Shown here: positions 1-56,183 of the stretch, piece after piece
Position numbering within the stretch: the first letter of the stretch is position 1
Layout of the letters: each line of letters starts with the position of its first letter
Source of the DNA: Bacteroidales bacterium
GTDB taxonomy: Bacteria; Bacteroidota; Bacteroidia; Bacteroidales; VadinHA17
Assembly (NCBI GenBank): GCA_027028505.1
Contig: JALVJE010000209.1
Span: 1-56,183, forward strand
Direction of reading: 5' to 3'
Length of the DNA: 56,183 bases
The notes under the pieces: model-generated
The model's database searches: none
What the model saw: only the letters and a program-made list of their open reading frames with translations
What the model was told of the DNA's origin: nothing
Made by a program: the position numbers and the translations under genes

Positions 1-237
1 TACCCGGAGGGTTACGAGGGAGAGAAGATCACCCTTAAGCGTACCATCTACCAGATCAACAACGGTGCTGCCGGCGCTCCCTATTATGCCCAGGCACAGG
101 TGCCCTGGACCCCTTTCACCACAGGATTCTCCACACAGAATGCCCTCTGCCTCTTCTATGTCGACGGGAAACACATCAAAATGAAAGTGATCAATCCCGA
201 CACCCTGGAAGAGATAGACAGCCTGGAACTGAGGTGA
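1..237 (+). CDS. 3' end of a CDS truncated by the window edge; probably a metallophosphoesterase-family protein
   Basis: Frame 1 is open from base 1 to TGA at 235-237 (YPEGYEGEKITLKRTIYQINNGAAGAPYYAQAQVPW...EEIDSLELR). The GAAGAPYY segment resembles C-terminal regions of Bacteroidota calcineurin-like phosphoesterases; catalytic motifs lie outside the window. Confidence 0.5.
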   Translation, partial: YPEGYEGEKITLKRTIYQINNGAAGAPYYAQAQVPWTPFTTGFSTQNALCLFYVDGKHIKMKVINPDTLEEIDSLELR

Positions 238-860
238 AAGGAAGGTCGAATGGCGAACAGTGGAAAGAGTCAGCGATGAGAGATGAGTGATGAGTGATGA
301 GCGATGAGTTAATGAGCGCAAATACCGGAAGGGACAAGGCACCGCCTTGTCCGTCTATCGGTAAGAAAATGTAGTAAGGAGTAAGGAGCGATGAATGGCG
401 AAGGTCGAATGGCGAACAGTGGAAAGAGTCAGCGATGAGCGATGAGCGATGAGTTAATGAGCGCAAATACCGGAAGGGACAAGGCACCGCCTTGTCCGTC
501 TATCGGTAAGAAAATGTAGTAAGGAGTAAGGAGCGATGAATGGCGAAGGTCGAATGGCGAACAGTGGAAAGAGTCAGCGATGAGCGATGAGCGATGAGTT
601 AATGAGCGCGAATACCGTAAGGGACAAGGCACCGCCTTGTCCGTATGTTGGTAAGGAAATGTAGTAGGGAGTTATGAGAGATGAGTGATGAGTGATGAGT
701 GATGAGCAATGAGTTAATGAGCGCGAATACCGTAAGGGACAAGGCACCGCCTTGTCCGTATGTTGGCAAAGAAATGGGATAAGGAGTAGGGAGCGACGAA
801 TGACGAATGTCGAACACCGAACAACGAAGGTCGAATTCGAATTGAAAGAGAGGCTGCCGT
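238..860. repeat. Tandem array of four REP-like hairpin units (periods 145, 145, 115 bp) with heptamer linkers
   Basis: GGACAAGGC-ACC-GCCTTGTCC starts at 332, 477, 622 and 737, each within GAGTTAATGAGCGCRAATACCGKAAG...CCGT. Linkers are GAGCGAT/GAGTGAT and GAAGGTC/GAATGGC-type heptamers. Confidence 0.9.
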
Positions 861-929
861 TGGCTCATTCTTTCCCGGTCTCCGCCGGTTTTGAATTCCC
901 GAATTTGGAGACCTTCAGGGCCGGCTACC

Positions 930-1508
930 CTATTTCCCTTTTCTTCCGCGGCGGAACAGACGGGGCCTTAACAACGAGGGGACCGTTTCGGGGAAGATCC
1001 CGCTCTTCACATACCGGATATCCTCCACCGAATAGAAAGCCTGGGAATTGTATTTCTGGATCAGTTCCAACAATGCCGGCATACTTTTTCTTCCGGTCAC
1101 AGAGTAAATAATATGAACAGGACCGTGGATACCATTGGCCTTCACGGAAGTAACCCCATATCCGTGTTCGTGAAGCTGTTCGATAAGCAGTGCCGCATCT
1201 TTCTGGGTAATAATGCGTATGAGCTGTGTACCCAGGGCCACCTTCTCTTCCACCAACATCCCCACATAGTTACCGGTGGCAAAACCGGCCGCAAAGGCAA
1301 TGTAACAAGCCGGGTTATTGAGGTTCTGGAAGATCCTGCTGATCGCCAGGATCCAGATCAACACCTCGAAAAAAGCCAGGAATGGCACGACATTACGCCG
1401 CCCTCTGGAGATAAGGATGATACGCATGGTCCCCAGCGTAACATCCACGATACGTGCCAGGAAGATCAGCAAAGGCAACAGTATGTATGAAAACCACCAT
1501 GCATCCAT
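930..1508 (-). CDS. UPF0316 / DUF2179 family membrane protein
   Basis: 192 aa with hydrophobic N-terminal half (IFLARIVDVTLGTMRII, FFEVLIW, FAAGFATGNYVG) and a C-terminal soluble domain (GYGVT...G..GPV.II). Confidence 0.85.
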   Translation of the reverse strand: MDAWWFSYILLPLLIFLARIVDVTLGTMRIILISRGRRNVVPFLAFFEVLIWILAISRIFQNLNNPACYIAFAAGFATGNYVGMLVEEKVALGTQLIRIITQKDAALLIEQLHEHGYGVTSVKANGIHGPVHIIYSVTGRKSMPALLELIQKYNSQAFYSVEDIRYVKSGIFPETVPSLLRPRLFRRGRKGK

Positions 1509-1595
1509 GTCATAATGTCTTTATGGTTTCTGTCCCCTTGCCCTTAACAAATAGAATACCATACCGGACCAATACGGCAATGAAAAGTCAAAAAG

Positions 1596-1860
1596 TAAGA
1601 AAAGTGGGAACCTCCTTCGATACGCCTGCGGCTACTCAGGAACCTCCTTCGATACGCCTGCGGCTACTCAGCGATGAGAGATGAGCGATGAGCAATGAGA
1701 GGTGAGCGATGATTTGATGAGCGTGAATACCGTGAGGGACAAGGCACCGCCTTGTCCGTCTATCGGTAAGGAAATGCAGTAGGGAGTTATGAGCTATGAG
1801 CTCCGCCTTCGCTAATCCCGATAGCTATCGGGATCGGCGGACGAAGGATGAGTTGATGAG
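1596..1860. repeat. Composite intergenic repeat: module B twice, module A, module C
   Basis: Exact 32-bp tandem GGAACCTCCTTCGATACGCCTGCGGCTACTCA at 1607-1670; module A hairpin at 1737-1757; module C TCCGCCTTCG-CTAA-TCCCGATAGCTATCGGGA-TCGGCGGA from 1802; GAGCGAT-type linkers between them. Confidence 0.85.
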
Positions 1861-1950
1861 CGTGAATACCCCTATATTACCAAACTATTCCTTATTTTTG
1901 GCATAGTGGTACCGCAAAGCCCATCCATAAAATGTAGATCAACAGGTTCA

Positions 1951-2116
1951 ACCCAGATTACGCATTAGGAAGCTAAAAAATAGCTGAACTAATGCGTTAG
2001 CTGGGGTTAACCCCGATCTAGGAGTTCACGGTTTTGGTGAATAGCCAAAACCGATGAAATCCTTAATCGATCAGCAATGAAAAGCGCTTGCGATTTTCTA
2101 TTGCTGATTTTGGGTT
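1951..2116. mobile_element. About 165-bp MITE-like, multi-hairpin element, copy 1
   Basis: Near-identical inverted copy at 43845-44008; short imperfect terminal inverted repeats AACCCA...TGGGTT; three internal stem-loops and a central GGGGTTAACCCC palindrome; no ORF. Confidence 0.6.
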
Positions 2117-2149
2117 CAATAAAAACGAAACAAAAACATAAGTGGTGCA

Positions 2150-3115
2150 ATGAAAAAAATATTCCCGGTGATGATCCTGACCCTTACCATGGCTGTTCTG
2201 AGCAGATCAGCTATCGGTGAAAGACACTACCCTTCCGGTGGAGCCGTGAACGGCTCACTGACGGTCGACGGGATCCAACGAACTTATTATCTCTATGTTC
2301 CGGAAAAATATACAGGCAGGAAATCCGTTCCGCTGCTGATCGTTCTGCATGGCGGAGGAGGCAGGGGAAAAAGGACGGAAGAAAAAACGACCCTCAACGG
2401 ATTCGACCGGCTGGCAGATAAGGAGGGATTCCTGGTCGTTTATCCGGATGCTGTGGAGTATCACTGGAACGACGGGCGGAACAACCCCTATTCCTATGCA
2501 GCCCGGCAAAACCTCAACGATGTAAAATTCATCTCTGCCCTGATCGATCACCTGGGAAACAAATACAACCTGGACCCAAAAAGGGTCTACGCCACGGGGG
2601 TCTCCAACGGCGGGATGATGAGCTTTCGCCTGGCCTGCGAGCTGCCGGACAGGATCGCAGCGATCGCCACCGTAGCCGCTTCCATGCCGGAGACTTTGTA
2701 TGACCATTGTACCCCGCAACACCCAGTTTCCGTATTGATCATACACGGCACGGATGACCCGCTGGTTCCGTGGAACGGAGGGGATGTGGTGGCTTTCGGA
2801 CAGCACCGCGGCTCCGTTGTGCCGGTCCCTCAAAGTGTTGAATTCTGGGTAAAACATGACCATTGCACCCTGCAGAAAGGGAAAACATGGCTGCCGGACA
2901 AAGATCCCCTGGACGGGACAAGGGTGTGGAAAGAGATGTATATCAACAGGGACGACAAGGTAAAGGTCGTGTTCTACGGGATCGAGGGCGGCGGTCACAC
3001 CTGGCCGGACGGCTTCAGCAGCCTCCCCCGTGTCACAGGAAAGATAACGCACGACATCAATGCCTGCAGGGTGATATGGGATTTTTTCAGGGAGGTGGGA
3101 AAAATAAATAAATAG
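2150..3115 (+). CDS. Secreted PHB-depolymerase / LpqC family alpha/beta-hydrolase esterase
   Basis: Signal peptide; PLLIVLHGGGG, YPD, nucleophile elbow TGVSNGG, HGTDDP and GGGHTWP motifs. Confidence 0.85.
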   Translation: MKKIFPVMILTLTMAVLSRSAIGERHYPSGGAVNGSLTVDGIQRTYYLYVPEKYTGRKSVPLLIVLHGGGGRGKRTEEKTTLNGFDRLADKEGFLVVYPDAVEYHWNDGRNNPYSYAARQNLNDVKFISALIDHLGNKYNLDPKRVYATGVSNGGMMSFRLACELPDRIAAIATVAASMPETLYDHCTPQHPVSVLIIHGTDDPLVPWNGGDVVAFGQHRGSVVPVPQSVEFWVKHDHCTLQKGKTWLPDKDPLDGTRVWKEMYINRDDKVKVVFYGIEGGGHTWPDGFSSLPRVTGKITHDINACRVIWDFFREVGKINK

Positions 3116-3169
3116 GTATTTAAATATCTATTTAAATAGGCATTTTAATAGGTATTTAAATAGGTATAT
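3110..3169. repeat. Five tandem 12-bp quasi-palindromic units (AAATAGGTATTT family)
   Basis: AAATAGGTATTT AAATATCTATTT AAATAGGCATTT TAATAGGTATTT AAATAGGTATAT; homologous inverted copy at 21785-21844. Confidence 0.8.
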
Positions 3170-3435
3170 TTAAGGAACGATGAAGGATGAACGATGAATG
3201 TAGAACATCGAACACCGAACACCGAATTTTGAATTCTGATTGCTGATTTTTCAATCATTCAATCATTCAATCATTCAATCATTTCCCTCCCCTGCATCTT
3301 GATCCTCTCTTCAAGCCCCGGCAAGCCATCGGCCGCCAAAGGCGGTTACTGAGTAGCCGTAGGCGTATCGAAGGGAGCCGACGGCGCTGCCGGGATCTCC
3401 GCTTCGCTCCGACTTCGCCATTCGAGCATCGCACT
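3170..3435. repeat. Composite intergenic repeat (heptamers, TCAATCAT octamers, nested hairpin with module B)
   Basis: GAACGAT/GAAGGAT/GAACACC heptamers; TCAATCAT x4; reverse-complement module B at 3349-3374 inside a longer stem (3317-3394). Confidence 0.75.
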
Positions 3436-5199
3436 TCATTTCAGCAACCCTGCCAGGGCTTTGCCGATGCGTTCGTAGCCGGTGGCGTTGGGGTGCAGGC
3501 CGTCGGCGGTGAAGGCTGCCGGATCGACGGTGCCCTGTTTGTTGAGCAACCCTGCGCCGACATCCCCGTACTGCACGTTCATGTCTCCGGCCAGGCGGGC
3601 GATCTTCAGGTTCAGGGCTTTGATGCGCTCCTCGTGGCCCTTCCAGGGCAGGATGCCCAGCAACAGGATGTCCGCATGGGGCTGGTGCAGCCGCACATCC
3701 CTGACCAGAAAGTCCAGCCCCCGCAGGATCTCCTCATCATCGTCGCGGAAGAAATTGTTGACGCCTATGAGCAGCACCACCTGTTTGGCTTGGTAACCGT
3801 CCAGCTCGCCGTGGTTGACGCGCCACAGGACGTTCTCAATACGGTCCCAGCCACAACCCATGTTCTTCACCCCTTTGGGTGCAAGATAACGGTCCCAGGC
3901 CTTCGGACCCCGTTGAAATTTACATCCCGGCACACCTCCCCAAAAATGGGTGATGGAGTTGCCCAGGAAGACGATCCGGGGTGGGTCGGTGGCATTCTCT
4001 TTCAGGATCCGTTCATGCCGTTCCTCCCATACATAATTCTTCGGCTCGCGGTCCTGGGTTACAGGGGTAGTAGCAGGGGTATTGCCGGCAGGTGCCTTCA
4101 TGATCCGCCGTATGATATTTTCATAGGCCCGGGCATAGTATTCCATCCCCAGGGCATTGGGATGGATGCCATCGGTCTGGCTGTCGAGGTCCTGACCGAT
4201 CTCCTCCTTTGTGAGCAACCAGATGTTCATTATCCCGGCCGCTTTCATCTCCGCAAAGGCCTGCTCCATCACCCGGTTGATGTCATCATAATTCCTGAAG
4301 CGGCCCGGACGGATCTCTCCGTCTGTATAGCCGTCATGTTCCACCAGGAGGATAGGTGTTTCCGGATGTTTTGCCCGGAGACTCTCCACCGAGGCGATGA
4401 TACGGTCGTGTACCTCTTTGTCCGTGAAGCGGGGAGCGGTCATATTGGGAAGACAGTCGAGAACATAAAGACCGGCATCTATCTCATTGATCAGGTCGAT
4501 CAGTTCTTTTTCCAGCTTGCCATTGCCGGAGAATGCCAGGTTGATCACGGGTCGGTCGAGACGGCGTTCCAGCAGGTTGCTCCAGGCCAGTCCGGCCCTC
4601 GGAGCACAGGCGCCCTGCGCGATGGAGGTGCCATAGACGACGATGGGTTTCTCGCGACGCAGGGGCAGCGGCTGAAAAAGAGCCGTACCGGGCATGCCTA
4701 TCTCAAGCCATTTCACATGGTTGTACAACGGCAGGTACAGGCGGTACTCCCGGCCCATTTTATGATACGCATCATTGGTACGGATCCCTTTGTACTCATA
4801 CCGGATGGTATCCCCGAAATGGTAACGCCCCCGCACCCACATCCACCGGCCCTCGCTGTCGCGGGCATACAGGTCGATGCCGCTGACGCCGGTGGCCGGC
4901 ATGTGGGGATAGGCCATTGTGCCGCTCACCCCGTAACGGATCACAAAATGATCCGCATTGCTGCGGAAACGGATCACCAGGCCGGCAGCATCTTTGGAAA
5001 GATCCCACACCGGCTTGCGCACATTTGCTTTGGCACGCGCCGGCAACCGGTCATAAAAATCTTCCGTCTCCCCCGCCCAGGCCTGTCCTTCGATCACGGG
5101 AAAAGCATTCTTTGCCGGATCCCACCAGCTCAGCCCCTCCTGCGAAAAGAGGGGAAGGGAAAAAAGCAGGGATAAGAGGAGAAGGGTCAGGGGTTTCAT
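3436..5199 (-). CDS. Secreted tandem SGNH/GDSL esterase (GxDLY-type N-terminal domain plus two SGNH domains)
   Basis: Start reassigned to ATG 5199 (MKPLTLLLLSLLFSLPLFSQ signal peptide). Contains GIDLY, block I YGTSIAQG with DGIHP, and a second block I LGNSITH with DGLHPN. Confidence 0.85.
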   Translation of the reverse strand: MKPLTLLLLSLLFSLPLFSQEGLSWWDPAKNAFPVIEGQAWAGETEDFYDRLPARAKANVRKPVWDLSKDAAGLVIRFRSNADHFVIRYGVSGTMAYPHMPATGVSGIDLYARDSEGRWMWVRGRYHFGDTIRYEYKGIRTNDAYHKMGREYRLYLPLYNHVKWLEIGMPGTALFQPLPLRREKPIVVYGTSIAQGACAPRAGLAWSNLLERRLDRPVINLAFSGNGKLEKELIDLINEIDAGLYVLDCLPNMTAPRFTDKEVHDRIIASVESLRAKHPETPILLVEHDGYTDGEIRPGRFRNYDDINRVMEQAFAEMKAAGIMNIWLLTKEEIGQDLDSQTDGIHPNALGMEYYARAYENIIRRIMKAPAGNTPATTPVTQDREPKNYVWEERHERILKENATDPPRIVFLGNSITHFWGGVPGCKFQRGPKAWDRYLAPKGVKNMGCGWDRIENVLWRVNHGELDGYQAKQVVLLIGVNNFFRDDDEEILRGLDFLVRDVRLHQPHADILLLGILPWKGHEERIKALNLKIARLAGDMNVQYGDVGAGLLNKQGTVDPAAFTADGLHPNATGYERIGKALAGLLK

Positions 5200-5232
5200 A
5201 TAGAATAATTTGTTAAAAGGATTTACTGTCAG

Positions 5233-5253
5233 GGACAAGGCATTGCCTTGTCC
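5233..5253. repeat. Single REP-like module A hairpin
   Basis: GGACAAGGC-ATT-GCCTTGTCC, same stem as module A with a different loop. Confidence 0.85.
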
Positions 5254-5330
5254 GTACAGTATGGAATAAAGATATGGCTTAATATAAATAGTTTGTGGTT
5301 CATCGATCGCCATTCATCCTTCGACCTTCC

Positions 5331-5747
5331 TCATTCCCCGATGATCTTCACCAGTACGCGTTTGCGGCGTTTGCCGTCGAACTCGCCATAGAAGACCTGC
5401 TCCCACGGTCCGAAGTCGAGACTACCGTCGGTGACAGCGATGACCACCTCGCGTCCCATGATGGTGCGTTTCAGGTGGGCATCGGCATTGTCCTCAAAGC
5501 CGTTGTGACGGTATTGTGAATAGGGTTTTTCCGGTGCCAGCTTCTCCAGCCACACTTCAAAGTCGTGGTGCAGGCCGGGCTCATCATCGTTGATAAAGAC
5601 GCTGGCCGTGATGTGCATAGCATTGCACAGCAGCAGGCCTTCTTTTATGCCGCTCTCGCGCAGGCATTCGTTCAGCTGCGGCGTGATATTGATCAGCTCC
5701 CGCCGCTTGCTGGTCTCAAACCAGAGTTCTTTTCTGTAACTTTTCAT
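5331..5747 (-). CDS. yjbQ: YjbQ / UPF0047 family protein
   Basis: 138 aa with [18 protein letters not shown] and [15 protein letters not shown] motifs. Confidence 0.9.
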
Positions 5748-5754
5748 AGCTTCA

Positions 5755-6019
5755 GTTATTAGTTCACAGTTCAGAGTTCACAGTCCCGCAGTTCCCGGGA
5801 TTTGATCCCGCTGGAACTGCGAGGATCCTCGAAAAACTACGCAAATCAAAGATTTGCTGTTTTTCGGGATTCACAGTTCACAGTTCACAGTTCAGAGTTC
5901 ACAGTTCACAGTTCAGAGTATCGAGTTTTGAGTATCCCCGTCCGACCGGACAGTCGTCCGGGCGGGGAGTATCGAGTTGGTGGTTCGTGGTTAGTGGTTA
6001 GTCGTTCATCGATCATCGT
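5755..6019. repeat. Composite intergenic repeat: AGTTCAC/AGTTCAG heptamers, module D (5783-5870), module E (5936-5967)
   Basis: Module D is near-identical to 10222-10309. Module E reads CCCCGTCCGA-CCGGAC-AGTC-GTCCGG-GCGGGG. Confidence 0.85.
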
Positions 6020-8641
6020 TCATCCTTCTGCCAGCCCCATATCTTTCTTTATGGCTTCGATCTTCTGCACCAGTTCCGCATCCATCCTGTCAAAGTCGGC
6101 GGGGTCTTTCAGCTCCCCTTTGACACTGAAATAGAACTTGATCTTGGGTTCGGTCCCCGAGGGGCGCACCGATACCTTTGAGCCGTCGTGCAGGATGAAC
6201 TGCAGCACGTTGGATCGGGGCAGGGTGATGTGATAGCGCAGGTCGGAGATCAGATCGATGGTCTGCTGTTTCAGGTAATCGTGGATGAGCATCACGTTGG
6301 AACCGTTGATGGTCTGGGGATAATGGCTGCGGAAGTTATCCATCATGGCCTGGATCTCTTCGGCCCCTTTCTTGCCCTTGCGCACGATGTTCAGCAGGTC
6401 TTCCCGGTAAAAGCCGAACTGCACGTAAATATCTTTCAGCAGGTCGAGGAGGCTCTTCCCCTGGTCTCTGGCCCAGGCGGCGGTCTCGGCCACCATCACG
6501 GCTGTGCTGACGGCGTCCTTGTCGCGCACGAAGTCGCCCACCATGAAGCCGTAGCTCTCCTCGCCCCCACCGATGAAGGTCATCTTCCCCTCATTGCGGC
6601 GGATAACGTCGGCGATCCATTTGAAGCCTGTCAGCACATCGAAATATTTCACTCCGAAGTGCTTTGCAATATCAGCTAGCAGATCGGTGGTCACGATGGT
6701 CTTGACAATATACTCTTTGCCGGTCAGTTTTCCTTTCTCCTGCCAGCGCCGCAGAAGGTAATAGGTGAGCAGGGTGGCGGTTTGGTTGCCGTTGAGGAGG
6801 CGCATGGCCCCTTTGTCGTCGCGCACGGCGATACCCAGGCGGTCGCCGTCGGGGTCGGAGGCCATCACCAGCTCGGCGCCGGTCTCGTCGGCTCTCTTCA
6901 GGGCCATCTCCAGGGCGGCATGCTCCTCGGGGTTGGGTGACACCACCGTGGGGAAGTTACCGTCGGTAATGTCCTGCTCGGGCACGTGGATGATATTCTT
7001 AAATCCGTAACGCTCCAGGGCCGTGGGCACCATTTTCACCCCGGTGCCGTGGATGGGCGTGTAAACGATCTTCAGGTCGCTGTGTTTTTTCACGGCCTCC
7101 GGCGACAGGGAGAGGGAGGTCACCTCTTTCAGGTAGGCCTCGTCCACCTCTTCCCCGATGATCTTTATCTTCTCTTTGGGTCCGTCGAACATCACCTGGG
7201 AAGGATCCTTGATGCGGGCTACCTCGGCGATGATCGCTTTGTCGTGGGGGGGGATCACCTGGGCGCCGTCTTCCCAATAAGCTTTGTAACCGTTGTACTC
7301 TTTGGGGTTGTGCGAGGCCGTGATCATCACGCCGCTCTGGCAGCCCAGATGGCGTATCGCAAAGGAGAGCTCGGGCGTGGGACGCAAGTCGTCAAAGAGA
7401 AAGACCTCAAAACCGTTGCCGGCAAAGATGCCGGCCGTCGTCTCGGCGAAGAGACGGCTGTTGTTGCGGCAGTCGTGCGAGATGACCACGCGGATGACCT
7501 CACGGCCGGCAAACTGTTTCTTCAGGTAGTTGGCCAGGCCCTGTGTGGCCATACCCACGGTATAGATGTTCATCCGGTTGGTGCCGGCGCCCATGATGCC
7601 GCGCAGGCCGCCCGTACCGAACTCCAGATGTTTGTAAAAAGCATCAATGAGCTGGTCGGGGTCTCCGTCCAGCAGTGCCTGCACCTCCTTTTTGGTCTGT
7701 TCGTCGTAAGGACCTTCCAGCCACTCGCGGGCTTTGGCCTGCACCTGTTCCAGTAAATTATCTTTTTCCATATCTGTCGTTATTAAATTTTTCAAACATT
7801 TCCGTAATCCCTCTTTCCAGTGAGGTATCGTGATCCCGTAATCCTTTTTGATCTTCTCCTTCGCCAGCACGCTGTAAAAGGGACGTGGTGCCGGCCGGTT
7901 GAACTGTTCCGACGTAACTGCCAGCACGGGTATTCTCTTCCCTGCCGTTTCCAGGATCTCTTTTGCAAAGTCGTACCAGCTGCAGACCCCCTCATCGGCA
8001 TAATGATAAATGCCGGGCTTCCATCCCCCTTTCTCCTCAGCCCTGTCGATCACCTGTAGGATGGCTTCCGCCAGGTCGCCGGCATAGGTCGGCGAGCCGA
8101 TCTGGTCATAAACGACCTCCAGGGCCTCCCGCTCGTCCGCCAGCCGCAGGATGGTCTTTACGAAATTACTGCCCTCCTCGGAGTACAGCCAGGCGGTACG
8201 TATCACCAGGGTGTCGGAATACTCCAGGGCGATACGTTCCCCTTCGTACTTGCTCTTGCCATACACCGACCGGGGATCTGGACGGTCGCTCTCGCGATAA
8301 GGCCGGTAGCTCGTCCCGCTGAAAACATAGTCGGTCGAGATGTGGATCAGCCGGAAAGGATGCTCGTGCGTGACCGCCAGCAGATAGGCCACAACATCGG
8401 CATTGAGCAGGAAAGCCCGGGCCGGCTCTTCCTCGGCCCTGTCCACGGCCGTATAAGCCGCACAGTTGATGACATAATCGGGGCGCTCCTGCAGGAGGAA
8501 AGCCATGACTGTCTCCCGGTCGGTCAGGTCCAGCTCACCGATATCGGTAAAGAGGAATTGCCAGCGGGGCCGGCGCTCCGAGGCCTTCCTCAGCGCACTG
8601 CCCAACTGTCCGTCCGCACCGGTGACGAGGATCTTTGGCAT
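6020..8641 (-). CDS. rfbD-pgm: Single 873-aa ORF: dTDP-4-dehydrorhamnose reductase (RfbD/RmlD, about aa 1-290) fused to phosphoglucomutase/phosphomannomutase (internal ATG at 7771)
   Basis: N-terminal part has TGADGQLG, NCAAYTAVD, ISTDYVF, YGKSK and RP..S.L. C-terminal part has LEFGTGGLRG, phosphoserine loop TASHNP, metal loop DPDGDR, GEES and RPSGTEPKIK. No stop codon at the junction (KCLKNLITTDMEKD). Confidence 0.85.
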   Translation of the reverse strand: MPKILVTGADGQLGSALRKASERRPRWQFLFTDIGELDLTDRETVMAFLLQERPDYVINCAAYTAVDRAEEEPARAFLLNADVVAYLLAVTHEHPFRLIHISTDYVFSGTSYRPYRESDRPDPRSVYGKSKYEGERIALEYSDTLVIRTAWLYSEEGSNFVKTILRLADEREALEVVYDQIGSPTYAGDLAEAILQVIDRAEEKGGWKPGIYHYADEGVCSWYDFAKEILETAGKRIPVLAVTSEQFNRPAPRPFYSVLAKEKIKKDYGITIPHWKEGLRKCLKNLITTDMEKDNLLEQVQAKAREWLEGPYDEQTKKEVQALLDGDPDQLIDAFYKHLEFGTGGLRGIMGAGTNRMNIYTVGMATQGLANYLKKQFAGREVIRVVISHDCRNNSRLFAETTAGIFAGNGFEVFLFDDLRPTPELSFAIRHLGCQSGVMITASHNPKEYNGYKAYWEDGAQVIPPHDKAIIAEVARIKDPSQVMFDGPKEKIKIIGEEVDEAYLKEVTSLSLSPEAVKKHSDLKIVYTPIHGTGVKMVPTALERYGFKNIIHVPEQDITDGNFPTVVSPNPEEHAALEMALKRADETGAELVMASDPDGDRLGIAVRDDKGAMRLLNGNQTATLLTYYLLRRWQEKGKLTGKEYIVKTIVTTDLLADIAKHFGVKYFDVLTGFKWIADVIRRNEGKMTFIGGGEESYGFMVGDFVRDKDAVSTAVMVAETAAWARDQGKSLLDLLKDIYVQFGFYREDLLNIVRKGKKGAEEIQAMMDNFRSHYPQTINGSNVMLIHDYLKQQTIDLISDLRYHITLPRSNVLQFILHDGSKVSVRPSGTEPKIKFYFSVKGELKDPADFDRMDAELVQKIEAIKKDMGLAEG

Positions 8642-8659
8642 AAAAAGTTTTATTCATTA

Positions 8660-8667
8660 CAAAGGTA
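8660..8667 (-). promoter_or_regulatory. Bacteroidota -7 promoter box for rfbD-pgm
   Basis: CAAAGGTA reads TACCTTTG on the minus strand, 19 nt upstream of the ATG; matches TAnnTTTG. Confidence 0.6.
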
Positions 8668-8673
8668 GTAAAA

Positions 8674-8820
8674 AGTTCAGAGTTCACGGTTCACAGTTCA
8701 CAGTTCACAGTTCATAGTTCATAGTTCATAGTTCACAGTTCAGAGTTCACAGTTCAGAGTTCACAGTTCAGAGTTCACAGTTCAGAGTTCACAGTTCACA
8801 GTTCACAGTTCACAGTTAGA
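8674..8820. repeat. Heptamer VNTR, 20 units of AGTTCA(C/G/T)
   Basis: 20 contiguous units at 8674-8813 (one GGTTCAC variant) plus a degenerate unit; followed by a module E hairpin at 8825-8857. Confidence 0.95.
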
Positions 8821-8970
8821 AGTACCCCCGTCCGACCTGCGTTAGCCAGGCGGAGGGTTACGAGTATCGTGTACCGGACCGTTCATTCAAAAATCAGCAA
8901 TTAAAAATCAAACCTGTCCGTCCGTAGTCACAATATGTTGTGACGAAGGCGGAAATCATCATTCATTTCC

Positions 8971-8978
8971 TATCTTTG
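8971..8978 (+). promoter_or_regulatory. Bacteroidota -7 promoter box for the GH130 gene
   Basis: TATCTTTG lies 33 nt upstream of ATG 9012. Confidence 0.55.
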
Positions 8979-9011
8979 ATCATTGACAAAATGTATAAAA
9001 TCTTTTTCGCC

Positions 9012-10154
9012 ATGAAACGCTTCATCCCGCTCTTCCTCTTCCTCCTGCTCCTTCCCGCCTTTACCGGCTGCCAGACACACAAGCCTGCTGATGGTAGCTC
9101 CTGGGTGCTGGGGCCTTTTGAAAAAGACCTGCGGGACAATCCGGTGCTGGGACCGCTTACCAACGTCTCCTTCCCCGATCCCATCCGCAAGAGCGATGTG
9201 TACTGGGAGGCCAAGGATGTGTTCAATCCTGCCAGTGTGGTGCGGGGCGACACGCTCTTCCTGCTCTTCCGTGCCGAGGATTCTATAGGCCGTTACAACG
9301 GAACCTCCCGCATCGGCCTGGCATACAGCCTGGACGGGGTGCATTTCACAAGAGAGGATCATCCGGTGCTCTATCCGGACCATGATGCCTTTTTCAAATA
9401 CGAATGGGAAGGGGGCTGCGAGGACCCGCGAATCGTGGAGGACGACTCCGGCACTTATTATATGACCTATACAGCTTACAACGGCGACAAAGCCCGTCTC
9501 TTCATAGCCACCTCCCGCGACCTGCGCCACTGGACCAAGCACGGATCGGTGTTCGCCCGGGCCGGAGAGCAATATGTGGACATGTGGTCAAAATCGGGAT
9601 CCATTGTCAGCGAGATGCGGGAGGGCCGTCTCATCGCCGTGAAGATCCACGGGAAATACCGTATGTTCTGGGGAGAGTCCAGCATCTATATGGCCACCTC
9701 GGACGATCTCATCCATTGGGATCCGGTACTGGAGACCGATCCGGCCAAAATGCAGTACGACACCATGCGCCATTATACGGCAGCTTTTAAGATCCTGTTC
9801 ACCACCCGTCGTGGAAAGTTTGACAGTGAGCTGGTGGAGCCGGGCCCCCCGGCTCTCCTCACGGAGCACGGAATCGTCTTTATCTACAACAGCAAGAACA
9901 GCCCGGCTTACGGAGACACATCGTTGCCGGCAGGCACCTACGCCGCCGGGCAGGTGCTGATCGACAAGGACAACCCGGAGAAGGTGATCGACCGCACCGA
10001 CCGGTGGTTCATCGCTCCCGACCAGCCATTCGAGATCACCGGCCAGGTGAACAATGTCTGCTTCGTGGAAGGGCTCTCATTCTTCCATGGAAAGTGGTTC
10101 CTCTATTACGGCACAGCTGATTCGAGGATCGCCGTGGCAACGGCAGAGCAGTGA
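9012..10154 (+). CDS. Glycoside hydrolase family 130 lipoprotein (beta-mannoside-active)
   Basis: Start reassigned to 9012 (MKRFIPLFLFLLLLPAFTGC lipobox). Motifs VFNPA, SRIGLAYSLDG, GCEDPR, KSG, VEPGPP, GQVNNVCFVEGL and YYGTADSRI. Confidence 0.85.
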   Translation: MKRFIPLFLFLLLLPAFTGCQTHKPADGSSWVLGPFEKDLRDNPVLGPLTNVSFPDPIRKSDVYWEAKDVFNPASVVRGDTLFLLFRAEDSIGRYNGTSRIGLAYSLDGVHFTREDHPVLYPDHDAFFKYEWEGGCEDPRIVEDDSGTYYMTYTAYNGDKARLFIATSRDLRHWTKHGSVFARAGEQYVDMWSKSGSIVSEMREGRLIAVKIHGKYRMFWGESSIYMATSDDLIHWDPVLETDPAKMQYDTMRHYTAAFKILFTTRRGKFDSELVEPGPPALLTEHGIVFIYNSKNSPAYGDTSLPAGTYAAGQVLIDKDNPEKVIDRTDRWFIAPDQPFEITGQVNNVCFVEGLSFFHGKWFLYYGTADSRIAVATAEQ

Positions 10155-10157
10155 GGT

Positions 10158-10345
10158 AGTTCATAGTTCATAGTTCAGAGTTCAGAGTTCAGAGTTCAGA
10201 GTTCAGAGTTCACAGTTCACAGTCCCGCAGTTCCCGGGATTTGATCCTGCTGGAACTGCGAGGATCCTCGAAAAACTACGCAAATCAAAGATTTGCTGTT
10301 TTTCGGGATTCACAGTTCAGAGTTCAGAGTATCTGGTTTTGAGTT
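10158..10345. repeat. Composite intergenic repeat: AGTTCA(T/G/C) heptamers plus module D
   Basis: Heptamers begin just after the GH130 stop. Module D at 10222-10309 differs from 5783-5870 at one base. Confidence 0.85.
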
Positions 10346-10407
10346 GGTGGTTGGGGATTTTATTTTCCGCTACCGAAAAAAGAGAAAAATTCTCCTCTCT
10401 GTCAAGA

Positions 10408-12834
10408 TTACTTCTTCACCACCTTCAGCACCTCTTTACGGCCGGGATAACAGAGTTCGAGCAGATAGAGGCCCGGCGCCGGGGGCAGGGTGAAGGAGCA
10501 GGTGGAAGAGGGAATATTGTCAAAGGCTCTGATCTGCCGTCCCTGCAGGTCACGCAGCACCATCCGGTAAGGCACCCTGCCGGGGGCAAACTGCAGGGTC
10601 ACCCTGTCCTCCGACGGATTGGGCCGGACGCTCGCCAGCGGATCGTCACGCCCATCCTGCACGGCCAGGGGACAAGGATACACACAGTTGCTGATCACGG
10701 TGAAACCGTCTTTGGTGATCCTGACAGCATAATGCCCCTCACGCTCGGGAGTAAAAGACTGAGCCGTAGCGCCCCCCATGGGATTGTACAAGAGGTCACA
10801 ATCCAGCCAGCGGTAAACGGCCCCTTCTTCAATGGCAGCCAGATCGCCATAACCTCCCTCACCTCCTGTAAGGCAATAGGCCACTGCTCTTTTATCGAGG
10901 GGGATCAGCGGCTCCACTGAGGGAGGCCAGCCCCTGAAGACCTCCCAAAAGAATACCCTGAAATCATAGTCATTCAGGATCAGATGATCCCGTGCAATCT
11001 CCTGTTTTTCGATGAGCGCAGCGTTGAGGGATGCCGCTTCGTCATCTTTTCTGATGTAATACTCCACATCTTTCTTATAATCCACATTGTCAGACCCTCC
11101 GGAATATCCCACCAGCCGGTATTGTGTCCCGGCGGAGGTACGCTGGTAATCGCTTCCTATCAACTCAATAAGCCTCGTCTCCAGGTCGTAGGCCACGGAA
11201 TCGATGGCCTGTGCCAGGGGTGTGATCTGCGGATCGCCGTCATTGACCCCATTTTTGAGGATGCTGCGGAACAGGACGTTCACGTCGATGGTGGAGGTGG
11301 TACGCTGGCTGTAGCTCTCGTTATGGACCCGTTCTCCCGGCCAGTGGGCGGTGTTCAGAACAGGATCATCATAATAAAAAGAGGTCATGCCAGTCTTGTC
11401 GAGCGTGGCATTATCTCCGGTGAGGATCACCGACCACACAGCATCCTGCAGGTCACCGGTCCAGGGGATCTCCATACGTACGTTCAGAAGGCGGGAGCTG
11501 TCTTTCGTAACCGTTATCTCATCACTCTCTATCGTCTGTTCACCGTCACCGGTAAAGAGTGTGAGCATAAACCTTACCCGGGTATTCCCCTGTGAAGTGA
11601 TCTTTGCCAGGAAATCATATTTTCCCGGTCCGTTGTTCTGCAGGGCGAGCCCTACGTCCTGGCTGATCTTCACCTCTGTGGCGGCCGCATCATTGATGTA
11701 CAGGAAATGATCCTCCCTGCTTACTCCCGGGGTCACCGTGCCCCCCTCGGTCGTCCAGTGCTTCAGTCCCTCCTCAAATCCCGGATTACTGAGCATGTTC
11801 CACCACACATCCGGTCCCGAGGTGATCATCTTCGTGATCTCCGGCCATGCCCACTCCTCCAGGATACCGTTGCCGTTATGGTCTCTTTGTGCATCGTAGA
11901 TGCCTGTACCGCCGTCGAACATCATCAGATACGCCGAGGGGATCCCTCTGTCGATGAACCTGCGCGTGTTGTCCACAGCCATGGGCCAGGCCACCCACAT
12001 CTCGTTATCATCGGTCTTGGAGGCCCAGGCACCACTCCACACCACCTGTTTGGCGGAATCCATGTATTCCCATGCCTGCTGGATGAGACGTACGTTATCG
12101 CGTACATCCGATTTCAGCACATGGAAATCCCACATATACCAGATCCCGGCTTCGGGCGGGATGGGATCAAAATCCCTGGTAATGAACCAGTCGGCTCCCG
12201 GGCCGAAAGGGTTGTCCTTGACATTCTGCGGCGGCACCTTAAAATAGATAATGAGACGGTCGGGATTGGTCTTGCGTATCTCCCGGGTGATCTCCTGATA
12301 ATAGACGGCGATGCGCTGCGGATCGTCATTGTTCACCAGACGCCAGGGTTCCACAAAAAGATCGAAGATGAGACGATGGCTTTTGTCTTTGAAACGATCG
12401 GCCACATAGCCCCACCAGCTCACCATCTTGTCCAGGTCGCCGGGGTTGTCATCCGTCAGACCGACAAAAGTGATGACCACGGCCAGGTTCTTGCTCAGCA
12501 GGTCGTCGATGATATCCTCCAGCTCATTGAGCAGGGCGTCATCGTCAGCATCGTAGGGAGGTCCGTCGGCGATGGCAATTATCATGGGGTTCTTGTCCCC
12601 CTGGTACCGTATACGCACGCTCCTGAAACCGGCCGCCACGATGCTGTCGCCATAGGCAGGACGGTAGGGCGCCGAGACCCCCAGGTCTACACCGCCCGAC
12701 TCCGGCTCAAACAGAATACCCTTATCCAGCATGGTTACGGCCGTCACCGGCGACACCGGCGGATCCGGCGGCTGAGCCATCATACCAACCTGAAAGCAGA
12801 GCAGAAGAAGAATATAGAGGAGGTCTTTTTTCAT
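10408..12834 (-). CDS. T9SS-secreted multidomain protein: GH5-like TIM barrel, CBM4/9-like module, helical domain of unknown type, Ig-like module, T9SS CTD
   Basis: Signal peptide; GFRSVRI, W..VADRFKD...LIFDLFVEP, IRKTNPDRLII and DFH follow the GH5 motif order; NPGFEEG starts a CBM-like module; C-terminus VRPNPS...LRDLQGRQI...PGLYLL...KVVKK is a T9SS CTD. Confidence 0.7.
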   Translation of the reverse strand: MKKDLLYILLLLCFQVGMMAQPPDPPVSPVTAVTMLDKGILFEPESGGVDLGVSAPYRPAYGDSIVAAGFRSVRIRYQGDKNPMIIAIADGPPYDADDDALLNELEDIIDDLLSKNLAVVITFVGLTDDNPGDLDKMVSWWGYVADRFKDKSHRLIFDLFVEPWRLVNNDDPQRIAVYYQEITREIRKTNPDRLIIYFKVPPQNVKDNPFGPGADWFITRDFDPIPPEAGIWYMWDFHVLKSDVRDNVRLIQQAWEYMDSAKQVVWSGAWASKTDDNEMWVAWPMAVDNTRRFIDRGIPSAYLMMFDGGTGIYDAQRDHNGNGILEEWAWPEITKMITSGPDVWWNMLSNPGFEEGLKHWTTEGGTVTPGVSREDHFLYINDAAATEVKISQDVGLALQNNGPGKYDFLAKITSQGNTRVRFMLTLFTGDGEQTIESDEITVTKDSSRLLNVRMEIPWTGDLQDAVWSVILTGDNATLDKTGMTSFYYDDPVLNTAHWPGERVHNESYSQRTTSTIDVNVLFRSILKNGVNDGDPQITPLAQAIDSVAYDLETRLIELIGSDYQRTSAGTQYRLVGYSGGSDNVDYKKDVEYYIRKDDEAASLNAALIEKQEIARDHLILNDYDFRVFFWEVFRGWPPSVEPLIPLDKRAVAYCLTGGEGGYGDLAAIEEGAVYRWLDCDLLYNPMGGATAQSFTPEREGHYAVRITKDGFTVISNCVYPCPLAVQDGRDDPLASVRPNPSEDRVTLQFAPGRVPYRMVLRDLQGRQIRAFDNIPSSTCSFTLPPAPGLYLLELCYPGRKEVLKVVKK

Positions 12835-12859
12835 GAGGTTAATATATCCAGGAATAATG

Positions 12860-13075
12860 GTTTCAGGTTTCAGGTTTCAGGTTTCAGGTTTCAGGTTTCA
12901 GGTTTCAGGTTTCAAGTTTCAAGTTTCAGGTTTCAGGTTTCAGGTTCCAGGTTCCAGGTTTGTGGTTGGTGGTTGGTAGTTGGGAGTTTACCCATCAATC
13001 CATTATTCCATTATTCCAACATTCCTTTTGCCTTATTACTTATTACTTTTTACTTTTTATCCTTTCCGCCAGTGC
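12860..13075. repeat. Heptamer VNTR (GTTTCAG x14 with variants) followed by GGTTGGT, TCCATTAT and TTACTTA/TTACTTT tracts
   Basis: 14 contiguous units at 12860-12957 (10 GTTTCAG, 2 GTTTCAA, 2 GTTCCAG). Confidence 0.9.
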
Positions 13076-14158
13076 TTTCCCGAACCGGGCGGCGCCTTCC
13101 ACGCTCAGGTGCACTTTATTTTTCGGTGACTTAAAGAGATCATCAGGTCCGGTGAGGGCTGCCCCGTTGATATAATGGATGTGCCGGTCGCCGGCCGCCA
13201 TAAAAGACTGTACCACCTCCTGCTGTACCTTGCGCCAGTCGTCAAAGTTCAGGGGATGTCCCTTCTTGTCTGTTTTCTTTTCGGTATAGGTCTGTCCCAG
13301 CACAAAGAGGGTTGTCTCCGGATGGCCCTGGCGCACGGTCCCGATGAAGCTCTTCAGCCGCTGCCGGTAGGTAGCCGTATCGATCCCCTGAAAGACCGCA
13401 TCGTTAAAGCCGATCAGGATGGTCATAAAATCTATGGGACTTTTGATCTCATCTGCTATCATGCGGGCCATGGCCACAGAGGTCCTGGAGCCTCCCACGG
13501 CGAGGTTGTACAGGTCCCAACCCATTTCCCGCGCCAGGATCCAGGGATAGGTCTGATCGCCTGTACGCTGGCCCTGTCCGTGCGTGATAGAGTTGCCATA
13601 AGCTATGTAAACAGGTTTTTTCGTCACCGGCAGGGGAAGCAGCTTACCGCTGCCGCCGGTGAGCTCCAGCCTCTCCAGCGCCAGATGGGCGAAGGTGGGC
13701 AGCACCACCGTATAGGTATGATACCCCTTCCCCGGCGCCTGTACCTCCAGAGAGAAGAGACTGTCGCCGGAGCTGGTAAGATCTTCCCTTTTTTGCTTCA
13801 GCATGCCCACGGAGTCGCCGTCAACATACAAAGAGAAATAAAGCATAAAGTCGTTCCTGCCCGGCAGCATCCTGAAAAAAAGATCCGTTTTTTGGGCATC
13901 CGTCTTAAAAGAGATCCTGATGCCGGAGGTGGTACGGGCGTTGCGGGGGTTAACCTGTGAGATATTGGTCCGCAGTGCCAGAAAAGCATCGCTGTGACGC
14001 TGGAAAATGACCAGCGAATCACTTATCCTGTTAAAAAACGCTCCCCCGTAACGGATCGCAGGGTCATCCGGACGGATCAGGGACTGTCCCGCAACAGCGA
14101 CCGTAACTGCAAATAAAAGGAAGCTCAGAAGATGTTTCTCCCTGCTCATACCTTTCAC
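13043..14158 (-). CDS. Secreted SGNH/GDSL esterase
   Basis: Signal peptide; block I YGNSITHG, NLAVGG, IGFND and C-terminal HLSVEG. The GTG start overlaps the upstream sulfatase TGA (alternative ATG at 14149). Confidence 0.8.
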   Translation of the reverse strand: MKGMSREKHLLSFLLFAVTVAVAGQSLIRPDDPAIRYGGAFFNRISDSLVIFQRHSDAFLALRTNISQVNPRNARTTSGIRISFKTDAQKTDLFFRMLPGRNDFMLYFSLYVDGDSVGMLKQKREDLTSSGDSLFSLEVQAPGKGYHTYTVVLPTFAHLALERLELTGGSGKLLPLPVTKKPVYIAYGNSITHGQGQRTGDQTYPWILAREMGWDLYNLAVGGSRTSVAMARMIADEIKSPIDFMTILIGFNDAVFQGIDTATYRQRLKSFIGTVRQGHPETTLFVLGQTYTEKKTDKKGHPLNFDDWRKVQQEVVQSFMAAGDRHIHYINGAALTGPDDLFKSPKNKVHLSVEGAARFGKALAERIKSKK

Positions 14159-15900
14159 TCGATTATAGTATTGACACTATGCTTTTTGGTGGATGTGTTC
14201 CTGAAGAACTTTTTCTTCACCACTGCACTTTCCCTGTAACCGATGCGCTGGGCCATGACATAGAGATATTTCCCGCGCGGCACACGCAAAGGCTTGTAAT
14301 AGACCTGCCATCCTGCATTGAGGTCCGGATTGAAATCCTTATTACTGATGAGATAGGCAATGGAAGCCCCTTCTGTTTTGCAGGAGAGGGTGATCTCTTT
14401 GCCTTTTACAGTTATTTTGGGTTTCTGCGTCACCGGTTGTTTCCCGCCGGGCCACATCTTCAGGAACATCTCTTTCTCCGGTGTCGCAGCCATATCCCCT
14501 GTGGCGGCCAGCCATTCATCCATGGCCTTCCGCATCTCCTCCAGCTTGCCGGAGAGAGAAGGATCATCGATGATATTGTGCACATTCTCCGGATCCTTTT
14601 CACAGTCGTACAGCTCTTCCGGCATTTTATACAGGCGGAACCAATAGTTCTGGGCAGTGGTGAGCCGCCCCATTTTCAGGAGATAGAGCATATCCCGCAT
14701 CATAGGGATATTTTTACGATAGGCAATATCCTTGTACCCCGGCAATTCGGGGTGATAGTTCCTCACGTACAGATAGCGGTGATCTCTTACTACGCGGTTG
14801 CGGTCGGTGTGCTCATCGAAACGGTCGCCCGTACCGAAAATATATTTCCGCTGTTCTTTTACCCGCTGGGGCCCCATGAAAGCACGCCCCTGCATATAGT
14901 CCGGGATCTTCACGCCTGCGATGGAGAGCATGGTGGGTGCCAGGTCCACAAAGGAGATAAGCGCATCCACCCGGCCGTTCTTCACCCAGGAAGGATCGAC
15001 CCCGTATTTTTTCCGGTATTGTTTGGGTATGCGGACGATGAAAGGCACGCGCAGTCCCGAATCGTAATTGAGGCGTTTGCCGCGGGGCAGCGGACCGCCG
15101 TGATCACTGAAAAAGAAAATGATCGTGTTGTTGTACTCCCCTGCCCTTTTCAAGGCTTTGATCATTTCCCCTATTTGCTTGTCCAGCACTTCGATATTGG
15201 AATAGTTCCGGGCCACGTCGGTACGCACGATCGAATCGTCGGGAAAGTAGGAAGGCAGGGGAACCACCTCCGGCGAGACCGTCTGGGGCTTGTCTGCCCT
15301 TTTCCAGATCTGTGACTCATGGGTCACATTGTGATTGTACACCGAAAAGAAAGGCATATCCCAGGGAGCATGTTTCCATTCGGCTTTGGTGTTGTTCTCA
15401 TCCCAGGCCGTCACCGGGGCCGCGAACTGGTAGTCGGTCTTTTGGTTGTTGGTACAGTAATACCCTCCCTCCCGCATATATTCAGTAAAACACTTCACCT
15501 GGGGCGGAATGACGGCACTGTAAAAAGGCACCGTATCCCCGTTGATATCCACATGGTTGCTCTTCCCGGAATACTCCCTTTTCCCCCACGACATCACATC
15601 ATGGGCGGTACGCATGTGCATGGTACCGATAGAGGTGGGATACATCCCTGTGATGATCGAGGAGCGGCTGGGGGCACATACGGCCACCACCGCAAAGACA
15701 TTGTCAAAGACCAGACCCTCGGCAGCTAGCTTATCCAGGTTGGGCGTGTGCGCCGTAGAGTCGCCGTACATAGAGAGCGTAGGACTGATATCCTCACAGG
15801 TAAGCCACAGGATATTGGGTCGCCTGCTCTGGGCAAACAGACCGGAAAACATCATCACCATCATCCCCAGCAAAAAGATCTTTCTCATCATTTTCTGCAT
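14155..15900 (-). CDS. Cys-type formylglycine-dependent S1 sulfatase with a C-terminal FN3/chitobiase-like domain
   Basis: RPNILWLTCEDISP, CAPSRSSIITG (CxPxR), SDHG, DLAPTMLSIAG and PEELYD; signal peptide. Confidence 0.9.
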   Translation of the reverse strand: MQKMMRKIFLLGMMVMMFSGLFAQSRRPNILWLTCEDISPTLSMYGDSTAHTPNLDKLAAEGLVFDNVFAVVAVCAPSRSSIITGMYPTSIGTMHMRTAHDVMSWGKREYSGKSNHVDINGDTVPFYSAVIPPQVKCFTEYMREGGYYCTNNQKTDYQFAAPVTAWDENNTKAEWKHAPWDMPFFSVYNHNVTHESQIWKRADKPQTVSPEVVPLPSYFPDDSIVRTDVARNYSNIEVLDKQIGEMIKALKRAGEYNNTIIFFFSDHGGPLPRGKRLNYDSGLRVPFIVRIPKQYRKKYGVDPSWVKNGRVDALISFVDLAPTMLSIAGVKIPDYMQGRAFMGPQRVKEQRKYIFGTGDRFDEHTDRNRVVRDHRYLYVRNYHPELPGYKDIAYRKNIPMMRDMLYLLKMGRLTTAQNYWFRLYKMPEELYDCEKDPENVHNIIDDPSLSGKLEEMRKAMDEWLAATGDMAATPEKEMFLKMWPGGKQPVTQKPKITVKGKEITLSCKTEGASIAYLISNKDFNPDLNAGWQVYYKPLRVPRGKYLYVMAQRIGYRESAVVKKKFFRNTSTKKHSVNTIIE

Positions 15901-15925
15901 TTTACATCAAACATCTGTTCATTAT

Positions 15926-15933
15926 ACAAAGAT
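15926..15933 (-). promoter_or_regulatory. Bacteroidota -7 promoter box for the sulfatase-SGNH pair
   Basis: CAAAGATA reads TATCTTTG on the minus strand, about 26 nt upstream of ATG 15900; coordinates approximate to within 2 nt. Confidence 0.5.
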
Positions 15934-16156
15934 AATGTTTTCATTTCTATTCCTTTCCGGAAAATGTTAACAGTTCTTCCGGTTGCTGTAAAAACAACAT
16001 TTTTCCCCTCTCCCACTGTAAAGGGGAGTCTTGTTTTTACCCCGCACACCATCAGAAAAGACATCAACCGGTCCGGGGTGTATCTCTGTCCTGCCGGATC
16101 GTCCGCAGATCACAGATGACCAGGGACAGAGAGGTTGTCCCCACCAGCGGGCCGGG

Positions 16157-17755
16157 TTAGTTTATACTTCCGAAATCCTTATCCGTGATCTCCCTGAACT
16201 CCTCCAGGCTGCCCGTATCTTTCACCTGCACCATGAGCTTTTCCAGCTCTGTTTTCAGGCTGTCAAACAAATGGGCATACGCAGGATCACCGGCCACATT
16301 GTTCAGCTCATCGGGATCTTTCTGCAGGTCATACAGCTCCCACACATCTATGTTGTAATAAAAATGTGCGATCTTATATCTCTCCGTACGCATCCCGTAA
16401 TGGGGCTGTACATGATGCCAGAAAGGCCATTCGTAATAATGGTAATACACCTTTTTCCTCCAGGGTACATCTTTCCCCTCGATGACCTCGCGGAAGCTCG
16501 TCCCCTGCACCTCTGCCGGCGCTTTGATCCCGGCAAAGTCAAGGAAGGTAGGTGCAAAATCAACATTGGAGATGAGGGTCCTGTTCACCACCCCTTTAGG
16601 CAACTCGGCCGGGTAGCGCATCAGGAAAGGCATCCGGAAGGAGGGCTCGTAGATGAACCTTTTATCAAAGAACCCGTGGTCGCCCAGGTAAAAGCCCTGA
16701 TCAGCGGTATAAACCACTACCGTATTATCGGCCAGACCGTTCTTGTCCAGGAAATCCAGCACCCGTCCTACCTGGTTGTCCACCGACTTCACGCAGGCCA
16801 GATAATCCTTGATGAAACGCTGGTATTTCCATTTGCGGGCCTCTTCAATGGTCTTGCATCCGGGGGGCATCCAGGCCTCTCCTTTTTTATTGCCATAGGT
16901 ATACCATTTCTGAAGCTCTTTTCCTTTCAGTCCGGGCGGAGGGGTCAGTTTCATATCCTTGCGGTTGAGATAATCCATGGTCATCCAGGTATCCCCGGCA
17001 GTCTTCTCCCGCGTCTTGTAATCATCATTGAACGTGGGAGGATAGGGCATGTCCGTATCGGGATACATATTCCGGTAGATCGAATCGGGCTCCCAGTTGC
17101 GGTGCGGCGCCTTGAAATGCAGCAAGAGCAGGAAGGGTTTTCCGGAATCTTTCACGCGGTTGAGCCAGGCCAGGGCCGTATCGGCCGTGATATTGGTGGC
17201 ATAGCCTTTAACATGTACCTGCTTCCCGTTGTAATCATACACCGGGTTCCAGTAATATCCCTGTTGTCCGGGGTTGTTGTGGTACATGAAGAAATCAAAG
17301 CCGCGGGGGCGTGTTCCCAGATGCCATTTTCCCACCATGGCCGTAGTGTAGCCGTGGCGGTGCAGTTCCTGGGGAAAGGTCCACTGGTCGGGGTTGAACC
17401 GCCCGCCGCTCTCATTCTTATAATAGCCGTTCTCATGACTGTATTTTCCGGTGATGATGATCGCCCGGCTGGGTCCGCAGATGGCATTGGCACAGTAGAC
17501 ATTGTCAAAACGAATGCCCTCCTTTGCGATCCTGTCGATATTGGGCGTCGGAAAATACTTGGCATAACGGTCATTGTAGGCGCTGATGGCCTGCGTCGTA
17601 TGATCATCCGCCATGATGTAGATGATGTTGGGACGCTGATCCGTTTGGGTAACCTCTTTTTTCTTCGTAGCACACGAAGTAAAAAAAGGCACAAGCAGCA
17701 AAAGCCACAGCCAGGAAGCTGTGATGTTCCGGGAAAAGTGATAATTTGATCTCAT
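16157..17755 (-). CDS. Cys-type S1 sulfatase lipoprotein, N-acetylglucosamine-6-sulfatase-like
   Basis: Lipobox FFTSC; RPNIIYIMADDH, ICGPSRAIIITG, GKWHLG, HFKAPHR, YTADQGFYLGDHG and WELYDLQKDP. Confidence 0.9.
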   Translation of the reverse strand: MRSNYHFSRNITASWLWLLLLVPFFTSCATKKKEVTQTDQRPNIIYIMADDHTTQAISAYNDRYAKYFPTPNIDRIAKEGIRFDNVYCANAICGPSRAIIITGKYSHENGYYKNESGGRFNPDQWTFPQELHRHGYTTAMVGKWHLGTRPRGFDFFMYHNNPGQQGYYWNPVYDYNGKQVHVKGYATNITADTALAWLNRVKDSGKPFLLLLHFKAPHRNWEPDSIYRNMYPDTDMPYPPTFNDDYKTREKTAGDTWMTMDYLNRKDMKLTPPPGLKGKELQKWYTYGNKKGEAWMPPGCKTIEEARKWKYQRFIKDYLACVKSVDNQVGRVLDFLDKNGLADNTVVVYTADQGFYLGDHGFFDKRFIYEPSFRMPFLMRYPAELPKGVVNRTLISNVDFAPTFLDFAGIKAPAEVQGTSFREVIEGKDVPWRKKVYYHYYEWPFWHHVQPHYGMRTERYKIAHFYYNIDVWELYDLQKDPDELNNVAGDPAYAHLFDSLKTELEKLMVQVKDTGSLEEFREITDKDFGSIN

Positions 17756-17800
17756 GATGTTTTGATGATATTAATTTTTTGTAAGTAAGAAAAAAATATT

Positions 17801-20128
17801 CTACAATGTATTTTCACCGATGGAAATTTTTCCTGTGAGCAGGTCCTGGTCCCTCGAGGAAGATCCTACCATAATGGTAAAGACGCCAGGCTCGACCACA
17901 TAATGGTCATCGGCATCATAATAACCCAGCTCCCGGACGGGCAAACGGAAAACGACCTTCTTCCTCTCCCCTGTTTGCAGATGGACCCTCCTGAACCCTT
18001 TCAGTTCTTTCACCGGACGTGTTGCCGAGGAATAATCATCCCTGATATAAAGTTGTACGATCTCATCCCCGTCCATGCTCCCTTTGTTGGCCAGCCGCAC
18101 GCTCACTGTGATGGTATCCTGCAGGCCGGCCTTTGCCGGCAGGTCCAGGCCGGAATAGGAGAAATGCGTATAGCTCATCCCCTGTCCGAAACTCCACAGC
18201 GGTTTCGAAGGAATATCAATGTACTGGTGCAGGTAAGCCGAGGGAAGATAGTTGTATACCATGTGTACCTGGCCCACATCCCAGGGGATGGTAACGGGCA
18301 GTTTTCCGGAGGGATTCACCGTTCCCTTCACTACCTCTGCGATGGCCTGTCCGCCGAAGGCGCCTGGTTCCCAGGCCTCGATGATGGCAGGGACAGTCCT
18401 TTTGATCCAGGGCTCGGCCAGGGGCCGGCCATTGATAAAGACCACCACCACATTTTTGTTTCTCTTATAGATCTCCTTCACCAGCTTCAACTGGTTGCCC
18501 TGCAGATCGATGTGGGCCCTGTCCACATTCTCTCCGCAATTCTTTTCCTTGTTGTCATAACGCAGGGAGTTGGATCCTACCACGACCACCACTACATCAT
18601 AGGAAGCCGCGCGTGCAATGGGAGCTTTCAGCTTCGAATCATCGGGATAACGCAGGCTCTCGCCACTGTTGATAAAGTCCACCCGGGTACCGGCAAAGAC
18701 CTTTTTCAACCCTTCATAGACCGTGGTCACATGCTCTTCGGGTTGTTGCAGGGCCCAGTCGCCCAGGAGGCGATGATTGTTGGCATTGGGACCTGTCACA
18801 AGGATGCTTTTCACGTTCTTCAGCGGCAAAAGACCTTTGTTTTTCAGGAGGATGACCGATCTTCGGGCCGCTTCGAGGGCCAGTTGCTGATGCTCCGGCG
18901 TGAAAAGGGCCTCCTCTGCCTTCTTCTCATCGCACAACGGTTGTTCGAAAAGACCCAGCATGAATTTGGCCTGCAGGATCTTCCGTGCAGCACGGTCAAT
19001 ATATTTCTCATCCAGGCGGCCTGTCTCGACCGAGTTTTTCACCGATTCCAGAAAACCCGGTCCGTGCATATGCATGTCCATACCCGCCTCAATAGACTCA
19101 ATGTAAGCATCCGCTATGGTGGAAGCCGCATGATGCAGCGTATGGATCCTTTCTATGTCCATCCAGTCGGACACGACAAAACCGTTGAAACCCCATTCGT
19201 TGCGCAGCACGTCGGTGAGGAGGAATTTGTTCTTATGGGCAGGCGTCCCGGACACCTCATTGTGGGCGGCCATGAAGGTATAGACCCCGGCCTCCACCTG
19301 TGCCCGGAACGGGGGGAACCAGAGGTTACGCAGCCGCCGTACCGATGCATCCAGGGGGGCAGCGTTCAGTCCGTTGAAAGGCTCCCCGCCTCCTACAAAA
19401 TGTTTGGCGCAGGCGATGACATTGTCTTTGCCCATATCGCCCTGGTACCCTTTGGTAAAAGCTGCCCCCATGGCAGCCACCAGAAAGGGATCCTCGCCGA
19501 AGGTCTCACCGGTGCGGCCCCAGCGCGGGTCGCGTGCCACCTCCACATTGGGCGAGAAGGTCCACTGCATCCCTGTAGCCCGCATCTCCTGTGCCGTCGC
19601 CACAGCAATACGCCGGGCCAGCGCCGTATCCCAGCTGCTGGCCAGCGCCAGCTGGGTGGGATATACCGTCGCCCCATAGATGAGCGCATCTCCGTGGATG
19701 GCATCGATACCCAGAAGAAGAGGGATCTTCAAACGTGAGGCCATAGCCAGCCGCTGCAACTCATTGGCCTCCTTCACATCTTTCACATGCAGGAACGATC
19801 CGATCTTCCCCTCCTTCACCATATTCTTCAGATCCTCCGTGCTCAGGCCGGGATACATGCCGTACTGGTCATCCCCTTTCTTCAGTTTATGGGTCTTGCG
19901 GTACTGCTCTTTGGTTTTCCGGATATGCTCCGGCGCTACGAACTGGCACATCTGACCGATCTTCTCCTCCAGGGTCATCCGCTGCAGCAGATCCTCCACA
20001 CGCCGGTCAACAGAAAGGGAGGGATCCAGATAGGCAGGTGCGCCACCTTTTTCCGGCTGCGAAGAGGTACAACCTCCCAGAAAAAGGATCGTACCTGTGA
20101 TCAGTAAAGAGAACAAAGTATTCTTCAT
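17801..20128 (-). CDS. Glycoside hydrolase family 3 (BglX-like beta-glucosidase) lipoprotein
   Basis: Lipobox LGGC; MTLEEKIGQ, RDPRWGRTGETFGEDP, CAKHF, nucleophile motif VVSDW, SGKLPVT, FGQGMSYT and FN3-like EIVQLYIRD...PVKELKGF. Confidence 0.92.
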   Translation of the reverse strand: MKNTLFSLLITGTILFLGGCTSSQPEKGGAPAYLDPSLSVDRRVEDLLQRMTLEEKIGQMCQFVAPEHIRKTKEQYRKTHKLKKGDDQYGMYPGLSTEDLKNMVKEGKIGSFLHVKDVKEANELQRLAMASRLKIPLLLGIDAIHGDALIYGATVYPTQLALASSWDTALARRIAVATAQEMRATGMQWTFSPNVEVARDPRWGRTGETFGEDPFLVAAMGAAFTKGYQGDMGKDNVIACAKHFVGGGEPFNGLNAAPLDASVRRLRNLWFPPFRAQVEAGVYTFMAAHNEVSGTPAHKNKFLLTDVLRNEWGFNGFVVSDWMDIERIHTLHHAASTIADAYIESIEAGMDMHMHGPGFLESVKNSVETGRLDEKYIDRAARKILQAKFMLGLFEQPLCDEKKAEEALFTPEHQQLALEAARRSVILLKNKGLLPLKNVKSILVTGPNANNHRLLGDWALQQPEEHVTTVYEGLKKVFAGTRVDFINSGESLRYPDDSKLKAPIARAASYDVVVVVVGSNSLRYDNKEKNCGENVDRAHIDLQGNQLKLVKEIYKRNKNVVVVFINGRPLAEPWIKRTVPAIIEAWEPGAFGGQAIAEVVKGTVNPSGKLPVTIPWDVGQVHMVYNYLPSAYLHQYIDIPSKPLWSFGQGMSYTHFSYSGLDLPAKAGLQDTITVSVRLANKGSMDGDEIVQLYIRDDYSSATRPVKELKGFRRVHLQTGERKKVVFRLPVRELGYYDADDHYVVEPGVFTIMVGSSSRDQDLLTGKISIGENTL

Positions 20129-20296
20129 AATTCAATTTTTTGTCTTGCCTAAGTGTTGCATTTTTTAAAACAGTGAGCACGCATAACAAGGGATCATAAG
20201 CGGCGCAAAATAATAAAATTCACAGAAAGAAATATCATGATGGACATGATAAAGAAAGAACCTCCCGGCATAAAAGATTTTTTTATTTTTATGTGC

Positions 20297-21463
20297 ATGG
20301 AAAGAGCGTTTCAACCTGTTACCCTCGGGCCGCTGACGCTGAAGAACCGTTTCATCAAATCGGCCACCTACGAGGGATTTTTTGATGAGGGCATGCCCAC
20401 GCAGGGTCTCACGGACCATCATGCGGCGCTGGCCCGGGGGGGTGTAGGCCTGACCACTGTCTCTTACGGGGCGGTGTCGCCGGAGGGCCGTACCTTTCAC
20501 AATCAGATGTACATCCACGAAGGCACCCTGCCGGCCCTGGCCGGGGTGGCGGAGGCCGTGCACCGCGCCGGCGTGAAGATCTCCATGCAGCTTACCCATT
20601 GTGGGTTCTTCACCAAGAACAAAGAGGCTGGCAAGCCACTGGGACCCAGCCGTCTGCTCAACCAGTACGGACTGCTCAACGGCCTGCCTTTCTCCAAAGA
20701 GATGGACCGTGACGACATGGATCGGACGGCCGGACACTTCGCCCTGGCTGCAGAGCGCCTGGCCGGGGCCGGCTACGATGCTGTGGAAGTGCACATGGGC
20801 CACGGCTACCTGCTGAGCCAGTTCCTCAGCCCGGCCACCAACCGGCGAAAAGATGCATACGGAGGCCCCATTGCCAACAGGGCCCGTTTTCCGCTGGAGG
20901 TGTTCCGGCAGGTGAAAGAGCGCGTAGGCCACCGCCTGGCCGTGCTGGTCAAGCTGAACATGTCCGATGGCTTCCGCGGCGGTCTGACAGTGGAGGAGAG
21001 CAGCTACGTGGCCCGGGAGCTGGAGCGGCTGGGGGCCGACGCCCTCGTGCTGACAGGAGGATTTACCAGCAAGACCCCTTTCTACCTCATGCGCGGCGAG
21101 GTGCCCCTGAAAGGCATGATACAGAACGGCGAGAACGCAGCCGAAAAGATCTCCATGGCCCTCTTCGGGCCGCTGATCGTTAAAAAATATCCTTTCACGC
21201 CCCTCTTCTTCCTCGACCAGGCCCTGCAGATACGACGGTCGGTGAAGATGCCCCTGGCATACCTGGGCGGTGTGGACGGCCGGGAGGATATCTCCCGCCT
21301 CATGGATGCCGGTTTCGACCTCATCGCCCTGGCCCGGCCTCTGATCCACGACCCGCAGTTCTTGCAAAAGCTGCAGAGAGGAGAGATCGACCGCACCGCC
21401 TGCGACCGCTGCAATGAGTGTGTCGTGGAAATGGACCGGGGAGGAGTGAGATGTGTGAAGTGA
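20297..21463 (+). CDS. NADH:flavin oxidoreductase (Old Yellow Enzyme family)
   Basis: Start reassigned to 20297 (MERAFQPVTLGPLTLKNRF). QLTHCG, EVHMGHGYLLSQFLSP.TNRR.D.YGG...NRARF, LARPLI and a C-terminal CDRCNEC cluster motif. Confidence 0.88.
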   Translation: MERAFQPVTLGPLTLKNRFIKSATYEGFFDEGMPTQGLTDHHAALARGGVGLTTVSYGAVSPEGRTFHNQMYIHEGTLPALAGVAEAVHRAGVKISMQLTHCGFFTKNKEAGKPLGPSRLLNQYGLLNGLPFSKEMDRDDMDRTAGHFALAAERLAGAGYDAVEVHMGHGYLLSQFLSPATNRRKDAYGGPIANRARFPLEVFRQVKERVGHRLAVLVKLNMSDGFRGGLTVEESSYVARELERLGADALVLTGGFTSKTPFYLMRGEVPLKGMIQNGENAAEKISMALFGPLIVKKYPFTPLFFLDQALQIRRSVKMPLAYLGGVDGREDISRLMDAGFDLIALARPLIHDPQFLQKLQRGEIDRTACDRCNECVVEMDRGGVRCVK

Positions 21464-22105
21464 GAAGGCAAAAGTAATCCGACTTCGTCCCGGTACACCG
21501 GGACTACGTCGGACGAGGAAAGGCAGAAGGAAGGATGAAGGATGATCGTCGAAGGTCGAATGTCCAGGAGTCAAAGAGTGGAAAAAGTATGAAAAGTGGG
21601 AAAAGAAAGATATGACCTATAAGTCCTTCGATACGCCTTCGGCTACTCAGGAACCGGTGTTGAGTAGGGAGTAGGGAGTAAGGAGGAGGGAGGAGCGATG
21701 AGCTCCGCCTTCGCTAATCCCGATAGCTATCGGGATCGGCGGACAAAGGATGAAGCGATAATGCGAAAACAACTCCAAACTCAGATATAGGTATTTAAAT
21801 ACCTATTTAATTACCTATTAAAATACCTATTTAAATAGGTAGATCTGAAATTAAAATCAGAAGTCAGTGCCTCTTTGCGGAACTTGGCGGAATCTTCGCG
21901 TACCTTTGCGTATCAGCATGATATACACTCATATAAGCTATTACGCAAAGAGTTGCAGTGTTGCACGCAAAGGTCCGCAAAGGAAGTTAGTTTGTAGTTT
22001 GAGGTTTGTAGTTTGAGGGAGCGCCGTTTCAAGCATTCAAGCATTCCCCGTCCGAACGGCCTCGGCCGGGCGGGAATCATTCAAGCATTAAATTCTTTCC
22101 CTCCC
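21464..22105. repeat. Large composite intergenic repeat: modules F, B, C, 12-mer array, G, E with heptamer/octamer linkers
   Basis: F at 21478-21516, B at 21625-21655, C at 21704-21744, 12-mer x5 at 21785-21844, G (CTTTGCG.../...CGCAAAG arms) at 21873-21982, E at 22046-22074. Confidence 0.85.
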
Positions 22106-22111
22106 GGCACC

Positions 22112-24364
22112 CTAATGAAACCAATACGACACCTTCACCACCAGGGCCCGGTTCTTGTTGATGAGGCCTTCGGGGGTGGCATTGCTCGTATAGACGATGT
22201 ACAGGTCGGAGACCGGGGCAAAGCGCCACTGAAAACGCAGGTTGACGTTGATGTTGTCGATCTGGTTGTTGTACTGCACATAGGTCGTAAAGAATACCTT
22301 GTCGGTAAAAGTGATGTCCAGGCGGGGCCCCACCAACCACAGGTCGGCGCTGGTGTAAGGCTCGGGCAGGACGATGTGGTTCCAGGTGGTCACCATGGCA
22401 AAGTTGACCCAGGGCTGCCAGCGGTAGCCTGCCATGCCTTCCGCGTGAAGGCGGGTGCCGTTGAAGTATCCGCCGTATCCCCCGCTGAGCGCCAGGTTGA
22501 AGAGTTTCCGGGGATCGGAGTTCCATTTTACCTGGAAATTGTTCCAGTGATGATCGCTCCCGGCGGGAAGGGGAACGCCTCCCGTATTCGTCGGATCGAA
22601 AGGTTGGGTCAGGAGGATATAATGGTCTTCCACCGATACGTTGAGTTTGCTGCGGTTAAGCCACTCGACCCCGTATCCGACGGAGAGATTGCGGTCGGTC
22701 GGTTTGCCATCGGTATCAAAATAGAAAAAACCCATCAACATCGGACCGTGGTTGGCCACCTTTTCCGAGGAAGGATAAAATTTATATCCCACGGCCGGCA
22801 CCAGTGAATAATACCCGTTCCGCGGGACATAACCGGTCTCGGCATAATAGTTGGAGCCCACCCAGGCCTGGGCAAGCCCCAGGGTCAGATGCCGGGTATT
22901 GTACTGTATCTCAGCCCCTGCTGCCGAAGCTTTGCGGGTGCTGTCCTGCTGGAAGGCATGATGTATAAAGAATTTCCCGGTCCAGCGGCTGTCCTCGCTG
23001 GCCAGGTTGTACTCCACGCCGGCCACCCGGTTGTATGGACTGCTACTCACCGTATCTGCCGAAGGGCCTGTCAGCTGCCTGTTCACCAGGAAAGCGGTGA
23101 TGTTGGAACGGCTGAAGACATTGTACTGCCACGCTGCCACAAAATAGTTGGCCGGCAGCATGTTCGTAGCGGCCGGCGCCGGCTCCTCCGGCGCCTCCAC
23201 CGGTGTGCTGAGCGTGGGGGTCCAGCCCCCGGGGCCTACGGTCTGCATGTCCATCACACCGATGCGGTTTTTGTTGTTGATGTTGCCGCTGAGGCGCCCG
23301 CCGGCGATCACCGGCTGGTCCAGACCGATACGCCTTGAGAAAAAGGGTCGTATCGTCTTGGTGCCCAGGTTGGCAAAAAGATCACTGTTCTCGAGGAAGA
23401 ACTGCCTTTTCTCGGGGAAGAACAGCTCGAAACGGTCGAGGTTGGTCACCTGCTGGTCCACCTCCACCTGCGAGTAATCGGGAGCGAAGGTCAGGTCGAG
23501 GTTCATCGAGGGGGCGGGCGTGATCTTGGCATCCATGCCGACACCCAGCGAGCCGAAGGTGGAGGCGTATTTCTCCGGGTCGCGGACGGCCTTGCCCATG
23601 GTGTAAGGGATGAGGGAATAGTTCACCCCCGGCGGCGGCAGGGGCTCGTCGAAGATGAGACTGCCGGTGAAGGCCAGGTTGGCCGACTGAAACTGCCGCG
23701 GCACGGGCGCCCAGCTCGACTTCTCATTGGTCTTCAGATCGAGACGGCTGAAATTGATGCCCCAGGTCTGTGATCCTTTGCGGTAGCGGATGCTGTGAAA
23801 AGGAATGGCAAACTCCGCCACCCAGCGATCGGGATAGCTCTTCAGCGCCGACCGCCATTTGCAGTCCCAGTTGAGGGAGACGTATCCCCCGTTGGCCTGG
23901 GTACCGTCCCACTGGGCCCCGGCAGCAGAGATGCCGAAGGAAAAACCGTTGGTAAAGTCATTGTAGGTATCCATGAAGATCAGGAAGTTGTCATTGAGGG
24001 GGAATTTGAAATCCCGGCGCAGCGACTCTACCGGCCTTTTCCCCGGCGTGGGATCAAAACAGACGATCGCAAAATAGAGGTTCTTGTTATCGTAGGTGAC
24101 CCGCACCTCGGTCTGCGCTTTGGCCAGACCCGTGTCGATCGGCAGGATACGGAAGAAATTCTCCGCCACTTCGGCCTTTTTCCAGCAGGGTTCGTTCAGC
24201 ACCCCGTCTACGACCACCGGCTGCCGCGTCTTATGTACATGCAGGACATATTTCTCCCGGTTGACCTGCCCTGTGAGAGAGGAAGAAAAAAAGAACAGCA
24301 GTAACGCTGTATAAAAAAAAGGCAGAGCCGGAGCTGCAGCAAAAGATCTTCTGAACATGAACAA
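22112..24364 (-). CDS. CBM9-like plus DUF5916 domain protein (probable outer-membrane protein)
   Basis: Signal peptide; VVDGVLNEPCW, W.AEFAIPF.SIRY, WGINF.R, NLDLTFAPDYSQVEVD, LFFPEKRQFFLEN and FFSRRIG; aromatic C-terminal strand. Confidence 0.8.
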   Translation of the reverse strand: MFMFRRSFAAAPALPFFYTALLLFFFSSSLTGQVNREKYVLHVHKTRQPVVVDGVLNEPCWKKAEVAENFFRILPIDTGLAKAQTEVRVTYDNKNLYFAIVCFDPTPGKRPVESLRRDFKFPLNDNFLIFMDTYNDFTNGFSFGISAAGAQWDGTQANGGYVSLNWDCKWRSALKSYPDRWVAEFAIPFHSIRYRKGSQTWGINFSRLDLKTNEKSSWAPVPRQFQSANLAFTGSLIFDEPLPPPGVNYSLIPYTMGKAVRDPEKYASTFGSLGVGMDAKITPAPSMNLDLTFAPDYSQVEVDQQVTNLDRFELFFPEKRQFFLENSDLFANLGTKTIRPFFSRRIGLDQPVIAGGRLSGNINNKNRIGVMDMQTVGPGGWTPTLSTPVEAPEEPAPAATNMLPANYFVAAWQYNVFSRSNITAFLVNRQLTGPSADTVSSSPYNRVAGVEYNLASEDSRWTGKFFIHHAFQQDSTRKASAAGAEIQYNTRHLTLGLAQAWVGSNYYAETGYVPRNGYYSLVPAVGYKFYPSSEKVANHGPMLMGFFYFDTDGKPTDRNLSVGYGVEWLNRSKLNVSVEDHYILLTQPFDPTNTGGVPLPAGSDHHWNNFQVKWNSDPRKLFNLALSGGYGGYFNGTRLHAEGMAGYRWQPWVNFAMVTTWNHIVLPEPYTSADLWLVGPRLDITFTDKVFFTTYVQYNNQIDNINVNLRFQWRFAPVSDLYIVYTSNATPEGLINKNRALVVKVSYWFH

Positions 24365-24494
24365 AAATTATCAGGAACGAACAGGTACCGGAATACAAGT
24401 ATAAGAAAATAACACAACATTCCATTTCCTCAGAAAATAAAAGCACACTCACAATAACAAATTAACATATCCTGATTTTCATTATCTTTGAATT

Positions 24495-24812
24495 ATGAAA
24501 ACCAGTAACAGACATATCAGCAATCTGATCAGAAAATATGTGTCTGAAATTGATCCCGAAGCTGAGGTGATCTTGTACGGCTCCCGCGCCAGAGGTGATG
24601 ACCACAAAGATTCTGACTGGGATATCCTTATCCTCACCCTTTATCCTGTGGATCCTGAAACAGAACGGCAGTTCATACATAAGCTTTATGATCTGGAACT
24701 AACTACAGGAGAGTCCTTTTCAGTATTTGTCTATTCAAAGAAAGAATGGAATGAAAAACACAGGATCTCTCCATTCTATCACAACGTCCGGAAAGAAGGG
24801 ATCAGATTATGA
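24495..24812 (+). CDS. Minimal nucleotidyltransferase (MNT) antitoxin
   Basis: 105 aa with ILYGSRARGD...SDWDILI (GS-x10-DxD). TATCTTTG box at 24483-24490 immediately upstream. Confidence 0.85.
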   Translation: MKTSNRHISNLIRKYVSEIDPEAEVILYGSRARGDDHKDSDWDILILTLYPVDPETERQFIHKLYDLELTTGESFSVFVYSKKEWNEKHRISPFYHNVRKEGIRL

Positions 24813-24850
24813 CTCATGAAGAAAGAGCGGAATATGTCAGATACCGGATT
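24809..24850 (+). pseudogene. Truncated 5' remnant of a HEPN-domain toxin
   Basis: ATG overlaps the MNT stop (ATGA). MTHEERAEYVRYRI resembles the first helix of HEPN proteins paired with MNT; similarity ends after about 14 codons. Confidence 0.6.
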
Positions 24851-24875
24851 CGTTGGCCATCATCATTTTACAGTA

Positions 24876-25196
24876 ATGAAAAGAGTAAAGCTTATCATTT
24901 TCTCTTTCGTGCTTTTCACTCCTCTCCTTTTGGGGACAGACTGACAAGTATCAACTTGCTTTCGAAGGAGGCCCGGCCCTGACCTTCCTGCGGGGATTTG
25001 ACAAGCTCAAAGAGGCTACCGACCCCACTGTCAATTTCTCTTTCGGGGCGACTTTTCAGTATGCCGCGTCTCCCGGAACAGCTTTACGCACCGGACTGCT
25101 TTTCCTTCTCATCCCTATCTCACCAATTCAACGAACTTTATGGTCGGCTTTGTCTTTGACTTGGGAAAAGAAGAGAAGGGGAGCGATGAGCAATGA
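24876..25196 (+). pseudogene. Degraded outer-membrane beta-barrel (porin/PorT-like) gene
   Basis: Signal peptide MKRVKLIIFSFVLFTPLLLG, then a frameshift into GQTDKYQLAFEGGPALTFLRG...FSFGATFQY...LRTGLLF, then a jump to a C-terminal-like strand TNSTNFMVGFVFDLGK; the interior is missing. Confidence 0.55.
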
Positions 25197-25602
25197 GCTA
25201 TGAGTAAATGAGAAAGCATTTCTTTTGCCCTTTCAGGGCTTTAAAAGTGTGGAATTGAAAAGAAGTTAAAATCAGAACACTTTGCGGAACATGGCGGAAC
25301 CTTTGCGCAGCTTTGCGTAACAGCAGATACACATTCATTTCGCTGTTATGCAAAGAGCCGCAGAGTGGCACGCAAAGGGCCGCAAAGCATACGGACAAAG
25401 CGGTGCTTTGTCCCTTACGGTATTCGCGCTCAATAACTCATCGCTCATCGCTGATTCCTGAGTAGCCGAAGGCGTACCGAAGGAGGTTCCACTTTTCGAC
25501 CCTTGGACCTTCGACCTTCTACGATCATCCATCCTTTTGCCTTCAGCCTTTCCTCGTCCGACGTAGTCCCGATTATTGGGACGAAGTCGGATTACTTTTG
25601 CC
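25181..25602. repeat. Composite intergenic repeat: G, then reverse-complement A, B, F
   Basis: G at 25280-25387; A variant GGACAAAGC-GGT-GCTTTGTCC at 25393-25413; B at 25455-25490; F at 25554-25591. GAGCGAT-type repeats on the left and ATCGCTC repeats on the right. Confidence 0.85.
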
Positions 25603-25688
25603 TTAAAAACAACGGCTGCACCTTATTCAGGATACAGCCGTTGCGACAACAAACCGGATTCGTTATCCCCGGAAGGGAGAAAACAAGG

Positions 25689-26660
25689 TTATTTCTTCTT
25701 TTCGAACTTGCTGCGTGGTACGAAGAGCAGTTTGAATACCATACTGTCGTCATCTGCGAAGTAGCTCTCCGGGTTCTGACTCGAGTGTACTACCAGATGG
25801 TATTTATTGTCCCGGTACACTTTGATCACTGCCGGCTTGAAGTTCTTCCCTTCGATGGTCATCTGGTAGTCGGGTTGTGCCGGCGGGGTGTAGCCGTCGG
25901 CGAATTTCGAGTAGCGGCGGTTCGACAGTACACTCAGGTAATGGGCCACGGCCGCCGAGTCGACCGGCTCATTGTCCACCTTCCAGCCCCAGCCGGTGGT
26001 GTCGTTGTGCAGTACGAAGCCGCTGTCGGCAGGATAGGTATACGTGATCTTCTGTATGTCATTGCGGAACAGTTTCAGGAAACGCCCGTCGCGCCAGGCG
26101 GCAAAGCCCTGGTTGAACATCATGGGCAGGAAGCCCTCCACGGCATACACCTCCTTGTCGCCGGCTGCCCGCACATACGACTTACCCGTGACATTGCGGT
26201 TGTAGTTCTGGTATGGGTTGTTGCCCGAGGGCCTCTCCACGGAGAACTTGCCGATGTACAGATCGAGGGTGGTCTTGTTCCCCTCCTTGATCTTCAGCCG
26301 CGTGGCCAGCGAGTCGTTGACATGATACTCTGCCCACGACTCCTCCCCCACAGCCACCAACTGCTGCGGTTTGATGCGCAACACGGTGGAGAGCAGGTTA
26401 CGCACCGTAGGAGTTTCCACGGGCGCATCCTTGTCGTCCTCTTTGATGCGCCATCCCTTGTCCGTACGCCGGAAGACCAGCTCTTTCCCCTTCTCCGACT
26501 GAGGGTACAGGTAGATAGCTGTCACTTTGGCCGTGTCGATGTCCACCAGGTCCCGTTTCAGCGTGCTCTCTTTCTTCCGGTTGTTGTACTGAAGGAGCAG
26601 GAGGATACCCCCCAGGACGACCAGGATGATGATCAATGTCTTATTGTTGTTCTTAGCCAT
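25689..26660 (-). CDS. DUF4340 domain protein
   Basis: N-terminal membrane anchor, W.I...VR.LL..L.....L, L.IGK, YVR..GD.EVY.V and WRD motifs; typical position after GldG-like genes. Confidence 0.8.
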   Translation of the reverse strand: MAKNNNKTLIIILVVLGGILLLLQYNNRKKESTLKRDLVDIDTAKVTAIYLYPQSEKGKELVFRRTDKGWRIKEDDKDAPVETPTVRNLLSTVLRIKPQQLVAVGEESWAEYHVNDSLATRLKIKEGNKTTLDLYIGKFSVERPSGNNPYQNYNRNVTGKSYVRAAGDKEVYAVEGFLPMMFNQGFAAWRDGRFLKLFRNDIQKITYTYPADSGFVLHNDTTGWGWKVDNEPVDSAAVAHYLSVLSNRRYSKFADGYTPPAQPDYQMTIEGKNFKPAVIKVYRDNKYHLVVHSSQNPESYFADDDSMVFKLLFVPRSKFEKKK

Positions 26661-26693
26661 GACTCTTCAAGTTTTAGGTTCAACCATCAGTGA

Positions 26694-28199
26694 TCAGGAA
26701 TAGTCCGCTTCCATTCTCTCCATGCGTATCTTACGGTTTCTCCACAGGCGGAAGATCCCGTAGAGGATCACCAGCAGGAGGGGCAGGACAAAGTTGACGA
26801 TCTTCAGCAGGGTGCGTGTGGAATCGTTCAGCTCTTTGATGGGTCGCGAGGTGATGCCGCGCGTGCGCAGTTCGATAAGCCCCGTATCGTCAGAGAGGAA
26901 ATCGATACTATTGACCATGAGGTTGGCATTGTCGCCGTTGATCTGCTGATTGCCCCGGTTCACCGGGAAATCACCGTCCCCCACCACCAGGATGCGGCCT
27001 TTCCTGTCGCCCCCGAAATTCCCTTCCAGCAGGCCCGCCACGGGGATGTGTTTCTTCGGGAAGTCGGCCTGGGTCCACTGTTTCTGTATATCGAAGAAGA
27101 GCGGCGCCGGCAGGGTGTTGGACTTCTCCGAGGTGAAGGCCAGGGGCGTGAAGGTTTTGGTCGAGTCCCCCGTATACTCCAGCGGGCTGGCAAACTCCAT
27201 GATCACGGTCTCCAGTCCTTTGACGGCCGGATGATCGGCGAAGGTGCTGATCAGCGGCAGATAGGGGAATGATACCTGGCTGGCGATGCGGAAGTAGCCC
27301 TGCTGCTGCTGTACGGTCACGGCCCCGCATTTGGCATCCACCACAAAATCGGGTGCCACGCTGATGCCTTTGCTGAGAAGCCACGATTCCAGGCCCGTAT
27401 TGAGCACCGACCCGTAGGCACGCTGCAGGTCGCCTTTCACGCGGTTGATGGCCACGAAGATGTTACCGCCCCTTTTCAGGAAAGCGTCCAGTTGTGTAAA
27501 GACATACTGCGGCAGGCTGTCCTGCGGCCGCACGATGGCGATGGTATGAATATCTTCGGGGATGGCTGTGGTGTCGGTGAGGCGCAGAGGCTGCACATCA
27601 TACAGCACATCCAGGCCCTGCCGCACCTGCCCCAGCTCGCTCAGGCCGGCACAACCGTATCCTTCGATGATCCCCACTTTGGGCTTATTTGTTACAGAGA
27701 GCTTCTTGATGGCCGAGGAGAGCGCATACTCGATGGGGCCGCCGGGCTGCATAAAGGGGATCACCTCCTTGCGGTCGCCCATCGTAATGACGGCCCCCAG
27801 GTAGGCCTTCTGCTGTTTCATCTGGTCTTTCTCCCGCACGTTGATCATCACCGGCTGCACGCCGTCCTTCAGGGCCTCCTGCTCCTTTTCCTGGTCCTCG
27901 TTGGGGTTGATGAACTCATACACCAGCATTCCCTTGGAGCGGTTGGAATACTCGATGAGCATATCCCTGAACTCATTGCGCGTCTCGGCAATGGCCGGCG
28001 GCAGGTCTTTCGAGAAATATGCCTTCACCGTCACCGGCTCCTTAAGGTTCTTCAATATATCCTTCGTCGCCTTGCTCAGTGTATAGGCATGATCTTCCGT
28101 CAGGTCGAGACGATAGAACATCTTCACCGAGATCAGGTTGACCACCAGCAGGATGGCGGCGATCAGCAATGTGGCTATATACAGGTTCTTCTTTTTCAT
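26694..28199 (-). CDS. gldG: GldG-like ABC transporter auxiliary/substrate-binding component
   Basis: RLDLTEDHAYTLSKATKDIL..L.EPV, EY.L.SAI.KL, R..VVGDGDF, N.NLM.NSIDFL.DD.GLIELR.R and a C-terminal TM segment. Confidence 0.8.
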   Translation of the reverse strand: MKKKNLYIATLLIAAILLVVNLISVKMFYRLDLTEDHAYTLSKATKDILKNLKEPVTVKAYFSKDLPPAIAETRNEFRDMLIEYSNRSKGMLVYEFINPNEDQEKEQEALKDGVQPVMINVREKDQMKQQKAYLGAVITMGDRKEVIPFMQPGGPIEYALSSAIKKLSVTNKPKVGIIEGYGCAGLSELGQVRQGLDVLYDVQPLRLTDTTAIPEDIHTIAIVRPQDSLPQYVFTQLDAFLKRGGNIFVAINRVKGDLQRAYGSVLNTGLESWLLSKGISVAPDFVVDAKCGAVTVQQQQGYFRIASQVSFPYLPLISTFADHPAVKGLETVIMEFASPLEYTGDSTKTFTPLAFTSEKSNTLPAPLFFDIQKQWTQADFPKKHIPVAGLLEGNFGGDRKGRILVVGDGDFPVNRGNQQINGDNANLMVNSIDFLSDDTGLIELRTRGITSRPIKELNDSTRTLLKIVNFVLPLLLVILYGIFRLWRNRKIRMERMEADYS

Positions 28200-28217
28200 A
28201 GCAGATAATTTTCCGGG

Positions 28218-28937
28218 TTACATATTGCGTTTGGCCAGCGCGTTCTCGGCCATCTTCAGGGCCAGCACAGGTATCGACAGGAAGTAAATCACATCCTTGG
28301 TGTCGATGACGCCGCGCGACATGCTCTCATAGTGGGAGGTGAGGCTAAGGAAATGAAAGACCTCTCCCAGCAGGCCGCTGAACGTGCCGGCCAGCATGTC
28401 GAAGATGATCTGAAAAAAGATGCCGATAAAGAGGGCTGTCAGGAAAGCTACGATCTGGTTGTTGGTGATGCTGCTGGCATAGATACCGATGCTGATATAG
28501 ACCGCACTCAGCAGGGTCAGTCCCAGATATCCCCCGAGAACAGCTCCCTGGTCGAGGTTGCCGATGGAGGATACGGTGATCACCCAGGGAAAGGTAAAGA
28601 GCAGCGAGATGATCACCAGCAACAGGGCGGCGGTGAACTTGCCCAGCACCAGCTGACGGTCGGTCACCGGCTTGGTCAGCAACAGCTCGATGGTGCCCGA
28701 AGCATTCTCTTCGGCGATCATACGCATCGTCAGGGCCGGGATAAAAAAGAAAAGGGTCCAGTAGGCCACGCTGAAGAAGGTACGCAGGCTGGCCTGGCCT
28801 ACCATAAAGATATCCGACCCTATCAGCCAGGTAAACAGGCCGCTGAAGGTAAGGAACAACAGCAGCATGATATAGGCCATGAGGGAATTAAAGAAGCTGT
28901 TCAATTCCCTTTTTGAGATGATCCATATTGTCTTCAT
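28218..28937 (-). CDS. gldF: GldF-like ABC-2 permease
   Basis: I.KRELNSFFNS..AY, FFIPALTMR..AEE..SGTIELLLTKP and GVIDTKD.IYFLS; multiple TM segments. Confidence 0.85.
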   Translation of the reverse strand: MKTIWIISKRELNSFFNSLMAYIMLLLFLTFSGLFTWLIGSDIFMVGQASLRTFFSVAYWTLFFFIPALTMRMIAEENASGTIELLLTKPVTDRQLVLGKFTAALLLVIISLLFTFPWVITVSSIGNLDQGAVLGGYLGLTLLSAVYISIGIYASSITNNQIVAFLTALFIGIFFQIIFDMLAGTFSGLLGEVFHFLSLTSHYESMSRGVIDTKDVIYFLSIPVLALKMAENALAKRNM

Positions 28938-28959
28938 AATATCTTTGCTTTTTCGGTTA

Positions 28960-29889
28960 TCAGTTCATGGTCAGTTCGCGGAAGATATCCTCCAGCTTGG
29001 TCTCTACGGGGATCATCTCTGTGATCACCCATCCTTTCTCCACACAGAGGCTGAAGATCTCCCTCCGTGAGCTCATCTCGGGTTTGCTCTGTATCTCGAA
29101 CCGGTTCTGCTGCCGGTCCATGAAATCTACCAGCTCTACCGTCGGCAGTTGTTGCAGGGCTTTGAAGATCTCGTTGGGGTTTCCGTCCTCGATCTTCATG
29201 TGCAGCAGCTCCTGGCCCTGCACCTGCTTGGAGAGGCTCTCAGCGGTACCATCGGCGACGATCCTCCCTTTGTTGATGATGAGGATACGGTCGCAGGTGG
29301 CCTCCACCTCCTGCATGATGTGTGTCGAGAGGATGACCGTCTTCTCGCGTCCCAGCTCCCGTATCAGCTTACGTATCTCCACGATCTGGTTGGGGTCCAG
29401 ACCGGTGGTGGGCTCATCGAGGATGAGGATCTCCGGGTCATGGATCATCGCCTGGGCCAGTCCCACCCGCTGACGGTATCCTTTGGAGAGCTCCCCAATC
29501 TTCTTATGCTTTTCCTGGTTCAGCCCACACACACGCACCATCTCCCGGATGCGCTCCGGCACTTTTTCTTTCGGGATCTGCTGTATCTCCGCACAGAACT
29601 CCAGGTAGTCGATCACCGGCATATCCAGGTAGAGGGGGTTGTTCTCCGGGAGGTAGCCGATGTGTTTCTTCAGCTCCTCCGCATCCTCGAGAAGGGACTT
29701 CCCTCCGATGATGATATTCCCCTCTTCCGGGAGCAGGTAATTGGTGATCATCTTCATAGTGGTGGTCTTGCCGGCGCCGTTGGGTCCGAGAAAACCCAGG
29801 ATCTCCCCCGTCTTCACGTGGAAGCTGATCCTGTCGACCGCCCGTTGCGTACCGTAACTCTTCGTGATGTTCTCAACTTTGATATCCAT
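28960..29889 (-). CDS. gldA: GldA-like ABC transporter ATP-binding protein
   Basis: Walker A GPNGAGKTT, signature LSKGYRQR, Walker B ILILDEPT and H-loop LSTH. Confidence 0.9.
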   Translation of the reverse strand: MDIKVENITKSYGTQRAVDRISFHVKTGEILGFLGPNGAGKTTTMKMITNYLLPEEGNIIIGGKSLLEDAEELKKHIGYLPENNPLYLDMPVIDYLEFCAEIQQIPKEKVPERIREMVRVCGLNQEKHKKIGELSKGYRQRVGLAQAMIHDPEILILDEPTTGLDPNQIVEIRKLIRELGREKTVILSTHIMQEVEATCDRILIINKGRIVADGTAESLSKQVQGQELLHMKIEDGNPNEIFKALQQLPTVELVDFMDRQQNRFEIQSKPEMSSRREIFSLCVEKGWVITEMIPVETKLEDIFRELTMN

Positions 29890-29912
29890 ATATCATTCCT
29901 TTTTTATGAATT

Positions 29913-30503
29913 TTAAAGTATGATGACCTTGCCTTTTTTCTTATGGGTTTCAGGGTGATCTTTTCCCGGCGGGACCACCGGCACGGCCAGCGTGTCCTCG
30001 GGGAAGAGTTCGCCGGGCCCGGGGATACCGAAATGGCGGAACAGATCTTCGTCAGGCCACCTGCCCAAAGGCTCCATGAAACGGCGGAACAGCTCCTCCA
30101 TGTGACGGATGGCCGACGTGTCGGGGATGCCGAAGAAGAAAGGATCCAAATCCTCATCGAAGGGAGAAAAGATAAATCCCGGCAGGGAATCCGGCACCAG
30201 CATGCCCGGACCGAAATGCCAGCCGCCCGGTCCGGAGAAGAAACGCCTGAAGAAGGTGGTGTCATCACCCGCCAGCGTGTCTCCCGACGACCAGAACCAG
30301 GTATAGGTTGAATCGTAGCGGATGACATTCCCCTGATCATCCGTCTCCTTGTTGACCCGGATATGGATCTCCGGGCCTTTCAGCGTATCCGGCTCCTGCG
30401 CCCCGACCGAAAACGGAAACAGGGCACCCAGGAACAGTGCAGCCACCAGGGTCCTTCCGGACCCTCTTTTTGCCTTTGTCCCAAACCATGTTTTCCTTTT
30501 CAT
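29913..30503 (-). CDS. Secreted hypothetical protein
   Basis: Start reassigned to ATG 30503; signal peptide; IRVNKETDDQGNVIRYDSTYTW segment followed by an F/D/P/G-rich region. -7 box TATTTTTG at 30574-30581 on the minus strand. Confidence 0.7.
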   Translation of the reverse strand: MKRKTWFGTKAKRGSGRTLVAALFLGALFPFSVGAQEPDTLKGPEIHIRVNKETDDQGNVIRYDSTYTWFWSSGDTLAGDDTTFFRRFFSGPGGWHFGPGMLVPDSLPGFIFSPFDEDLDPFFFGIPDTSAIRHMEELFRRFMEPLGRWPDEDLFRHFGIPGPGELFPEDTLAVPVVPPGKDHPETHKKKGKVIIL

Positions 30504-30645
30504 AACACCGTTCTTTTTGGATCCAAACAGCGTCATTACTGCCGATCTCTCCCGGGCAACCGTAATGGCACGACAAAAATAAAAAGTTCGCTCTTTCGCT
30601 CTCCACGGCAGGATTTCATTTAACAAAATTTAACAGTTTGAGAAT

Positions 30646-30685
30646 AGTTGATAAGTTGAAAGGTTGAAAAGTTGAAGGGTTGATA
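30646..30685. repeat. Octamer tract (A/G)GTTGA(T/A)(A/G) x5
   Basis: Reverse complement of the TCAAC(C/T)TA family at 36058-36129. Confidence 0.8.
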
Positions 30686-30721
30686 TGTTTTATGGAATCA
30701 TATTTTGTTTTGGGAGTGGTA

Positions 30722-30944
30722 TAATTACGCGAGCGCAGCGAGTTAATTTCTACTAATTTCAGCTGCGTCAGCAGCTAAATTACGCGAGCGTTAGCGAGCT
30801 GATTTCTCCCTAATTTCACGAGCGATAGCGAGTTAATTTCCACTTAATTTCATACCGAGTCGGGATAAATTTCGTGAGGGCGTAGCCCGAACTAATTTCA
30901 GCTGCGTCAGCAGCTAAATTTCGCGAGCAAAGCGAGCTAATTTC
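30722..30944. repeat. Array of 12 TAATTTC-like punctuation repeats separated by short variable inserts
   Basis: TAATTTC/TAAATTTC/TAATTAC/TGATTTC recur 12 times; inserts include AGCTGCGTCAGCAGC x2 and GCGAGC(n)AGCGAG x4. Confidence 0.85.
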
Positions 30945-31002
30945 CCATCCTTTAAACCTTTTCCCTCTTTTTCCGTCCAATAAATACAATTATTTTTAAA
31001 AC

Positions 31003-32358
31003 ATGCAAGACCTTGCCGCCATACATCATCTTCTGGGGCGGGCCGCTTTCGGGCCGTCGTGGCGGGAGATGCCTGCTTACCTCTCCCGTACGCCGCAGGA
31101 GGTTGCAGAAAGTCTTTTCCGCGATGCGGCGCAATACAAGCCCCTGCAGGTGGTCCCTCCTCCCACGATGACCTGGCAGGAGCTGAAAGATCTGACACCG
31201 GAACAACGGAAAGCGCTGCGAAAGAAAGAGAGGGAACTGCTGGGCCGTCTGAACGCAGCCTGGCTGGAGAAGATGATCTCTGGCGAAGGGGTCCTGCGCG
31301 AGCGCATGACCTTCTTCTGGCACGATCATTTTGCCTGCCGCACACAGAATGCCTGGTTTGCCCAGGACCTGAACAACCGCCTGCGGCGGAACGCTCTGGG
31401 CAGCTTTCGCACGATGCTGAAAGAGGTGTCGGAGAGCGCGGCCATGATCCAGTTCCTCAACAACCAGCAGAACAAAAAAGCCCATCCCAACGAGAACTTC
31501 GCCCGCGAGGTGATGGAGCTCTTCACCCTGGGCATGGGGCATTACAGCGAAAAGGACATCAAGGAAGCCGCCCGAGCCTTTACCGGCTGGGGATTCAATC
31601 TGCAGGGAGACTTCATCTTCCGGAAAAAACTGCATGACTACGGCAACAAACAGTTCCTGGGACGCAGCGGCAACTTTGGCGGCGGGGAGATCCTGGAGAT
31701 CATCCTGGAGCAGAAACAGACCGCCCGGTTCATCACACAGAAGATCTTTCGTTATTTTGTCAACGAGCGGGTGGATGAAAAATATGCCGAAGAGCTGGCC
31801 ATGGACCTCTACCGGTCGGACTATAACATCGGCCGGCTGATGCACCGTCTTTTCACCGAAGAGCCTTTCTACGCTGAGGTGAACCGCCTGCGCCTGGTCA
31901 GGTCGCCTGTGGAGCTGCTGGCGGGCTACGGACGCCTGCTGCCGTTGCAGATCAGCAGCGGCAGGCCCTTGCTCAACCTGCAAAGGGCCATGGGACAGGT
32001 GCTCTTCTTCCCGCCCAACGTGGGAGGATGGCCCTACGGCACCAAATGGATCGACAGTAACACCCTGCCGCTGCGCATGCAACTGCCGGGAGGACTCTAC
32101 GCTGCCGGCAACAGCTACGGGACACAGAAAAAAGGAAAGAAACGCCCCCTTACCATGCACGTCGACTGGCCTGCCTTCGTGGAAAAGACCGGAGACATTC
32201 CGCAGGAACAGCTGGCCCTGCTGGTGCTAGGGAAACAGCCCGCTCCGGAGGAACAGAAACTGATCGATTATGCCACGGGCCGGGCGTCCGGCGATACCGA
32301 CCGCACGGCACGCCGCCTGGTGGCCTGGATGAGCATGCCGGAGTATCAGTTGGTATGA
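31003..32358 (+). CDS. DUF1800 family protein
   Basis: HLLGRAAFG, LRERMTFFWHDHF, R.NALGSF, AMIQFLNN, PNENFAREVMELFTLG, DIKEAARAFTGW and PPNVGGW. Confidence 0.92.
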   Translation: MQDLAAIHHLLGRAAFGPSWREMPAYLSRTPQEVAESLFRDAAQYKPLQVVPPPTMTWQELKDLTPEQRKALRKKERELLGRLNAAWLEKMISGEGVLRERMTFFWHDHFACRTQNAWFAQDLNNRLRRNALGSFRTMLKEVSESAAMIQFLNNQQNKKAHPNENFAREVMELFTLGMGHYSEKDIKEAARAFTGWGFNLQGDFIFRKKLHDYGNKQFLGRSGNFGGGEILEIILEQKQTARFITQKIFRYFVNERVDEKYAEELAMDLYRSDYNIGRLMHRLFTEEPFYAEVNRLRLVRSPVELLAGYGRLLPLQISSGRPLLNLQRAMGQVLFFPPNVGGWPYGTKWIDSNTLPLRMQLPGGLYAAGNSYGTQKKGKKRPLTMHVDWPAFVEKTGDIPQEQLALLVLGKQPAPEEQKLIDYATGRASGDTDRTARRLVAWMSMPEYQLV

Positions 32359-32461
32359 GGAAGTGTAGAGTGTGGAGTGTGGAGTGTGAAGTGTGGAGTG
32401 TGGAGTTTTTAGTTAAAAGTTAAAAGTGAGCTAAAGTTAAAAGTTGGGATATTAAGTTAGT

Positions 32462-33685
32462 ATGATTAGTATGAAAAGAAGGGGATTTATAGGGAAAATG
32501 ACAGCGGGGTCGGCGGGAGCGTTGTTCCTGCCGGGATGGCTTCAGGCAGCCCGGGCGGCCGGGTGGACGGATCCTTCTGCCCGGGACCAAAAGAAGCTGG
32601 TGGTCATCAAGCTCGCAGGCGGCAACGACGGACTGAACATGGTCGTGCCCTACGGAGACCCTCTCTATTACCGGGCCCGTCCTACCCTGGCCATACCGAA
32701 AGAACAGGTGATACAAGCCACGGACACCCAGGGCTTCAACCCGGTGATGAAAGGCATCGCGCAACTTTACCGGGAGAAAAAGGTCGCCGTGATCAACAAT
32801 GTGGGCTATCCCGATCCCAACCGCTCCCATTTCCGGTCGATGGACATCTGGGAGACAGCTTCCGGCGCCAGAGAGTACCTCCGCACCGGCTGGCTGGGCC
32901 GCTGGCTCGACACCCTGCCGCCTGCCCTACGCAAGCCTTACATGGCTATCGACGACGATGAGCAGCTGAGCCTGGCCCTCAAAGGCAAAACGATCACCGG
33001 CATCGCCGTGCGCGACCCTAAGAAGCTGCACAACACCCTGCAACGGGGATTCTTCCGGCCGCTGGCAGAGATGTGGCAGGGACAGCAGAGCGGCAACCCG
33101 TCACTCGACTACCTGCACCAGGTCATGGAGGAGACGGTCACCTCGGCCGACTATATATGGGATAAGACCAAAGACACGCAGACAACCGTTCCGCCGAAAC
33201 CCGGCGGGGATCCCCTGGCTGTCGCCCTGCAGACCATCGCCACCATGATAGAGGCGGATATGGCCACGCCTGTTTATTACACCACCCTGAACGGGTTTGA
33301 CACCCATGTGCGGGAGAGACCCCAACAAGACCGGTTACTGAAAGAATATTCGGAGGCTGTGACCGCTTTTGCACAGCGGCTGGAAAAAAAGGGCCTGCTA
33401 CAAAACACCCTGATCCTCACCTTCTCCGAATTCGGGCGGCGGGTGGCGGAAAATGCCAGCGGCGGCACCGACCACGGATGCGCCTCCAATGTGCTGATCG
33501 TGGGAGGAGGCCTGAAAAAACCCGGCATATACAACGAAGCTCCCAACCTGGCCCGCCTCGACCAGGGGGATCTGAGATATACCATCGATTTCCGCTCGGT
33601 CTATGCCACCCTGCTCGAAAAATGGCTCGATGCAGACGCCAGGAAGATCCTGGGGAGAAAATTCCCCGTTCTGGAATTTATTTGA
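32462..33685 (+). CDS. DUF1501 family protein with Tat signal
   Basis: MKRRGFI twin-arginine motif (alternative start at 32471); LAGGNDGLN, VGYPDPNRSHFRSMDIW, GFDTH, FSEFGRR, GGTDHG and DFRSVYA. Confidence 0.92.
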   Translation: MISMKRRGFIGKMTAGSAGALFLPGWLQAARAAGWTDPSARDQKKLVVIKLAGGNDGLNMVVPYGDPLYYRARPTLAIPKEQVIQATDTQGFNPVMKGIAQLYREKKVAVINNVGYPDPNRSHFRSMDIWETASGAREYLRTGWLGRWLDTLPPALRKPYMAIDDDEQLSLALKGKTITGIAVRDPKKLHNTLQRGFFRPLAEMWQGQQSGNPSLDYLHQVMEETVTSADYIWDKTKDTQTTVPPKPGGDPLAVALQTIATMIEADMATPVYYTTLNGFDTHVRERPQQDRLLKEYSEAVTAFAQRLEKKGLLQNTLILTFSEFGRRVAENASGGTDHGCASNVLIVGGGLKKPGIYNEAPNLARLDQGDLRYTIDFRSVYATLLEKWLDADARKILGRKFPVLEFI

Positions 33686-33738
33686 TGACCGTTTTTTTGC
33701 TATCTTGTAAGGCATAAATCCATCAAACCATTCCTGTT

Positions 33739-34260
33739 ATGAAAACAAGACCGCTGATCATTTCACTGCTGCTTTTCACCTTCTCTTTTGTAGCACTGGC
33801 TCAGAAAAAGGATATGAAGACCGAGGTCAGTAACACCATTGCCGAAATGAAGAAGAAAGATCCGGGCATCTCCAAATTCTTTCATTCTTCGTATGCCTAT
33901 GCTGTTTTCCCGAATATCGGCAAAGGAGGGCTGGGCATGGGTGGCGCCGGAGGCAAAGGGATCGTGTTCAAAGGAGGCCAGGCTGTGGCCGATGCCAAAA
34001 TGACCCAGGTGACCATCGGTTTCCAGGCCGGGGGACAGAAATACGGCGAGGTGATCTTCTTCGAGAACGCCAAAGCCTACAACGAGTTCATGAGCGGCAC
34101 CTACGAGTTTGCCGCACAGGTATCCGCTATCGCGCTCAAGTCAGGCGCCTCCGCCGATGCCAAATACCAGAACGGCATCCTGGTGATCACCATGGGCAAG
34201 GGCGGACTGATGTATGAAGCTTCCGTCGGAGGCCAGAAGTTCAAGGTTACCAAATATTAA
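33739..34260 (+). CDS. Secreted Ysc84/SYLF-like lipid-binding domain protein
   Basis: Signal peptide; YAVFPNIGKGG.G.GGAGGKG, IGFQAGGQKY.EVIFF and GGLMYEASVGGQKF. Confidence 0.8.
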   Translation: MKTRPLIISLLLFTFSFVALAQKKDMKTEVSNTIAEMKKKDPGISKFFHSSYAYAVFPNIGKGGLGMGGAGGKGIVFKGGQAVADAKMTQVTIGFQAGGQKYGEVIFFENAKAYNEFMSGTYEFAAQVSAIALKSGASADAKYQNGILVITMGKGGLMYEASVGGQKFKVTKY

Positions 34261-34378
34261 GGTAAACACGGATCTATAAAAAGTACCTAACTTTTTCAGA
34301 AGTTTTAACACACTTTTCCAGAGCGGTAACATATATCATTTTGATACACTGTAATATATAGAGATATTTGGAGATACT

Positions 34379-34414
34379 AACTACGTAGTCAACTACGTAG
34401 CTAACTACGTAGTT
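34379..34414. repeat. Three tandem 12-bp palindromic units AACTACGTAG(TC/CT/TT)
   Basis: AACTACGTAGTC AACTACGTAGCT AACTACGTAGTT in an AT-rich convergent intergenic region. Confidence 0.85.
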
Positions 34415-34454
34415 CCTCTATAAGCACCCGGCCATCACTGTTTTACGGCAGAAC

Positions 34455-35213
34455 TTATCCGGCAGCTTCCCGGACCATTTCATCCAGGCGTTTTTTCATT
34501 TTCTGATAGTGGCATCCCTGCCAGTAGATGCGGTCGCAGACGGGACAACGCATGAACAGCGTGTAGTTTTCCCGCGTCATCGGTTCGAGGCGGTGCTCTA
34601 TCTCCTTTTTCTTTACCGGTTGCAGAGGAGCATTGCACCAGGTACAACGGGTAAAGGGTTGGAGGGCATCCTGCAGATCGAAACGGCGCAACACCTCCAC
34701 GAACTGATCCCGCGGGCGGGTGGCAAGGATCCAGTGGCCGTGGGTGACCACCCTGTGTTTGAGGATCCCTTTGTCGCGCGTGAGGATGATCCGGTTCTCC
34801 TCCAGGGCAATGCGGATGATCTCCGCATCGCTGTAATCGTTGCGGTAGAGGGTGTCGAGGCCGGCAGTACGCATGAGCCGGGCCAGCTTACCCAGGTGCA
34901 CGTCCAGGATGAAGGCCGTGCGGCGCAGGGGCGCGGGACGCAGCGCCGTCACACCGGAGATATCCATGCTCTCGAACACCGGATAGACGGCCACCCGGTC
35001 GCCGGGCTGCAGGAGATAATCAAAAGTAACAGGCTCTTCGTTGACCAGGATCAGATCGACCTGGGTATGGGGGATATCATAGGCTTCGATGGCATCTTTC
35101 ACCGTGTTCTTCCCGACGAAGCGGAAGAGATGCTCTTTCTCCCGCCGGCGGTGTGCCGGCAGCAGGTCGTTCAGTTCGGCATAAAACCGCAATATGGCTT
35201 CTCCCTGTGCCAT
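34455..35213 (-). CDS. Mut7-C RNase (PIN-like) protein with N-terminal ubiquitin-like domain
   Basis: Start reassigned to 35213. RFYAELND.LP, VKD.IEA..IPHTQVDLILVN; FILDVHLGKLAR.MR..GLD, ILTRD; Zn ribbon RC..CN...CPVCDRIYW.G.H. Confidence 0.88.
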   Translation of the reverse strand: MAQGEAILRFYAELNDLLPAHRRREKEHLFRFVGKNTVKDAIEAYDIPHTQVDLILVNEEPVTFDYLLQPGDRVAVYPVFESMDISGVTALRPAPLRRTAFILDVHLGKLARLMRTAGLDTLYRNDYSDAEIIRIALEENRIILTRDKGILKHRVVTHGHWILATRPRDQFVEVLRRFDLQDALQPFTRCTWCNAPLQPVKKKEIEHRLEPMTRENYTLFMRCPVCDRIYWQGCHYQKMKKRLDEMVREAAG

Positions 35214-35226
35214 GGGTACAGGATCT

Positions 35227-35817
35227 CTATCCCTCCTCAGCCGGCCGGCCTTTGAGACCGATCTCTTCAGCCACCTCACGCATTCCCATAATGGTGTCCG
35301 TGATCAGATCGGACAGCTCGACGCCGAGCATCTCCGCCCCCTGCTCGATCACCTCCCGGTTCACGCCTGCCGCAAAGCGCTTGTCTTTCCACTTTTTCTT
35401 CACCGACTTCGCCTTCATATCGAGGACGCTGCGTGAAGGACGCACCAGAGCGCTGGTGACCACCAGTCCCGTCAGCTCATCAACGGCATACAGCACCTTC
35501 TCCATCAGGCTTTCCGGCTTAACATCCGTAACGATGCCCCAGCCGTGACTCACCACCGCCCGGATATACTCTTCGGGCCACCCCTCCTCCCGGAGGATCT
35601 CTTCGGTCTTTTTACAGTGCTGATCGGGATACTTCTCATAATCCAGATCATGCACCAGCCCTACGATGCCCCACTTCTCCTCGTCCTCACCGTATTTGCG
35701 GGCCATATAACGCATCACCCCTTCCACAGCCAGGGCATGTTTCGTAAGGCTCTCCGACTGGTTGTATTTCCTGAACAGTTCCCAGGCCTCCGCCCGGGTG
35801 GGTATCTTCTCAGACAT
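35227..35817 (-). CDS. HD-superfamily (HDIG-type) phosphohydrolase
   Basis: KHALAVEGVMR, GLVHDLDYE, AVVSHG, LYAVDELTGL and K..KKK.KDK.FAAGVNRE.I. Confidence 0.85.
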   Translation of the reverse strand: MSEKIPTRAEAWELFRKYNQSESLTKHALAVEGVMRYMARKYGEDEEKWGIVGLVHDLDYEKYPDQHCKKTEEILREEGWPEEYIRAVVSHGWGIVTDVKPESLMEKVLYAVDELTGLVVTSALVRPSRSVLDMKAKSVKKKWKDKRFAAGVNREVIEQGAEMLGVELSDLITDTIMGMREVAEEIGLKGRPAEEG

Positions 35818-35880
35818 GGCTGTATTTTTTGTTAATACGGTAAAGATACAAAGGATTCAGTTAAAAACTAAAAGTGTGGA

Positions 35881-36129
35881 GTCCCGCAACTCTTAGGATC
35901 TTCGATCCTATAGAGTTGCGAGGATGCTCGCAAATGCTGCAAGCAAGCATTTGCGGCAGGTGGAGTTACGAGTTATGAGTATCGGGTATCGAGTTCACAG
36001 TTCATAGTTCATAGTTCATAGTTCGTAGTTCGTAGTTCGTAGTTCGTAGTTAATTCATCAACTTTTCAATTTTTCAACTTTTCAACCTATCAACCTATCA
36101 ACCTATCAACCTATCAACTTATCAACTCA
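35881..36129. repeat. Divergent module D (35881-35955), AGTTCA/CG heptamers x8 (35992-36047), TCAAC octamers x9 (36058-36129)
   Basis: Read directly; the TGA stop of the C25 gene (36127-36129) lies inside the last octamer. Confidence 0.85.
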
Positions 36130-39100
36130 TCTTTTAACAAATAGCATACTCACGCTCCTGTGTCCCTCGGTAAGTATCAGCAGGTAAGTGCCCGGGGCAA
36201 GACCGGTGAGGGGGATCACGATCTCTTCCCCTGCCTGCCAGTGCAGATCTTCCCGGATCAGGTATTTCCTTCCGGTGATACCGAGCAGCAGCAGGGTCCC
36301 TTTGTCTCCCCTGAACGAGGGTTGCAGGGTGATCCTTTCTCCGGCAGGATTGGGATAGAGGCGGATCCTTTGCGGCAAAGACATTTTTCCCGTGCCCTGG
36401 ATCACATTGTACAGCCAGACGCTGATGGTGTCGTTGCCCTGTTTCGAATCTGTAGGAAGGGAGATATAGACGGTAATAAGATATTGTCCCGTATCGGCCA
36501 TATCTACTCTGTGAGAGAAACGGAAAACCCCCGTATCGCCAGCCGCCAGCACCGTATCAAAGGCCTGGAAAACGGGATGAGCATTGTTAACGCGGAAAAA
36601 GAGGGGGAAAGTGTCCACCGCGCCGGTGCTGGCATTGATCACCGACACGGCCACCTCTTCGAAAGCAGTGTAGGCCGAATCACGGGCGGGAGACAACAAT
36701 GAATCCAAAACAAGGTCCAGGGTGCCTTTATGGGTTACCGTTTCTGTTATACCATTGTTGAGAGGCATCTGGTCTCCTTTGATCTCTGTAGAAATATAAA
36801 TACGGTAGCTTTTCAGCACCGACATATCCACTGGCACTGAGAAAACAAAATGTGCCGTATCCCCCGGCGCCAGGGTACGCATAAGGGTATCCCTCACCGC
36901 ATCTCCGTCGTTGACCCGGTAAAGCAGTGGAAAGGTCTGCAAATCCGTGGAACCGAAATTTTTCACCACGACCTTTAGCTTTTCCTCCCCCAGGTCCGGC
37001 GCACTCTCCGGTGCCAGCAGGTCTATCACGCCTGCGTCGTACCCCGTGAAACATCCCCCGGGAAAGACAATATAGTCGATCCAGGCTTTGTCCATGCCGG
37101 AGGAGGTATTCCCGTCCTTGGTATAGGACCAGGAAAAGGTATGATCACCTGCTTCTACCGGATAAACCGAGCGGGACCAGGCCGTCTCCCCTGACCATTT
37201 ATCCTTCTCCGTACCATCGATGGAAAATCGCAGGAAATCATATCCCGATTCGGAAGAGACCCTGTGATAAAAAGAGACGGAATCGCTCTGTTGCGACACG
37301 CAGGTGATCTCCAGCGTTGACCGCTGGCCGTCGCCGATATCTCCCGAGGCGGCCGAAAACTCTCCCCGCCAGGAAGCCCCGCCGGTCACGACCCAGGGGA
37401 TATCCGAGTTGTTCTGCCAGGGATAGGACCGGAAGTCCCCGGTCTCAAAATCCTCATAGACCAGTCCGACAGGATAAGAGAATGTATCTGAAATAAAATA
37501 ACCGCCTGCCAGCATATCAGCGGTAACGATCAACTCAGCGCCGGCAGGTGCTCCCGGATCTATCACAACAGGAAAAGTGACCTCTGTGGTCGCGCCGGGA
37601 GGTATCGCAGCAAAAGGAACAGAGTCATGGGGTTGCAGGACCAGCGAGTCCGTAAGTGAGAAAAGGACATATCCCCCCGGCAGGACAGCATGGCCCCTGT
37701 TGATCAGTTGCAGGACAAGATCGACGGATTCCCCTGCTTCCAGGCGGAAGTTGCCATTGCCTTTTGAACGGTCTTCGATCCGCATGCTCCCGGTCTCCGG
37801 CTGTGGCGCCAGGAGGGTCTGGGTAAACCAATGATCCCATCTGCCATCCCCCTCACCGGTGAAAGAGATATGAAATGTGACCACTGCCCCGTCCGGAATG
37901 CTGTCCCTTACCCTGTAACGGAAAGCATGAGGCAGCAGACGGCTCTCCCCACCCCCCAGGGTGAAGACATCCGACAGGGAGTCGGTCACGATCACCCACG
38001 GAGTATTGCAAGAAAGTTTTCCCATAACATTCCTGGCCTCCAGGGAACCGCTGTTCCGCACTGTCATATCCAGGAAAACATCTTCTCCGTTGTCGGGTAA
38101 AGTATCGGCATTACCCGCACCATCATCCGTAGAAATATGTTTCACACTCACATAGGGAAGGCTGTCAGGGATCATGTAAACGGTATCCATGACCGGGATC
38201 CTGTTCTGCCGGGTCACCGTGACCAGCAGGTATGCGGTATCGGGCAAGGAAGGAAGAGCGAGGGAGGACATGCCATCCTCTCCTGTGAGGGCAGCCGCCA
38301 GGAGGGTATCGCCCCGGGTCACGCCCACATAAGATCCGGGCTCTGTCACTACGGTAACGGCACCGGTGCCGGCAGGAAGTGAAGAAGGCACATGCACCCC
38401 CATGGGCAAAGGTACCGACAACCAGGGCATCATGGAAGGATCTCCCAGAACATTGTAGATCTGCCAGTAATATTTGGCCCGTGCGGGATTGCCTGCCATC
38501 ACCTCCACATTTCCGGCGAAGATGATCTGATCCGTTGTCACATACCACTCCTGCGGGGGCTCACCATGGTCATGAAAAAGCCGGTCATAGGCAGCAGCCG
38601 TGTACTCACCATAAGAAGGATGCTCCACGATGGGCCCCACACCCACAGCCCAGTAGTAATCTTCATCCCAATAGGAATCGTCTGAACAGCCTATATATGC
38701 AACGGCCCCCTTGTCTTCGGCACGCACCATTGCTTCCCCAAAACACTCATCCAGACCGAAAGTGGCGGTCTCACATCCGTTGGTGATGAACACCGGATAT
38801 TTATGGGCATTCTGAAGATCCCGGATGTCGGAGGTCTTGAACGAAGGGTCCTGCCATCCGCTGCTGAGGCCGTGACCCGTATAATTGACCAGGGAACATC
38901 CGTCGCCGATCTTCTGACGTATCTCCGCATCACTGTTACCTGAGGCCGGATAGAGATAAACCGAAGGATCGTAACCATGGGCCGCGTTCACATAATTGGA
39001 GACGGCGTAATTGATCTGCCCGTTGCCCCAGCGGGGCGCATACGTACCATCCACACCCGCCACCATCACGGCATCCGACAGGAAAGAGGGATCGTGAAAA

Positions 39101-40239
39101 GTATATTTTTCATACTCCAGGATCTTGTCCAGCATCACCCGCAATTCGGAAGTGTCGCGGGCCGGGATACGACCGTAATACAGGTCGGGCAGGTAATCGT
39201 CATCCCCGTCATAGGTAGCATAGTACAGGTCTGTCACATGACCCGGGACGGCCGAGGCCGGCACCTGGGGCGTATCCCCCACGATCAGGAGAAAAGTCGG
39301 GGCCGGATCATCCGGCGTGGCCGAGAGATACAGGTTCGTGAGATAATCCCTGATGCTGTCAGGCGTACTGCCCACCCCCGCGTCAGTGGTATAGATCTCA
39401 TCCACCCGGTAACCTTTCCGGGTCTTCCACCGAACAAACTCCCGCAGGGTGTTGCGGAAGAGGGTATCGGTGAGGATAATATACCTTACGGGAGCAGTGA
39501 CAAGCCCTTGTCCTGTCTCTGTCACACTGCTGTTCAGTGTGGCACTTTTCAGGGAAGAAAAAAACGGGGATGCCGTCACCGCAGCATTTTTGGCCGTGCC
39601 TCCGGTGAAACGTATCGTCACCTCCACCTCATCGTATACCTCCAGCAGGTCGCGGGCCGGATTGTACCGGAACGGGGCGATGGTGAGCCAGGCCAGTTTT
39701 CTGCCCCGCATGATGCCGGCGGTATGTACTGTCACCAGGCTGTCGCCCGTCCAGGCATCCCGGGCATAAGCCTCCCGGTCAATCTTCAGATGCTGTGGCG
39801 GCCTGACATTCTTAGGCAGGGAAGGTTGTCGGGGGTAGAGCTTCGTCCCGGGAAATTTCTCGGACAAGGGGATGCGACGGGAATGATAAGTAACCTTTTC
39901 GACCACGGCCTCTCCCCCGCCGGGGAGGGTGATCAGACGCCGCAGCACGGGCAGGTCTGGCCAACCGGTCCTTTGCGCATGCACCATCCCCGGCCGCGAG
40001 AGCTCAATATAGCTCCCGCCATCTGCTTTTCTCCTTATGAAAAATACGCCGGGAACCGTGACATGCACCTGCAACAGGGAGCGGTCGCTCTTTTTCACCT
40101 GTAAGGCTGCAGGCCTGTCATCCCATACCATTTTCTCACCGGTCTGGGCAGGTAGCGTCAGCGGAACAGCACACCACAAAAGGATCAGATATGAAAATAT
40201 ACCCGCTATCCTCGGCATGATCATAAAACATTCATCCAC
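36127..40239 (-). CDS. Gingipain-like C25 cysteine peptidase with propeptide, Ig/CARDB-like modules and T9SS CTD
   Basis: G.PDLP propeptide; YIIL...F...L..F.RWK.RKG, D.YY...DG.DD..PD...GR; catalytic VNYTGHG and TNGCET; YN.LGDPS; C-terminus LYPNPA...G.YLL. Real start may be ATG 40224 or 40218. Confidence 0.88.
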   Translation of the reverse strand: MDECFMIMPRIAGIFSYLILLWCAVPLTLPAQTGEKMVWDDRPAALQVKKSDRSLLQVHVTVPGVFFIRRKADGGSYIELSRPGMVHAQRTGWPDLPVLRRLITLPGGGEAVVEKVTYHSRRIPLSEKFPGTKLYPRQPSLPKNVRPPQHLKIDREAYARDAWTGDSLVTVHTAGIMRGRKLAWLTIAPFRYNPARDLLEVYDEVEVTIRFTGGTAKNAAVTASPFFSSLKSATLNSSVTETGQGLVTAPVRYIILTDTLFRNTLREFVRWKTRKGYRVDEIYTTDAGVGSTPDSIRDYLTNLYLSATPDDPAPTFLLIVGDTPQVPASAVPGHVTDLYYATYDGDDDYLPDLYYGRIPARDTSELRVMLDKILEYEKYTFHDPSFLSDAVMVAGVDGTYAPRWGNGQINYAVSNYVNAAHGYDPSVYLYPASGNSDAEIRQKIGDGCSLVNYTGHGLSSGWQDPSFKTSDIRDLQNAHKYPVFITNGCETATFGLDECFGEAMVRAEDKGAVAYIGCSDDSYWDEDYYWAVGVGPIVEHPSYGEYTAAAYDRLFHDHGEPPQEWYVTTDQIIFAGNVEVMAGNPARAKYYWQIYNVLGDPSMMPWLSVPLPMGVHVPSSLPAGTGAVTVVTEPGSYVGVTRGDTLLAAALTGEDGMSSLALPSLPDTAYLLVTVTRQNRIPVMDTVYMIPDSLPYVSVKHISTDDGAGNADTLPDNGEDVFLDMTVRNSGSLEARNVMGKLSCNTPWVIVTDSLSDVFTLGGGESRLLPHAFRYRVRDSIPDGAVVTFHISFTGEGDGRWDHWFTQTLLAPQPETGSMRIEDRSKGNGNFRLEAGESVDLVLQLINRGHAVLPGGYVLFSLTDSLVLQPHDSVPFAAIPPGATTEVTFPVVIDPGAPAGAELIVTADMLAGGYFISDTFSYPVGLVYEDFETGDFRSYPWQNNSDIPWVVTGGASWRGEFSAASGDIGDGQRSTLEITCVSQQSDSVSFYHRVSSESGYDFLRFSIDGTEKDKWSGETAWSRSVYPVEAGDHTFSWSYTKDGNTSSGMDKAWIDYIVFPGGCFTGYDAGVIDLLAPESAPDLGEEKLKVVVKNFGSTDLQTFPLLYRVNDGDAVRDTLMRTLAPGDTAHFVFSVPVDMSVLKSYRIYISTEIKGDQMPLNNGITETVTHKGTLDLVLDSLLSPARDSAYTAFEEVAVSVINASTGAVDTFPLFFRVNNAHPVFQAFDTVLAAGDTGVFRFSHRVDMADTGQYLITVYISLPTDSKQGNDTISVWLYNVIQGTGKMSLPQRIRLYPNPAGERITLQPSFRGDKGTLLLLGITGRKYLIREDLHWQAGEEIVIPLTGLAPGTYLLILTEGHRSVSMLFVKR

Positions 40240-40415
40240 TCTTCAGGACATCTGAACAGGGGAAAGGGTTGTATGGTCTCAAATTGGTGTGATAAAGTTA
40301 CTGAATTTTTTGCAATTAAGAAAGATACTACGATGTTCCGGCGGAGTATGATACCTGAGAATTTGGGTTAAACATTCTTTTTATATATTTTTATCTTTTA
40401 TTCTGTCTCGCACTT

Positions 40416-43400
40416 ATGAAAAGATACTGCGTACTTTTTGCACTGTTCCTTTCAGGGATGATCACGGCGATCCCCCAGATCAACCGATATGGTGTTCCCT
40501 TTGTAAGGAATATCTCTCCTTCGGAGACGGATGCAGGAGAACAGAACTGGTCGGTAATACAGGACCCGCGGGGGATCATATACATAGCCAACAATGACAA
40601 CGGCATCCTGGAATACGACGGTACGGAATGGAGAAAGATCCCCGTGCCCAACAATATACCCCTACGTGCTCTGGGGGTGGATGAGCAGGGAAATGTTTAT
40701 GCCGGCGGGGACAAGGACTTCGGCATGCTTGTGCCTGACAGCAAAGGGGCTCTTCATTACCGGTCGCTGGCTGAAATGCTGGACTCGGCCGACAGGCAGT
40801 TCAAGACCATTTTTCATATTTATGCCTGGCAGGGAGATATCATCTTTGACGGGGGACAGGTCATTTTCAGATATTCTCCCTCCCGTAATAGGCTCACACC
40901 CTATTATCTGGCAGATGACGGGATGAAACAGAGTAATTTCGGCTATGTATGCTGTGGTAAGTATTTTCATTTTGATGCGGTAGAGGGACTGGTAGAATTC
41001 AGCAGGGAGCATTTCCATAAGATCCCGAACGGCAGTTTTTTTTCATACCTGAACCTTCACACGGCGGTCCTGGGCATCCTTCCCTACACCGGGAATACAA
41101 TGCTGGTTTTTACATACAAAAGCGGCGTTTTCGGATATGATCTGAAAACAGGCGCGATCCGCAGGAACATCTTCCCGGCGACCACCAACGATTTTCTGAA
41201 AAAGAACCGTTTCTACCACGGCATCATCCTTCCCGACAGTTCTTATGCCCTGGGCACACTGGACGGAGGGATGATCCTGACAGACCATCACGGTAACATC
41301 CGTGAAGTGCTGAACCGCAAAAACGGCCTCGACAATGAGACCATCACCAAGATCTTTGTCAACAGAAAAAAACCGGATGTTTCCCAGATGTGGATCGCCC
41401 TGAACATAGGAGCCGCCTGGGCGGAGATCTTCTCCCCGTTCCGGATGTTCAACGAAGACCACGGTTTCAAAGGTACGGTCAATGACATTTTCCTTCAGGG
41501 AGATGATCTTTATCTGGCCACCTCGACAGGCGTTTTCTTACGGACCTTTGATGAACAGGGTGTGGCCTATTTCGTGCGTGTCAAGGGCATCAGCGCGCAG
41601 ACCTGGTCATTTCTTTCGTTCACCCTGCCGGACACTCACAGGCATCTCCTGTGGGCCGGCACCGAGGAAGGGATCTATGAGATCACCGGGATCCAAGCCG
41701 TTCCGGTAGAAAAAAAGATCCGGGATCTGCCACGGAAAGATCTGAGATTTTATGTTTTCAGCATGTTTGCCTCACGTTATGATCCGGGAAAGATCCTCAT
41801 AGGCACCGCCAAAGGGATCAATGTGATCCGCTACAAACGGGGGATCTGGCGCTTCGAAGGTAGTATGGAAAAATACCAGGAAGAGGTTCGCAGCATTACG
41901 GAAGATGACAATGGCAATATTTGGTTTTCCCTCTCTTTTTCCGGAATAGCCCGTTTGGTAAAAGGGGATACGTCCTATCAGGCGGTCATTTACGATCCCT
42001 CCAAAGGGCTTCCGCATTATACGGGTGCTACGGTCCATTATATTGACCACCGTCTTTTGGTAACAGAAAACAAGCTTTATTCACGGGACAAGGAGCATGA
42101 TGTCTTTGTGCCCGACACCCTTTTCGGCCGGGAATATACCAGTGGCAGCAGGTCGATACAGAACATCTACCCGGTCAATGATACTCTCTGTTTTTTCAAT
42201 ACGCTTGAGCAGGACGGCTCTTTCCATGTGGAAGAGATGATCCGCAGCAACAAGGGTATCCGGATCATCAGGCGGCCTTTTTACCGTCTTCCTCCCCAAT
42301 CGGCCTATACCTTTGCTTTTGAGAAAGATCATCTGTGGATCGCCATCTCCAACCGCATCTACTCGTATGATCTTTCATACAAAGCGACAAACGCTTCGCC
42401 TTTCCGTACGCTTATCCGCCGGATCACCTATGGAGAAGACTCCGTAATGTTTGCAGGATCTTTCTATACGGAAGACGATAACGGGATAAAGCATATCTCT
42501 TTTTCTCAGCCGGCAGAGGGGCAGCCTCAGATCCCCTATGCGGCCAACAACCTGATCTTCCACTGGAGCGCCCCCTATTTTGACGGAGCAGAAGGGATCC
42601 GCTACAGTTTCAGGCTGCGCAATTTTGATAAGAGCTGGTCGAAATGGACCACTCATACGGAATATCCCTATACCAACATCCCCACAGGTAGTTTTGTCTT
42701 CGAGGTGAAGGCCCGTAATATTTACGGCCGGGAGAGCCAGCCGGACACTTTTGCTTTTACCATCCTGCCGCCGTGGTATCTTACGTTCTGGGCTTTCATG
42801 CTGTATATTTTCCTGGCGATCCTGCTGATCGTGATCATCGTCAAGCTGTACACACGCCGTTTGCAGAACGAGAAGATCCGTCTGGAGGCCATCGTCCGGG
42901 AACGTACGGCCGAGGTGGTCCGGCAAAAAGAGGAGCTGACGGACAGTATCATGTATGCCAGCCGTATCCAGCGGGCCGTTCTGCCCAGCGAAAAACTGCT
43001 CAACGAAAAATTTCCGGACCATTTCATCCTGTTCCTGCCGCGGGATATTGTAAGCGGCGACTTTTACTGGATGTCCCACCGTGACGACAGGGTCTTTGTC
43101 ACAGCAGCCGACTGTACCGGCCATGGCGTGCCGGGAGCTTTCATGAGCCTGCTGGGCATATCTTTCCTCAACGAGATCATCAACCGCATAGAGGTACTGC
43201 AGCCCGACTGGATCCTCAACGAACTGCGTAAAGAGATCAAATCCTCCCTAAAACAACGCGGAGAAGAAGGAGAGGCCAAGGACGGGATGGATATGGCCAT
43301 GGTAGCCATTGACAAGGAGAAGAAAAAGCTTTATTATTCGGGCGCATATAATCCGCTGTTCTTTGTCCGGCATCTCACCCCTGAGGAAAAAGAGATGATC

Positions 43401-43763
43401 GCCGCGGGGAAAGATCCGGGGTTTGGAAAAGGCAGTCTCTACAATGAGGAGTATGTGCTGATCTCCTTCGCGGCCGACAAGATGCCTATCGGGATATCCG
43501 CCAAGGACGAGACCCCTTTCACCCTGAAAGAGACCCTTTACAACAAAGGCGACCGCATCTACATGTTCTCCGACGGATATATTGATCAGTTCGGTGGGCC
43601 GAATGGAAAAAAATTCATGAGCCGGAACTTTAAGAAAATGATCCTCAGCCTGCAGGATATTGGCATGAAAGAACAGAAAGAGATGTTCTATAAGCGTCTC
43701 CGCGAATGGATGGGCGACCTGCCCCAGATCGACGATATCATTGTGATCGGGATACAGTTGTAG
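40416..43763 (+). CDS. Membrane sensor: periplasmic beta-propeller and Y_Y_Y domain, one TM segment, cytoplasmic SpoIIE/PP2C phosphatase
   Basis: Signal peptide; QNW...QD.RG.IY.AN; YSFRL..FD..WS.W...Y.YTNIP.G.F.FEVKA; PPWY.T.WA TM segment; DIVSGDFYW, AADCTGHGVPGAFMS, DGMD, FSDG..DQFGG and DDI.VIG. Confidence 0.9.
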   Translation: MKRYCVLFALFLSGMITAIPQINRYGVPFVRNISPSETDAGEQNWSVIQDPRGIIYIANNDNGILEYDGTEWRKIPVPNNIPLRALGVDEQGNVYAGGDKDFGMLVPDSKGALHYRSLAEMLDSADRQFKTIFHIYAWQGDIIFDGGQVIFRYSPSRNRLTPYYLADDGMKQSNFGYVCCGKYFHFDAVEGLVEFSREHFHKIPNGSFFSYLNLHTAVLGILPYTGNTMLVFTYKSGVFGYDLKTGAIRRNIFPATTNDFLKKNRFYHGIILPDSSYALGTLDGGMILTDHHGNIREVLNRKNGLDNETITKIFVNRKKPDVSQMWIALNIGAAWAEIFSPFRMFNEDHGFKGTVNDIFLQGDDLYLATSTGVFLRTFDEQGVAYFVRVKGISAQTWSFLSFTLPDTHRHLLWAGTEEGIYEITGIQAVPVEKKIRDLPRKDLRFYVFSMFASRYDPGKILIGTAKGINVIRYKRGIWRFEGSMEKYQEEVRSITEDDNGNIWFSLSFSGIARLVKGDTSYQAVIYDPSKGLPHYTGATVHYIDHRLLVTENKLYSRDKEHDVFVPDTLFGREYTSGSRSIQNIYPVNDTLCFFNTLEQDGSFHVEEMIRSNKGIRIIRRPFYRLPPQSAYTFAFEKDHLWIAISNRIYSYDLSYKATNASPFRTLIRRITYGEDSVMFAGSFYTEDDNGIKHISFSQPAEGQPQIPYAANNLIFHWSAPYFDGAEGIRYSFRLRNFDKSWSKWTTHTEYPYTNIPTGSFVFEVKARNIYGRESQPDTFAFTILPPWYLTFWAFMLYIFLAILLIVIIVKLYTRRLQNEKIRLEAIVRERTAEVVRQKEELTDSIMYASRIQRAVLPSEKLLNEKFPDHFILFLPRDIVSGDFYWMSHRDDRVFVTAADCTGHGVPGAFMSLLGISFLNEIINRIEVLQPDWILNELRKEIKSSLKQRGEEGEAKDGMDMAMVAIDKEKKKLYYSGAYNPLFFVRHLTPEEKEMIAAGKDPGFGKGSLYNEEYVLISFAADKMPIGISAKDETPFTLKETLYNKGDRIYMFSDGYIDQFGGPNGKKFMSRNFKKMILSLQDIGMKEQKEMFYKRLREWMGDLPQIDDIIVIGIQL

Positions 43764-43836
43764 GAGTGTGGAGTGTGGAGTGTGGAGTTAGATGAAAAGC
43801 ATGGAATATTTGTAGAGACAAGGCACCGCCTTGTCT
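43764..43836. repeat. GAGTGTG heptamers followed by a module A hairpin carrying a 5' GTAG
   Basis: GTAG-AGACAAGGC-ACC-GCCTTGTCT at 43812-43836; the outer G-C pair of module A is replaced by A-T. Confidence 0.8.
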
Positions 43837-43844
43837 TGAAAATA

Positions 43845-44008
43845 AACCCAAAATCAGCAATAGAAAAACGCAAGCGCTTTTCATTGCTGATCGATCAAGG
43901 ATTTCATCGGTTTTGGTTATTACCAAAACCGTGAACCCCTAAATCGGGGTTAACCCCAGCTAACGCATTAGTTCAGCTAATCCTTAGCTTCCTAATGCGT
44001 AATCTGGG
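43845..44008. mobile_element. About 165-bp MITE-like, multi-hairpin element, copy 2 (inverted relative to copy 1)
   Basis: Reverse complement aligns end to end with 1951-2116; differences fall mainly in loops. Confidence 0.6.
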
Positions 44009-44135
44009 ATAAACATAACAAGGTTCCAGGTTTCATGTTCCAGGTTCCAGGTTTCAGGTTTCAGGTTTTCAGGTTCCAGGTTTTTTGTTTATTTCGACGT
44101 TCGACGATCAGCATTCGACCTTCAGCATTCGCCAT

Positions 44136-44169
44136 AAAAAAAGCCGTTCCCCGGGGAACGGCTTTTTTT
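44136..44169. terminator. Bidirectional intrinsic terminator downstream of the DUF1080 gene
   Basis: A7-GCCGTTCC-CCGG-GGAACGGC-T7. Confidence 0.85.
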
Positions 44170-44193
44170 ATTCAGATCAGTAAAGGCCTCTTG

Positions 44194-45018
44194 TTAATCG
44201 AGGACCTTGATCTTGATATTGCGGTACCATACATCATCCCCGTGGTCCTGGAGGCCGATGTATCCCTCCTCGGCCACATTGGCCCAGTTGGGATTGTAGT
44301 GCGGGAATTTGCTGTGGGCCACCAGGGTATCCCATTCGGGGGTCCAGAGATGGTATTCCACAACAGTTTCACCGTTCATCTTATGGATGACCGTACCCCG
44401 GTAGACGATGATCTCCACATGGTTCCATTCGCCGGCAGGCTTGGCGTTCTGAGGCTTGGCCGGTATCAGGTCGTAGAGGGACCCGGCCTGCCTGTTCCCG
44501 TCCTTGCCCAGCTTGGCGTCGGGGTGGCGTTCATTGTCCAGCACCTGCATTTCGGGAGCCGTAGCCCAGATGGGTTTGTCGGTCTCCTGGGCCAGATAGA
44601 AGATCCCGGAGTTACCCCCTTTGGAGATCTTCCAGTCCAGTTTCAGGTCGAAGTCCTTGAACTTTTTATCGTAAATGATATCGCCGCCTTCTTTGCTGCC
44701 GGCCTCACCGCGGCCGGAGCCTTTGCAATGGAGCGTACCATCGACGACCTCCCAGCCGCTGGGGAAATGATCTTTGCCATATCCCCGCCAGCCTTTGGTT
44801 GTCTTGCCGTCAAAGAGCAGCACCCATCCGTCTTTTTTCTCTTCAGGGGTGAGGGTGTTCGGGGGAACACTCTCTTCGCTCTTTTCGGTCACTTCTTCTT
44901 TTTGCTCTTCAGATGCCGACTCACTCTTCTCCTCTTTGTTGGTGGCATTTTTACAACCGGCCACAAAGATGAAAGAGAAAAGGGCTGTCATCAAAAAGAG
45001 ATATTTGTACTTTTTCAT
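44194..45018 (-). CDS. DUF1080 (3-keto-disaccharide hydrolase/hydratase family) lipoprotein
   Basis: Start reassigned to 45018 (MKKYKYLFL...FVAGC lipobox). GWVLLFDGK...GWRGY, DF.L.L.WK...GNSGIFY, PEMQVLD, AGSLYD, GEWN and G.IGLQDHG...YRNIKIK. Confidence 0.9.
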   Translation of the reverse strand: MKKYKYLFLMTALFSFIFVAGCKNATNKEEKSESASEEQKEEVTEKSEESVPPNTLTPEEKKDGWVLLFDGKTTKGWRGYGKDHFPSGWEVVDGTLHCKGSGRGEAGSKEGGDIIYDKKFKDFDLKLDWKISKGGNSGIFYLAQETDKPIWATAPEMQVLDNERHPDAKLGKDGNRQAGSLYDLIPAKPQNAKPAGEWNHVEIIVYRGTVIHKMNGETVVEYHLWTPEWDTLVAHSKFPHYNPNWANVAEEGYIGLQDHGDDVWYRNIKIKVLD

Positions 45019-45057
45019 TTCTGAAATATTTAAAAGGTTAAACAATTACATTATCCT

Positions 45058-46566
45058 TTAAGCGGGCATAAGTGGTAATGAGAACCCGTTATGATAAGTG
45101 TGTTTTATATACTCTTCCGCAGCCGCCTTGGCATTCAACGTAGTGTACTGGGTGTTGAACTTGGGATCGCCGTCCACCACCTTGAAGCTGTCGGTGGTGA
45201 CCACCCGGATCCTGTCAGAGTCGGAGATATTTGTAAACCGCATGTTCTCGCCATCCCATTCGAGCCAGCGGTTGAGGTCCTGCAGACGTACAACCACAAC
45301 CCCCATGACGACCATCTCATTGAGTGGTCCGGCATAATTGAAGTTGGAAGAAGGCTGCACACGGTTTTCAGGGCTTTCCTTGCAGGCGCGTATCCAGTCC
45401 TGTTCATGAGCTCCATCGCTCCATTTCAGACCGGTCTCCTCTTCGGGACGGCGCAGGGTTTTCGGCGGAGGCGTGAAATCCTTCATCCTGCTGTAAGGCA
45501 ACAGAGTAGGATTTTTACCATAGCAACCGGTCATGATCTTGCCTTTTTCACCAATAAAGAGACATCCGCCGTTCCTGTCGCGGCCCATGATCTCGCCGTC
45601 GGGGAGTTCTTCGGGACGGGGCGGCAGGAGACCGCCGTCGTACCAGCTTACCTCTACTTCGGGATCATCACCCCGGGCGGGGAAGACATAATGCACGACC
45701 TCGGCATGCGGCGGAGACTCAGTATTGACCTGGGTTGAACTGGCTGTCACCTTCGTGGGATACTTCAGGTTAAGGGCCTTGAAAATGGGATCCATGATGT
45801 GGTTGGCCATATCGCCGAGGGCTCCTGTTCCGAAGTCCCACCAACCCCTCCAGTTCCATGGGGTATAAATGGGATTATAGGGACGTTTGGGTGCGGGACC
45901 TATGAAAAGATCCCATTTGAGTGTCTCGGGCACGGGATATACATCTTTGGGACGCTCCAGACCCTGAGGCCAGATAGGCCGGTTGGTCCAGGCATAAGCT
46001 TTTTTCACCTTACCGATGACCCCGGCCTGGATCCATTCGGTAACCTGCCGGATGCCTTCGCCGGAGTTTCCCTGGTTACCCATCTGGGTAGCAACTTTGT
46101 ATTTGTTGGCCAGCTTGGTCAGCAATCGCGACTCATACACGCTATGTGTCAGAGGTTTCTGCACATAGACATGTTTACCCATGGTGATGGCGTGGGCCGC
46201 TGTCACAGCGTGAGTATGGTCGGGTGTAGCAATGATCACCGCATCGATCGACTTACCCATTTTGTCAAACATCTCCCGCCAGTCGTAAAAAACCTTGGCT
46301 TTCGGATAATCTTTGAAAGTCTTGGCAGCATACTTGTGGTCGACATCAGCCAGCGCCACAATATTCTCTGTAGAGGCATGCCGCAGGTTGGTACGGCCCA
46401 TACCTCCCACACCAATACCGGCAATGTTAAGCTTATCAGACGGTGCCTTGTGCCCCAGTCCGCTGACAACCGTACTGGGAACAATGGTGAATGCCGCCGT
46501 AGCAGCTGCGGTCTTGCCAAGAAAATCTCTCCTGGTCAATCCGCGCGGTTTCTTTTTTTCTTTCAT
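45058..46566 (-). CDS. Tat-exported Gfo/Idh/MocA oxidoreductase (putative glycoside 3-dehydrogenase subunit)
   Basis: TRRDFL twin-arginine motif; PSDKLNIAGIGVGGMG, IATPDHTHA, KHVYVQKPLTH, TQMGNQG and WRGWWDFGTGALGDM. Confidence 0.88.
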   Translation of the reverse strand: MKEKKKPRGLTRRDFLGKTAAATAAFTIVPSTVVSGLGHKAPSDKLNIAGIGVGGMGRTNLRHASTENIVALADVDHKYAAKTFKDYPKAKVFYDWREMFDKMGKSIDAVIIATPDHTHAVTAAHAITMGKHVYVQKPLTHSVYESRLLTKLANKYKVATQMGNQGNSGEGIRQVTEWIQAGVIGKVKKAYAWTNRPIWPQGLERPKDVYPVPETLKWDLFIGPAPKRPYNPIYTPWNWRGWWDFGTGALGDMANHIMDPIFKALNLKYPTKVTASSTQVNTESPPHAEVVHYVFPARGDDPEVEVSWYDGGLLPPRPEELPDGEIMGRDRNGGCLFIGEKGKIMTGCYGKNPTLLPYSRMKDFTPPPKTLRRPEEETGLKWSDGAHEQDWIRACKESPENRVQPSSNFNYAGPLNEMVVMGVVVVRLQDLNRWLEWDGENMRFTNISDSDRIRVVTTDSFKVVDGDPKFNTQYTTLNAKAAAEEYIKHTYHNGFSLPLMPA

Positions 46567-46694
46567 TTTTTAATTCGTTTAAGATTACAAGGAACAGTTT
46601 CGAAAATGGCTAATAAAATTACTTAAATTCTTAGAAATATAAAATTTCCGGCACTATTTTTTAAATTTACGCTCCTTTATGAACTGCTCAGACC

Positions 46695-47855
46695 ATGGAG
46701 AACAAACTGAAATACGGAATGATCGGCGGGGGTACCGGATCATTTATCGGGCCTGTACACCGCATGGCTGCCGAATTGGACAGCATGGCACAACTGGTAT
46801 GCGGAGCATTCAGCAGCGACCCCGGACGTTCGGCCGCTTCCGGCAAAGAACTGGGGCTGGATCCTGCCAGGGTCTACCCCGATTTCCGGGCCATGATAAC
46901 CTCGGAACGGGAGTTGCCCGAAGAGAGCCGGATGGATTTCGTCGTCATCGTCACGCCCAATCACCTGCATTACGAGCCGGCACGGATGGCCCTGGAGAAC
47001 GGCTTTCATGTGGTATGTGACAAGCCGCTCACCCGCACCCTGCAGAAGGCGGAAGCATTGGGAGAAGCAGTGAAAAAAAGCGGCCTGCTGTTTGCGCTCA
47101 CCCATACCTACACCGGTTATCCCATGGTAAAAAAAGCCCGTGAGCTGGTACGCAGCGGCGCCCTGGGCAGGATACACAAGGTAATGGTCACCTACCTGCA
47201 AGGCTGGCTCTCCTCCTACCCCGAAGGCAGCGGCCAGAAACAGGCTCTCTGGCGCACCGATCCCCGCTACACCGGCAAAACCAGCACCATGGGAGACATC
47301 GGCACACATGCGGAGAACCTTATCTCCTATGTATCGGGACTGAAGATACAGGAGATCTCAGCCCAACTCAATACCCTCATCAAAGAACGCAAAATGGATG
47401 ACGATGGCAGTGTCATGCTCCGGTATGAGGAGGGAGTGGCAGGAGCCATCCTGGTCAGCCAGGTGGCCACCGGCGAAGAGAACAATGTGACCCTGCGCGT
47501 CTACGGGGAGAAAGGAGGCCTCGAATGGAACCAGATGGAACCCAACTCCCTCATCGTCCGTTGGGAAGAGGGGCCCATCCAGGTATACCGCACCGGCGTA
47601 AGCGTGACAGGCATCACCGGTGGCTATGACCCGGGAAACCGCCTGCCCTCAGGACATCCCGAAGGATTCATCGAAGCCTTTGCCAATATCTATAAACAAT
47701 TCGAACAAGCCCTCCTCGACAGAAAAGCAGGGAAAGCTCCTCCCCCCCACGGCTATGATTTTCCCACCGTCGAGGATGGCATCCGGGGCATGAAGTTTCT
47801 CGAGAAAGTGGTGGAATCCTCCCTGTCAGAGAAAAAATGGATCCCCTTTACATAA
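46695..47855 (+). CDS. Cytoplasmic Gfo/Idh/MocA oxidoreductase
   Basis: GMIGGGTGSFIG.VHR.AA, VTPNHLH, HVVCDKP, GDIGTHA and P.GHPEGFIEAFANIY; no signal peptide. Confidence 0.88.
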   Translation: MENKLKYGMIGGGTGSFIGPVHRMAAELDSMAQLVCGAFSSDPGRSAASGKELGLDPARVYPDFRAMITSERELPEESRMDFVVIVTPNHLHYEPARMALENGFHVVCDKPLTRTLQKAEALGEAVKKSGLLFALTHTYTGYPMVKKARELVRSGALGRIHKVMVTYLQGWLSSYPEGSGQKQALWRTDPRYTGKTSTMGDIGTHAENLISYVSGLKIQEISAQLNTLIKERKMDDDGSVMLRYEEGVAGAILVSQVATGEENNVTLRVYGEKGGLEWNQMEPNSLIVRWEEGPIQVYRTGVSVTGITGGYDPGNRLPSGHPEGFIEAFANIYKQFEQALLDRKAGKAPPPHGYDFPTVEDGIRGMKFLEKVVESSLSEKKWIPFT

Positions 47856-47903
47856 CAGAACCTAAGATCATTCGTTTATCATAAAAAATAATAAGGAATA
47901 GAC

Positions 47904-49532
47904 ATGACTGAAAAAAACAAGAACAGAAACAGGAATTTTCATGATCTGGAAGGTCAGTACGGCCTGGATTATCTGGAGTTAAAGAACCTGAACCACGTCT
48001 ACTGGAATCCGGTGACTGCGGTATTGTACGAACACGTCATCCAGCGACGGGAAGGGCTTCTCTCCCACCTGGGGCCTATGGTGGTGCGTACGGGGACTTA
48101 CACGGGCCGTTCGCCCAACGACAAGTTCATTGTGAAAGAAAAGAGCACACAGGACCTTATTGCCTGGGGGGATGTGAACCGGCCGTTCAGGCCCGAGCAG
48201 TTCGACTGCCTGTGGAAACGCATGCAGGCCTACCTGCAGGGAAAAGATATTTTTGTCCAGGACAGCTACATAGGCTCCGATCCCGAGCACCGCGTACCGT
48301 TGCGCGTGATCACCGAATATGCCTGGCAGTCCCTCTTCGCCAGGAACATGTTCAACCGCATCCTGGACACGGAAGAGCTGCGGCATTTCATCCCCGAATA
48401 TACCATTGTGGCGCTGCCGGGCTTTAAGGCGATCCCCGAGATCGACGGCACCAACTCCGAGGCATTCATCATCCTGAACCTGGCAAAAAAGATGGTGATC
48501 ATCGGCGGCACCAGCTATGCCGGAGAGATCAAGAAATCGGCCTTCACGCTGATGAACTTCCTCCTGCCGCAAAAAGAGGTGATGCCTATGCACTGCAGCG
48601 CGAATGTCGGGGCCGAAGGTGATACGGCCTTGTTCTTCGGCCTGTCGGGCACCGGCAAGACAACACTCTCGGCTGATCCCTCACGGCACCTGATCGGGGA
48701 TGACGAGCACGGCTGGACCGACAAAGGGGTTTTCAACTTTGAAGGAGGTTGTTATGCCAAAGTGATCCGGCTCTCCGAGGAGGCCGAACCTGAGATCTAC
48801 GCCACCACCCGCCGTTTCGGCACCATCCTGGAGAATGTGGCCATTGACACGGTGACGCGCCGTATTGATCTGGACGATGCCTCGCTGACCGAGAACACGC
48901 GGGCTTCCTATCCCCTGACCCATCTGGAGAATATCGTCCCGGAAGCCATGGGCGGCCATCCCCGCAACATCATTTTCCTGACGGCAGATGCTTTCGGGGT
49001 ATTGCCACCCATCTCACGGCTCACTCCGGAGCAGGCCATGTACCAGTTCTTGCTGGGTTATACCGCCAAGGTAGCAGGCACCGAGCGGGGCATCACCGAG
49101 CCACAGGCCACTTTCAGCAGTTGCTTCGGTGAGCCTTTCATGCCGATGTCCCCCACGGTCTATGCCAGGCTGCTGGGCCGCAAGATAGAAGAACAGGGAG
49201 CCCACACCTGGCTGGTCAACACCGGATGGATCGGAGGACCTTACGGAACCGGTGAGCGTATCTCCATCAAGTACACACGCGCTCTGCTCAATGCTGCCCT
49301 GGAAGGCAAACTGGACGATGTGGAATACAGCACGGACCCGGTGTTCGGCCTTTCCGTACCGCTCAGCTGCCCCGGCGTGCCTTCGGAGATCCTTCTGCCG
49401 AGAAACACATGGAAAGACAAAAATGCTTATGATGAGCAGGCCGGGAAGCTGGCGGCCCTTTTCCGGGAGAACTTCAAAAAATATGAATCCGAGGTGGAGG
49501 ACGATGTGATCGCGGCCGGTCCCAAAGGATGA
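47904..49532 (+). CDS. pckA: Phosphoenolpyruvate carboxykinase (ATP)
   Basis: TG.YTGRSP.DKFIV, YAGEIKKS, MHCSAN, P-loop GLSGTGKTTLS, IGDDEHGW, FNFEGGCYAK and TENTRASYP. Confidence 0.97.
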   Translation: MTEKNKNRNRNFHDLEGQYGLDYLELKNLNHVYWNPVTAVLYEHVIQRREGLLSHLGPMVVRTGTYTGRSPNDKFIVKEKSTQDLIAWGDVNRPFRPEQFDCLWKRMQAYLQGKDIFVQDSYIGSDPEHRVPLRVITEYAWQSLFARNMFNRILDTEELRHFIPEYTIVALPGFKAIPEIDGTNSEAFIILNLAKKMVIIGGTSYAGEIKKSAFTLMNFLLPQKEVMPMHCSANVGAEGDTALFFGLSGTGKTTLSADPSRHLIGDDEHGWTDKGVFNFEGGCYAKVIRLSEEAEPEIYATTRRFGTILENVAIDTVTRRIDLDDASLTENTRASYPLTHLENIVPEAMGGHPRNIIFLTADAFGVLPPISRLTPEQAMYQFLLGYTAKVAGTERGITEPQATFSSCFGEPFMPMSPTVYARLLGRKIEEQGAHTWLVNTGWIGGPYGTGERISIKYTRALLNAALEGKLDDVEYSTDPVFGLSVPLSCPGVPSEILLPRNTWKDKNAYDEQAGKLAALFRENFKKYESEVEDDVIAAGPKG

Positions 49533-49574
49533 TCCGGCAAAAGGCGGGGTACTTCTCCGAGGAAGGTACGACAC

Positions 49575-49610
49575 AAAAAAAAGGGCTGCAAGCTTGCAGC
49601 CCTTTTTTTT
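49575..49610. terminator. Bidirectional intrinsic terminator between convergent pckA and the oxidoreductase gene
   Basis: A8-GGGCTGCA-AGCT-TGCAGCCC-T8. Confidence 0.9.
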
Positions 49611-51291
49611 ATCCCAGATACTCAATGGGTTTTAGGTTGGTCTCCTGTAATTTCTCAGGTATAGGTTTCAGATCAACGATCTGCTCCTTGTCATAGTCCC
49701 ATTCGACACGTTTGCCTTCACGCATGGCGATCACCCCCATCAGGTTGGTAATGGCCTCCTCAAAGCCCCGGTCAATGTTACAGCTGGGTTGTGTCTTCTT
49801 ACGGATGGCTTCGAGCCAGTTTTTGATGTGCAGGTGGGTGGTGTTGACACGCTTCCCGCCACGATAGGTATAGAGCAGCCCGCGGCCAGCGAAATACTGC
49901 TCGGTGGCCGTGGTGATAGCATCGGGGTTCTTACGTCCCGGCACATAGGAATAGATCGGCACGTCAGGCTTGATATCGCCGTTCTCGATCAGTTTTTTGT
50001 AACGGTCGGAGCGTCTGTCAGCATAAACGTTCAAGGTACTTCCCAACTCCATATAACCGTCATGGCCCATGAGCACCTTGCCACGGTTCTTACTGCTGGC
50101 GAGGGTAGCGCTGTAAAGCAGGGTCATATCCCGGTCGGGATATTCGAAGATCTCCTGCTGCACATCATAGACCGTACGGCCATCCTGGAAATAGTAGATA
50201 CCACCCGATCCGGAGGCATACTGCGGGATACCCATCTCCAGGATCTGGTTGATGGCATCAAATTCGTGGGTGAAGAGATCGCCGGAGAGGCCCGTACTGT
50301 AATCCCACCAGCAACGCCAGCGAAAGAAACGCTTGAGATCAAAGTCATGCCAGGGAGCCTGGCCAATGAACTGTTTCCAGTCGATATTCTTCGGTGAGGC
50401 TTTCGGGTGGATAGGGTATACCCATGCTCCGTTGGGATCATTACGGTTGGTGGTCACCTCGATCAGGTTGATCTTACCCAGGAGATTTTTTTCTACCGCT
50501 TCCTTCGCCTTGATATAGCTCTCGGTCTCACGTCCCTGATGTCCCAGCTGGAAGGCGATGCCGGCCTTTTTCACCTCACGGCGTACGGCATAAGCCTCGG
50601 GGAGGGTCCAGGTCATAGGTTTCTCACAATAGACATGCTTGCCATGACGGGCTGCCTCGATGGTGATAGGAGCATGCCAGTGGTCAGGAGCGGCAATGAT
50701 CACGGCATCGATATCATCGGCAGCCATCATCTCCTGGTAGGTACGGTATCTTTTCACATTGTCCGGAAGTTTGGCATCGGTGCCCTGCCGCTTAACATTG
50801 GCGGCCGTCTCCATGGCTTCCTGCGCATGGATGTCAAAGACATCACACACTCCGTTGAACACAATGTTCAGGTCTTCCTGCTTCATAAACTCCTGATAGC
50901 GTTTGTCGCGCGGGTTCTTCTCAGCGGCTTCCCTCAGCTTGTCGACCTTCGCGGGATGGAGAAATCCGGCAGCCTCCATGAGCTGTGGCCCTCGGATACC
51001 AAATCCCACAATCCCCAGACGCAACTGTTTCCCCGATACGGGTGTCGAAGACATCACCGGCGGGGCATACTCCATGCCCACCTCATCCCGAATCACTTTC
51101 TTGATTATCTGATCATAACGACGCTTCTTGTAATAACCCCAGGCAAAAACCCCCAATACAGGGACGGTAGCGAGGCTCTTCAGGATGTCACGACGTTTCA
51201 TCTGTTTCCCGGACAAGGTTTCTTTCTCTTTGCCGGTTTCCTTGTTTTCCTGACCTTCTCCGGCCGGATTCTTCTGATCTTTTTCTTCCAT
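49609..51291 (-). CDS. Tat/membrane-anchored Gfo/Idh/MocA oxidoreductase (putative second glycoside 3-dehydrogenase subunit)
   Basis: KRRDILKSLATVPVLG; LGIVGFGIRG, IAAPDHWH, KHVYCEKPM, FQLGHQGR and RFFRWRCWWDYSTGLSGDL. Confidence 0.88.
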   Translation of the reverse strand: MEEKDQKNPAGEGQENKETGKEKETLSGKQMKRRDILKSLATVPVLGVFAWGYYKKRRYDQIIKKVIRDEVGMEYAPPVMSSTPVSGKQLRLGIVGFGIRGPQLMEAAGFLHPAKVDKLREAAEKNPRDKRYQEFMKQEDLNIVFNGVCDVFDIHAQEAMETAANVKRQGTDAKLPDNVKRYRTYQEMMAADDIDAVIIAAPDHWHAPITIEAARHGKHVYCEKPMTWTLPEAYAVRREVKKAGIAFQLGHQGRETESYIKAKEAVEKNLLGKINLIEVTTNRNDPNGAWVYPIHPKASPKNIDWKQFIGQAPWHDFDLKRFFRWRCWWDYSTGLSGDLFTHEFDAINQILEMGIPQYASGSGGIYYFQDGRTVYDVQQEIFEYPDRDMTLLYSATLASSKNRGKVLMGHDGYMELGSTLNVYADRRSDRYKKLIENGDIKPDVPIYSYVPGRKNPDAITTATEQYFAGRGLLYTYRGGKRVNTTHLHIKNWLEAIRKKTQPSCNIDRGFEEAITNLMGVIAMREGKRVEWDYDKEQIVDLKPIPEKLQETNLKPIEYLG

Positions 51292-51302
51292 TGTATTTGC
51301 TG

Positions 51303-51794
51303 TTAACGCTGAGATTTTTTCTTAAAAAGAGGGGCAAGAAGGGCATCCAGCCCGATGCGGGTGGGAAAGACATACAGGACCAACAGAGCTGACAGCTCTA
51401 TGAGGGTCTTGTTCACGATCATATAGCTTCCCTCGGCAGGCACGGAAAATACCAGACCGGGGAAAGGAGGATGCGAGAGATAGTAAAGGGCCAGAAGGAC
51501 GATGCCTGAAAAGACAGAGATACGCGTAAAAAGCCCCAGGATCAGACCCAGTCCGATAAGCACAAGGCCCCATTTATTCAGGAAATCCACCGTATGGAGG
51601 AGCGAAGGCTTATAGGTCAGAGAGTGGAAAAAACCGCTCATAACCCCTTTCGAGTCGAGCAGATAGGCCGCCGACGACCAGTCGGGGTTGGCCAGCTTGG
51701 CAAGGCCTTCATACAGGAAATGCCACCCGATAAGGGTCCTCAGGGTCACCAGAAATGTAGTCTGGCCCAACGTGTAGTCACATGATCGTTTCAT
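51303..51794 (-). CDS. DoxX family membrane protein
   Basis: Start reassigned to 51794. LR.LIGWHFLYEGL.KL, IGLGLILGLFTR, LL.LYYLS.PP and EG.Y.IVNK.LIE. -7 box TAACTTTG at 51810-51817 on the minus strand. Confidence 0.85.
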   Translation of the reverse strand: MKRSCDYTLGQTTFLVTLRTLIGWHFLYEGLAKLANPDWSSAAYLLDSKGVMSGFFHSLTYKPSLLHTVDFLNKWGLVLIGLGLILGLFTRISVFSGIVLLALYYLSHPPFPGLVFSVPAEGSYMIVNKTLIELSALLVLYVFPTRIGLDALLAPLFKKKSQR

Positions 51795-51883
51795 ATGTAA
51801 AAATTTTGTCAAAGTTAAGAAATCCGGAACAACGGATTTGTTTTATTTTAACCGGTAAAATTAAATCTTTCTGTTGTTTACTG

Positions 51884-54541
51884 TTATTGCGGGGTATATT
51901 GTCCCATCAGGATGGCATTGAACAGCAACTTGAAGGTTGCAGGCGTGGAGACACGGAACTGGGGGTTGAACCCCATCAGGATCATCTGTCCTTTTCCTTT
52001 CCGTATCCAGACGATAGCAGATTTTCCGCCCATCAACTCAGGGTGTTCGGCATAACCGCTCATCAGTATATTTTCTTCGGGATAGGTTCCCATGACACGG
52101 CGGTCGCTGTCAAAAGGAGGCAAAGAGGTTGCAAAAACAGGACGGCCACGGGAGAAAACACCTACGGAAGAAAGCATCCCCTCTGATACCGGCATACCGG
52201 GATTGAGCTCCACCCGGACCAGCGACCCCGGTACGTACAGGCCTTTCTCGGCCAGAGAAGAGGAGATATCATGGAAAGGCAGCGTAAAGTTCTCCTTGGT
52301 AGTGGTCTTACCGTTCTTGCGCGTGACAGTCTGTTTCCCTTCGAAGAGGGCCGTGGAGCTACCCCAGGATATGATCTTCCCACCGTCCTCGAACCATTTC
52401 ATCAGTTTCTGAAGGCCATCCTTGCCCATGCCTTTGGTATATTCAGGTGCATAATAAGACATATAATAACTGCCGGCACCGGCTGTGCCGCCCAGCAAAG
52501 CAGATTTGGATGACGAGGGGAAGATGATCATATCATAAGCGGAAAGATCGGCAGAAGGGATATCTCCGGGATGAAGTACTTTGAAAGGAATATGGTAGGT
52601 ATCGAAAAGATAGCGGGTCCAGCCGGCATCCATATCATGGTAATAGGTTTCCACCAGAGCAATGCGTGGTATAGCAAACGGTTCTTCAGAGAGAGTGGTT
52701 CCCTCACCGACAGACACCGGTGTGAAGGTAAACATTTTGTTCAGGAGATCCCACCCCTCTTTGTCTTTGTCCGATCGGGAAACAACGAAACTGCCTGCTG
52801 CATATTTTTTGCCGTTGATCACCACATCTTCTTTCAGGCGCTTTACTGTCATTCCGTTTTGGGCAGCCAGGAAAGCAGCTTTGAAACTCTCATTGTAATC
52901 CACGGGGAGGATTACCGTTTTCACTGCCGGGGCCAGGGGCTGTTCGAGGAGCGTGAAGGTCTCCCTGAGTGGCTCCAGGGCGGCACCCACCTCCGGGGCA
53001 GGCTCCGTGACCGTCACCGTTTCTATCTGCCGCTGTAATGGCAACGACCAGGTGGTAATATCATAAGGTTTGATGATCTTCCCGCCCGGGGTATAATGAC
53101 GCACCGGGAATTCCTGTTTTTCCATCACCTCCTTGATGAAGGCCCGGAAGGGCTGGGCCAGGGGCACCACCAGGTCGCCCGTATGGAAAAGACGGTCGTT
53201 GAGCATCACGTCTTTTTTCAACGTATAGACATTCACCCCCTGTTCGCGCAGAAGATTGACCAGACCTACCAGTTCGCTCACGTCATGCTGCTCGCGGGGC
53301 ATGATATAATAATAAGGAGGCTGTGTCTTTCCCAGCTCCACCTCTTTTTTACACAGATCGTTCCTGAACTTCAGGATCTTGTCATGATAAAGAGCAGCCG
53401 TTTTAATGATGGAGCGCACCGAGACCTGCTCGTATTCCACGATATCCCCCAGGCGCCACCAACCCCCTTCCCAGGGCATAGGCATATTGATGCTCTTTTT
53501 ATACTCGGACAATCCTTTTCCCCCCACCCTCAGTTCGTTCGGCTCCACATAGATGGGTGTTGCATAACGAGCACTGGCGCATTCGGTAAGGAAAGCAATG
53601 ACATTCTGCCAGATACAGGTCTCTGTCGAACCGGGCCAGTAATTATCAAAGGCATAATGCTGCGATACACCGGCCAGTCCCGCATGGGTCATATCGTTGA
53701 TGAGATTCTGCCCGAAGATCCCCGTCCAGGTCCACATGTTGGCATCAATGTTAAGGGCGATAGGATCGGAATTGGGCGGGACATAGTAACGTGGACCTGT
53801 CGTGCCCATCTGGTGTTTTTCGACCATCACCTGGGGAAACCAGGTCTGCGTGAAGATACGCTGGATGTTACGCGTGTCTTCCTGGCTCAGAATAACAAAG
53901 TCGCGGTTGTTGTCATGTCCGACATACTTATGGTAAACACCGGGAAGAGAAGCCCCCTCGTATTTTGTTCCCTTGTATTTTCTGTAGTTCTTCACCACCA
54001 GGTCCATGCCGTCGGGATTGTGACAGGGAACCATCATATAAACCACCTTATCAAGCCATGCAGTTTTTTCAGGATCGTTGGTGGTCGTAAGTTCATAGGC
54101 CTCCAGCGGAGCTGCCTGCGAAGGTCCCACCTCATCACTGTGCATGGAGAGGGTCGCCGCCACAAAAACCCGGCCTTCCCTGATCAGCTTTTGCTGCTCC
54201 GCATCACTGAGCGTGGCATCTAGGGCCAGCTTGCGGTTGATCTCCTGCAGACGGCTGAGATTGTTGATATTCTCTTCGGAAGAGAAAAAAGCAATGTACA
54301 TCGGCCGGCCCATGGGACTCTTACCTATCGTGATCATCTTCATCCGGGGAGAAGCTTCATCCACTTTCTGAAGATAGGCGATCAACTGCTCGTAATCGAT
54401 CAGGTTCCTGTCACTACCCGGAACGAAACCGAAAAAAGACTCCGGCACTGGCACATCAGCCGCACACGTTAAGGGTGGCGGTAGTACAAACAGAAAAAAA
54501 GAGGCAAAGAAAAAAATCAGGGAGATCAATTTTTGGGACAT
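51884..54541 (-). CDS. Secreted M14 zinc carboxypeptidase-family protein with C-terminal glutamine-amidotransferase-like domain
   Basis: Zn motif MHSDE (HxxE), NPDG, DNNRD and HQM; later DAGWTRYLF and YDMIIFP. -7 box TATTTTTG at 54568-54575 on the minus strand. Confidence 0.85.
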   Translation of the reverse strand: MSQKLISLIFFFASFFLFVLPPPLTCAADVPVPESFFGFVPGSDRNLIDYEQLIAYLQKVDEASPRMKMITIGKSPMGRPMYIAFFSSEENINNLSRLQEINRKLALDATLSDAEQQKLIREGRVFVAATLSMHSDEVGPSQAAPLEAYELTTTNDPEKTAWLDKVVYMMVPCHNPDGMDLVVKNYRKYKGTKYEGASLPGVYHKYVGHDNNRDFVILSQEDTRNIQRIFTQTWFPQVMVEKHQMGTTGPRYYVPPNSDPIALNIDANMWTWTGIFGQNLINDMTHAGLAGVSQHYAFDNYWPGSTETCIWQNVIAFLTECASARYATPIYVEPNELRVGGKGLSEYKKSINMPMPWEGGWWRLGDIVEYEQVSVRSIIKTAALYHDKILKFRNDLCKKEVELGKTQPPYYYIMPREQHDVSELVGLVNLLREQGVNVYTLKKDVMLNDRLFHTGDLVVPLAQPFRAFIKEVMEKQEFPVRHYTPGGKIIKPYDITTWSLPLQRQIETVTVTEPAPEVGAALEPLRETFTLLEQPLAPAVKTVILPVDYNESFKAAFLAAQNGMTVKRLKEDVVINGKKYAAGSFVVSRSDKDKEGWDLLNKMFTFTPVSVGEGTTLSEEPFAIPRIALVETYYHDMDAGWTRYLFDTYHIPFKVLHPGDIPSADLSAYDMIIFPSSSKSALLGGTAGAGSYYMSYYAPEYTKGMGKDGLQKLMKWFEDGGKIISWGSSTALFEGKQTVTRKNGKTTTKENFTLPFHDISSSLAEKGLYVPGSLVRVELNPGMPVSEGMLSSVGVFSRGRPVFATSLPPFDSDRRVMGTYPEENILMSGYAEHPELMGGKSAIVWIRKGKGQMILMGFNPQFRVSTPATFKLLFNAILMGQYTPQ

Positions 54542-54712
54542 AGCTGGGAAATTTTGGGTTTAAGGCACAAAAATAGAAAAGTATCGGTATCATTATACCT
54601 GAAACAAAAGAAAAAGAGGCCGGCGGCCTCTGTATTTTGCTTCAGAAAAAGGATAGAATAATGGAAAGATGGAAAAAATGGATTATTAGGGAATGAATTC
54701 TGATTTTTGAAT

Positions 54713-56133
54713 CACTGGTGTCCGAGAACGGAATTGAAAAATAAGTATAAATTTGGATAAAAAAAAAGGGAGCTGATCTTTCCACAGGCAACTCCCTTTT
54801 TAAAAAATTAAAAACATGTACGGATACAAAAATAGTAAATCTCCAGGCAACTCGGTTTTCGGACAGCTGATTTCTTTAATACCGAGGGAAAAAGTGAGTA
54901 GGGTTATCCAGGAATATAAGAGTGACAGGTATGTGAAAAGGTTCAGGACCTGGGATCATTTGATTGTGATGCTATTTTCAGCTTTGTCAGCAAGCAGTTC
55001 ATTGCGAGAAATAGAGTCTGGATTAGCTGGATACAATAAAGCATTGCTTCATCTAGGGTTAAAGTCCTTGCCGAGAAGGAGCACCATTTCAGATGCCAAT
55101 TCCAGGAGGGATGCGAAAGTATTTGAGAGGATATTTAATATCATATATGAGCGTGTGCGACCATTTTTACCGGACAGCTATCCGAAAAATCAGCAATGGA
55201 TGGAAAAATTATTTCTGGTGGATTCCACTACCATAACGCTGTTCAAAGAGATCATGAAAGCAGCCGGACGTACTCCAGCAAATGGAAAAAGGAAGGGCGG
55301 AGTAAAGATCAATGTAGGAATGCACCTTTCAGAGAATGTACCTTCCGTGGTCAGAATAACCAATGCTGCCACACAGGACAGGCTTTTTATGGTAAAATTT
55401 ATGGATATTGAATCCGGGACTATTTTGGTTTTTGATAAAGCTTATGTAAACTACAAGTTGTACAATCATTGGACAAAAAATAATGTCAGTTTTGTTACCC
55501 GCCTTCATAAAAGTAGTGTGGTAAATGTAATCGAAGAGAAGGTCGTATCTATTGAACAACAGAAAGAAGGGGTTTATCGGGAACTTATAGTTGATCTGGG
55601 CCATGAAAAACAGGAAGAAAAAGTAAGATGCCGTCTAATATATTACTTTGATATTGAAAAGGGGAAAGTGTTCAAGTTTATTACCAATAACATGGAACTT
55701 GCAGCTTCCCAGATAGCACAGATCTACAAGCAGAGATGGCAGGTAGAGATATTGTTTAAGCGTTTAAAACAAAACCTGCAGTTGTCCGATTTTCTGGGAG
55801 ATAATGAAAATGCTATTAGAATACAGATATGGTGTAATTTGATTACGGATCTGTTATTAACCATCATACGTAAAGGAATAAGGAAGAAAAAAGCCTATTC
55901 TATTGTTGCTGCATTAGTCCGACTGCATTTAATGCATTACGTCGCAATATCTGATCTTCTTCTTACTCCTGGCGACCCGTCTATTTTTGCTCAATACCGT
56001 CATGATATTCCAACACAAATGGCTATAAAATTTCAAATACCCCCCTAACATTTATTTTTTCTGGAGATTCTCCCATAAATTGGGCATTTTAGGACGTAAT
56101 TTTGCTATTTTCGATTTTTATCGGACACCAGTG
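54713..56133 (+). mobile_element. Complete IS4-family insertion sequence, 1421 bp
   Basis: 13-bp perfect terminal inverted repeats CACTGGTGTCCGA...TCGGACACCAGTG; flanks ATTTTTGAAT (54703-54712) and ATTTTTGATT (56134-56143) form a 10-bp target duplication with 9/10 matches; visibly more AT-rich than neighbouring genes. Confidence 0.92.
54816..56048 (+). CDS. tnp: IS4-family DDE transposase (DUF4372-like N-terminus)
   Basis: DRYVKRF.TW.HL, RST.SDAN..R, VDSTTI, FDKAY and the IS4 signature Y-x2-R-x3-E-x6-K (YKQRWQVEILFKRLK); intact 410-aa ORF. Confidence 0.95.
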   Translation: MYGYKNSKSPGNSVFGQLISLIPREKVSRVIQEYKSDRYVKRFRTWDHLIVMLFSALSASSSLREIESGLAGYNKALLHLGLKSLPRRSTISDANSRRDAKVFERIFNIIYERVRPFLPDSYPKNQQWMEKLFLVDSTTITLFKEIMKAAGRTPANGKRKGGVKINVGMHLSENVPSVVRITNAATQDRLFMVKFMDIESGTILVFDKAYVNYKLYNHWTKNNVSFVTRLHKSSVVNVIEEKVVSIEQQKEGVYRELIVDLGHEKQEEKVRCRLIYYFDIEKGKVFKFITNNMELAASQIAQIYKQRWQVEILFKRLKQNLQLSDFLGDNENAIRIQIWCNLITDLLLTIIRKGIRKKKAYSIVAALVRLHLMHYVAISDLLLTPGDPSIFAQYRHDIPTQMAIKFQIPP

Positions 56134-56183
56134 ATTTTTGATTTATGATTTATGAATAAGTGTGGAACAGGGTGTTATAGAGG

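Follow-up and report, generated by a model that had tools for sequence, protein, structure and literature searches.

Ordered heptamer arrays and small hairpins form an intergenic mosaic in an uncultured Bacteroidales genome

Introduction

Four intergenic loci of a Bacteroidales bacterium (assembly GCA_027028505.1, contig JALVJE010000209.1) reuse the same small hairpin modules, named A, B, C and F, which raises the question of whether they are copies of one mobile unit or assemblies of smaller parts. They lie in a stretch of 56,183 nucleotides, the whole of which is hereafter called the window. A sequence-only reading of this window had proposed that they are variants of a single composite, BIME-like unit of roughly 0.4-0.5 kb with the module order F-B-A-C, driven in trans by an enzyme encoded elsewhere.

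To our knowledge, REP/BIME biology rests almost wholly on Proteobacteria. Spacer repeats of other kinds include the cyanobacterial STRRs, which are intergenic heptanucleotide tandem repeats, and the Neisseria NIMEs (dRS3/RS), in which short palindromes separate the repeat units of an intergenic mosaic. IS1397 and ISKpn1 are mobile DNA inserting into the loops of REPs (extragenic palindromes).

Here, we report the genome-wide distribution, order, strand and nesting of these modules, their turnover in a sister species and their relation to genes for Y1 (HUH) transposases. The genome (G000) is a draft of 275 contigs, fragmented at repeats and with some repeat copies at contig ends, and the comparison genome (G001) comes from a sister species, was assembled independently and has genes 93-96% identical to those of G000.

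Results

Module chains in the window

The A, B, C and F modules that the sequence-only reading had placed in the window were all confirmed by sequence and iterated nhmmer, as were the linkers AAAAGTGG(G)AACCTCCTTCG, GAGTTAWTGAGCGCRAATACCG and GGCAAAAGTAA found in its loci. On the plus strand, 238..860 is a tandem array of four A copies (312-368, 457-513, 601-658 and 717-773) with a period of 145 nt, detected by sequence and iterated nhmmer, which begins 3 nt past the stop codon of the gene ending at 237. The first two copies of the 145-nt unit are 99% alike; the unit runs from GTCGAA/AGTGG heptamers through (GCGATGA)n and GTTAATGAGCGCRAATACCG to the hairpin and on to GGAGTAA heptamers, the hairpin itself (GGGACAAGGC-ACC-GCCTTGTCC) being enclosed by an outer stem TACCG/CGGTA. 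The plus-strand chain at 1596..1860 reads AAAGTGG heptamers, B (1613-1642), B (1645-1671), (GMGATGA)n, A (1717-1773), GGAGTTA and C (1804-1839); it occupies a promoter-side gap and belongs to the minority of chains without a preceding same-strand stop codon. A MITE-like element of this genome, about 180 bp long and unrelated to the mosaic, is found at 1950-2116.

The plus-strand chain at 21464..21750 directly follows a gene whose stop codon ends at 21463 and consists of F, a heptamer backbone, B (21624-21653), GGAGTAG heptamers and C (21706-21741). Its F is the frame hairpin TCCGAC-TTCG-TCCCGG-TACA-CCGGGA-CTAC-GTCGGA (21468-21523), and its backbone (21524-21605) passes through AAGGCAG > AAGGATG > GTCGAA > AAAGTGG. 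The chain at 25385..25604, downstream of a minus-strand gene ending at 25689, has the minus-strand order F (25547-25601), heptamer backbone, B (25455-25484), GCGATGA heptamers and A (25388-25432, with an AAAGC/GCTTT stem allele).

The window also holds modules that the sequence-only reading had missed. A minus-strand B (3349-3374) sits within the loop of another kind of hairpin frame (GCCATCGGCCGCC ... GGCGCTGCCGGG, 3314..3417), and this context recurs on contigs C184, C213 and C169. On the plus strand, a diverged A-like hairpin, GGGACAAGGCATTGCCTTGTCC, lies at 5224..5266 and another A-like hairpin, here with GTAG itself as its tag, TGTAGAGACAAGGCACCGCCTTGTC, at 43804..43835. Rfam searches of the whole 56-kb window at gathering thresholds gave no match to any family.

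Copy number and folding of the module families

Iterated nhmmer over the whole genome found 110 copies of B on 58 contigs, a family thus spread genome-wide, together with 38 copies of A (18 of them full length) and 15 of C. The F profile drifted, so that its 132 raw matches, or 104 after merging overlaps, are counted as F-like and not as F; the exact frame pattern TCCGNC-TTCG-x-CTAC-GNCGGA matches 53 times in the genome and not once in the reversed control. A looser regular expression for the frame was not specific enough (265 matches vs 187 in the reversed genome), and therefore only its specific subset and the exact pattern were used. The four families occupy dozens of contigs, which rules out local segmental duplication, an outcome that would have told against the sequence-only reading. 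According to our own rough gene calls, all but 7 of the matches scoring at least 30 bits in the A, B, C and F searches fall outside genes.

The intergenic share of the genome is about 13%, and intergenic tandem arrays of the heptamer type number 1122; a coding reading of these arrays was rejected, since a 7-nt period cannot code. Most module copies are single modules or same-type tandems (two to six copies in the case of B). The B tandems have a 33-nt period without spacers, which rules out a CRISPR array.

Folded as DNA, the A, F and C hairpins have z-scores of -4.05, -2.95 and -1.8, respectively, and B folds no better than its shuffles (z about 0). The only part of B with compensatory variants is a 3-bp mini-stem (GCT..AGC, GTC..GAC), in place of which some copies have longer stems. 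The two F-frame helices have 95% of their cells paired and three pairs changed on both sides, and none of 500 shuffles reaches the observed pairing statistic. The A stem occurs as the alleles AAGGC/GCCTT and AAAGC/GCTTT.

Order and strand

The order of the mosaic is non-random, its ordered part being a backbone of heptamer arrays with hairpins in preferred slots. The backbone follows AAGGCAR > AAGGATG > GTCGAA > AAAGTGG > GMGATGA (GCGATGA) > GGAGTAR, and tokens on the same strand follow F/E > h1 > h2 > h3 > h4 > B > h5 > A > h6. With tokens and canonical order defined after looking at the data, same-strand transitions over the whole genome number 306 forward vs 76 backward (281 vs 69 without the window contig), against a forward fraction of 0.50 +/- 0.02 in within-chain shuffles. 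An independent 28.6-kb sample of G001 gave 34 forward vs 17 backward (shuffles 0.50 +/- 0.05).

The module order F-B-A-C described earlier for the window, however, is not a genome-wide rule. The order of F and B is not fixed (F to B in four cases vs B to F in three), and A followed by C occurs once genome-wide, at 1717-1839. B to A is found 6:0 genome-wide, with a homologous linker, and the sibling hairpins R5, G and R1 obey the same grammar (R5 to G 8:0; G to h2/h3/h4 18:0; h5 to R1 7:0). Frame subtypes co-vary with the type of flanking array.

Neighbouring modules of unlike type share a strand in 14 of 16 cases. Among the 172 multi-token chains, 129 (75%, p = 3.5e-11) follow a same-strand stop codon, at a median distance of 21 nt, and the remaining quarter occupies other contexts, promoter-side gaps among these. 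Module orientation tracks the gene strand and not the GC-skew strand; beyond this gene-strand bias no replication-strand bias was seen except for h1 arrays, and the lagging-strand bias known from IS608-type single-strand transposition is therefore not supported.

Nesting, tags and targets

About 25 frame hairpins of the TCCGNC-TTCG-x-CTAC-GNCGGA pattern hold one to three B copies in their loop, and the settings of B as a whole are of at least four unrelated kinds, loops of two distinct hairpin families among them. Among tetranucleotides on the 5' side of intergenic stems, GTAG shows the strongest enrichment (80 copies observed vs 24 expected), in agreement with the earlier assignment of these hairpins to the GTAG-tagged REP type. 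The tag is present on F (bottom strand GTAG-TCCCGG...), on empty frames, on B (GAGTAG-CC), on R4 and on R5; A has GTAAG, GGAAG or GTGAG, not strict GTAG, and the C hairpin is untagged.

Inspection of B flanks revealed neither a target-site duplication nor a conserved target, and the modules yielded no definable rule for target sites or motif for end cleavage. No terminal inverted repeats bound the composite, and its ends as a unit could not be defined. On these two grounds, flanks without duplication and a composite without terminal inverted repeats, a MITE was rejected. The hairpins are not followed by U-tracts.

Composite stretches and turnover between sister species

The unrelated MITE (about 180 bp) was the dominant signal in an all-against-all spacer comparison. 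Some long spacer matches lie at contig ends and may be assembly overlaps, so that only the internal pair C215/C262 was relied on, which shares a 366-nt composite at 92% identity. Multi-module stretches of 100-370 nt are 80-95% identical across loci.

Spacers turn over quickly between the sister species, by module-sized gains and losses, a cargo swap and changes in copy number, and the gain, loss and duplication of modules supposed by the sequence-only reading can thus be seen directly in orthologous spacers of G000 and G001. The same module families are present in G001, partly at the same orthologous positions. At the orthologue of the 21464 spacer, F is absent and B occurs at least three times, and the orthologue of 238..860 (contig C164 of G001) has a single B-A pair where the window has four A copies. 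On C243 a clean F indel separates the two genomes, and on C146 the two share an outer frame whose cargo is B in G000, whereas G001 has a GCTCC..GGAGC hairpin there. Only in G001 does a G-hairpin loop beside a Y1 gene contain a composite of about 143 nt.

Y1 genes

The genome has three Y1_Tnp loci, all outside the window, where the sequence-only reading had expected its enzyme. Two genes are intact (PF01797 at 85 and 54.7 bits); the HUH motif and catalytic Tyr of the Y1 genes align to IS608 TnpA, and the intact proteins, of about 150 aa and with the motif YxxNQxxHH, look IS200-type. Inverted GTCAGGTAG-plus-hairpin and G hairpins stand on either side of the Y1 gene on C75, an R5/G flanking conserved in G001, and the C165 gene is flanked by R1-R3 modules. 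The sole strictly RAYT-type gene (NF047646-like, C175) is broken by a MITE in G000; contig C78 of G001 encodes an intact RAYT-like protein of 251 aa. The surroundings of the Y1 loci (three in G000, two in G001) are free of A, B, C and F tokens out to about 1.5 kb; the search for transposase genes flanked by the window's own modules, suggested earlier, thus led to the siblings R5, G and R1 instead.

Discussion

Comparison with known repeat systems

The mosaic is a variation on REP/BIME/BOX repeat DNA and not a new kind of system. With the REP/BIME of Enterobacteria and Pseudomonas and their RAYT (TnpA-REP) Y1 transposases (PMC2817692, PMC3733652, PMC3479197), it shares high-copy short extragenic palindromes, GTAG adjoining the stem in part of the families (F, empty frames, B, R4 and R5), clusters made from few motifs and linkers, fast turnover between related species and Y1 HUH genes bracketed by inverted hairpins. 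It differs by having many more hairpin families, hairpins nested in loops and heptamer arrays as an ordered backbone. The BIME-like character proposed earlier holds for the conserved linkers, but the modules stand head to tail on one strand (14 of 16) and not in the regular alternation of REPs that defines the BIMEs of E. coli. Unlike classical RAYTs, the flanked enzymes are IS200-like proteins of about 150 aa (YxxNQxxHH) that resemble Y1 subclass 1.2, reported without REP partners (PMC6006769), and, unlike in the REP-RAYT system (REPtron), A, B, C and F lie beside no Y1 gene.

The BOX elements of S. pneumoniae and S. suis are likewise modular, ordered, non-autonomous and without an assigned transposase; boxB, their middle module, folds on its own and is present in varying numbers, further module types occur in S. 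suis, and the elements are enriched downstream of genes and transcribed as 3' extensions (PMC3049150). B resembles this middle module in varying from one to six copies within an ordered chain. However, the terminal boxA and boxC pair with each other and no such bounding pair was seen here, and BOX is devoid of the heptamer arrays, GTAG tags and hairpin-in-loop nesting found here.

Intergenic heptanucleotide arrays of the TAACTGA type are known from Beggiatoaceae, Cyanobacteria and a few Bacteroidetes (PMC4679880). Ours are similarly 7-nt tandems confined to spacers, polar to genes and present in hundreds per genome, but they comprise many unit types that succeed one another in a fixed order, with hairpin elements in between, and their usual place is behind a stop codon instead of ahead of a start codon. 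In contrast to IS1397/ISKpn1, the element inserted into loops here is a 30-nt non-coding module and not an IS; the sequences of IS1397/ISKpn1 and of NIMEs are unrelated to the present modules.

Origin of the mosaic

Starting from the observed order, strand rule, post-stop position, nesting, compensatory stems, sister-species turnover and composites of up to about 370 nt, we consider it probable that the mosaic combines polar heptamer arrays shaped by slippage with GTAG-tagged mobile hairpins of BIME/BOX-like nature, probably driven in trans by Y1. Degenerate purine-rich heptamer arrays in stereotyped order form the polar backbone, with unit numbers whose variation we attribute to replication slippage, and the small hairpin families (F, empty frames, B, A, C and the siblings R5, G, R1 and R4) take preferred backbone slots as well as one another's loops. 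The hairpins may be non-autonomous single-strand DNA elements mobilised in trans by a Y1 (HUH) enzyme of the IS200/RAYT kind, as suggested by the two intact Y1 genes bracketed by R5, G and R1 hairpins of the same grammar. Repeat arrays and exposed loops of hairpins would be favoured insertion sites, dispersed copies would then recombine and, along with slippage, this would spread and reshape composite stretches, and the strand bias would reflect what transcribed 3' ends tolerate or find useful. We regard as unlikely a clade-wide system of tiny ssDNA hairpins homing into hairpin loops ('Russian-doll' REPs) and driven by Y1, with heptamers as a functional 3'-end grammar; it would be powered by the IS200-like Y1 proteins (about 150 aa, YxxNQxxHH) of Bacteroidota and Cyanobacteria, and its transcription-polar backbone would serve as more than filler by providing stops in all frames, spacing and RNA-end protection.

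The strongly ordered grammar, the multi-module stretches of 100-370 nt that are 80-95% identical between loci and the co-variation of frame subtypes with flanking arrays would also suit one composite non-autonomous transposon of about 0.4-0.5 kb, copied whole, with shorter arrangements as decayed or truncated copies. We give this little credence, as single modules or pure B tandems account for most copies, F and B stand at 4:3, A-C occurs only once, B turns up in four or more unrelated settings (loops of two hairpin families among them), orthologous spacers differ by module-sized steps (F indel, cargo swap) and neither terminal repeats nor target duplications mark the limits of a unit. The loci do vary on a common modular scheme and have homologous linkers, as the sequence-only reading had it, but its single F-B-A-C unit is not supported, since single modules or same-type tandems prevail. 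Selection rather than mobility is invoked if the chains are ordered 3'-UTR cassettes, stop-rich purine arrays with protective or terminating hairpins spread by recombination. A same-strand stop does precede 75% of chains (median 21 nt), gene strand and not replication skew sets orientation, and stems show compensatory changes; yet orthologous sister spacers hold quite different module sets between genes 93-96% identical, which means that no gene-specific function is conserved, a quarter of chains lie elsewhere, such as the promoter-side gap at 1596-1860, and neither Rfam matches nor U-tracts after hairpins were found, which makes this functional RNA reading decidedly unlikely.

An order arising by coincidence or local duplication, as independent REP families and simple repeats pile up in permissive spacers, would fit the many singleton modules and the unfixed order of F and B, but is already refuted by the transition counts against shuffles (306 vs 76, where shuffles give 50%) and by the bias reproduced in the G001 sample; B to A at 6:0 with a homologous linker and copies across dozens of contigs add to making it very improbable. 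Collapsed or chimeric repeats from metagenome assembly or binning might be suspected in a 275-contig draft with some repeat copies at contig ends, but intact genes flank the four loci, which are internal to a 56-kb contig, and the same families recur, partly at the same orthologous positions, in the independently assembled sister genome, so that the chance of an artefact is close to negligible.

Implications

Much of this genome's intergenic space draws on a small vocabulary whose grammar can be measured. An uncultured anaerobic Bacteroidales thereby extends REP/BIME-type material, with fixed order, a single strand, a post-stop position and a measure of how fast sister species rewrite it. Such repeats break metagenome assemblies, with 275 contigs here and 550 in G001. 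Hairpins within hairpins offer a natural case for how repeat DNA invades hairpin loops, and GTCAGGTAG plus hairpin, F and B are candidate substrates for Y1 HUH enzymes of a group that is still little understood. The mosaic also raises the question of whether 3'-end repeat cassettes matter where Shine-Dalgarno signals and classical terminators are largely absent.

Genome-wide census of the modules

The draft genome to which the window belongs (GCA_027028505.1, hereafter G000; the window is contig C209) comprises 3.38 Mb in 275 contigs at 53% G+C, with 2483 genes and 87% coding sequence according to the rough gene calls made in this analysis. Modules were mapped by iterated nhmmer coupled with direct reading of the four loci, which bore out the module contents and positions reported by the sequence-only reading: four copies of A at 238-860 on the plus strand, in a 145-nt tandem unit whose copies 1 and 2 are 99% alike; B, B, A, C at 1596-1860 (plus strand); F, B, C at 21464-21750 (plus strand); and F, B, A at 25385-25604 on the minus strand. 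The homologous linkers quoted in that reading are present as well, and a 14-mer census indicated that nearly all window spacers are built from words recurring in the genome. Across G000, nhmmer retrieved 110 copies of B on 58 contigs, 104 F-like hairpins, 38 copies of A (18 full length) and 15 of C, and these genome-wide counts exclude a single local duplication as the origin of the four loci.

Structure of the hairpin modules

Folded as single-stranded DNA, F, A and C were significantly more stable than shuffles, and B was not. F represents one variant of a “frame” hairpin, TCCGNC-TTCG-(inner part)-CTAC-GNCGGA, whose two helices are 95% paired over 21 aligned copies and in which three pairs vary on both sides, a value reached by none of 500 shuffles. 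Read on its bottom strand, F has GTAG ahead of a 6-bp stem, the tag-then-stem layout of GTAG-tagged REPs (PMC3733652). Frames may be “empty” (E, with CCAAGG and similar as inner part), contain a C core, or carry one to three B in the loop, the latter arrangement accounting for about 25 frames. In B, conserved flanks (CCTTCGRTAC and TACTCAGGAACC) surround a small stem that varies with compensation (GCC..GGC, GCT..AGC, GTC..GAC) and is replaced in some copies by longer stems, one of them F-like. Uninterrupted B arrays repeat every 33 nt and reach six copies, and the settings in which B is found number at least four, unrelated to one another; one is the loop of a second hairpin family. A minus-strand copy of this last kind lies in the window at 3349-3374; it was missed in the sequence-only reading, as were two A-like hairpins (5224-5266 and 43804-43835).

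A extends beyond its hairpin to a conserved array and linker context: GMGATGA heptamers and the linker GTTAATGAGCGCGAATACCG precede it in 15 of the 18 full copies, and GGAGTAR heptamers usually come after it. Its stem exists as AAGGC/GCCTT or AAAGC/GCTTT alleles, a compensatory change. When the perfect stems of all spacers are taken together, no tetranucleotide is more enriched on their 5' side than GTAG (80 vs 24 expected).

CGTC, the other REP tag described (PMC3733652), ranks third among the 5' tetranucleotides of perfect intergenic stems in G000, with a roughly three-fold enrichment (63 vs 21 expected). This matches the tag of the second REP superfamily of that study, and a CGTC-type REP family may be present in G000 too.

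Order, strand and position

The four loci had been proposed to follow a recurring order, F-B-A-C. In G000, all six pairings of B with A place B first (4:0 outside the window), F precedes B four times and follows it three times, and A is followed by C once; F-B-A-C is thus not a rule, and only the succession of B and A is consistent. The linkers are heptamer arrays, themselves ordered, and G000 contains 1122 arrays with a 7-nt period. Using as tokens the array types h1 (AAGGCAR), h2 (AAGGATG), h3 (GTCGAA), h4 (AAAGTGG), h5 (GMGATGA) and h6 (GGAGTAR) plus the hairpins, 306 same-strand transitions agreed with the order F/E > h1 > h2 > h3 > h4 > B > h5 > A > h6 and 76 opposed it (281 vs 69 without the window contig), within-chain token shuffles giving a forward fraction of 0.50 ± 0.02 with a maximum of 0.59. 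As the tokens and the canonical order had been set after data inspection, the unchanged tokens were applied to 28.6 kb of the sister-species genome G001, where 34 transitions ran forward and 17 backward (shuffles, 0.50 ± 0.05).

Neighbouring hairpins that differ in type lie on one strand in 14 of 16 cases. Of the 172 chains that combine two or more kinds of token, 129 come after a same-strand stop codon (p = 3.5e-11), at a median distance of 21 nt. Module orientation did not track GC skew beyond the gene-orientation effect.

Distribution and turnover among relatives

Among 40 relatives, only G001 contains A and standard B in numbers. Matches to the B pattern amount to 102 in G000, 95 in G001 and 14 in G010, and the four found in G003 have other central stems. 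The frame pattern, which is older than A and standard B, occurs 53, 38, 18 and 11 times in four genus members and a few times in other genera, with zero control matches.

Genes of G000 and G001 are 93-96% identical, yet the orthologous spacers are strongly divergent. The G001 orthologue of the 21464 locus lacks F, contains another GTAG hairpin (GTAGAGACGCGC...), and has at least three B in a retained backbone; that of 238-860 has one B-A pair, versus four A without B in the window. Elsewhere, F is a clean indel on C243, an outer frame common to both genomes on C146 holds B as cargo in G000 and a GCTCC-AAA-GGAGC hairpin in G001, and the modules of C100, C187, C216 and C234 are missing in G001. 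A CAACCCC-TCC-GGGGTTG hairpin near a gene of the Y1 transposase family, intact in G000, contains a ~143-nt composite within its loop in G001. The longest multi-module copy found (C215:3650-4010 and C262:18870-19240, 366 nt, 92% identical) comprises heptamer arrays, a cluster of sibling hairpins (R1), an F-type frame set within an extended stem, a GACCCC..GGGGTC hairpin, a GTCAGGTAG hairpin and a hairpin of the sibling family G, after which the heptamer series restarts. From these module-sized differences and copied composites, it follows that single modules and multi-module stretches both move or get exchanged; the arrays expand and contract.

Other repeats in and near the mosaics

The most abundant young repeat of G000 is an AT-rich, MITE-like element, roughly 165-180 bp long, with a GGGGTTAACCCC palindrome at its centre; its 14-mers recur up to 60 times, and many of its copy pairs are 90-98% identical across ~180 nt. 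Copies lie at window positions 1950-2116 and 43845-44013, inverted to each other, and on C175 at about 1070-1250. Another module class, at the distal end of mosaics, consists of AT-rich 12-nt units in tandem (TAAATAGGTATT and its variants), whose words have as many as 94 genomic occurrences; mutually inverted examples lie at 3105-3172 and 21785-21844. A 138-nt two-hairpin element (GTCCCGCAGTTCCCGGGAT ... GATCCCGCTGGAACTGCGAGGATCCTCG), flanked by GTTCACA/GTTCAGA heptamer arrays, is found at 5754-5891 and 10193-10330 (94% identical) and as a 219-nt copy (97%) on C131. Runs of CTTTGCG/GGCGGAA-type short motifs (e.g. CTTTGCGGAACATGGCGGAACCTTTGCGCAGCTTTGCGTAAC), whose words occur 8-9 times in the genome, adjoin the mosaics on their far side at 21870-21900 and 25280-25387.

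Candidate Y1 enzymes

G000 harbors three Y1_Tnp loci, on C165, C75 and C175. The genes at the first two are intact, and their products, each about 150 aa long (Pfam scores, 85 and 54.7 bits, respectively), share the motif YxxNQxxHH; the C165 protein scores above the NCBIfam IS200/IS605 cut-off, and the alignment of the C75 protein with IS608 TnpA spans the HUH motif and the catalytic Tyr. Judged from the motif table alone, both appear to resemble Y1 subclass 1.2, described without REP-like partners (PMC6006769). On either side of the IS200-like C75 gene (10435-10890, minus strand), whose 151-aa product has the motifs NHIH and YVKNQENHH, lie inverted copies of the R5 (GTCAGGTAG plus a hairpin) and G (CAACCCC..GGGGTTG) elements, an arrangement kept in G001 (C211); a ~130-nt direct repeat also brackets this gene. 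Hairpins of the GCCCCGAAGGGGC type (R1-R3) flank the C165 gene on both sides. These flanking hairpins obey the same grammar as the mosaics (R5 before G, 8:0; G before h2/h3/h4, 18:0; h5 before R1, 7:0), and chains such as G-h3-h4-B-h5-A-h6 on C87 have the R5-G pair at their head.

C175 carries a RAYT-like gene (REP_Tyr_transpos; NF047646, fragment) broken by a ~180-bp MITE of the same family as the copy at 1950-2116. Its G001 orthologue (C78) is intact, with 251 aa, and no mosaic tokens were found near it. Nor were A, B, C or F found flanking any Y1 gene, so that a link between these modules and Y1 enzymes would run through the shared tag, the shared grammar and analogy, not adjacency.

Comparison with known systems and interpretation

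The mosaic resembles REP/BIME/RAYT systems (PMC2817692, PMC3733652) in its extragenic palindromes, the GTAG tag, its mosaic make-up and rapid turnover, and the presence of Y1 genes flanked by hairpins; it departs from them in two defining features, the alternating orientation of BIMEs and, for the A, B, C and F families, adjacency to a RAYT. Its points in common with BOX elements (PMC3049150) are the ordering of modules, a middle module that varies and a 3' location; the terminal modules that pair with each other in BOX are missing. Heptamer arrays in themselves were already known (PMC4679880).

The sequence-only observation is hence confirmed, and its interpretation as a composite non-autonomous unit driven in trans from outside the window is partly supported. 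The best-supported reading combines three components: the mosaic would be a BIME/BOX-like set of individually mobile, GTAG-tagged hairpins, with a tendency to land in repeat arrays and in the loops of hairpins; a polar series of heptamer arrays, liable to slippage, would form the backbone in which they are set; and composite stretches would be copied between loci by recombination. Y1 HUH enzymes are likely candidates for driving the hairpins in trans. The strand and stop-codon rules, as read from sequence, point to a possible constraint or use at the transcript level.

Follow-up and report, generated by a model that had tools for sequence, protein, structure and literature searches.

The window analysed here, the whole 56,183-nt stretch of DNA whose first lines stand above, belongs to a 3.38-Mb Bacteroidota-type genome (G000) whose source is hydrothermal-vent metagenomes. 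Arrays were detected with TRF, and gene positions derive from a hexamer-score ORF caller of our own making rather than from a curated annotation; the called strands are consistent with Pfam matches on ten window proteins. All 17 repeat units listed in an earlier note on this DNA were found within about 10 nt of where it had placed them, and TRF recovered the arrays. The features below are described with reference to one rule: in an array no more than about 100-150 nt away from a coding-region end, the G-rich (G-type) strand runs 5′ to 3′ outward from that gene. Arrays that do so are said to obey.

275..309, plus strand: GATGAGT x5, 37 nt past the stop of gene 1-237 (+); G-type strand outward; obeys
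289..684, plus strand: 145-bp composite unit x2.7, comprising heptamer arrays and a GC hairpin module
1670..1712, plus strand: AGCGATG x6, on the 5′ flank (upstream) of gene 930-1508 (-); G-type strand outward
3175..3198, plus strand: GAACGAT x3.4, past the stop of gene 2150-3115 (+); obeys
3250..3283, minus strand (G-type strand): TTCAATCA x4.2, middle of convergent gap 3116-3435, where the plus strand switches from G-type to C-type
5761..5919, plus strand: AGTTCAC/AGTTCAG arrays upstream of gene 5331-5747 (-), whose sense strand reads GTGAACT
6002..6028, minus strand: TCGTTCA x3.9, overlapping gene 6020-8641 (-) at its 3′ end; sense TGAACGA, a G-type trailer; obeys
8674..8817, plus strand: AGTTCAC x20.6, in front of gene 6020-8641 (-), 32 nt from its start; G and C near balance
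10158..10223, plus strand: AGTTCAG x9.4, beginning 3 nt past the stop of gene 8940-10154 (+)
12859..12961, plus strand: GGTTTCA x14.7, in front of gene 10408-12834 (-), 24 nt from its start; obeys
12999..13018, minus strand: TCCATTAT x2.5, 24 nt past the stop of gene 13043-14158 (-); obeys
21530..21692, plus strand: GAAGGAT and GAGTAGG arrays, near-homopurine, trailer of gene 20237-21463 (+), with dispersed hairpin modules interleaved
22028..22046, minus strand: TTCAAGCA x2.4, trailer of gene 22112-24364 (-), beside a GC hairpin; obeys
25181..25204, plus strand: GAGCGAT-type array, left arm of the sole truly complementary pair in the window
25437..25452, minus strand: CTCATCG x2.3, right arm; the minimum-free-energy fold of 25171-25460 pairs it with 25181-25201
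25495..25519, minus strand: TTCGACC x3.6, trailer region of gene 25689-26660 (-); obeys
30642..30676, plus strand: GAAAAGTT x4.4, in front of gene 29913-30626 (-), 15 nt from its start; obeys
32362..32406, plus strand: AGTGTGG x6.4, beginning 3 nt past the stop of gene 31003-32358 (+); obeys
36058..36127, minus strand: TCAACTTT/TCAACCTA x8.8, abutting gene 36127-40239 (-) at its stop; obeys
43763..43788, plus strand: GGAGTGT x3.7, beginning at the stop codon of gene 40416-43763 (+); the family of the cross-phylum test
44100..44135, minus strand: TTCGACC-type array, trailer of gene 44194-45045 (-), directly ahead of a hairpin and T run

Taken by itself, the window displays a trend only, with 25 of 38 skewed arrays obeying (p=0.07). 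Rule-breaking arrays lie at 5976, 12957, 21988, 35992 and 44021. An exception is also found in gap 238-929, where G-type arrays are found up to 82% of the distance across; the 145-bp unit keeps the G-type on the plus strand over most of this gap, so that the half-gap form of the rule is broken at 576, 669 and 795. Between the window genome and a sister genome (G001), orthologous arrays occupy conserved places and point the same way, although their units have been rewritten. At the site of 8674..8817, an array separated from its gene start by the -7-box-like TAccTTTG, the sister carries another unit, AGTTGATN, in unchanged orientation, and at the site of 12859..12961 it carries GGTTTGA units. 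The two-hairpin module that splits the arrays at 5761..5919 is missing from the sister.

Polarity of intergenic arrays across the genome

The genome contains approximately 1,800 tandem arrays of 7, 8 and 9 bp belonging to more than 200 unit families, and these are ordinary slippage-type tandem arrays. The polarity of the gap-filling 7-8-base repeats is real: their G-rich strand is nearly always directed away from the nearest gene end. On the plus strand each gap is G-rich at its left and C-rich at its right irrespective of gene orientation; on the sense strand, G exceeds C after stop codons, and C exceeds G, with A exceeding T, before start codons. The share of 7/8-mer arrays with G>C on the plus strand declines over the fifths of a gap from left to right (0.83, 0.64, 0.48, 0.31, 0.19), so that the skew described in the earlier note persists genome-wide. 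G-rich and C-rich arrays number 436:197 in left and 188:478 in right half-gaps (chi-square 213), and 161 gaps with arrays in both halves obey while 20 violate. This holds for all four orientation classes (convergent 58:6, divergent 22:2, tandem 45:9 and 36:3), which bears out the claim that the repeats point inward whatever the orientation of the genes. Outside the window, 889 of 1261 arrays obey (p=3e-49), as does the majority in 84 of the 98 contigs with at least five arrays.

The polarity belongs to the gene edge. Of the arrays lying nearest to the gene on each flank, 365/445 obey at 3′ ends and 161/233 do so at 5′ ends. Lone arrays beside a gene equal paired ones in polarity, and the effect fades past about 150 nt (0.53 for arrays more than 150 nt from both genes). 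Arrays inside ORFs, which serve as an internal control, are G-type on the sense strand at 3′ ends (63:13), C-type at 5′ ends (65:35) and unpolarised in the interior (43:42). The rule is absent from the non-repeat spacer DNA of this genome; repeat-free trailers have zero skew, and repeat-free leaders are G-depleted over their last 20 nt (GC skew -0.13 and -0.14).

Scarcely any credence can be given to an orientation of G-rich oligomers by replichore, in the manner of KOPS or Chi. The G-type does predominate on the plus strand of the window (27 of 38 arrays), and with the sign of contig GC skew as a proxy for replichore its share shifts slightly, from 44% in negative-skew to 49% in positive-skew contigs. 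However, both polarities occur inside single gaps of 100-500 bp, and the rule holds under both contig skew signs (left 175:68 and 165:102; right 84:204 and 67:198). Together with the orientation classes, this supports a polarity that follows neither replichore nor a single direction of transcription.

The arrays might instead be arms of hairpins or inverted-repeat elements, the polarity being a palindrome symmetry kept for long-range pairing; selection for such pairing had been suggested in the earlier note. Switches from G-type to C-type outnumber the reverse 226 to 50, and convergent same-family pairs occur in a Thermoguttaceae genome and in Xanthomonas (PMC4692102), where they are true inverted repeats. 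The pair that the note gave as its example, 25181-25204 with 25437-25452, does fold together, but is the only example that does. While the right-hand arrays are C-rich, as had been said, they are not the complements of the left-hand ones: allowing one mismatch, only 2 of 226 convergent neighbours in the same gap are complementary, where shuffled partners give 10.4 +/- 3.0, and duplex energy is no better than with such partners (-0.423 versus -0.458 +/- 0.019 per nt). Arrays flanking one gene are complementary in 0/87 cases (4.7 expected), and single arrays are as polar as paired ones. With complementarity below the shuffled expectation, the present data contradict this reading, which is highly improbable.

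Composition, unit families and codon phase

The earlier description of gaps as G/A-rich at the left and C/T-rich at the right stands for G and C only, since the A/T component, unlike G/C, tracks the sense strand of the neighbouring gene. On that strand trailer arrays are rich in G+A and leader arrays in C+A. The A-T weight switches sign between flank types. In a model that includes stop codons, start codons and SD-like motifs, the G-C weight is equal at both flank types (5.69 and 5.75), and arrays neutral for stops and starts still obey (111:27 and 55:16). The AG(T) register that many units had been said to share is apparent in 368 arrays with AGT on the outward strand versus 116 with ACT. In most units one to three positions are pyrimidines, and G runs are few. 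Skew-neutral families are strongly oriented too (AGTTCAT 53:16, AGCTCGA 39:7).

It is possible, if doubtful, that two separate RNA-level constraints coincide in one geometric rule. Leaders would be kept poor in G, rich in A/C and free of structure to permit translation initiation, with some of their arrays providing in-phase ATG...TGA mini-frames, and trailers would be purine-rich for, e.g., stop-codon density, 3′-end stability or termination context. This view is supported by the G depletion of repeat-free leaders, by the sign change of the A-T weight, and by the roughly 45% of leader arrays that terminate within 20 nt of the start codon. Families are also specialised by flank, with GATGAAC (19:1), AGGCAAA (20:1) and AGCTCGA (30:2) favouring trailers and AGTTCAC (18:0), AGTATCG (26:4) and AGTTCAT (29:2) favouring leaders, and in skew-neutral leader arrays it is the sense strand that bears start codons (32:3) and stop codons (15:0). 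The start codon recurs one period upstream in 44% of start-abutting arrays, and the stop codon one period later in 29% of stop-abutting arrays. In Beggiatoaceae, cyanobacteria and Bacteroidetes, TAACTGA arrays in forward orientation immediately precede start codons (PMC4679880). However, the equal G-C weights, obtained with codon features included, would then be a coincidence, and repeat-free trailers are unskewed. The families AGTGTGG (32:8, 15:4) and CTGGGTG (19:4, 7:0) reverse their orientation relative to transcription between the two gene ends, and SD-using Firmicutes and cyanobacteria follow the rule besides Bacteroidota.

The codon recurrence would also be expected if arrays were born or grew directionally from the gene edge, a stop- or start-codon heptamer serving as seed to which units are added with fixed chemical polarity, so that orientation would be mutational rather than selected. 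In line with this, gene-distant arrays are unoriented and units near the gene vary less than distal ones (mismatches per unit 0.69 versus 0.91 and 0.66 versus 1.06; along the G strand 5′ to 3′ 0.70 versus 0.89, p=0.005). Such an origin is nevertheless unlikely. No RVT_1 reverse transcriptase domain was found in G000 or its array-rich sister; genes for Y1 transposases and 23S-IVS proteins are equally common in array-free congeners; a templated adder is at odds with more than 200 families; and most arrays (about 70%) do not include the stop or start codon next to them. The rewriting of units in orthologous arrays of conserved place and direction fits slippage with homogenisation. End-directed addition, as suggested earlier, fares no better if placed at a central cut, as polarity peaks at the gene edge and is lost in mid-gap.

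Related repeats, other genomes and a proposed transcriptional filter

G-rich heptameric simple sequence repeats (GGGAATC in Xanthomonas, GGGGAYT in Nostoc) were characterized by Rehm et al. (2015, PLoS One) as intergenic, tandem and dispersed, without replication-strand preference (PMC4692102). The repeats lie "almost exclusively" nearer the ORF 5′ of the G strand (28 nt, versus 160 nt to the downstream ORF), many of them abut or overlap stop codons, and 70-75 convergent pairs are found per genome (PMC4692102). This geometry is identical to that described here, although it was neither stated as a rule, quantified by flank type nor explained (PMC4692102). In their case one G4-forming family occupies each genome, whereas here more than 200 families, mostly without G runs and including skew-neutral ones, all obey; and G000, unlike Xanthomonas, avoids complementary partners. 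TAACTGA direct repeats were described by MacGregor (2015) in Beggiatoaceae, cyanobacteria and some Bacteroidetes (PMC4679880). On the sense strand the biggest leader families of G000 have the unit RTGAACT (29:2, 18:0) and thereby the AACT core of TAACTGA, and many of the arrays are in phase with the start codon. That work concerns a single unit, a leader element with a proposed translational role, without a trailer rule or general G/C polarity (PMC4679880). With REP/BIME and MITE-like mosaics, the gaps of G000 share dispersed hairpin modules that vary between sisters; its arrays differ in not being inverted-repeat arms and in exceeding the modules in polarity. These intergenic modules are gained and lost between the sister genomes, and their polarity is of the same sign but weaker (~65-72%).

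Cyanobacterial STRR heptamers, reportedly described by Mazel et al. in 1990, are short tandemly repeated heptamers of non-coding DNA with many families per genome; in the strict sense they belong to heterocystous cyanobacteria, with units CCCCAGT, TTGGTCA and CAACAGT. The host here is Bacteroidota-type and its main units are other ones, yet the polarity is measurable likewise in the heterocystous Cylindrospermum NIES-4074, where 58 of 87 arrays obey; in keeping with the likeness noted earlier, the arrays of G000 are of one class with the cyanobacterial heptamer arrays. The rule is also followed in the planctomycete Thermoguttaceae genome (22/31) and in a clostridial Faecousia genome (51/59). 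Across many phyla, (GGAGTGT)n arrays obey in 56 of 71 cases (25/36 at 3′ and 31/35 at 5′ flanks), lying 57 nt from the ORF 5′ of the G strand versus 185 nt from the downstream ORF.

These genomes bear on a reading in which Rho insulates genes: RNA inbound from either strand would read the C-rich, G-poor strand as a rut site, and Rho would halt foreign transcription ahead of gene entry. The inbound strand has C>G at both gene ends, the trailer antisense strand is C/T-rich with many YC dinucleotides, and G000, G001 and the planctomycete each have a Rho RNA-binding domain. That domain was not found in the nearly complete Cylindrospermum genome or in that of Faecousia, both of which obey. Moreover, a rut site within 20 nt of the start codon, where leader arrays lie, would attenuate the array's own gene, and skew-neutral families are polar as well. 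Such insulation is improbable.

Our preferred explanation, to which we assign a probability of only about 0.4, is that slippage-made arrays are filtered by an orientation-dependent transcription block arising from a G-rich non-template strand through R-loops. Slippage would create arrays in either orientation; those in the blocking orientation ahead of a gene would choke its expression and be removed, while behind a stop codon they would be harmless or might help to halt read-through. One physical property acting at both gene ends would yield a single rule of equal strength at each. Slippage combined with such a filter fits at least as well as the readings that the earlier note had preferred to undirected slippage. 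In the in vitro system of Belotserkovskii et al., which used T7 RNA polymerase and long tracts of G-rich homopurine sequence (PMC3561996, PMC5499740), G-rich homopurine sequences block transcription strictly when on the non-template strand (PMC3561996). The block is strongest near the promoter, exceeding ten-fold at 9 bp (PMC3561996, PMC5499740); replacing G by A weakens it less than replacing G by C or T (PMC3561996); and blockage is far weaker with a C-rich insert and not significant with an A-rich one (PMC3561996, PMC5499740). These preferences match the G+A trailers and C+A leaders found here. The likeness lies in the strand-polar effect of G-richness, and its link to the arrays is our own suggestion; most units here, in contrast to those homopurine tracts, contain pyrimidines and few G runs.

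Several observations weigh against the filter. G-richness cannot explain the orientation of the skew-neutral AGTTCAT and AGCTCGA families, and a -7-box-like motif lies downstream of at least 58 of 326 leader arrays, which may therefore be untranscribed toward the gene. Hairpin-plus-T terminators are equally frequent in trailers with G-type and C-type arrays (0.23 versus 0.24), separate selective reasons would be needed for each gene end unless a block of outbound transcription matters at both, and the rule is weak in sister genome G001 (48/79 in a 222-kb sample). The rule is nevertheless also present in three other phyla, and given this recurrence its cause should therefore be general.

Heptamer arrays and the class to which they belong

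A TRF search of the window's own genome (3.38 Mb, 275 contigs, one of which, C209, is the window in its entirety; 53% GC), whose DNA is found in hydrothermal-vent metagenomes, returned 1418 arrays of period 7 and 444 of period 8 as opposed to 113 of period 6, with 83 TRF rows in the window. Gene calling by a self-trained in-frame hexamer score yielded 2561 genes and 1983 internal gaps, with a coding share of 88%, the strands assigned in the window being concordant with Pfam matches. The Pfam content (gingipain-type C25 peptidase, GldG-like ABC auxiliary proteins, GH3, Y_Y_Y regulators) points to the Bacteroidota, as does TAnnTTTG, the Bacteroidota −7 box, which peaks 20–40 nt upstream of start codons. 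There are 1787 non-redundant arrays, present on nearly all contigs; 1349 lie in gaps and 280 in ORFs, mostly at ORF ends. The repeat units that the earlier note had listed for the window are all present within about 10 nt of the positions assigned to them.

Knowledge of heptamer arrays (STRR) dates back to 1990, and numerous bacteria are enriched in them; to our knowledge, neither a function nor a placement rule has been established for them anywhere. The arrays described here are an additional member of this class. Like the STRR-like intergenic heptameric SSRs of the Xanthomonas and Nostoc type, they consist of 7-nt (also 8–9-nt) units repeated head to tail, are mostly non-coding and dispersed over the genome, and turn over quickly in copy number and unit between close relatives. 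The kinship with cyanobacterial STRRs suggested by the earlier note is borne out at this broad level. The arrays fall outside the strict STRRs, which belong to heterocystous cyanobacteria and have as canonical units CCCCAGT, TTGGTCA, and CAACAGT, none of which occurs among the 40 commonest units of the genome.

Closer affinities are mixed. The Xanthomonas geometry, in which the ORF is nearer on the 5′ side of the G strand irrespective of coding strand, is found here and across phyla. The leading families (AGTTCAT, AGTGTGG, AGCTCGA, AGTATCG, GATGAGC, and others) lack GGG runs and hence the Xanthomonas-type quadruplex potential, for which each unit carries a run of at least three G and four units can form a G-quadruplex. 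As in arrays of the TAACTGA type, leader families take one fixed orientation directly 5′ of start codons: on the sense strand of 5′ flanks, ATGAACT is oriented 29:2, GTGAACT 18:0, and CGATACT 26:4, and leader arrays lie a median of 28 nt from the start, one quarter of them within 4 nt. Membership was rejected for inverted-repeat hairpin elements (REP/BIME, MITE, palindromic heptamer hairpins), whose complementary arms are all but missing; for telomere-like or reverse-transcriptase-templated addition, which calls for a reverse transcriptase gene and one templated unit, the genome having 211 canonical heptamer families; and for replication-oriented oligomers of the KOPS/Chi type, as the arrays do not follow a replichore proxy.

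Array polarity at gene ends

The earlier note had proposed, from the window, that repeat-filled gaps carry G-rich arrays at their left and C-rich arrays at their right edge, regardless of gene orientation. Each array was assigned the sign of its G−C difference on the + strand and counted as obeying if its G-rich strand runs 5′ to 3′ away from the nearest gene end (outward-G). The window alone offers thin evidence (25 of 38 arrays obey, p=0.07); genome-wide the rule is real, with 889 of 1261 arrays outside the window obeying (p=3e-49) and a majority doing so on 84 of the 98 contigs that have at least 5 arrays. G-rich and C-rich arrays number 436 and 197 in left halves of gaps and 188 and 478 in right halves (chi-square 213, p=3e-48), and the G-rich fraction falls from left to right through successive fifths (0.83, 0.64, 0.48, 0.31, 0.19). 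Where both halves of a gap contain arrays, 161 gaps obey and 20 violate the rule. It is independent of flanking gene orientation (convergent 58:6, divergent 22:2, tandem 45:9 and 36:3), periods 7, 8, and 9 each follow it, and the picture of arrays pointing inward from both gap ends is an accurate one. The AG(T) register noticed earlier also holds, the outward strand having AGT 368 times and ACT 116 times. As a separate observation, window positions 289–684 consist of a 145-bp composite of three heptamer arrays and a dispersed GC hairpin unit (module), repeated 2.7 times in tandem at 95% identity, as a result of which G-type arrays extend far past the middle of the gap at 238–929.

The rule acts at gene edges. 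Arrays within 5 nt of stops have an outward-G fraction of 0.84 and those at 150–300 nt one of 0.53; the values are 0.81 at 5–20 nt from starts and 0.58 at 150–300 nt. Where both genes are more than 150 nt away, the fraction is 0.53. The nearest array of each flank obeys in 365 of 445 cases at 3′ ends (trailers) and 161 of 233 at 5′ ends (leaders). All families, including those in which G equals C, prefer one outward strand (AGTTCAT 53:16, AGTGTGG 47:12, AGCTCGA 39:7, AGTATCG 34:8). Some favor trailers and others leaders; AGTGTGG and CTGGGTG point outward at both gene ends, so that their direction relative to transcription is reversed between the two. In a symmetric logistic fit the G−C weight is positive at both flank types, whereas the A−T weight flips between them, the sense strand being rich in G+A in trailers and in C+A in leaders. 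With stop codons, start codons, and SD-like motifs in the model, the G−C weights at the two flank types are the same (5.69 and 5.75). That the weights agree speaks more strongly than anything else for a single shared cause; two separate RNA-level constraints would be an unlikely explanation, albeit one to be reckoned with. The codons and motifs themselves were rejected as the cause because their inclusion leaves the G−C weight unchanged and arrays neutral for stops and starts still obey (111:27 and 55:16). In skew-neutral leader arrays, ATG favors the sense strand 32:3 and TGA 15:0, and a start codon lies in phase within the unit in 44% of start-abutting arrays, a stop codon in 29% of stop-abutting ones.

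Replichore orientation of the arrays can hardly account for the pattern, since both polarities occur inside single gaps. Contigs of positive and of negative GC skew both follow the left/right rule, and the sign of the skew, which serves as a proxy because replichores are unassignable across 275 contigs, shifts the G-type share by only about 5 points; skew following the replichore, which would have spoken against the rule, is not seen with this proxy. General spacer composition was also discarded, non-array gap DNA being skewed by only about +0.03 at one gap end and −0.03 at the other. Repeat-free trailers show zero skew, and in repeat-free leaders G-depletion is confined to the last 20 nt. Arrays inside ORFs served as a further control: on the sense strand they are G-type at 3′ ends (63:13), C-type at 5′ ends (65:35), and indifferent in interiors (43:42). 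This polarity at ORF ends with none in interiors speaks against an ORF-calling artefact, as does the subset of long, high-scoring flanking genes (outward-G 0.82 at 3′ and 0.71 at 5′ ends); moreover, longest-ORF calling would swallow C-type leader arrays, so that an artefact would oppose the rule.

Occurrence across phyla and turnover between sister genomes

An exact scan for the single pattern (GGAGTGT)x4, with one genome per species, found loci in Firmicutes, Bacteroidota, Cyanobacteria, Planctomycetota, Chloroflexota, Acidobacteriota, Actinomycetota, and others, arrays of at least four copies occurring in at least eight phyla. A small number of genomes carry many of them (a Faecousia MAG, a Thermoguttaceae MAG, rumen Clostridiales MAGs), and relatives of these carry few. 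On a crude longest-ORF map, (GGAGTGT)n is outward-G in 56 of 71 cases (p=1e-6; 25 of 36 at 3′ and 31 of 35 at 5′ ends), with the ORF at a median distance of 57 nt on the 5′ side of the G strand and 185 nt on its 3′ side. Three unrelated genomes were put through the full pipeline, in which genes are called by self-training and all 7/8-mers are counted: the rule is obeyed by 58 of 87 arrays in 400 kb of Cylindrospermum NIES-4074 (p=0.0025), by 22 of 31 in the Thermoguttaceae genome, and by 51 of 59 in the Faecousia genome (p=9e-9; 32 of 37 without the GGAGTGT family). On the sense strand, leaders of all four genomes, the window's included, have C>G and A>T; all trailers have G>C, with a varying A/T balance. 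In the Thermoguttaceae genome (G034), GGAGTGT arrays often form convergent same-family pairs about 110–170 nt apart, which are true inverted repeats like those of Xanthomonas and unlike the arrangement in the window's genome.

Convergent GGAGTGT pairs in the Thermoguttaceae genome G034
C135, 27385–27535: convergent GGAGTGT pair
C135, 28635–28774: convergent GGAGTGT pair
C169, 9685–9816: convergent GGAGTGT pair
C5, 1159–1350: convergent GGAGTGT pair

A related geometry has been described for one family. GGGAATC arrays of Xanthomonas lie almost exclusively nearer the ORF on their 5′ side (28 nt vs 160 nt), are distributed about equally over the same and the opposite strand as ORFs, form 70–75 convergent pairs per genome, have no replication-strand bias, and strongly tend to abut stop codons (Rehm et al. 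2015, PMC4692102). This geometry equals that of the Bacteroidales genome, but it concerned a single family and was neither formulated as a rule nor explained (PMC4692102). TAACTGA arrays run forward just 5′ of start codons, with an occasional reversed array after a stop (MacGregor 2015, PMC4679880); the leader families of the window's genome, whose sense strand reads RTGAACT, are similar. In a Nostoc preprint, heptamer arrays close to start codons are suspected of regulating expression. No paper was found that states a general polarity rule. What is new is a general gene-end polarity, equal at both ends and shared across phyla, which had formerly been seen once, in one family.

AGTTCAN-type arrays were found in three of the 11 genomes searched within the genus, namely the window's genome, an array-rich sister genome (G001), and, in small number, a congener (G003). 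Genes of the two sister genomes are 90–95% identical (about 92% overall), and in orthologous gaps repeat-free spacers are nearly unchanged whereas array-bearing spacers are rewritten. Orthologous arrays keep position and direction and change their unit (AGTTCAC vs AGTTGATN, GGTTTCA vs GGTTTGA, GGAGTGT vs AAGTTAA), which is the outcome that slippage with homogenization would give; hairpin modules are present in only one of the two genomes. The rule is weaker in the sister genome but has the same direction (48 of 79 arrays in 222 kb sampled), where contigs end at arrays, so that many gene-edge arrays are lost from the count. Unitigs likewise break at arrays in Logan contigs from four vent metagenomes. 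A search of RNA sequencing runs found none containing DNA of the window's genome.

Several other differences between the sister genomes were observed. The convergent gap at window 10155–10407 contains arrays and a hairpin module only; its counterpart in the sister genome (G001:C429, 1108–4374) has an extra 3.2 kb of apparent coding sequence, with same-orientation AGTTCAN arrays at the left boundary and inside, beside a start-codon-like site. Judged from sequence, the difference looks like gene gain or loss via recombination between direct arrays. A module with two hairpins and a length of about 85 nt (starting TCCCGCA) lies within heptamer arrays at window 5784–5870 and 35890–35975 and is missing from the orthologous sister arrays; the insertion at 35818–36126 has GTGGAG on either side, which may be a target duplication. 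Compared with window 49533–49608, the sister locus (G001:C337, 10163–10529) has an insertion of about 290 bp after a bidirectional terminator hairpin, flanked by the direct repeat TATCCCAGAT and containing a 165-bp AT-rich element with a GGGGTTAACCCC palindrome. The same element recurs at window 1951–2116 and 43845–44008 and on at least six further contigs of the sister genome, and the insertion with this element behaves like a MITE. Apart from these differences, a DDE transposase gene (DDE_Tnp_1 and DUF4372) at window 54816–56048, in a stretch of 47% GC at the contig end, was scored as foreign by the host-trained coding model.

Pairing, directional growth, and transcription as possible causes

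The earlier note had favored two explanations, long-range pairing of left and right arrays and end-directed addition at a cut site, neither of which fared well. Gaps switch from G-type to C-type arrays 226 times and from C-type to G-type 50 times; complementary partners (at most one mismatch) number 2 among these 226 as opposed to 10.4 ± 3.0 after shuffling, and duplex energy within a gap is no better than for shuffled partners (−0.423 per nt vs −0.458 ± 0.019). That array pairs are hairpin arms is therefore highly improbable. The pairing predicted for 25181–25204 and 25437–25452 does form in a fold of 25171–25460, an exception that arises because both arms belong to oppositely oriented copies of one dispersed module. 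Arrays on the two sides of one gene are complementary in 0 of 87 cases vs 4.7 expected. Complementary neighbors are thus under-represented across both gaps and genes, which suggests that long inverted repeats made of arrays are selected against.

End-directed addition is unsupported, the polarity being anchored at genes and lost mid-gap in long gaps. A broader version, in which arrays are born in a fixed orientation at the gene edge, draws on a modest gradient, gene-proximal units being more uniform than distal ones, as directional growth would produce; no match to the reverse transcriptase family RVT_1 was found in the window's genome (92% complete) or its array-rich sister (85% complete), although absence from incomplete genomes is not proof, and on balance oriented birth is rather unlikely. 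A Y1/RAYT transposase and a 23S-IVS-protein gene were dismissed as array-linked factors, both being equally common in array-free congeners.

Any cause has to be strand-polar and common to many phyla, to act at the ends of coding regions and with equal force at both, and to depend neither on pairing nor on Rho. Insulation through Rho is quite improbable: its RNA-binding domain is present in both sister genomes and the planctomycete, but none was found in the rule-obeying Cylindrospermum and Faecousia genomes, so that a cause based on Rho is not general. Terminator-like hairpin-plus-T sites are rarer in trailers with an array within 60 nt of the stop, occurring in the first 250 nt of 54 of 232 vs 168 of 439 array-free ones, with similar frequency in G-type and C-type trailers.

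G-rich, purine-rich sequence blocks transcription via R-loops only when on the non-template strand, most strongly beside the promoter; a C-rich insert is far weaker and an A-rich insert has no significant effect (PMC3561996, PMC5499740). The trailers, rich in G+A, and the leaders, rich in C+A, match these data in composition. Slippage would generate arrays in both orientations, and one-way transcription interference by R-loops could then filter them, arrays that are G-type on the sense strand being purged ahead of genes and tolerated or even useful behind them. Slippage combined with such an orientation-dependent filter is the reading we prefer as an explanation of the polarity, with a probability of about 0.4. 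Two observations fall outside it: the strong polarity of skew-neutral families and the arrays 5′ of promoter boxes. It is conceivable, if improbable, that G-skewed arrays, located at both gene ends with the G strand outward, go further and act as a widespread bacterial one-way valve, admitting polymerase and hindering its outbound passage through R-loop-prone, purine-rich RNA.

A single rule, with equal weight at stops and starts, covers hundreds of unrelated units in at least four tested phyla and, from the literature, Xanthomonas. It makes something testable of what was a vague "junk repeat" and is a practical caution for annotation and construct design in array-bearing organisms. A transcriptional filter would make the arrays a new class of bacterial insulator. 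If they do act as valves, they would represent a repeat-based, sequence-unspecific insulator that has repeatedly arisen in Bacteroidota, Cyanobacteria, Planctomycetota, Firmicutes, and Xanthomonas, functionally parallel to the GC-skew/R-loop termination zones at human gene 3′ ends.

What the first reader, a model, noticed from the sequence alone, without database searches (positions are those of the whole stretch)
11810..12730. GH5-like barrel that keeps the acid/base Glu but has Ala at the nucleophile position
Seen: the motif order follows GH5, but NEP reads VEP (E162), the beta-6 HY reads DFHV, and the beta-7 GEF/W nucleophile motif reads VWSGAW (A269). The usual beta-3 His also appears absent (VVITFVG). 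Established: clan GH-A enzymes need two glutamates for the retaining mechanism. Inference: a secreted glycan-binding pseudoenzyme, or an enzyme using substrate-assisted or other non-canonical catalysis, which is notable next to two sulfatases. The alignment was made by eye.
Basis: partly seen in the sequence, partly recalled or inferred. Interest (0 to 1): 0.55.

Follow-up and report, generated by a model that had tools for sequence, protein, structure and literature searches.

The report
GH5 barrel with alanine replacing nucleophile
A secreted Bacteroidales protein has a true family-5 glycosidase barrel in which one of the two catalytic glutamates is always alanine, and it belongs to a large uncharacterised group, routinely annotated as cellulases, that shares this rewired pocket, so its members are either enzymes with an unusual mechanism or sugar binders.

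Summary
The gene lies on the minus strand (10408-12834, 808 aa): signal peptide, GH5-type barrel (residues 21-345), CBM-like beta-sandwich, helical bundle, small beta domain, T9SS tail.

The AlphaFold model (pLDDT 89) matches GH5 structures (Z 29.5, rmsd 2.4 A). Profile-profile alignment places E162 on the acid/base Glu and A269 on the nucleophile Glu. Of eight canonical GH5 residues, only R74, E162 and H238 remain.

New here:
- GAW is invariant in all 31 close homologues.
- It also defines a much larger clade (at least 743 sequence clusters, many in Firmicutes).
- The Ala co-varies with an acidic residue two positions before the beta-6 His (D236 here; 54/59 against 2/58) and with an extra Arg on beta-2 (R76).

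dN/dS is 0.06-0.09, and invariant residues concentrate on the catalytic face.

The favoured reading is an active glycanase with E162 as acid and D236 as second carboxylate, as in the GH97 retaining/inverting split. A binding pseudoenzyme remains a serious rival. No model coordinates were available, so the geometry is untested. Substrate is unknown; neighbours are S1_11- and S1_8-like sulfatases, SGNH esterases and GH3.

The parts
10408..12834 (-). Whole gene, 808 aa plus stop: signal peptide, GH5-type barrel, CBM-like module, helical bundle, small beta domain, T9SS tail
   Evidence: ORF list and translation; 30 full-length homologues at 55-94% identity; dN/dS 0.06-0.09 over the barrel
12775..12834 (-). 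N-terminal signal peptide (residues 1-20), read from the sequence (basic start, hydrophobic core, A-Q)
   Evidence: Translation; inferred from sequence, no predictor was run
11800..12774 (-). GH5-lineage (beta/alpha)8 barrel, residues 21-345
   Evidence: PF00150 37.5 bits; AF2 pLDDT 89.4, pTM 0.91; Foldseek best match CtCel5E, TM 0.73; VIA-align Z 29.5, rmsd 2.4 A over 276 residues, top 45 rows all GH5
12349..12351 (-). E162, equivalent of the GH5 acid/base Glu at the end of beta-4 (motif VEP in place of NEP)
   Evidence: Aligned to the Glu of NEP by phmmer against the PDB, MAFFT and hhalign; invariant in the family and in every GAW-type relative
12028..12030 (-). A269, at the position of the canonical beta-7 nucleophile Glu (motif GAW in place of GEF/GEW)
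   Evidence: Strand beta-7 is 265-270 in the model; aligned to the nucleophile; a clade B relative aligns GAW onto GEF of CtCel5E, whose Glu is E314 by the E314A entry titles; invariant in 31/31 homologues
12121..12129 (-). D236-F237-H238 at the end of beta-6: retained canonical His (H238) and the clade-specific acidic residue (D236) proposed as the second carboxylate
   Evidence: Alignment; an acid at this column occurs in 54/59 Ala-type sequences against 2/58 Glu-type sequences
12607..12615 (-). R74-I75-R76 on beta-2: R74 is the canonical Arg that partners the nucleophile; R76 is a clade-specific extra Arg (canonical Pro)
   Evidence: Column comparison: R76 column is R in 41/42 clade B and 8/8 sister sequences, and P in 54/58 canonical sequences
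11365..11799 (-). CBM-type beta-sandwich, residues 346-490
   Evidence: PF02018 CBM_4_9 E 5.8e-4, below cut-off; AF2 model; Foldseek matches CBM16, CBM61 and CBM22 at E about 2e-7
10936..11295 (-). Helical bundle, residues about 514-633, no assigned family
   Evidence: DSSP on the AF2 model, pLDDT above 90; the Foldseek list is taken up by the CBM part, so this part is effectively unsearched
10693..10887 (-). Small beta domain, residues about 650-714
   Evidence: DSSP on the AF2 model
10411..10623 (-). T9SS type A C-terminal sorting domain, residues 738-808
   Evidence: TIGR04183 20 bits, just below the cut-off of 23; PF18962 precomputed on most homologues
12859..12961 (.). Heptanucleotide tandem repeat, 14.7 copies (TGAAACC on the gene strand), 25-127 nt upstream of the start codon
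   Evidence: TRF and sequence; the 97%-identical orthologue locus L002 has only 3-5 copies of related heptamers
13043..14158 (-). SGNH/GDSL esterase (371 aa), the most consistently linked neighbour
   Evidence: Pfam; adjacent to the orthologue in L002, L004, L012 and L013, on either side
14155..15900 (-). Sulfatase, S1_8-like
   Evidence: Pfam; best PDB match 9bb9 'S1_8A sulfatase', E 7e-76; that entry comes from a lambda-carrageenan cascade preprint
16157..17755 (-). Sulfatase, S1_11-like (GlcNAc-6-O-sulfatase type)
   Evidence: Pfam; best PDB match 5g2v, N-acetylglucosamine-6-sulfatase, E 4e-139
17801..20128 (-). GH3 exo-glycosidase, same strand and cluster
   Evidence: Pfam GH3 N and C domains plus Fn3-like; conserved in L004

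Best explanation
The gene encodes a T9SS-secreted, CBM-bearing glycanase-like protein. Its N-terminal domain descends from GH5 (nearest structures: CtCel5E, TmCel5A, MtGlu5) but belongs to a large, uncharacterised 'GAW' superclade with a rebuilt -1 subsite.

Shown:
- the beta-7 nucleophile Glu is Ala in every member;
- the acid/base Glu (E162), the beta-2 Arg (R74) and the beta-6 His (H238) are kept;
- three replacements co-occur with the Ala: an acidic residue two positions before the beta-6 His (D236), an extra Arg on beta-2 (R76), and Trp on both sides of the Ala.

Inferred: the protein is catalytically active on a decorated (sulfated and/or acetylated) glycan but does not use the classical double displacement through a beta-7 glutamate. 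E162 would protonate the leaving group. D236 would supply the second carboxylate. It sits one layer deeper in the barrel, beside the cavity opened by A269. It would act either as a general base activating a water in that cavity (single-displacement, inverting chemistry, as in the GH97a/GH97b split) or as a relocated nucleophile.

The CBM-like module would hold the polymer. The neighbouring esterases, sulfatases and GH3 would trim the products.
For: - Fold and residue equivalences.
- GAW, VEP, WDFH and RIR are invariant in 31 homologues down to 42% identity.
- The same Ala with an acid at beta-6(-2) occurs in the sister clade (NEP kept, CBM96 fused) and in clade B. The contingency is 54/59 against 2/58.
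- 116 of 117 further clade B proteins carry W.GAW plus E[WS]H plus R[IVL]R, and none carries GE[FW]G.
- D236 is the only family-invariant acid that stays acidic across clade A, the sister clade and clade B; the E43 column is K/N/R in clade B and the near-invariant D307 is N/S in the sister clade.
- Purifying selection: dN/dS 0.06-0.09.
- Invariant residues are about 5-fold enriched on the C-terminal (catalytic) face of the barrel: 25/64 against 30/261, Fisher p about 1e-6.
- The architecture is enzyme-like, with an appended CBM16/61/22-type module.
- It is the only endo-glycanase candidate in a cluster of two sulfatases, two SGNH esterases, GH3 and GH130.
- Precedent: GH97 contains both inverting members (Gly at the nucleophile position, Glu base elsewhere) and retaining members (PMC2670981).
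Against: - No activity data exist for any member. All source names are 'hypothetical' or 'cellulase family'.
- Model coordinates are not exposed, so the D236-E162 distance, and whether D236 merely salt-bridges R74/R76 inside the barrel, could not be measured.
- Five of eight canonical GH5 active-site residues are replaced, which also fits loss of catalysis.
- Two clade B representatives have Gln in place of the beta-6 acid (P0121, P0153).
- All 59 Ala-type sequences may trace to one or two evolutionary events, so the co-variation is not 59 independent observations (tree).
- Non-catalytic GH5 modules are documented (PMC3526467).
Confidence: 0.45

Rival explanations
1. Non-catalytic glycan-binding module (pseudoenzyme). 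The barrel keeps a conserved sugar-binding groove but cleaves nothing. Together with the CBM-like domain, the protein acts as a secreted or surface-attached glycan-capture protein for the locus.
For: The nucleophile is absent, and the Asn of NEP, the beta-3 His, the beta-6 Tyr and the beta-8 Trp are also replaced. Inactive GH5 modules and a whole inactive subfamily (GH5_30) are documented. Conservation on the catalytic face and purifying selection are equally expected for a binding site. In several orthologue loci the gene stands among housekeeping genes, without partner CAZymes (L006).
Against: The acid/base Glu is retained in every GAW-type sequence seen, across clades under 30% identical, and a new carboxylate appears next to the vacated site. 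A binder that itself carries a separate CBM is unusual. The cluster otherwise lacks an endo-acting enzyme.
Confidence: 0.35
2. Substrate-assisted catalysis. The 2-acetamido group of a GlcNAc or GalNAc in the -1 subsite acts as the nucleophile (as in GH18, GH20, GH84 and GH85). A269 makes room for the oxazoline, D236 polarises the amide, and E162 is the acid/base.
For: Ala at the nucleophile site. The Asn that normally binds the 2-OH is replaced by hydrophobic Val or Ile in this clade and in clade B. Trp residues flank the site (W235, W266, W270). The neighbouring sulfatase is closest to a GlcNAc-6-O-sulfatase (5g2v, E 4e-139).
Against: The sister clade keeps NEP. There is no D-E or DxE pair next to the acid/base. 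No hexosaminidase family appears among the listed structural matches, which is inconclusive. The sulfatase link is confined to close relatives. I know of no clan GH-A enzyme using this mechanism (own knowledge; literature searches found nothing).
Confidence: 0.12
3. Ordinary retaining GH5. The apparent loss would be an alignment artefact, and another Glu or Asp actually sits at the nucleophile position.
For: Pfam and PDB sequence searches align only the N-terminal half, residues about 27-197, so the C-terminal half is strongly diverged.
Against: Three independent lines agree on A269: DSSP strand assignment of the model, a 121-sequence MAFFT alignment, and hhalign of separately aligned groups. 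A clade B relative also aligns GAW directly on GEF of CtCel5E and scores slightly better against the E314A mutant chain. No acidic residue lies within the VWSGAW strand.
Confidence: 0.03

Closest known systems
GH5 subfamily 25-type endoglucanases/mannanases (CtCel5E 4u3a, TmCel5A 3amc, FnCel5A 3nco, MtGlu5 7vt4)
   Same: Same (beta/alpha)8 fold (Z 28.9-29.5, rmsd 2.4-2.6 A). Recognisable sequence similarity over beta-1 to beta-5 (E 3e-12). Same beta-2 Arg, beta-4 Glu and beta-6 His, and a similar C-terminal G-x-x-IYD motif.
   Different: Nucleophile Glu is Ala; Asn of NEP is Val; beta-3 Asn/His are Thr/Gly; beta-6 Tyr is Leu; beta-8 Trp is Leu. New D236, R76 and W266. About 17-22% identity.
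Clade B 'WVGAW' proteins (for example P0084, and L017 in Butyricicoccus pullicaecorum DSM 23266), annotated as cellulase family / GH5 proteins
   Same: Ala at the nucleophile position, Glu acid/base, RIR on beta-2, an acid two residues before the beta-6 His, and Trp flanking the Ala. hhalign probability 100%.
   Different: Glu rather than Asp on beta-6; the beta-6 Tyr is kept; Ile-Glu rather than Val-Glu-Pro; a different beta-8 region. Mostly 330-470 aa, many from Firmicutes, with cell-wall-binding, SLH or Cu_amine_oxidN1 modules instead of a CBM and T9SS tail.
Non-catalytic GH5 modules described by Aspeborg et al. 2012 (GH5_30; Xanthomonas GH5_1 offshoot; GH5_8-related lipoproteins)
   Same: GH5 modules with incomplete catalytic machinery. 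The authors explicitly allow for 'alternate mechanisms' (PMC3526467).
   Different: GH5_30 is fungal and lies among the mannanase-related subfamilies. The others are small, fast-evolving offshoots. The present clade is bacterial, large, slowly evolving, keeps the acid/base and has gained a nearby carboxylate.
GH97 (BtGH97a inverting against GH97b-type retaining)
   Same: Within one TIM-barrel glycosidase family, a small residue (Gly469) sits where relatives have the nucleophile, and a carboxylate from another position acts as general base (PMC2670981). This is the same logic proposed here for A269 and D236.
   Different: A different family and clan, acting on alpha-glycosides and calcium-dependent. 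There the mechanism is proven experimentally; here it is only inferred.

Membership tests
GH5 (clan GH-A) | (beta/alpha)8 barrel superposable on GH5 structures | tested here: met
   Foldseek probability 1.00, TM 0.73 to 4u3a; VIA-align Z 29.5, rmsd 2.4 A over 276 residues; top 45 rows are all GH5
GH5 (clan GH-A) | Sequence match to PF00150 above the gathering score | tested here: met
   37.5 bits against a cut-off of 23.5, but only residues 61-196, profile positions 26-164 of 272
GH5 (clan GH-A) | Acid/base Glu at the end of beta-4 (NEP motif) | tested here: met
   E162 aligns to the Glu of NEP; the preceding Asn is Val
GH5 (clan GH-A) | Nucleophile Glu at the end of beta-7 | tested here: not met
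   A269 occupies the column; invariant Ala in 31 homologues and in the wider GAW clades
GH5 (clan GH-A) | Remaining conserved active-site residues: beta-2 Arg, beta-3 His, beta-6 His and Tyr, beta-8 Trp | tested here: not met
   R74 and H238 are kept; the beta-3 His is Gly125, the beta-6 Tyr is Leu240 and the beta-8 Trp is Leu303
GH5 subfamily 25 | Clusters inside the subfamily in a phylogeny with CAZy reference sequences | not tested
   No CAZy subfamily references or dbCAN models were available. In the local tree the GAW clades branch outside the canonical GEF sequences.
GH5_30 (non-catalytic fungal subfamily) | Fungal proteins near the mannanase subfamilies that lack the catalytic residues | tested here: not met
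   GH5_30 is listed as fungal only. This protein is bacterial, nearest to GH5_25-type structures, and keeps the acid/base.
Substrate-assisted hexosaminidase-type families (GH18/20/84/85) | A polarising Asp/Asn adjacent to the acid/base (D-E, DxE, NxE) and fold similarity to those families | tested here: inconclusive
   The motif is V-E here and N-E in the sister clade. None of these families appears among the 50 listed structural matches, which does not exclude them.
T9SS cargo protein | N-terminal signal peptide plus type A C-terminal sorting domain | tested here: inconclusive
   TIGR04183 scores 20 bits against a cut-off of 23 for this protein. PF18962 is recorded on most orthologues. The family profile also matched two chains (8glk_D 'Endonuclease I', E 1.5e-5; 5uyt_A 'Ice-binding protein', no stretch passing alone) over this tail, not examined further.

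The most novel reading that the evidence does not exclude
The 'GAW' superclade comprises this T9SS family, its CBM96-bearing sister clade, and the large clade B (many Firmicutes members with cell-wall-binding, SLH or Cu_amine_oxidN1 modules), at least 743 sequence clusters in all, currently annotated as cellulases. It would be the first lineage of clan GH-A to abandon the beta-7 nucleophile while staying catalytic, using a beta-6 carboxylate as a general base (inverting) or as a relocated nucleophile. That would be a mechanistic switch inside GH5 analogous to the GH97 split, probably with non-cellulosic, anionic or cell-wall glycan substrates.
Probability: 0.3. Interest if true: 0.8.

Novelty: new variant of a known kind. 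Interest (0 to 1): 0.55.

Why it matters
Clan GH-A is the textbook case of a fixed catalytic pair: Glu on beta-4 and Glu on beta-7, acting with retention.

A large, conserved bacterial lineage that replaces the nucleophile with Ala, keeps the acid/base and gains a carboxylate on the adjacent strand has two possible meanings:
- a natural experiment in how glycosidase mechanisms switch, with one residue pair to mutate and one stereochemical read-out to measure; or
- a large family of lectin-like pseudo-glycosidases.

Either outcome corrects current annotation. Named members are called 'cellulase family glycosylhydrolase' or 'glycoside hydrolase family 5 protein'; most carry no name.

The Bacteroidales members sit next to sulfatases and esterases and may be the missing endo-acting step for a sulfated or acetylated glycan. 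Clade B includes cultured organisms such as Butyricicoccus pullicaecorum DSM 23266, so it is experimentally tractable.

Tried and rejected
- **Plus-strand ORF 11707-13134.** Rejected as an antisense shadow of low-complexity sequence.
- **Direct HMM alignment of the C-terminal half to PDB GH5 chains.** Both the single sequence and the family profile stop at about residue 197. The beta-6 to beta-8 equivalences had to come from the clade B bridge, MAFFT and hhalign.
- **3D distances.** Model coordinates are not written to /data and no structure tools are installed, so the position of D236 relative to E162 and A269 could not be measured.
- **The look-up of encoding contigs.** Context came from genome-contig loci instead.
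- **Paralogues and phylum sampling.** There is a single copy in the window's own genome. There were 0 hits in 400 other sampled genomes of the phylum at E 1e-20, so the family is rare and patchy among those searched.
- **Clade B gene context.** Neighbours in L017, L029 and L068 were an unrelated glycine-betaine-type and an ABC-2-type transporter set, a His-phosphatase/GNAT fusion, or proteins without Pfam families. Nothing informative emerged.
- **ESM Atlas.** It returned only generic 'cellulase' clusters.
- **Earlier findings of this scan.** Nothing by sequence.
- **Literature.** Searches for a GH5 lacking the nucleophile, substrate-assisted clan GH-A, and 'GH5-like' with nucleophile found no description of this clade. 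The library is incomplete, so this is not proof of novelty.
- **Phosphorylase reading** (phosphate as nucleophile, as in GH112). Considered and set aside because the protein is exported by T9SS.
- **Lyase reading** (His/Tyr chemistry). Set aside because the Tyr is lost in this clade.
Full report
**1. What is at the coordinates**

The finding (11810-12730) lies inside an 808-codon ORF on the minus strand, 10408-12834. The overlapping 475-aa plus-strand ORF translates to low-complexity sequence and is an antisense shadow.

- VVITFVG at 118-124
- FVEPW with E162
- WDFHV with D236 and H238
- VWSGAW with A269

Codon positions were verified.

The protein starts with a typical signal peptide. It ends in a T9SS type A sorting domain: TIGR04183 scores 20 bits, just under the cut-off, and PF18962 is recorded on most orthologues. 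A 97%-identical orthologue lies on a contig of a Bacteroidales MAG (L002).

**2. Fold and residue equivalences**

Pfam PF00150 is hit above threshold, but only over residues 61-196. PDB sequence searches likewise stop at about residue 197.

An AlphaFold2 model of residues 21-345, built on 31 sequences, is confident (pLDDT 89.4, pTM 0.91). It shows eight strands, with VWSGAW forming beta-7.
- Foldseek puts CtCel5E, FnCel5A and TmCel5A on top (TM about 0.73).
- An exhaustive VIA-align search of 48,161 chains gives Z 29.5 and rmsd 2.4 A over 276 residues to MtGlu5. The first 45 rows are all GH5.

'A non-GH5 fold' is therefore refuted.

For the diverged C-terminal half I used three routes:
- A 121-sequence MAFFT alignment of hits from the representative search.
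- hhalign between separately aligned groups, which gave probability 100% and E 1e-56 for this clade against canonical GH5.
- A bridge through a distant relative, P0084. Its GAW aligns directly on GEF of CtCel5E, and it scores marginally better against the E314A mutant chain; the entry titles name that Glu as E314.

All three routes agree on the following equivalences:

| Canonical GH5 residue | This protein | State |
|---|---|---|
| beta-2 Arg | R74 | kept |
| beta-3 Asn / His | T122 / G125 | replaced |
| Asn of NEP | V161 | replaced |
| Acid/base Glu | E162 | kept |
| beta-6 His | H238 | kept |
| beta-6 Tyr | L240 | replaced |
| Nucleophile Glu | A269 | replaced |
| beta-8 Trp | L303 | replaced |

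**3. Conservation and the wider clade**

Thirty full-length homologues (55-94% identical, plus one at 39-42%) keep VEP, WDFH and GAW without exception.

A search of 1.84 billion representatives found only about 14 clusters with full-length matches, followed by many GH5 proteins that match the N-terminal half. Inspecting these gave the main new result. The Ala is not peculiar to this family. There are three groups:
- **Clade A:** this family (VEP, DxHxL, GAW).
- **Sister clade:** keeps NEP and is fused to CBM96.
- **Clade B:** much larger, with IE, ExHxY and WVGAW.

Clade B has at least 743 clusters at 90% identity with E below 1e-20. Of 117 listed members, 116 carry W.GAW plus E[WS]H plus R[IVL]R, and none carries GE[FW]G. 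Its members include cultured Firmicutes such as Butyricicoccus pullicaecorum DSM 23266, Brevibacillus and Eubacterium. They often carry cell-wall-binding, SLH or Cu_amine_oxidN1 modules.

Across the 121 sequences, Ala at the nucleophile column goes with an acidic residue two positions before the beta-6 His:

| Nucleophile column | Acid at beta-6(-2) | Other residue |
|---|---|---|
| Ala | 54 | 5 |
| Glu | 2 | 56 |

The Ala also goes with Arg in place of Pro two residues after the beta-2 Arg, and with Trp at beta-7(-3) and beta-7(+1). These sequences are related by descent, so this may reflect only one or two events (tree). Even so, the state has then been held across very deep divergence.

Other candidate acids in this family do not extend across the superclade. 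E43 is not conserved in clade B, and D307 is not conserved in the sister clade. D236 and its Glu equivalent are the only acid shared by all three groups.

**4. Selection**

dN/dS over the barrel is 0.06 against the 97%-identical orthologue, and 0.09 against two orthologues at about 79% identity.

Invariant columns are about five-fold enriched in the last residues of the strands and the loops that follow, which form the catalytic face. The counts are 25 of 64 against 30 of 261, Fisher p about 1e-6. The pocket is therefore maintained. This alone does not distinguish binding from catalysis.

**5. Rest of the protein and context**

Residues 346-490 fold as a CBM-type beta-sandwich. The best matches are CBM16, CBM61 and CBM22 (E about 2e-7). 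This is followed by a confident helical bundle of unknown affinity and a small beta domain.

The gene sits in a same-strand cluster with:
- an SGNH esterase
- an S1_8-like sulfatase (9bb9, E 7e-76; that entry comes from a lambda-carrageenan cascade preprint)
- an S1_11-like sulfatase (5g2v, GlcNAc-6-O-sulfatase, E 4e-139)
- a GH3
- a second, double SGNH esterase
- an RmlD-phosphoglucomutase fusion

A GH130 gene lies on the opposite strand within the same cluster.

There is no SusC/SusD pair in the window.

Synteny with the sulfatases holds in the close Bacteroidales and Rikenellaceae relatives (L002, L004). The 371-aa SGNH esterase is adjacent in four orthologue loci besides the window, on either side of the gene, including Chlorobiota and Marinilabiliaceae MAGs. 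Other orthologues sit next to beta-helix proteins and a GH29 fucosidase, or among housekeeping genes.

The family is rare. There is one copy in the window's own genome and none in 400 other sampled genomes of the phylum. All 12 orthologue loci are from MAGs.

**6. Interpretation**

Four readings remain.

*Favoured (0.45): an active glycanase with rewired chemistry.* E162 is the general acid. D236, one layer deeper on the neighbouring strand and next to the cavity left by A269, is the second carboxylate. It would act either as a general base on a water molecule (inverting) or as a relocated nucleophile. The logic has an experimentally proven precedent in GH97. There, inverting members have Gly at the nucleophile position and use a Glu base from elsewhere, while retaining members have the Asp (PMC2670981). 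Retention of R74, the canonical partner of the nucleophile carboxylate, fits a carboxylate still being positioned there (inference).

*Pseudoenzyme (0.35).* This remains serious:
- Five of eight canonical residues are gone.
- Inactive GH5 modules are known (PMC3526467).
- Two clade B sequences have Gln at the beta-6 position.
- D236 could simply neutralise R74/R76 inside the barrel.

*Substrate-assisted catalysis on a 2-acetamido sugar (0.12).* This is attractive for three reasons. The Asn that binds the 2-OH has become hydrophobic. Trp residues line the site. A GlcNAc-6-sulfatase-like gene is nearby. Against it, the sister clade keeps NEP and the sulfatase link is local.

*Alignment artefact hiding a normal nucleophile (0.03).* This is essentially excluded.

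**7. Novelty**

GH5 modules with incomplete machinery have been noted before. Aspeborg et al. explicitly allowed for 'alternate mechanisms', but their examples are fungal GH5_30 and a few small offshoots. Ten literature searches found no description of this bacterial GAW superclade or of the beta-6 carboxylate co-variation. No member has a solved structure closer than E 1e-12 to GH5_25-type enzymes. Source names are only 'hypothetical' or 'cellulase family'.

I rate it a new variant of a known kind, with moderate interest. It is directly testable with one structure, one stereochemistry experiment and three point mutants.

**8. Limits**

- CAZy subfamily assignment could not be made.
- The substrate is unknown.

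Noticed in passing
window 12859-12961; also 8674-8817 and 10158-10223: Heptanucleotide tandem arrays lie in the intergenic regions of this cluster. GGTTTCA x14.7 ends 25 nt upstream of the GH5-like start codon. AGTTCAC x20.6 lies between the divergent RmlD-PGM and GH130 genes. AGTTCAG x9.4 lies after GH130. The 97%-identical orthologue locus L002 has only 3-5 copies of related heptamers at the equivalent place, so copy number varies between close relatives. This may be a phase-variable or expression-tuning repeat.
   Followed up: partly
window 6020-8641 (-): An 873-aa fusion of an RmlD-type dTDP-4-dehydrorhamnose reductase domain with a complete four-domain phosphoglucomutase/phosphomannomutase. 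It is conserved at about 80% identity next to the GH5-like gene in L003 and L004.
   Followed up: partly
P0045, P0114 and P0103 (representative-search hits): P0045 and P0114 are canonical GH5 sequences (NEP, HxY, nucleophile Glu) that already carry Asp two residues before the beta-6 His, so they may be evolutionary intermediates. P0103 sits inside a canonical clade but reads GAF with DEP, an apparently independent loss of the nucleophile.
   Followed up: no
L017:8027-9861 and L017:10922-16272 (Butyricicoccus pullicaecorum DSM 23266): The clade B GAW gene is flanked on the same strand by four ORFs (326, 292, 1079 and 698 aa) with no Pfam family at E 1e-4. This is an uncharacterised gene set around a cultured-strain member of the superclade.
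   Followed up: no
window 289-787: Tandem repeat with a period of about 145 bp (2.7 copies, 95% identical) and a 115-bp variant, near the start of the window. It is GATGAGC-rich and contains an inverted GGACAAGGC/GCCTTGTCC element.
   Followed up: no
window 36127-40239 (-) and 40416-43763 (+): A 1370-aa gingipain-type C25 peptidase (propeptide, catalytic domain, Ig-like and CARDB domains). It is divergently placed next to an 1115-aa Y_Y_Y/Reg_prop sensor fused to a SpoIIE (PP2C) phosphatase domain.
   Followed up: no
window 20165-21574 (-) and 22112-24364 (-): A 469-aa protein with no Pfam family lies directly downstream of the GH3 gene in the same cluster. It is followed by a CBM9/DUF5916 protein. 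Both may belong to the same glycan system.
   Followed up: no
window 54816-56048 (+): A DDE (IS4-type, DUF4372-bearing) transposase in the low-GC (0.41) end of the window.
   Followed up: no

What the first reader, a model, noticed from the sequence alone, without database searches (positions are those of the whole stretch)
30722..30944. Mini-array of 12 TAATTTC punctuation marks separating a small vocabulary of micro-cassettes
Seen, parsed in order: GCGAGCGCAGCGAGT, TAC, AGCTGCGTCAGCAGC, GCGAGCGTTAGCGAGC, TCCC, ACGAGCGATAGCGAGT, CACT, ATACCGAGTCGGGA, GTGAGGGCGTAGCCCGAAC, AGCTGCGTCAGCAGC, GCGAGCAAAGCGAGC, each bounded by TAATTTC or a close variant. Some inserts form 4-6 bp hairpins (AGCTGC/GCAGCT, GGGC/GCCC) and others are GCGAG direct repeats with variable centres. 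It sits in the divergent promoter gap between the Gld operon and DUF1800, and none of these modules recur elsewhere in the window. Inference: a repeat-insert architecture at much smaller scale than CRISPR, possibly grown by iterative insertion at TAATTTC, or a multi-operator or structured leader. I cannot assign it to a named family.
Basis: partly seen in the sequence, partly recalled or inferred. Interest (0 to 1): 0.62.

Follow-up and report, generated by a model that had tools for sequence, protein, structure and literature searches.

The report
Heptamer-punctuated mini-hairpin repeat array
The TAATTTC-punctuated array is real, but it is one of about 76 copies of a genus-restricted intergenic repeat made of tiny strand-specific hairpins joined by a fixed 7-base linker: a new variant of the REP/BIME type of bacterial repeat DNA, not a control element of the neighbouring genes.

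Summary

The locus is not unique. The genome, an uncultured hydrothermal-vent Bacteroidales MAG, holds at least 76 such arrays with a shared vocabulary. Congeners hold from none to dozens. 550 other genomes sampled from the order and class show none.

The "GCGAG direct repeats" are in fact hairpins: two outer pairs, a tandem G.A/A.G, two inner pairs and a C-closed GNA or GNNA loop. Covariation supports them, and they fold on the TAATTTC strand only (G.A 291 versus C.T 2; G.T 48 versus A.C 15).

Arrays follow a grammar (I-S-P-I ... Q-T) and avoid genes. Between same-direction genes they run with transcription 34:6.

At this locus the sister species lacks the whole block. Two near-identical strains carry in-register collapses, to 1 and to 4 cassettes. 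Elsewhere, arrays keep their position across species while their content is reshuffled.

I found no Rfam match, no flanking RAYT gene, and no TIR or TSD.

Best reading: a polar, hypervariable, dispensable mosaic repeat of the REP/BIME/BOX kind, probably co-transcribed. This scan had already noted the same mosaic in this genome, and similar arrays in other Bacteroidota.

The parts
30722..30944 (+). The array: 12 linkers (consensus WAATTWC; 7 exact TAATTTC) and 11 cassettes. Module string I-S-T-I-(S)-I-S-P-Q-T-I. One of the largest of about 76 arrays in the genome.
30729..30743 (+). Type-I mini-hairpin GCGA-GC-GCA-GC-GAGT: 2 outer pairs, tandem G.A/A.G, 2 inner pairs, GCA triloop closed by C-G.
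30761..30776 (+). T-type hairpin AGCTGC-GTCA-GCAGCT, first copy. This type usually ends an array. Together with the flanking TAATTT and AAATTA it can form a 12-bp stem.
30784..30799 (+). Type-I hairpin GCGAGC-GTTA-GCGAGC (GNNA tetraloop).
30818..30833 (+). Type-I hairpin ACGAGC-GATA-GCGAGT. The outer pair is A-T here instead of G-C.
30852..30866 (+). Degenerate P-type hairpin (family consensus ATCCCGAC-GCA-GTCGGGAT), preceded by a short CACT unit as P cassettes nearly always are.
30874..30892 (+). Q-type hairpin GTGA-GGGC-GTA-GCCC-GAAC (tandem G.A plus a 4-bp GC stem plus a GTA loop). 25-50 times the flank depth in metagenome contigs.
30900..30915 (+). T-type hairpin, second copy. It is the partner of the 30761 copy in the 139-nt in-register deletion seen in another strain.
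30923..30937 (+). Type-I hairpin with an AAA loop. It is the partner of cassette 1 in the 194-nt collapse seen in another strain.
30642..30683 (+). Tandem 8-nt repeats (GTTGAAAG type, about 5 units) just upstream. Also present, with other unit variants, in the sister species. Many arrays have such a 7-8-nt 'word' repeat on their 5' side.
30682..30952 (+). 271-nt block (unique 40-nt leader, the array, and 8 nt) that is missing at the orthologous site of sister species G001. The junction is ...GAAGGGTT|TAAACC..., with 2 nt (TT) shared by both edges.
30737..30930 (+). Stretch skipped in a strain from another sample (X2; flanks about 99% identical). The array is there reduced to the single cassette GCGAGCGCAGCGAGC.
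30783..30921 (+). Stretch skipped in a strain from another study (X6). The joint lies between the two T-type copies and leaves 4 cassettes.
30574..30581 (-). Canonical Bacteroidetes -7 box TATTTTTG of the gld-side operon. It lies inside a stretch of about 70 nt conserved across the genus and outside the array.
29913..30503 (-). Left neighbour: a 196-aa protein with an N-terminal signal-like segment and no Pfam hit, followed by gldA, gldF and gldG.
31003..32358 (+). Right neighbour: DUF1800 protein, followed by DUF1501. Not found in the ten other genomes of the genus.

Best explanation
The array is one copy of a lineage-specific, dispersed, modular intergenic repeat of the REP/BIME/BOX kind.

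Its unit is a 15-19-nt mini-hairpin, or a 3-4-nt filler (TACT/TACC/CACT), followed by the 7-nt linker WAATTWC. All units point the same way.

The hairpins fold only on the TAATTTC strand, so what is recognised or selected is a single strand. That strand is the sense strand of the neighbouring genes in most cases. The arrays lack promoters of their own. The most likely molecule is therefore the co-transcribed RNA of 3' UTRs and intercistronic gaps. There a string of very stable hairpins separated by AU-rich single-stranded linkers would act as mRNA punctuation: a barrier to 3' exonucleases and/or endonuclease entry sites, as shown for REP/BIME in Enterobacteria.

Arrays persist at a locus for long periods. 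Meanwhile their content is rapidly rewritten by in-register slippage, unequal recombination and gene conversion at the repeated linkers and cassettes.

They are dispensable and are not a regulator of gld or DUF1800.

Shown here: the anatomy, copy number, strand-specific fold with covariation, grammar, polarity, genus restriction, and strain and species turnover.

Inferred only: transcription, the RNA-level effect, and the recombination mechanism.
For: - Copy number: at least 76 arrays share the linker and vocabulary. Hairpin cassettes occur almost only next to linkers.
- Hairpin shape, from 214 hairpin-size cassettes: 79% have G-N(N)-A loops and 90% have a C-G closing pair. Stem cells are 1026 Watson-Crick, 291 G.A/A.G at fixed positions, 48 G.T and 25 other. 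The complementary strand would carry 347 mismatches.
- Covariation: for example, pair 5-11 reads GC 21, CG 15 and AT 10. Pairing is 0.959, against 0.755 when 3' halves are swapped (0 of 500 swaps reach the observed value).
- Strand asymmetry: G.T 48 versus A.C 15 (p=4e-5); G.A 291 versus C.T 2.
- Polarity: 34 co-oriented versus 6 anti-oriented between same-direction genes (p=8e-6), with 17 convergent and 10 divergent. No array overlaps a gene call.
- Only 6 of 76 arrays have a -7 box upstream.
- Grammar: S to P occurs 36 times against P to S once; Q then T fall at the 3' end.
- Multi-cassette paralogy of up to 200 nt at 85-96% identity.
- Dispensable and fast-changing: the block is absent in G001 at this site, and there are in-register collapses in two strains.
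- Arrays hold the same site with different content in G001 and in 5 species at the hutI locus.
- Genus counts of the test pattern run from 0 to 51.
- Not found in 400 order-level and 150 class-level genomes.
- Background: GCGNAGC and GCGNNAGC are the extraordinarily stable mini-hairpin motifs (PMC13037366). REP/BIME biology is in PMC2817692 and PMC3116915.
Against: - No RNA data: no RNA run holding this organism was listed, so transcription is not shown.
- 16 of 67 classifiable arrays (10 divergent, including this one, and 6 anti-oriented) have no co-oriented gene upstream.
- The GNNA loops are mostly GTTA, GTCA and GCCA rather than the GNRA typical of RNA. The C-GNA-G and C-GNNA-G motifs are best known as DNA mini-hairpins, which favours a single-stranded DNA reading.
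- Whole-array fold energies are only modestly better than shuffles (z -2.2 to -3.4).
- How identical cassettes spread between distant arrays is not explained by slippage alone.
- Gene calls are home-made (ORFs plus a codon-usage score).
Confidence: 0.55

Rival explanations
1. Single-stranded-DNA micro-cassettes. Each hairpin plus TAATTTC would be a minimal mobile unit, inserted 3' of an existing TAATTTC by an HUH/Y1-type (IS200/IS605- or RAYT-like) or other ssDNA enzyme. Arrays would then grow by iterative insertion.
For: The fold is strand-specific with conserved non-Watson-Crick features, as in REP, IS608 ends and attC sites. The C-GNA-G and C-GNNA-G loops match the hyperstable DNA mini-hairpins (PMC13037366). 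Identical cassettes occur in many arrays. The genome encodes 2-3 Y1_Tnp proteins, and the three genus members without arrays have none. An element that carries its own target at its 3' end would produce exactly this head-to-tail pattern (inference).
Against: None of the 9 Y1_Tnp genes whose flanks were read, across 4 genomes, is flanked by TAATTTC arrays; each has its own different hairpins. G003 has arrays but no detected Y1_Tnp, while G002 and G009 have Y1_Tnp and almost no arrays. Array strand shows no bias relative to GC skew (39:37; a weak test on a fragmented MAG) but a strong bias with transcription, the opposite of what lagging-strand-targeting ssDNA elements show (PMC6006769). The strict order grammar and the multi-cassette paralogy argue that blocks are copied, not single cassettes. 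The observed strain differences are joints between repeated cassettes.
Confidence: 0.17
2. Double-stranded-DNA protein-binding array. Phased AT-rich TAATTTC boxes (11- and 22-bp spacing) would bind a nucleoid-associated or architectural protein, or bend the DNA, organising intergenic DNA much as BIMEs bind IHF and gyrase.
For: 59% of linker-to-linker distances are 11, 22 or 33 bp (from the length table). Linker variants keep a palindromic AT core (AATT, TAATTA, AAATTT). Some arrays keep their position across species.
Against: 27% of spacings are 23 or 26 bp, so phasing is not kept. The stem covariation, the G.T over A.C excess and the G.A over C.T excess have no meaning in duplex DNA. Orientation follows transcription. 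Three congeners have no arrays at all.
Confidence: 0.1
3. Locus-specific regulatory element: a multi-operator or structured 5' leader controlling DUF1800/DUF1501 or the divergent gld operon.
For: It lies in a 499-nt divergent gap, 58 nt upstream of the DUF1800 start and on its strand. No canonical -7 box for DUF1800 was found between the array and the start codon, so the array could be part of a 5' UTR.
Against: The same modules occur at about 75 unrelated loci in every kind of gap. The sister species lacks the block, and close strains carry 1 or 4 cassettes with the same flanking genes. The conserved gld promoter lies outside the array.
Confidence: 0.03
4. Assembly artefact, or a CRISPR-like adaptive array.
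For: Short-read contigs break in the array. It has a repeat-insert look.
Against: Array-bearing contigs from four independent samples, and arrays in eight genomes of the genus, show the same architecture. The constant part is 7 nt, and the inserts are shared hairpins rather than unique spacers.
Confidence: 0.02

Closest known systems
REP sequences and BIMEs (bacterial interspersed mosaic elements) of Enterobacteria and Pseudomonas, with RAYT/TnpA-REP (PMC2817692, PMC3116915, PMC3733652)
   Same: Both are short GC-rich imperfect palindromes in high copy and strictly extragenic. Both are combined with conserved non-palindromic linker motifs into mosaic clusters of variable composition. Both are lineage-specific in sequence, hypervariable between strains, and lie in transcribed gaps where they can stabilise upstream mRNA.
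   Different: Here all hairpins point the same way, whereas BIMEs alternate. The linker is one fixed heptamer. The hairpins are much smaller (15-19 nt), with a fixed tandem G.A and GNA/GNNA loops. There is no GTAG or CGTC tag. No RAYT gene is flanked by them. Orientation follows transcription 34:6.
BOX elements of Streptococcus pneumoniae (boxA-boxB(n)-boxC) (own knowledge)
   Same: Both are ordered modular elements with a variable number of internal modules. Both are intergenic and predicted to fold as RNA.
   Different: BOX modules are 45-59 nt and of three fixed kinds. Here about six cassette classes of 4-19 nt are joined by a heptamer.
BrickBuilt MITE of Porphyromonas gingivalis (PMC4596501)
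   Same: Both come from the order Bacteroidales. Both are dispersed (19 copies in P. gingivalis) non-coding elements built round a tandem repeat of about 22-23 nt with leader and tail parts, and vary in copy number between strains.
   Different: BrickBuilt repeats one 23-nt unit without spacers and has terminal inverted repeats resembling those of IS elements. Here the units are heterogeneous hairpins, and no TIR or TSD is seen at the filled versus empty site.
Small dispersed repeats (SDR1-8) and STRR heptamer repeats of Nostoc punctiforme (Elhai et al. 2008, Genome Res 18:1484; cited in PMC3116915; paper not held, content from own knowledge)
   Same: Both are very small (about 20-27 nt) hairpin-forming repeats with no known enzyme. 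Both are embedded in intergenic regions rich in 7-8-nt tandem 'word' repeats, with presence/absence differences between relatives.
   Different: SDRs are mostly solitary or nested, not strung on a constant linker in one direction. They come from a different phylum and have different sequences.
Mini-hairpin DNA d(GCGNAGC)/d(GCGNNAGC) (PMC13037366) and the r(GGCGAGCC)2 tandem sheared G.A duplex (own knowledge)
   Same: The inner part of the type-I cassettes is literally GC-GNA-GC or GC-GNNA-GC, and the arms are GCGAGC/GCGAGC. These are the two textbook motifs of unusually stable small nucleic-acid structures.
   Different: Those are structural motifs, not genomic elements. Their known natural sites are phage or plasmid priming sites and N4 promoters, as single copies.
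Earlier notes of this scan
   Same: e1-5261364 and e1-2214516 describe the same mosaic in this genome. e1-5263218 describes TATTTC-type hexamer-punctuated strand-specific mini-hairpins in Algoriphagus. e1-4646039 and e1-4847657 describe polar hairpin repeats in rumen Bacteroidales. All are hairpin-plus-word repeat mosaics of Bacteroidota, apparently undescribed in the literature.
   Different: Apart from the two notes on this genome, those families have other linkers, other hairpins and other hosts. I did not test them.

Membership tests
REP/BIME | Short imperfect palindromes, high copy number, extragenic | tested here: met
   214 hairpin cassettes in 76 arrays; none overlaps a gene call
REP/BIME | Conserved 5' GTAG or CGTC tetranucleotide tag next to the palindrome (PMC3733652) | tested here: not met
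   Cassettes are flanked by WAATTWC on both sides; there is no GTAG or CGTC tag
REP/BIME | Palindromic units in alternating orientation within a cluster (PMC2817692) | tested here: not met
   All units of an array lie on one strand; G.A 291 versus C.T 2
REP/BIME | A RAYT (Y1 transposase) gene flanked by the same repeats | tested here: not met
   3 Y1_Tnp loci in G000 and 6 in G001, G004 and G010 are flanked by other hairpins, never by TAATTTC arrays
MITE (including BrickBuilt) | Terminal inverted repeats and target-site duplication | tested here: not met
   Filled site (G000) versus empty site (G001): only 2 nt (TT) are shared at the edges, and the ends are not inverted repeats. One locus only.
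MITE (including BrickBuilt) | Internal tandem repeat of one unit with conserved leader and tail | tested here: inconclusive
   Units are heterogeneous. 5' sides carry several kinds of word repeats. 20 of 76 arrays end with a GCTGC-type hairpin, often followed by TAATGAC
CRISPR | Constant repeat of 23-50 nt alternating with unique spacers of similar length | tested here: not met
   The constant part is 7 nt. Inserts of 3-19 nt come from a shared pool and many recur 4-40 times
Rfam families (including Acido-Lenti-1, RF01687) | Score at or above the family's gathering threshold | tested here: not met
   This array and 7 others: best hits 19-27 bits against thresholds of 48-100 bits, in unrelated families
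Nostoc-type small dispersed repeats | 20-27-nt hairpin repeats, dispersed singly or nested, associated with heptamer arrays | tested here: inconclusive
   Size and the association with 7-8-nt repeats fit. Cassettes are not found solitary. The paper is not held.
Operator array or structured leader of the neighbouring genes | Conserved with the regulated genes and specific to the locus | tested here: not met
   Absent in G001, collapsed in strains X2 and X6, and present at about 75 unrelated loci

The most novel reading that the evidence does not exclude
The arrays are not junk but a dedicated single-strand 'cassette' system. In this reading, loci fixed in position are continually rewritten with hairpin modules from a genome-wide pool by an as yet unidentified enzyme acting at TAATTTC. 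Alternatively, they would be read as RNA by a specific hairpin-binding protein that sets the fate of the neighbouring cistrons. Either would be a new kind of programmable intergenic punctuation, specific to one Bacteroidales genus but with analogues (other linkers) across Bacteroidota.
Probability: 0.12. Interest if true: 0.75.

Novelty: new variant of a known kind. Interest (0 to 1): 0.4.

Why it matters
If the reading holds, this family shows that REP/BIME-like repeat DNA exists in Bacteroidales in a distinct form. That form is one-directional strings of the smallest known hyperstable hairpin motifs on a fixed heptamer linker. It is polar with transcription, has no RAYT partner, and its position is conserved while its content turns over quickly.

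Practical consequences:
- Such arrays break short-read assemblies.
- They mark synteny break points.
- They could serve as very fine strain markers in vent metagenomes.

The open question is how identical 15-19-nt cassettes spread between arrays without a known enzyme. It is the same question left open for cyanobacterial SDRs. The clean grammar here makes it testable.

Tried and rejected
- Rfam at permissive thresholds, on this array and 7 others: nothing.
- RAYT/Y1 transposase link: the genes exist but are flanked by other repeats.
- Four-helix-bundle (PF05635, Avd-like) gene link. One orthologous gene between hutI and ftcD is flanked by inverted arrays in five species. The other 23 PF05635 genes of the genus are not. 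The link is therefore to that locus, not to the protein family.
- Replication-strand bias: none against GC skew (39:37). The test is weak on a 275-contig MAG in which coding strand and skew are also unrelated.
- RNA evidence: no RNA run was listed.
- Whole-array folding: the minimum-free-energy structures do not reproduce the cassette hairpins well, and the z-scores are modest. Nearest-neighbour models are known to underrate these mini-hairpins (PMC13037366).
- Own promoters: only 6 of 76 arrays have a -7 box upstream.
- Wider distribution: exact-linker patterns found no hairpin arrays in 400 order-level and 150 class-level genomes. Arrays with other linkers would be missed by these patterns.
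- The orthologue of DUF1800 was not found in the genus, so the right flank could not be compared. Exact-protein look-ups gave one short contig that breaks in the array.
- Literature search for TAATTTC repeats gave nothing relevant.
- Elhai et al. 2008 could not be read.
Full report
**1. Observation.**
There are 12 punctuation marks: 7 exact TAATTTC plus TAATTAC, TAAATTAC, TGATTTC and two TAAATTTC. They separate 11 inserts.

Only 11 exact TAATTTC words exist in the whole 56-kb window on both strands, and 7 of them lie here, all on the + strand. Shuffles give 6.7 per window. About 0.013 are therefore expected in 223 nt, which puts the cluster far beyond chance.

Tandem Repeats Finder sees only a 34-nt period over part of the stretch, because the inserts differ in length.

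The flanking genes are as stated:
- On the - strand: a 196-aa signal-bearing protein (29913-30503), then gldA, gldF and gldG.
- On the + strand: DUF1800 (31003-32358) and DUF1501.

**2. It is not unique.**
The window is contig C209 of a 3.38-Mb, 275-contig, 53% GC assembly. The organism occurs in hydrothermal-vent metagenomes. Earlier notes of this scan call it an uncultured Bacteroidales bacterium.

A simple census (at least 3 linker words, each within 75 nt of the next) finds 76 arrays. They hold 415 of the genome's 995 linker-like words and 8.4 kb in all. The mean array is 110 nt, and the window's array is among the largest.

The same inserts recur:
- TACT 40 times, TACC 24 times, CACT 12 times.
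- GCGACCGAAGGGAGC, GTGAGGGCGCAGCCCGAAC and GTCCCGACGCAGTCGGGGC 7 times each, and so on.

Compared with the other arrays, the repeated part of the window ends exactly at 30722 and 30944.

**3. What the cassettes are.**
If the linker is taken as the 7-mer WAATTWC, 214 cassettes are of hairpin size:
- 79% have a G-N-A or G-NN-A loop.
- 90% have a C-G closing pair.
- Of 1390 stem cells, 1026 are Watson-Crick and 291 are G.A or A.G at two fixed positions (third and fourth from the loop). A further 48 are G.T and only 25 are other mismatches.

The 'GCGAG direct repeats' are thus hairpins of the form NY-GA-NN-[GNA or GNNA]-N'N'-GA-RN'. Covariation proves it. GCGA-GC..GC-GAGC, GCGA-AC..GT-GAGC and GCGA-CC..GG-GAGC all occur. 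In the 49 distinct 15-mers:
- pair 5-11 is GC 21, CG 15, AT 10;
- pair 1-15 is GC 30, AT 13;
- pair 2-14 is CG 27, TA 12, GC 5.

In some cassettes the G.A/A.G positions are replaced by Watson-Crick pairs. Swapping 3' halves among cassettes lowers pairing from 0.959 to 0.755, and 0 of 500 swaps reach the observed value.

The fold belongs to one strand only: G.A/A.G 291 against C.T/T.C 2, and G.T 48 against A.C 15 (p=4e-5).

The inner GC-GNA-GC and GC-GNNA-GC are literally the 'extraordinarily stable mini-hairpin' motifs (PMC13037366). The arms GCGAGC/GCGAGC are the classic tandem sheared G.A context (own knowledge).

Nearest-neighbour folding of the whole array gives only modest z-scores. DNA gives -3.4 on the + strand and -2.35 on the - strand. 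RNA gives -2.2 on + and -1.3 on -.

**4. Grammar.**
I coded the cassettes as follows:
- S: short filler.
- I: type-I hairpin.
- P: CCCGAC type.
- Q: GAGGGC type.
- T: GCTGC type.

With this coding the order is not free. S to P occurs 36 times against P to S once. I-S-P-I recurs. Q lies near the 3' end and T ends 20 of 76 arrays, often followed by TAATGAC.

The window's array reads I-S-T-I-(S)-I-S-P-Q-T-I. It looks like two canonical strings fused.

Arrays share multi-cassette stretches of up to 200 nt at 85-96% identity. On their 5' side many have 7-8-nt or 12-nt 'word' tandem repeats. Here that is (GTTGAAAG)n at 30642-30683.

The 11-nt unit TAATTTC-TACY resembles the GAATGAC-TATC units that follow some arrays. 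The arrays may therefore have grown from an 11-mer minisatellite whose 4-nt slot became occupied by hairpins. This is inference.

**5. Where arrays sit.**
I called genes with home-made ORF calls scored by codon usage (2454 genes, 86% coding).
- No array overlaps a gene.
- 40 arrays lie between same-direction genes: 34 run with the genes and 6 against (p=8e-6).
- 17 lie in convergent gaps and 10 in divergent gaps.
- The median distance is 257 nt from the upstream gene and 73 nt to the downstream gene.
- Only 6 of 76 have a canonical Bacteroidetes -7 box (TAnnTTTG) within 200 nt upstream, and 10 have one within 120 nt downstream.

Array strand is unrelated to GC skew (39:37). That test is weak on this assembly.

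**6. Turnover at this locus.**
Across the genus, the gld-side promoter region is conserved, including the only canonical -7 box of the gap (TATTTTTG, 30581-30574 on the - strand). It is conserved up to about 30640, and beyond that every species differs.

The sister species G001 (GldA 98% identical; DNA about 91% at other loci) keeps the 8-nt repeats. It then jumps straight from ...GAAGGGTT to TAAACC... It therefore lacks 30682-30952: the 40-nt unique leader, the whole array and 8 nt. Only TT is shared at the edges.

Public contigs from other samples show two more states:
- A strain about 99% identical in the flanks joins 30736 to 30931, leaving one cassette (GCGAGCGCAGCGAGC).
- A strain from another study joins 30782 to 30922, between the two T-type copies, leaving four cassettes.

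Both joints are in register with the cassettes. Cassette depth is 25-50 times flank depth. Contigs of the source sample break inside the array, so the internal order in this strain rests on the MAG assembly.

**7. Turnover elsewhere.**
Two other arrays (C138:12889 and C138:27031) have arrays at the orthologous sites of G001. Orientation and terminal module are the same, but the internal cassettes are entirely different.

At one locus, two arrays in inverted orientation flank a 135-aa four-helix-bundle gene (PF05635), in the order hutI, array, 4HB gene, array, ftcD. This holds in five species, including two that have almost no other arrays, again with different content in each. So position can be old while content is young.

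The other 23 PF05635 genes of the genus have no such flanks.

**8. Distribution.**
The pattern TAATTTC-N4-TAATTTC occurs as follows in the genus:

| Genome | Count |
|---|---|
| G000 | 51 |
| G001 | 31 |
| G010 | 22 |
| G004 | 16 |
| G003 | 9 |
| G002, G007 | 2 each |
| G009 | 1 |
| G005, G006, G008 | 0 |

Outside the genus the count is at most 1 per genome, equal to the reversed-pattern control.

Species share the grammar and part of the vocabulary, and also have hairpins of their own.

Patterns for hairpin-sized spacing found no such arrays in 400 genomes of the order or 150 of the class. Arrays with other linkers would be missed. One class-level genome (G514) is flagged as unpublished; it contributed only a negative.

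**9. What it is not.**
- No Rfam family matches.
- It is not CRISPR-like: the constant part is 7 nt and the inserts are shared, structured and ordered.
- It is not a classical REP/BIME: there is no GTAG or CGTC tag, no alternating orientation, and none of nine Y1_Tnp genes whose flanks were read in four genomes is flanked by these arrays.
- It is not a classical MITE: no TIR or TSD appears at the filled versus empty site.
- It is not a gld or DUF1800 operator or leader (sections 5 and 6).

**10. How it most likely works.**
The facts fit a dispensable, polar, modular repeat of the REP/BIME/BOX kind.

Selection, or the copying process, sees one folded strand. That strand is the sense strand in 85% of same-direction gaps, and the arrays have no promoters of their own. 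I therefore take the co-transcribed RNA as the most likely active form. It would be a row of very stable small hairpins separated by AU-rich single-stranded UAAUUUC, acting as mRNA punctuation: a 3'-exonuclease block and/or an endonuclease entry site.

Content changes by slippage, unequal recombination and gene conversion at linkers and repeated cassettes. I put this at 0.55.

The main rival (0.17) is a single-stranded-DNA cassette mechanism with an unknown HUH-type enzyme. The DNA-like loop repertoire (GNA; GTTA, GTCA and GCCA rather than GNRA) and the spread of identical cassettes favour it. The transcription polarity, the block-wise paralogy and the lack of a partner gene count against it.

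A duplex-DNA architectural role (0.10) is hard to square with the strand asymmetry.

**11. Relation to earlier notes of this scan.**
The same mosaic was already noted in this genome (e1-5261364, e1-2214516). Similar hairpin-plus-word arrays were noted in other Bacteroidota (e1-5263218, e1-4646039, e1-4847657, e1-4327256).

My census contradicts the statement in e1-2214516 that the GAAATTAG-headed hairpin cluster type exists at one locus only.

**12. Verdict.**
This is a new variant of a known kind. Interest is moderate: a clean and unusually regular example, with an open copying mechanism, but dispensable and of a class this scan has met repeatedly.

Noticed in passing
G000:C236:41570-42368 (locus L041 1271-2069); orthologues L043-L046: A 135-aa four-helix-bundle protein gene (PF05635, 23S-rRNA-IVS/Avd-like) sits between hutI and ftcD. 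It is flanked by two TAATTTC arrays in inverted orientation. The arrangement is conserved in five species, including two that have almost no other arrays, and the cassette content differs in each. This may be the oldest array locus of the genus.
   Followed up: partly
G000:C206:6950-7480: The second PF05635 gene of the genome is flanked by inverted heptamer tandem repeats: the GTTTCAG type on one side and the CATGAAA/CCTGAAA type on the other. These are not TAATTTC arrays.
   Followed up: no
G000:C165:1-1586 and G000:C75:9840-11587 (L007, L008): Two 151-aa Y1_Tnp (RAYT/IS200-like) genes are each flanked on both sides by their own families of GC hairpins (for example GCCCCGAAGGGGC and CTCCGGGCNNCGCCCGGAG). 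The spacers between those hairpins again contain GCGTTAGC/GCGTCAGC-type mini-hairpins. These look like genuine REP-RAYT systems, distinct from the arrays.
   Followed up: partly
window 30560-30640: A stretch of about 70 nt is conserved across the genus upstream of the gld-side operon. It holds the -7 box TATTTTTG, a duplicated TTCGCTCT, and CATTTAACAAAATTTAACAG. Synteny ends right after it: each species has different genes beyond this point, so the array sits at a rearrangement break point.
   Followed up: partly
window 31003-33685: The DUF1800/DUF1501 gene pair was not found in any of the ten other genomes of the genus with the DUF1800 protein as query. It is probably accessory DNA in this species.
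   Followed up: no
window 29913-30503 versus L013: The 196-aa signal-bearing protein upstream of gldA is present in most congeners but is missing at the orthologous place in the sister species G001.
   Followed up: no
window 30642-30683: The 8-nt tandem repeat (GTTGAAAG type) is shared with G001 but has different unit variants there (GTTGATGA twice, GTTGAAAA, GTTGAAGG). This is another fast-evolving 'word' repeat of the same mosaic.
   Followed up: no
G001:C320:1273-7031 versus G000:C138:12769-12997: Next to an orthologous array, G001 carries about 5.7 kb that G000 lacks. This is another synteny break beside an array.
   Followed up: no
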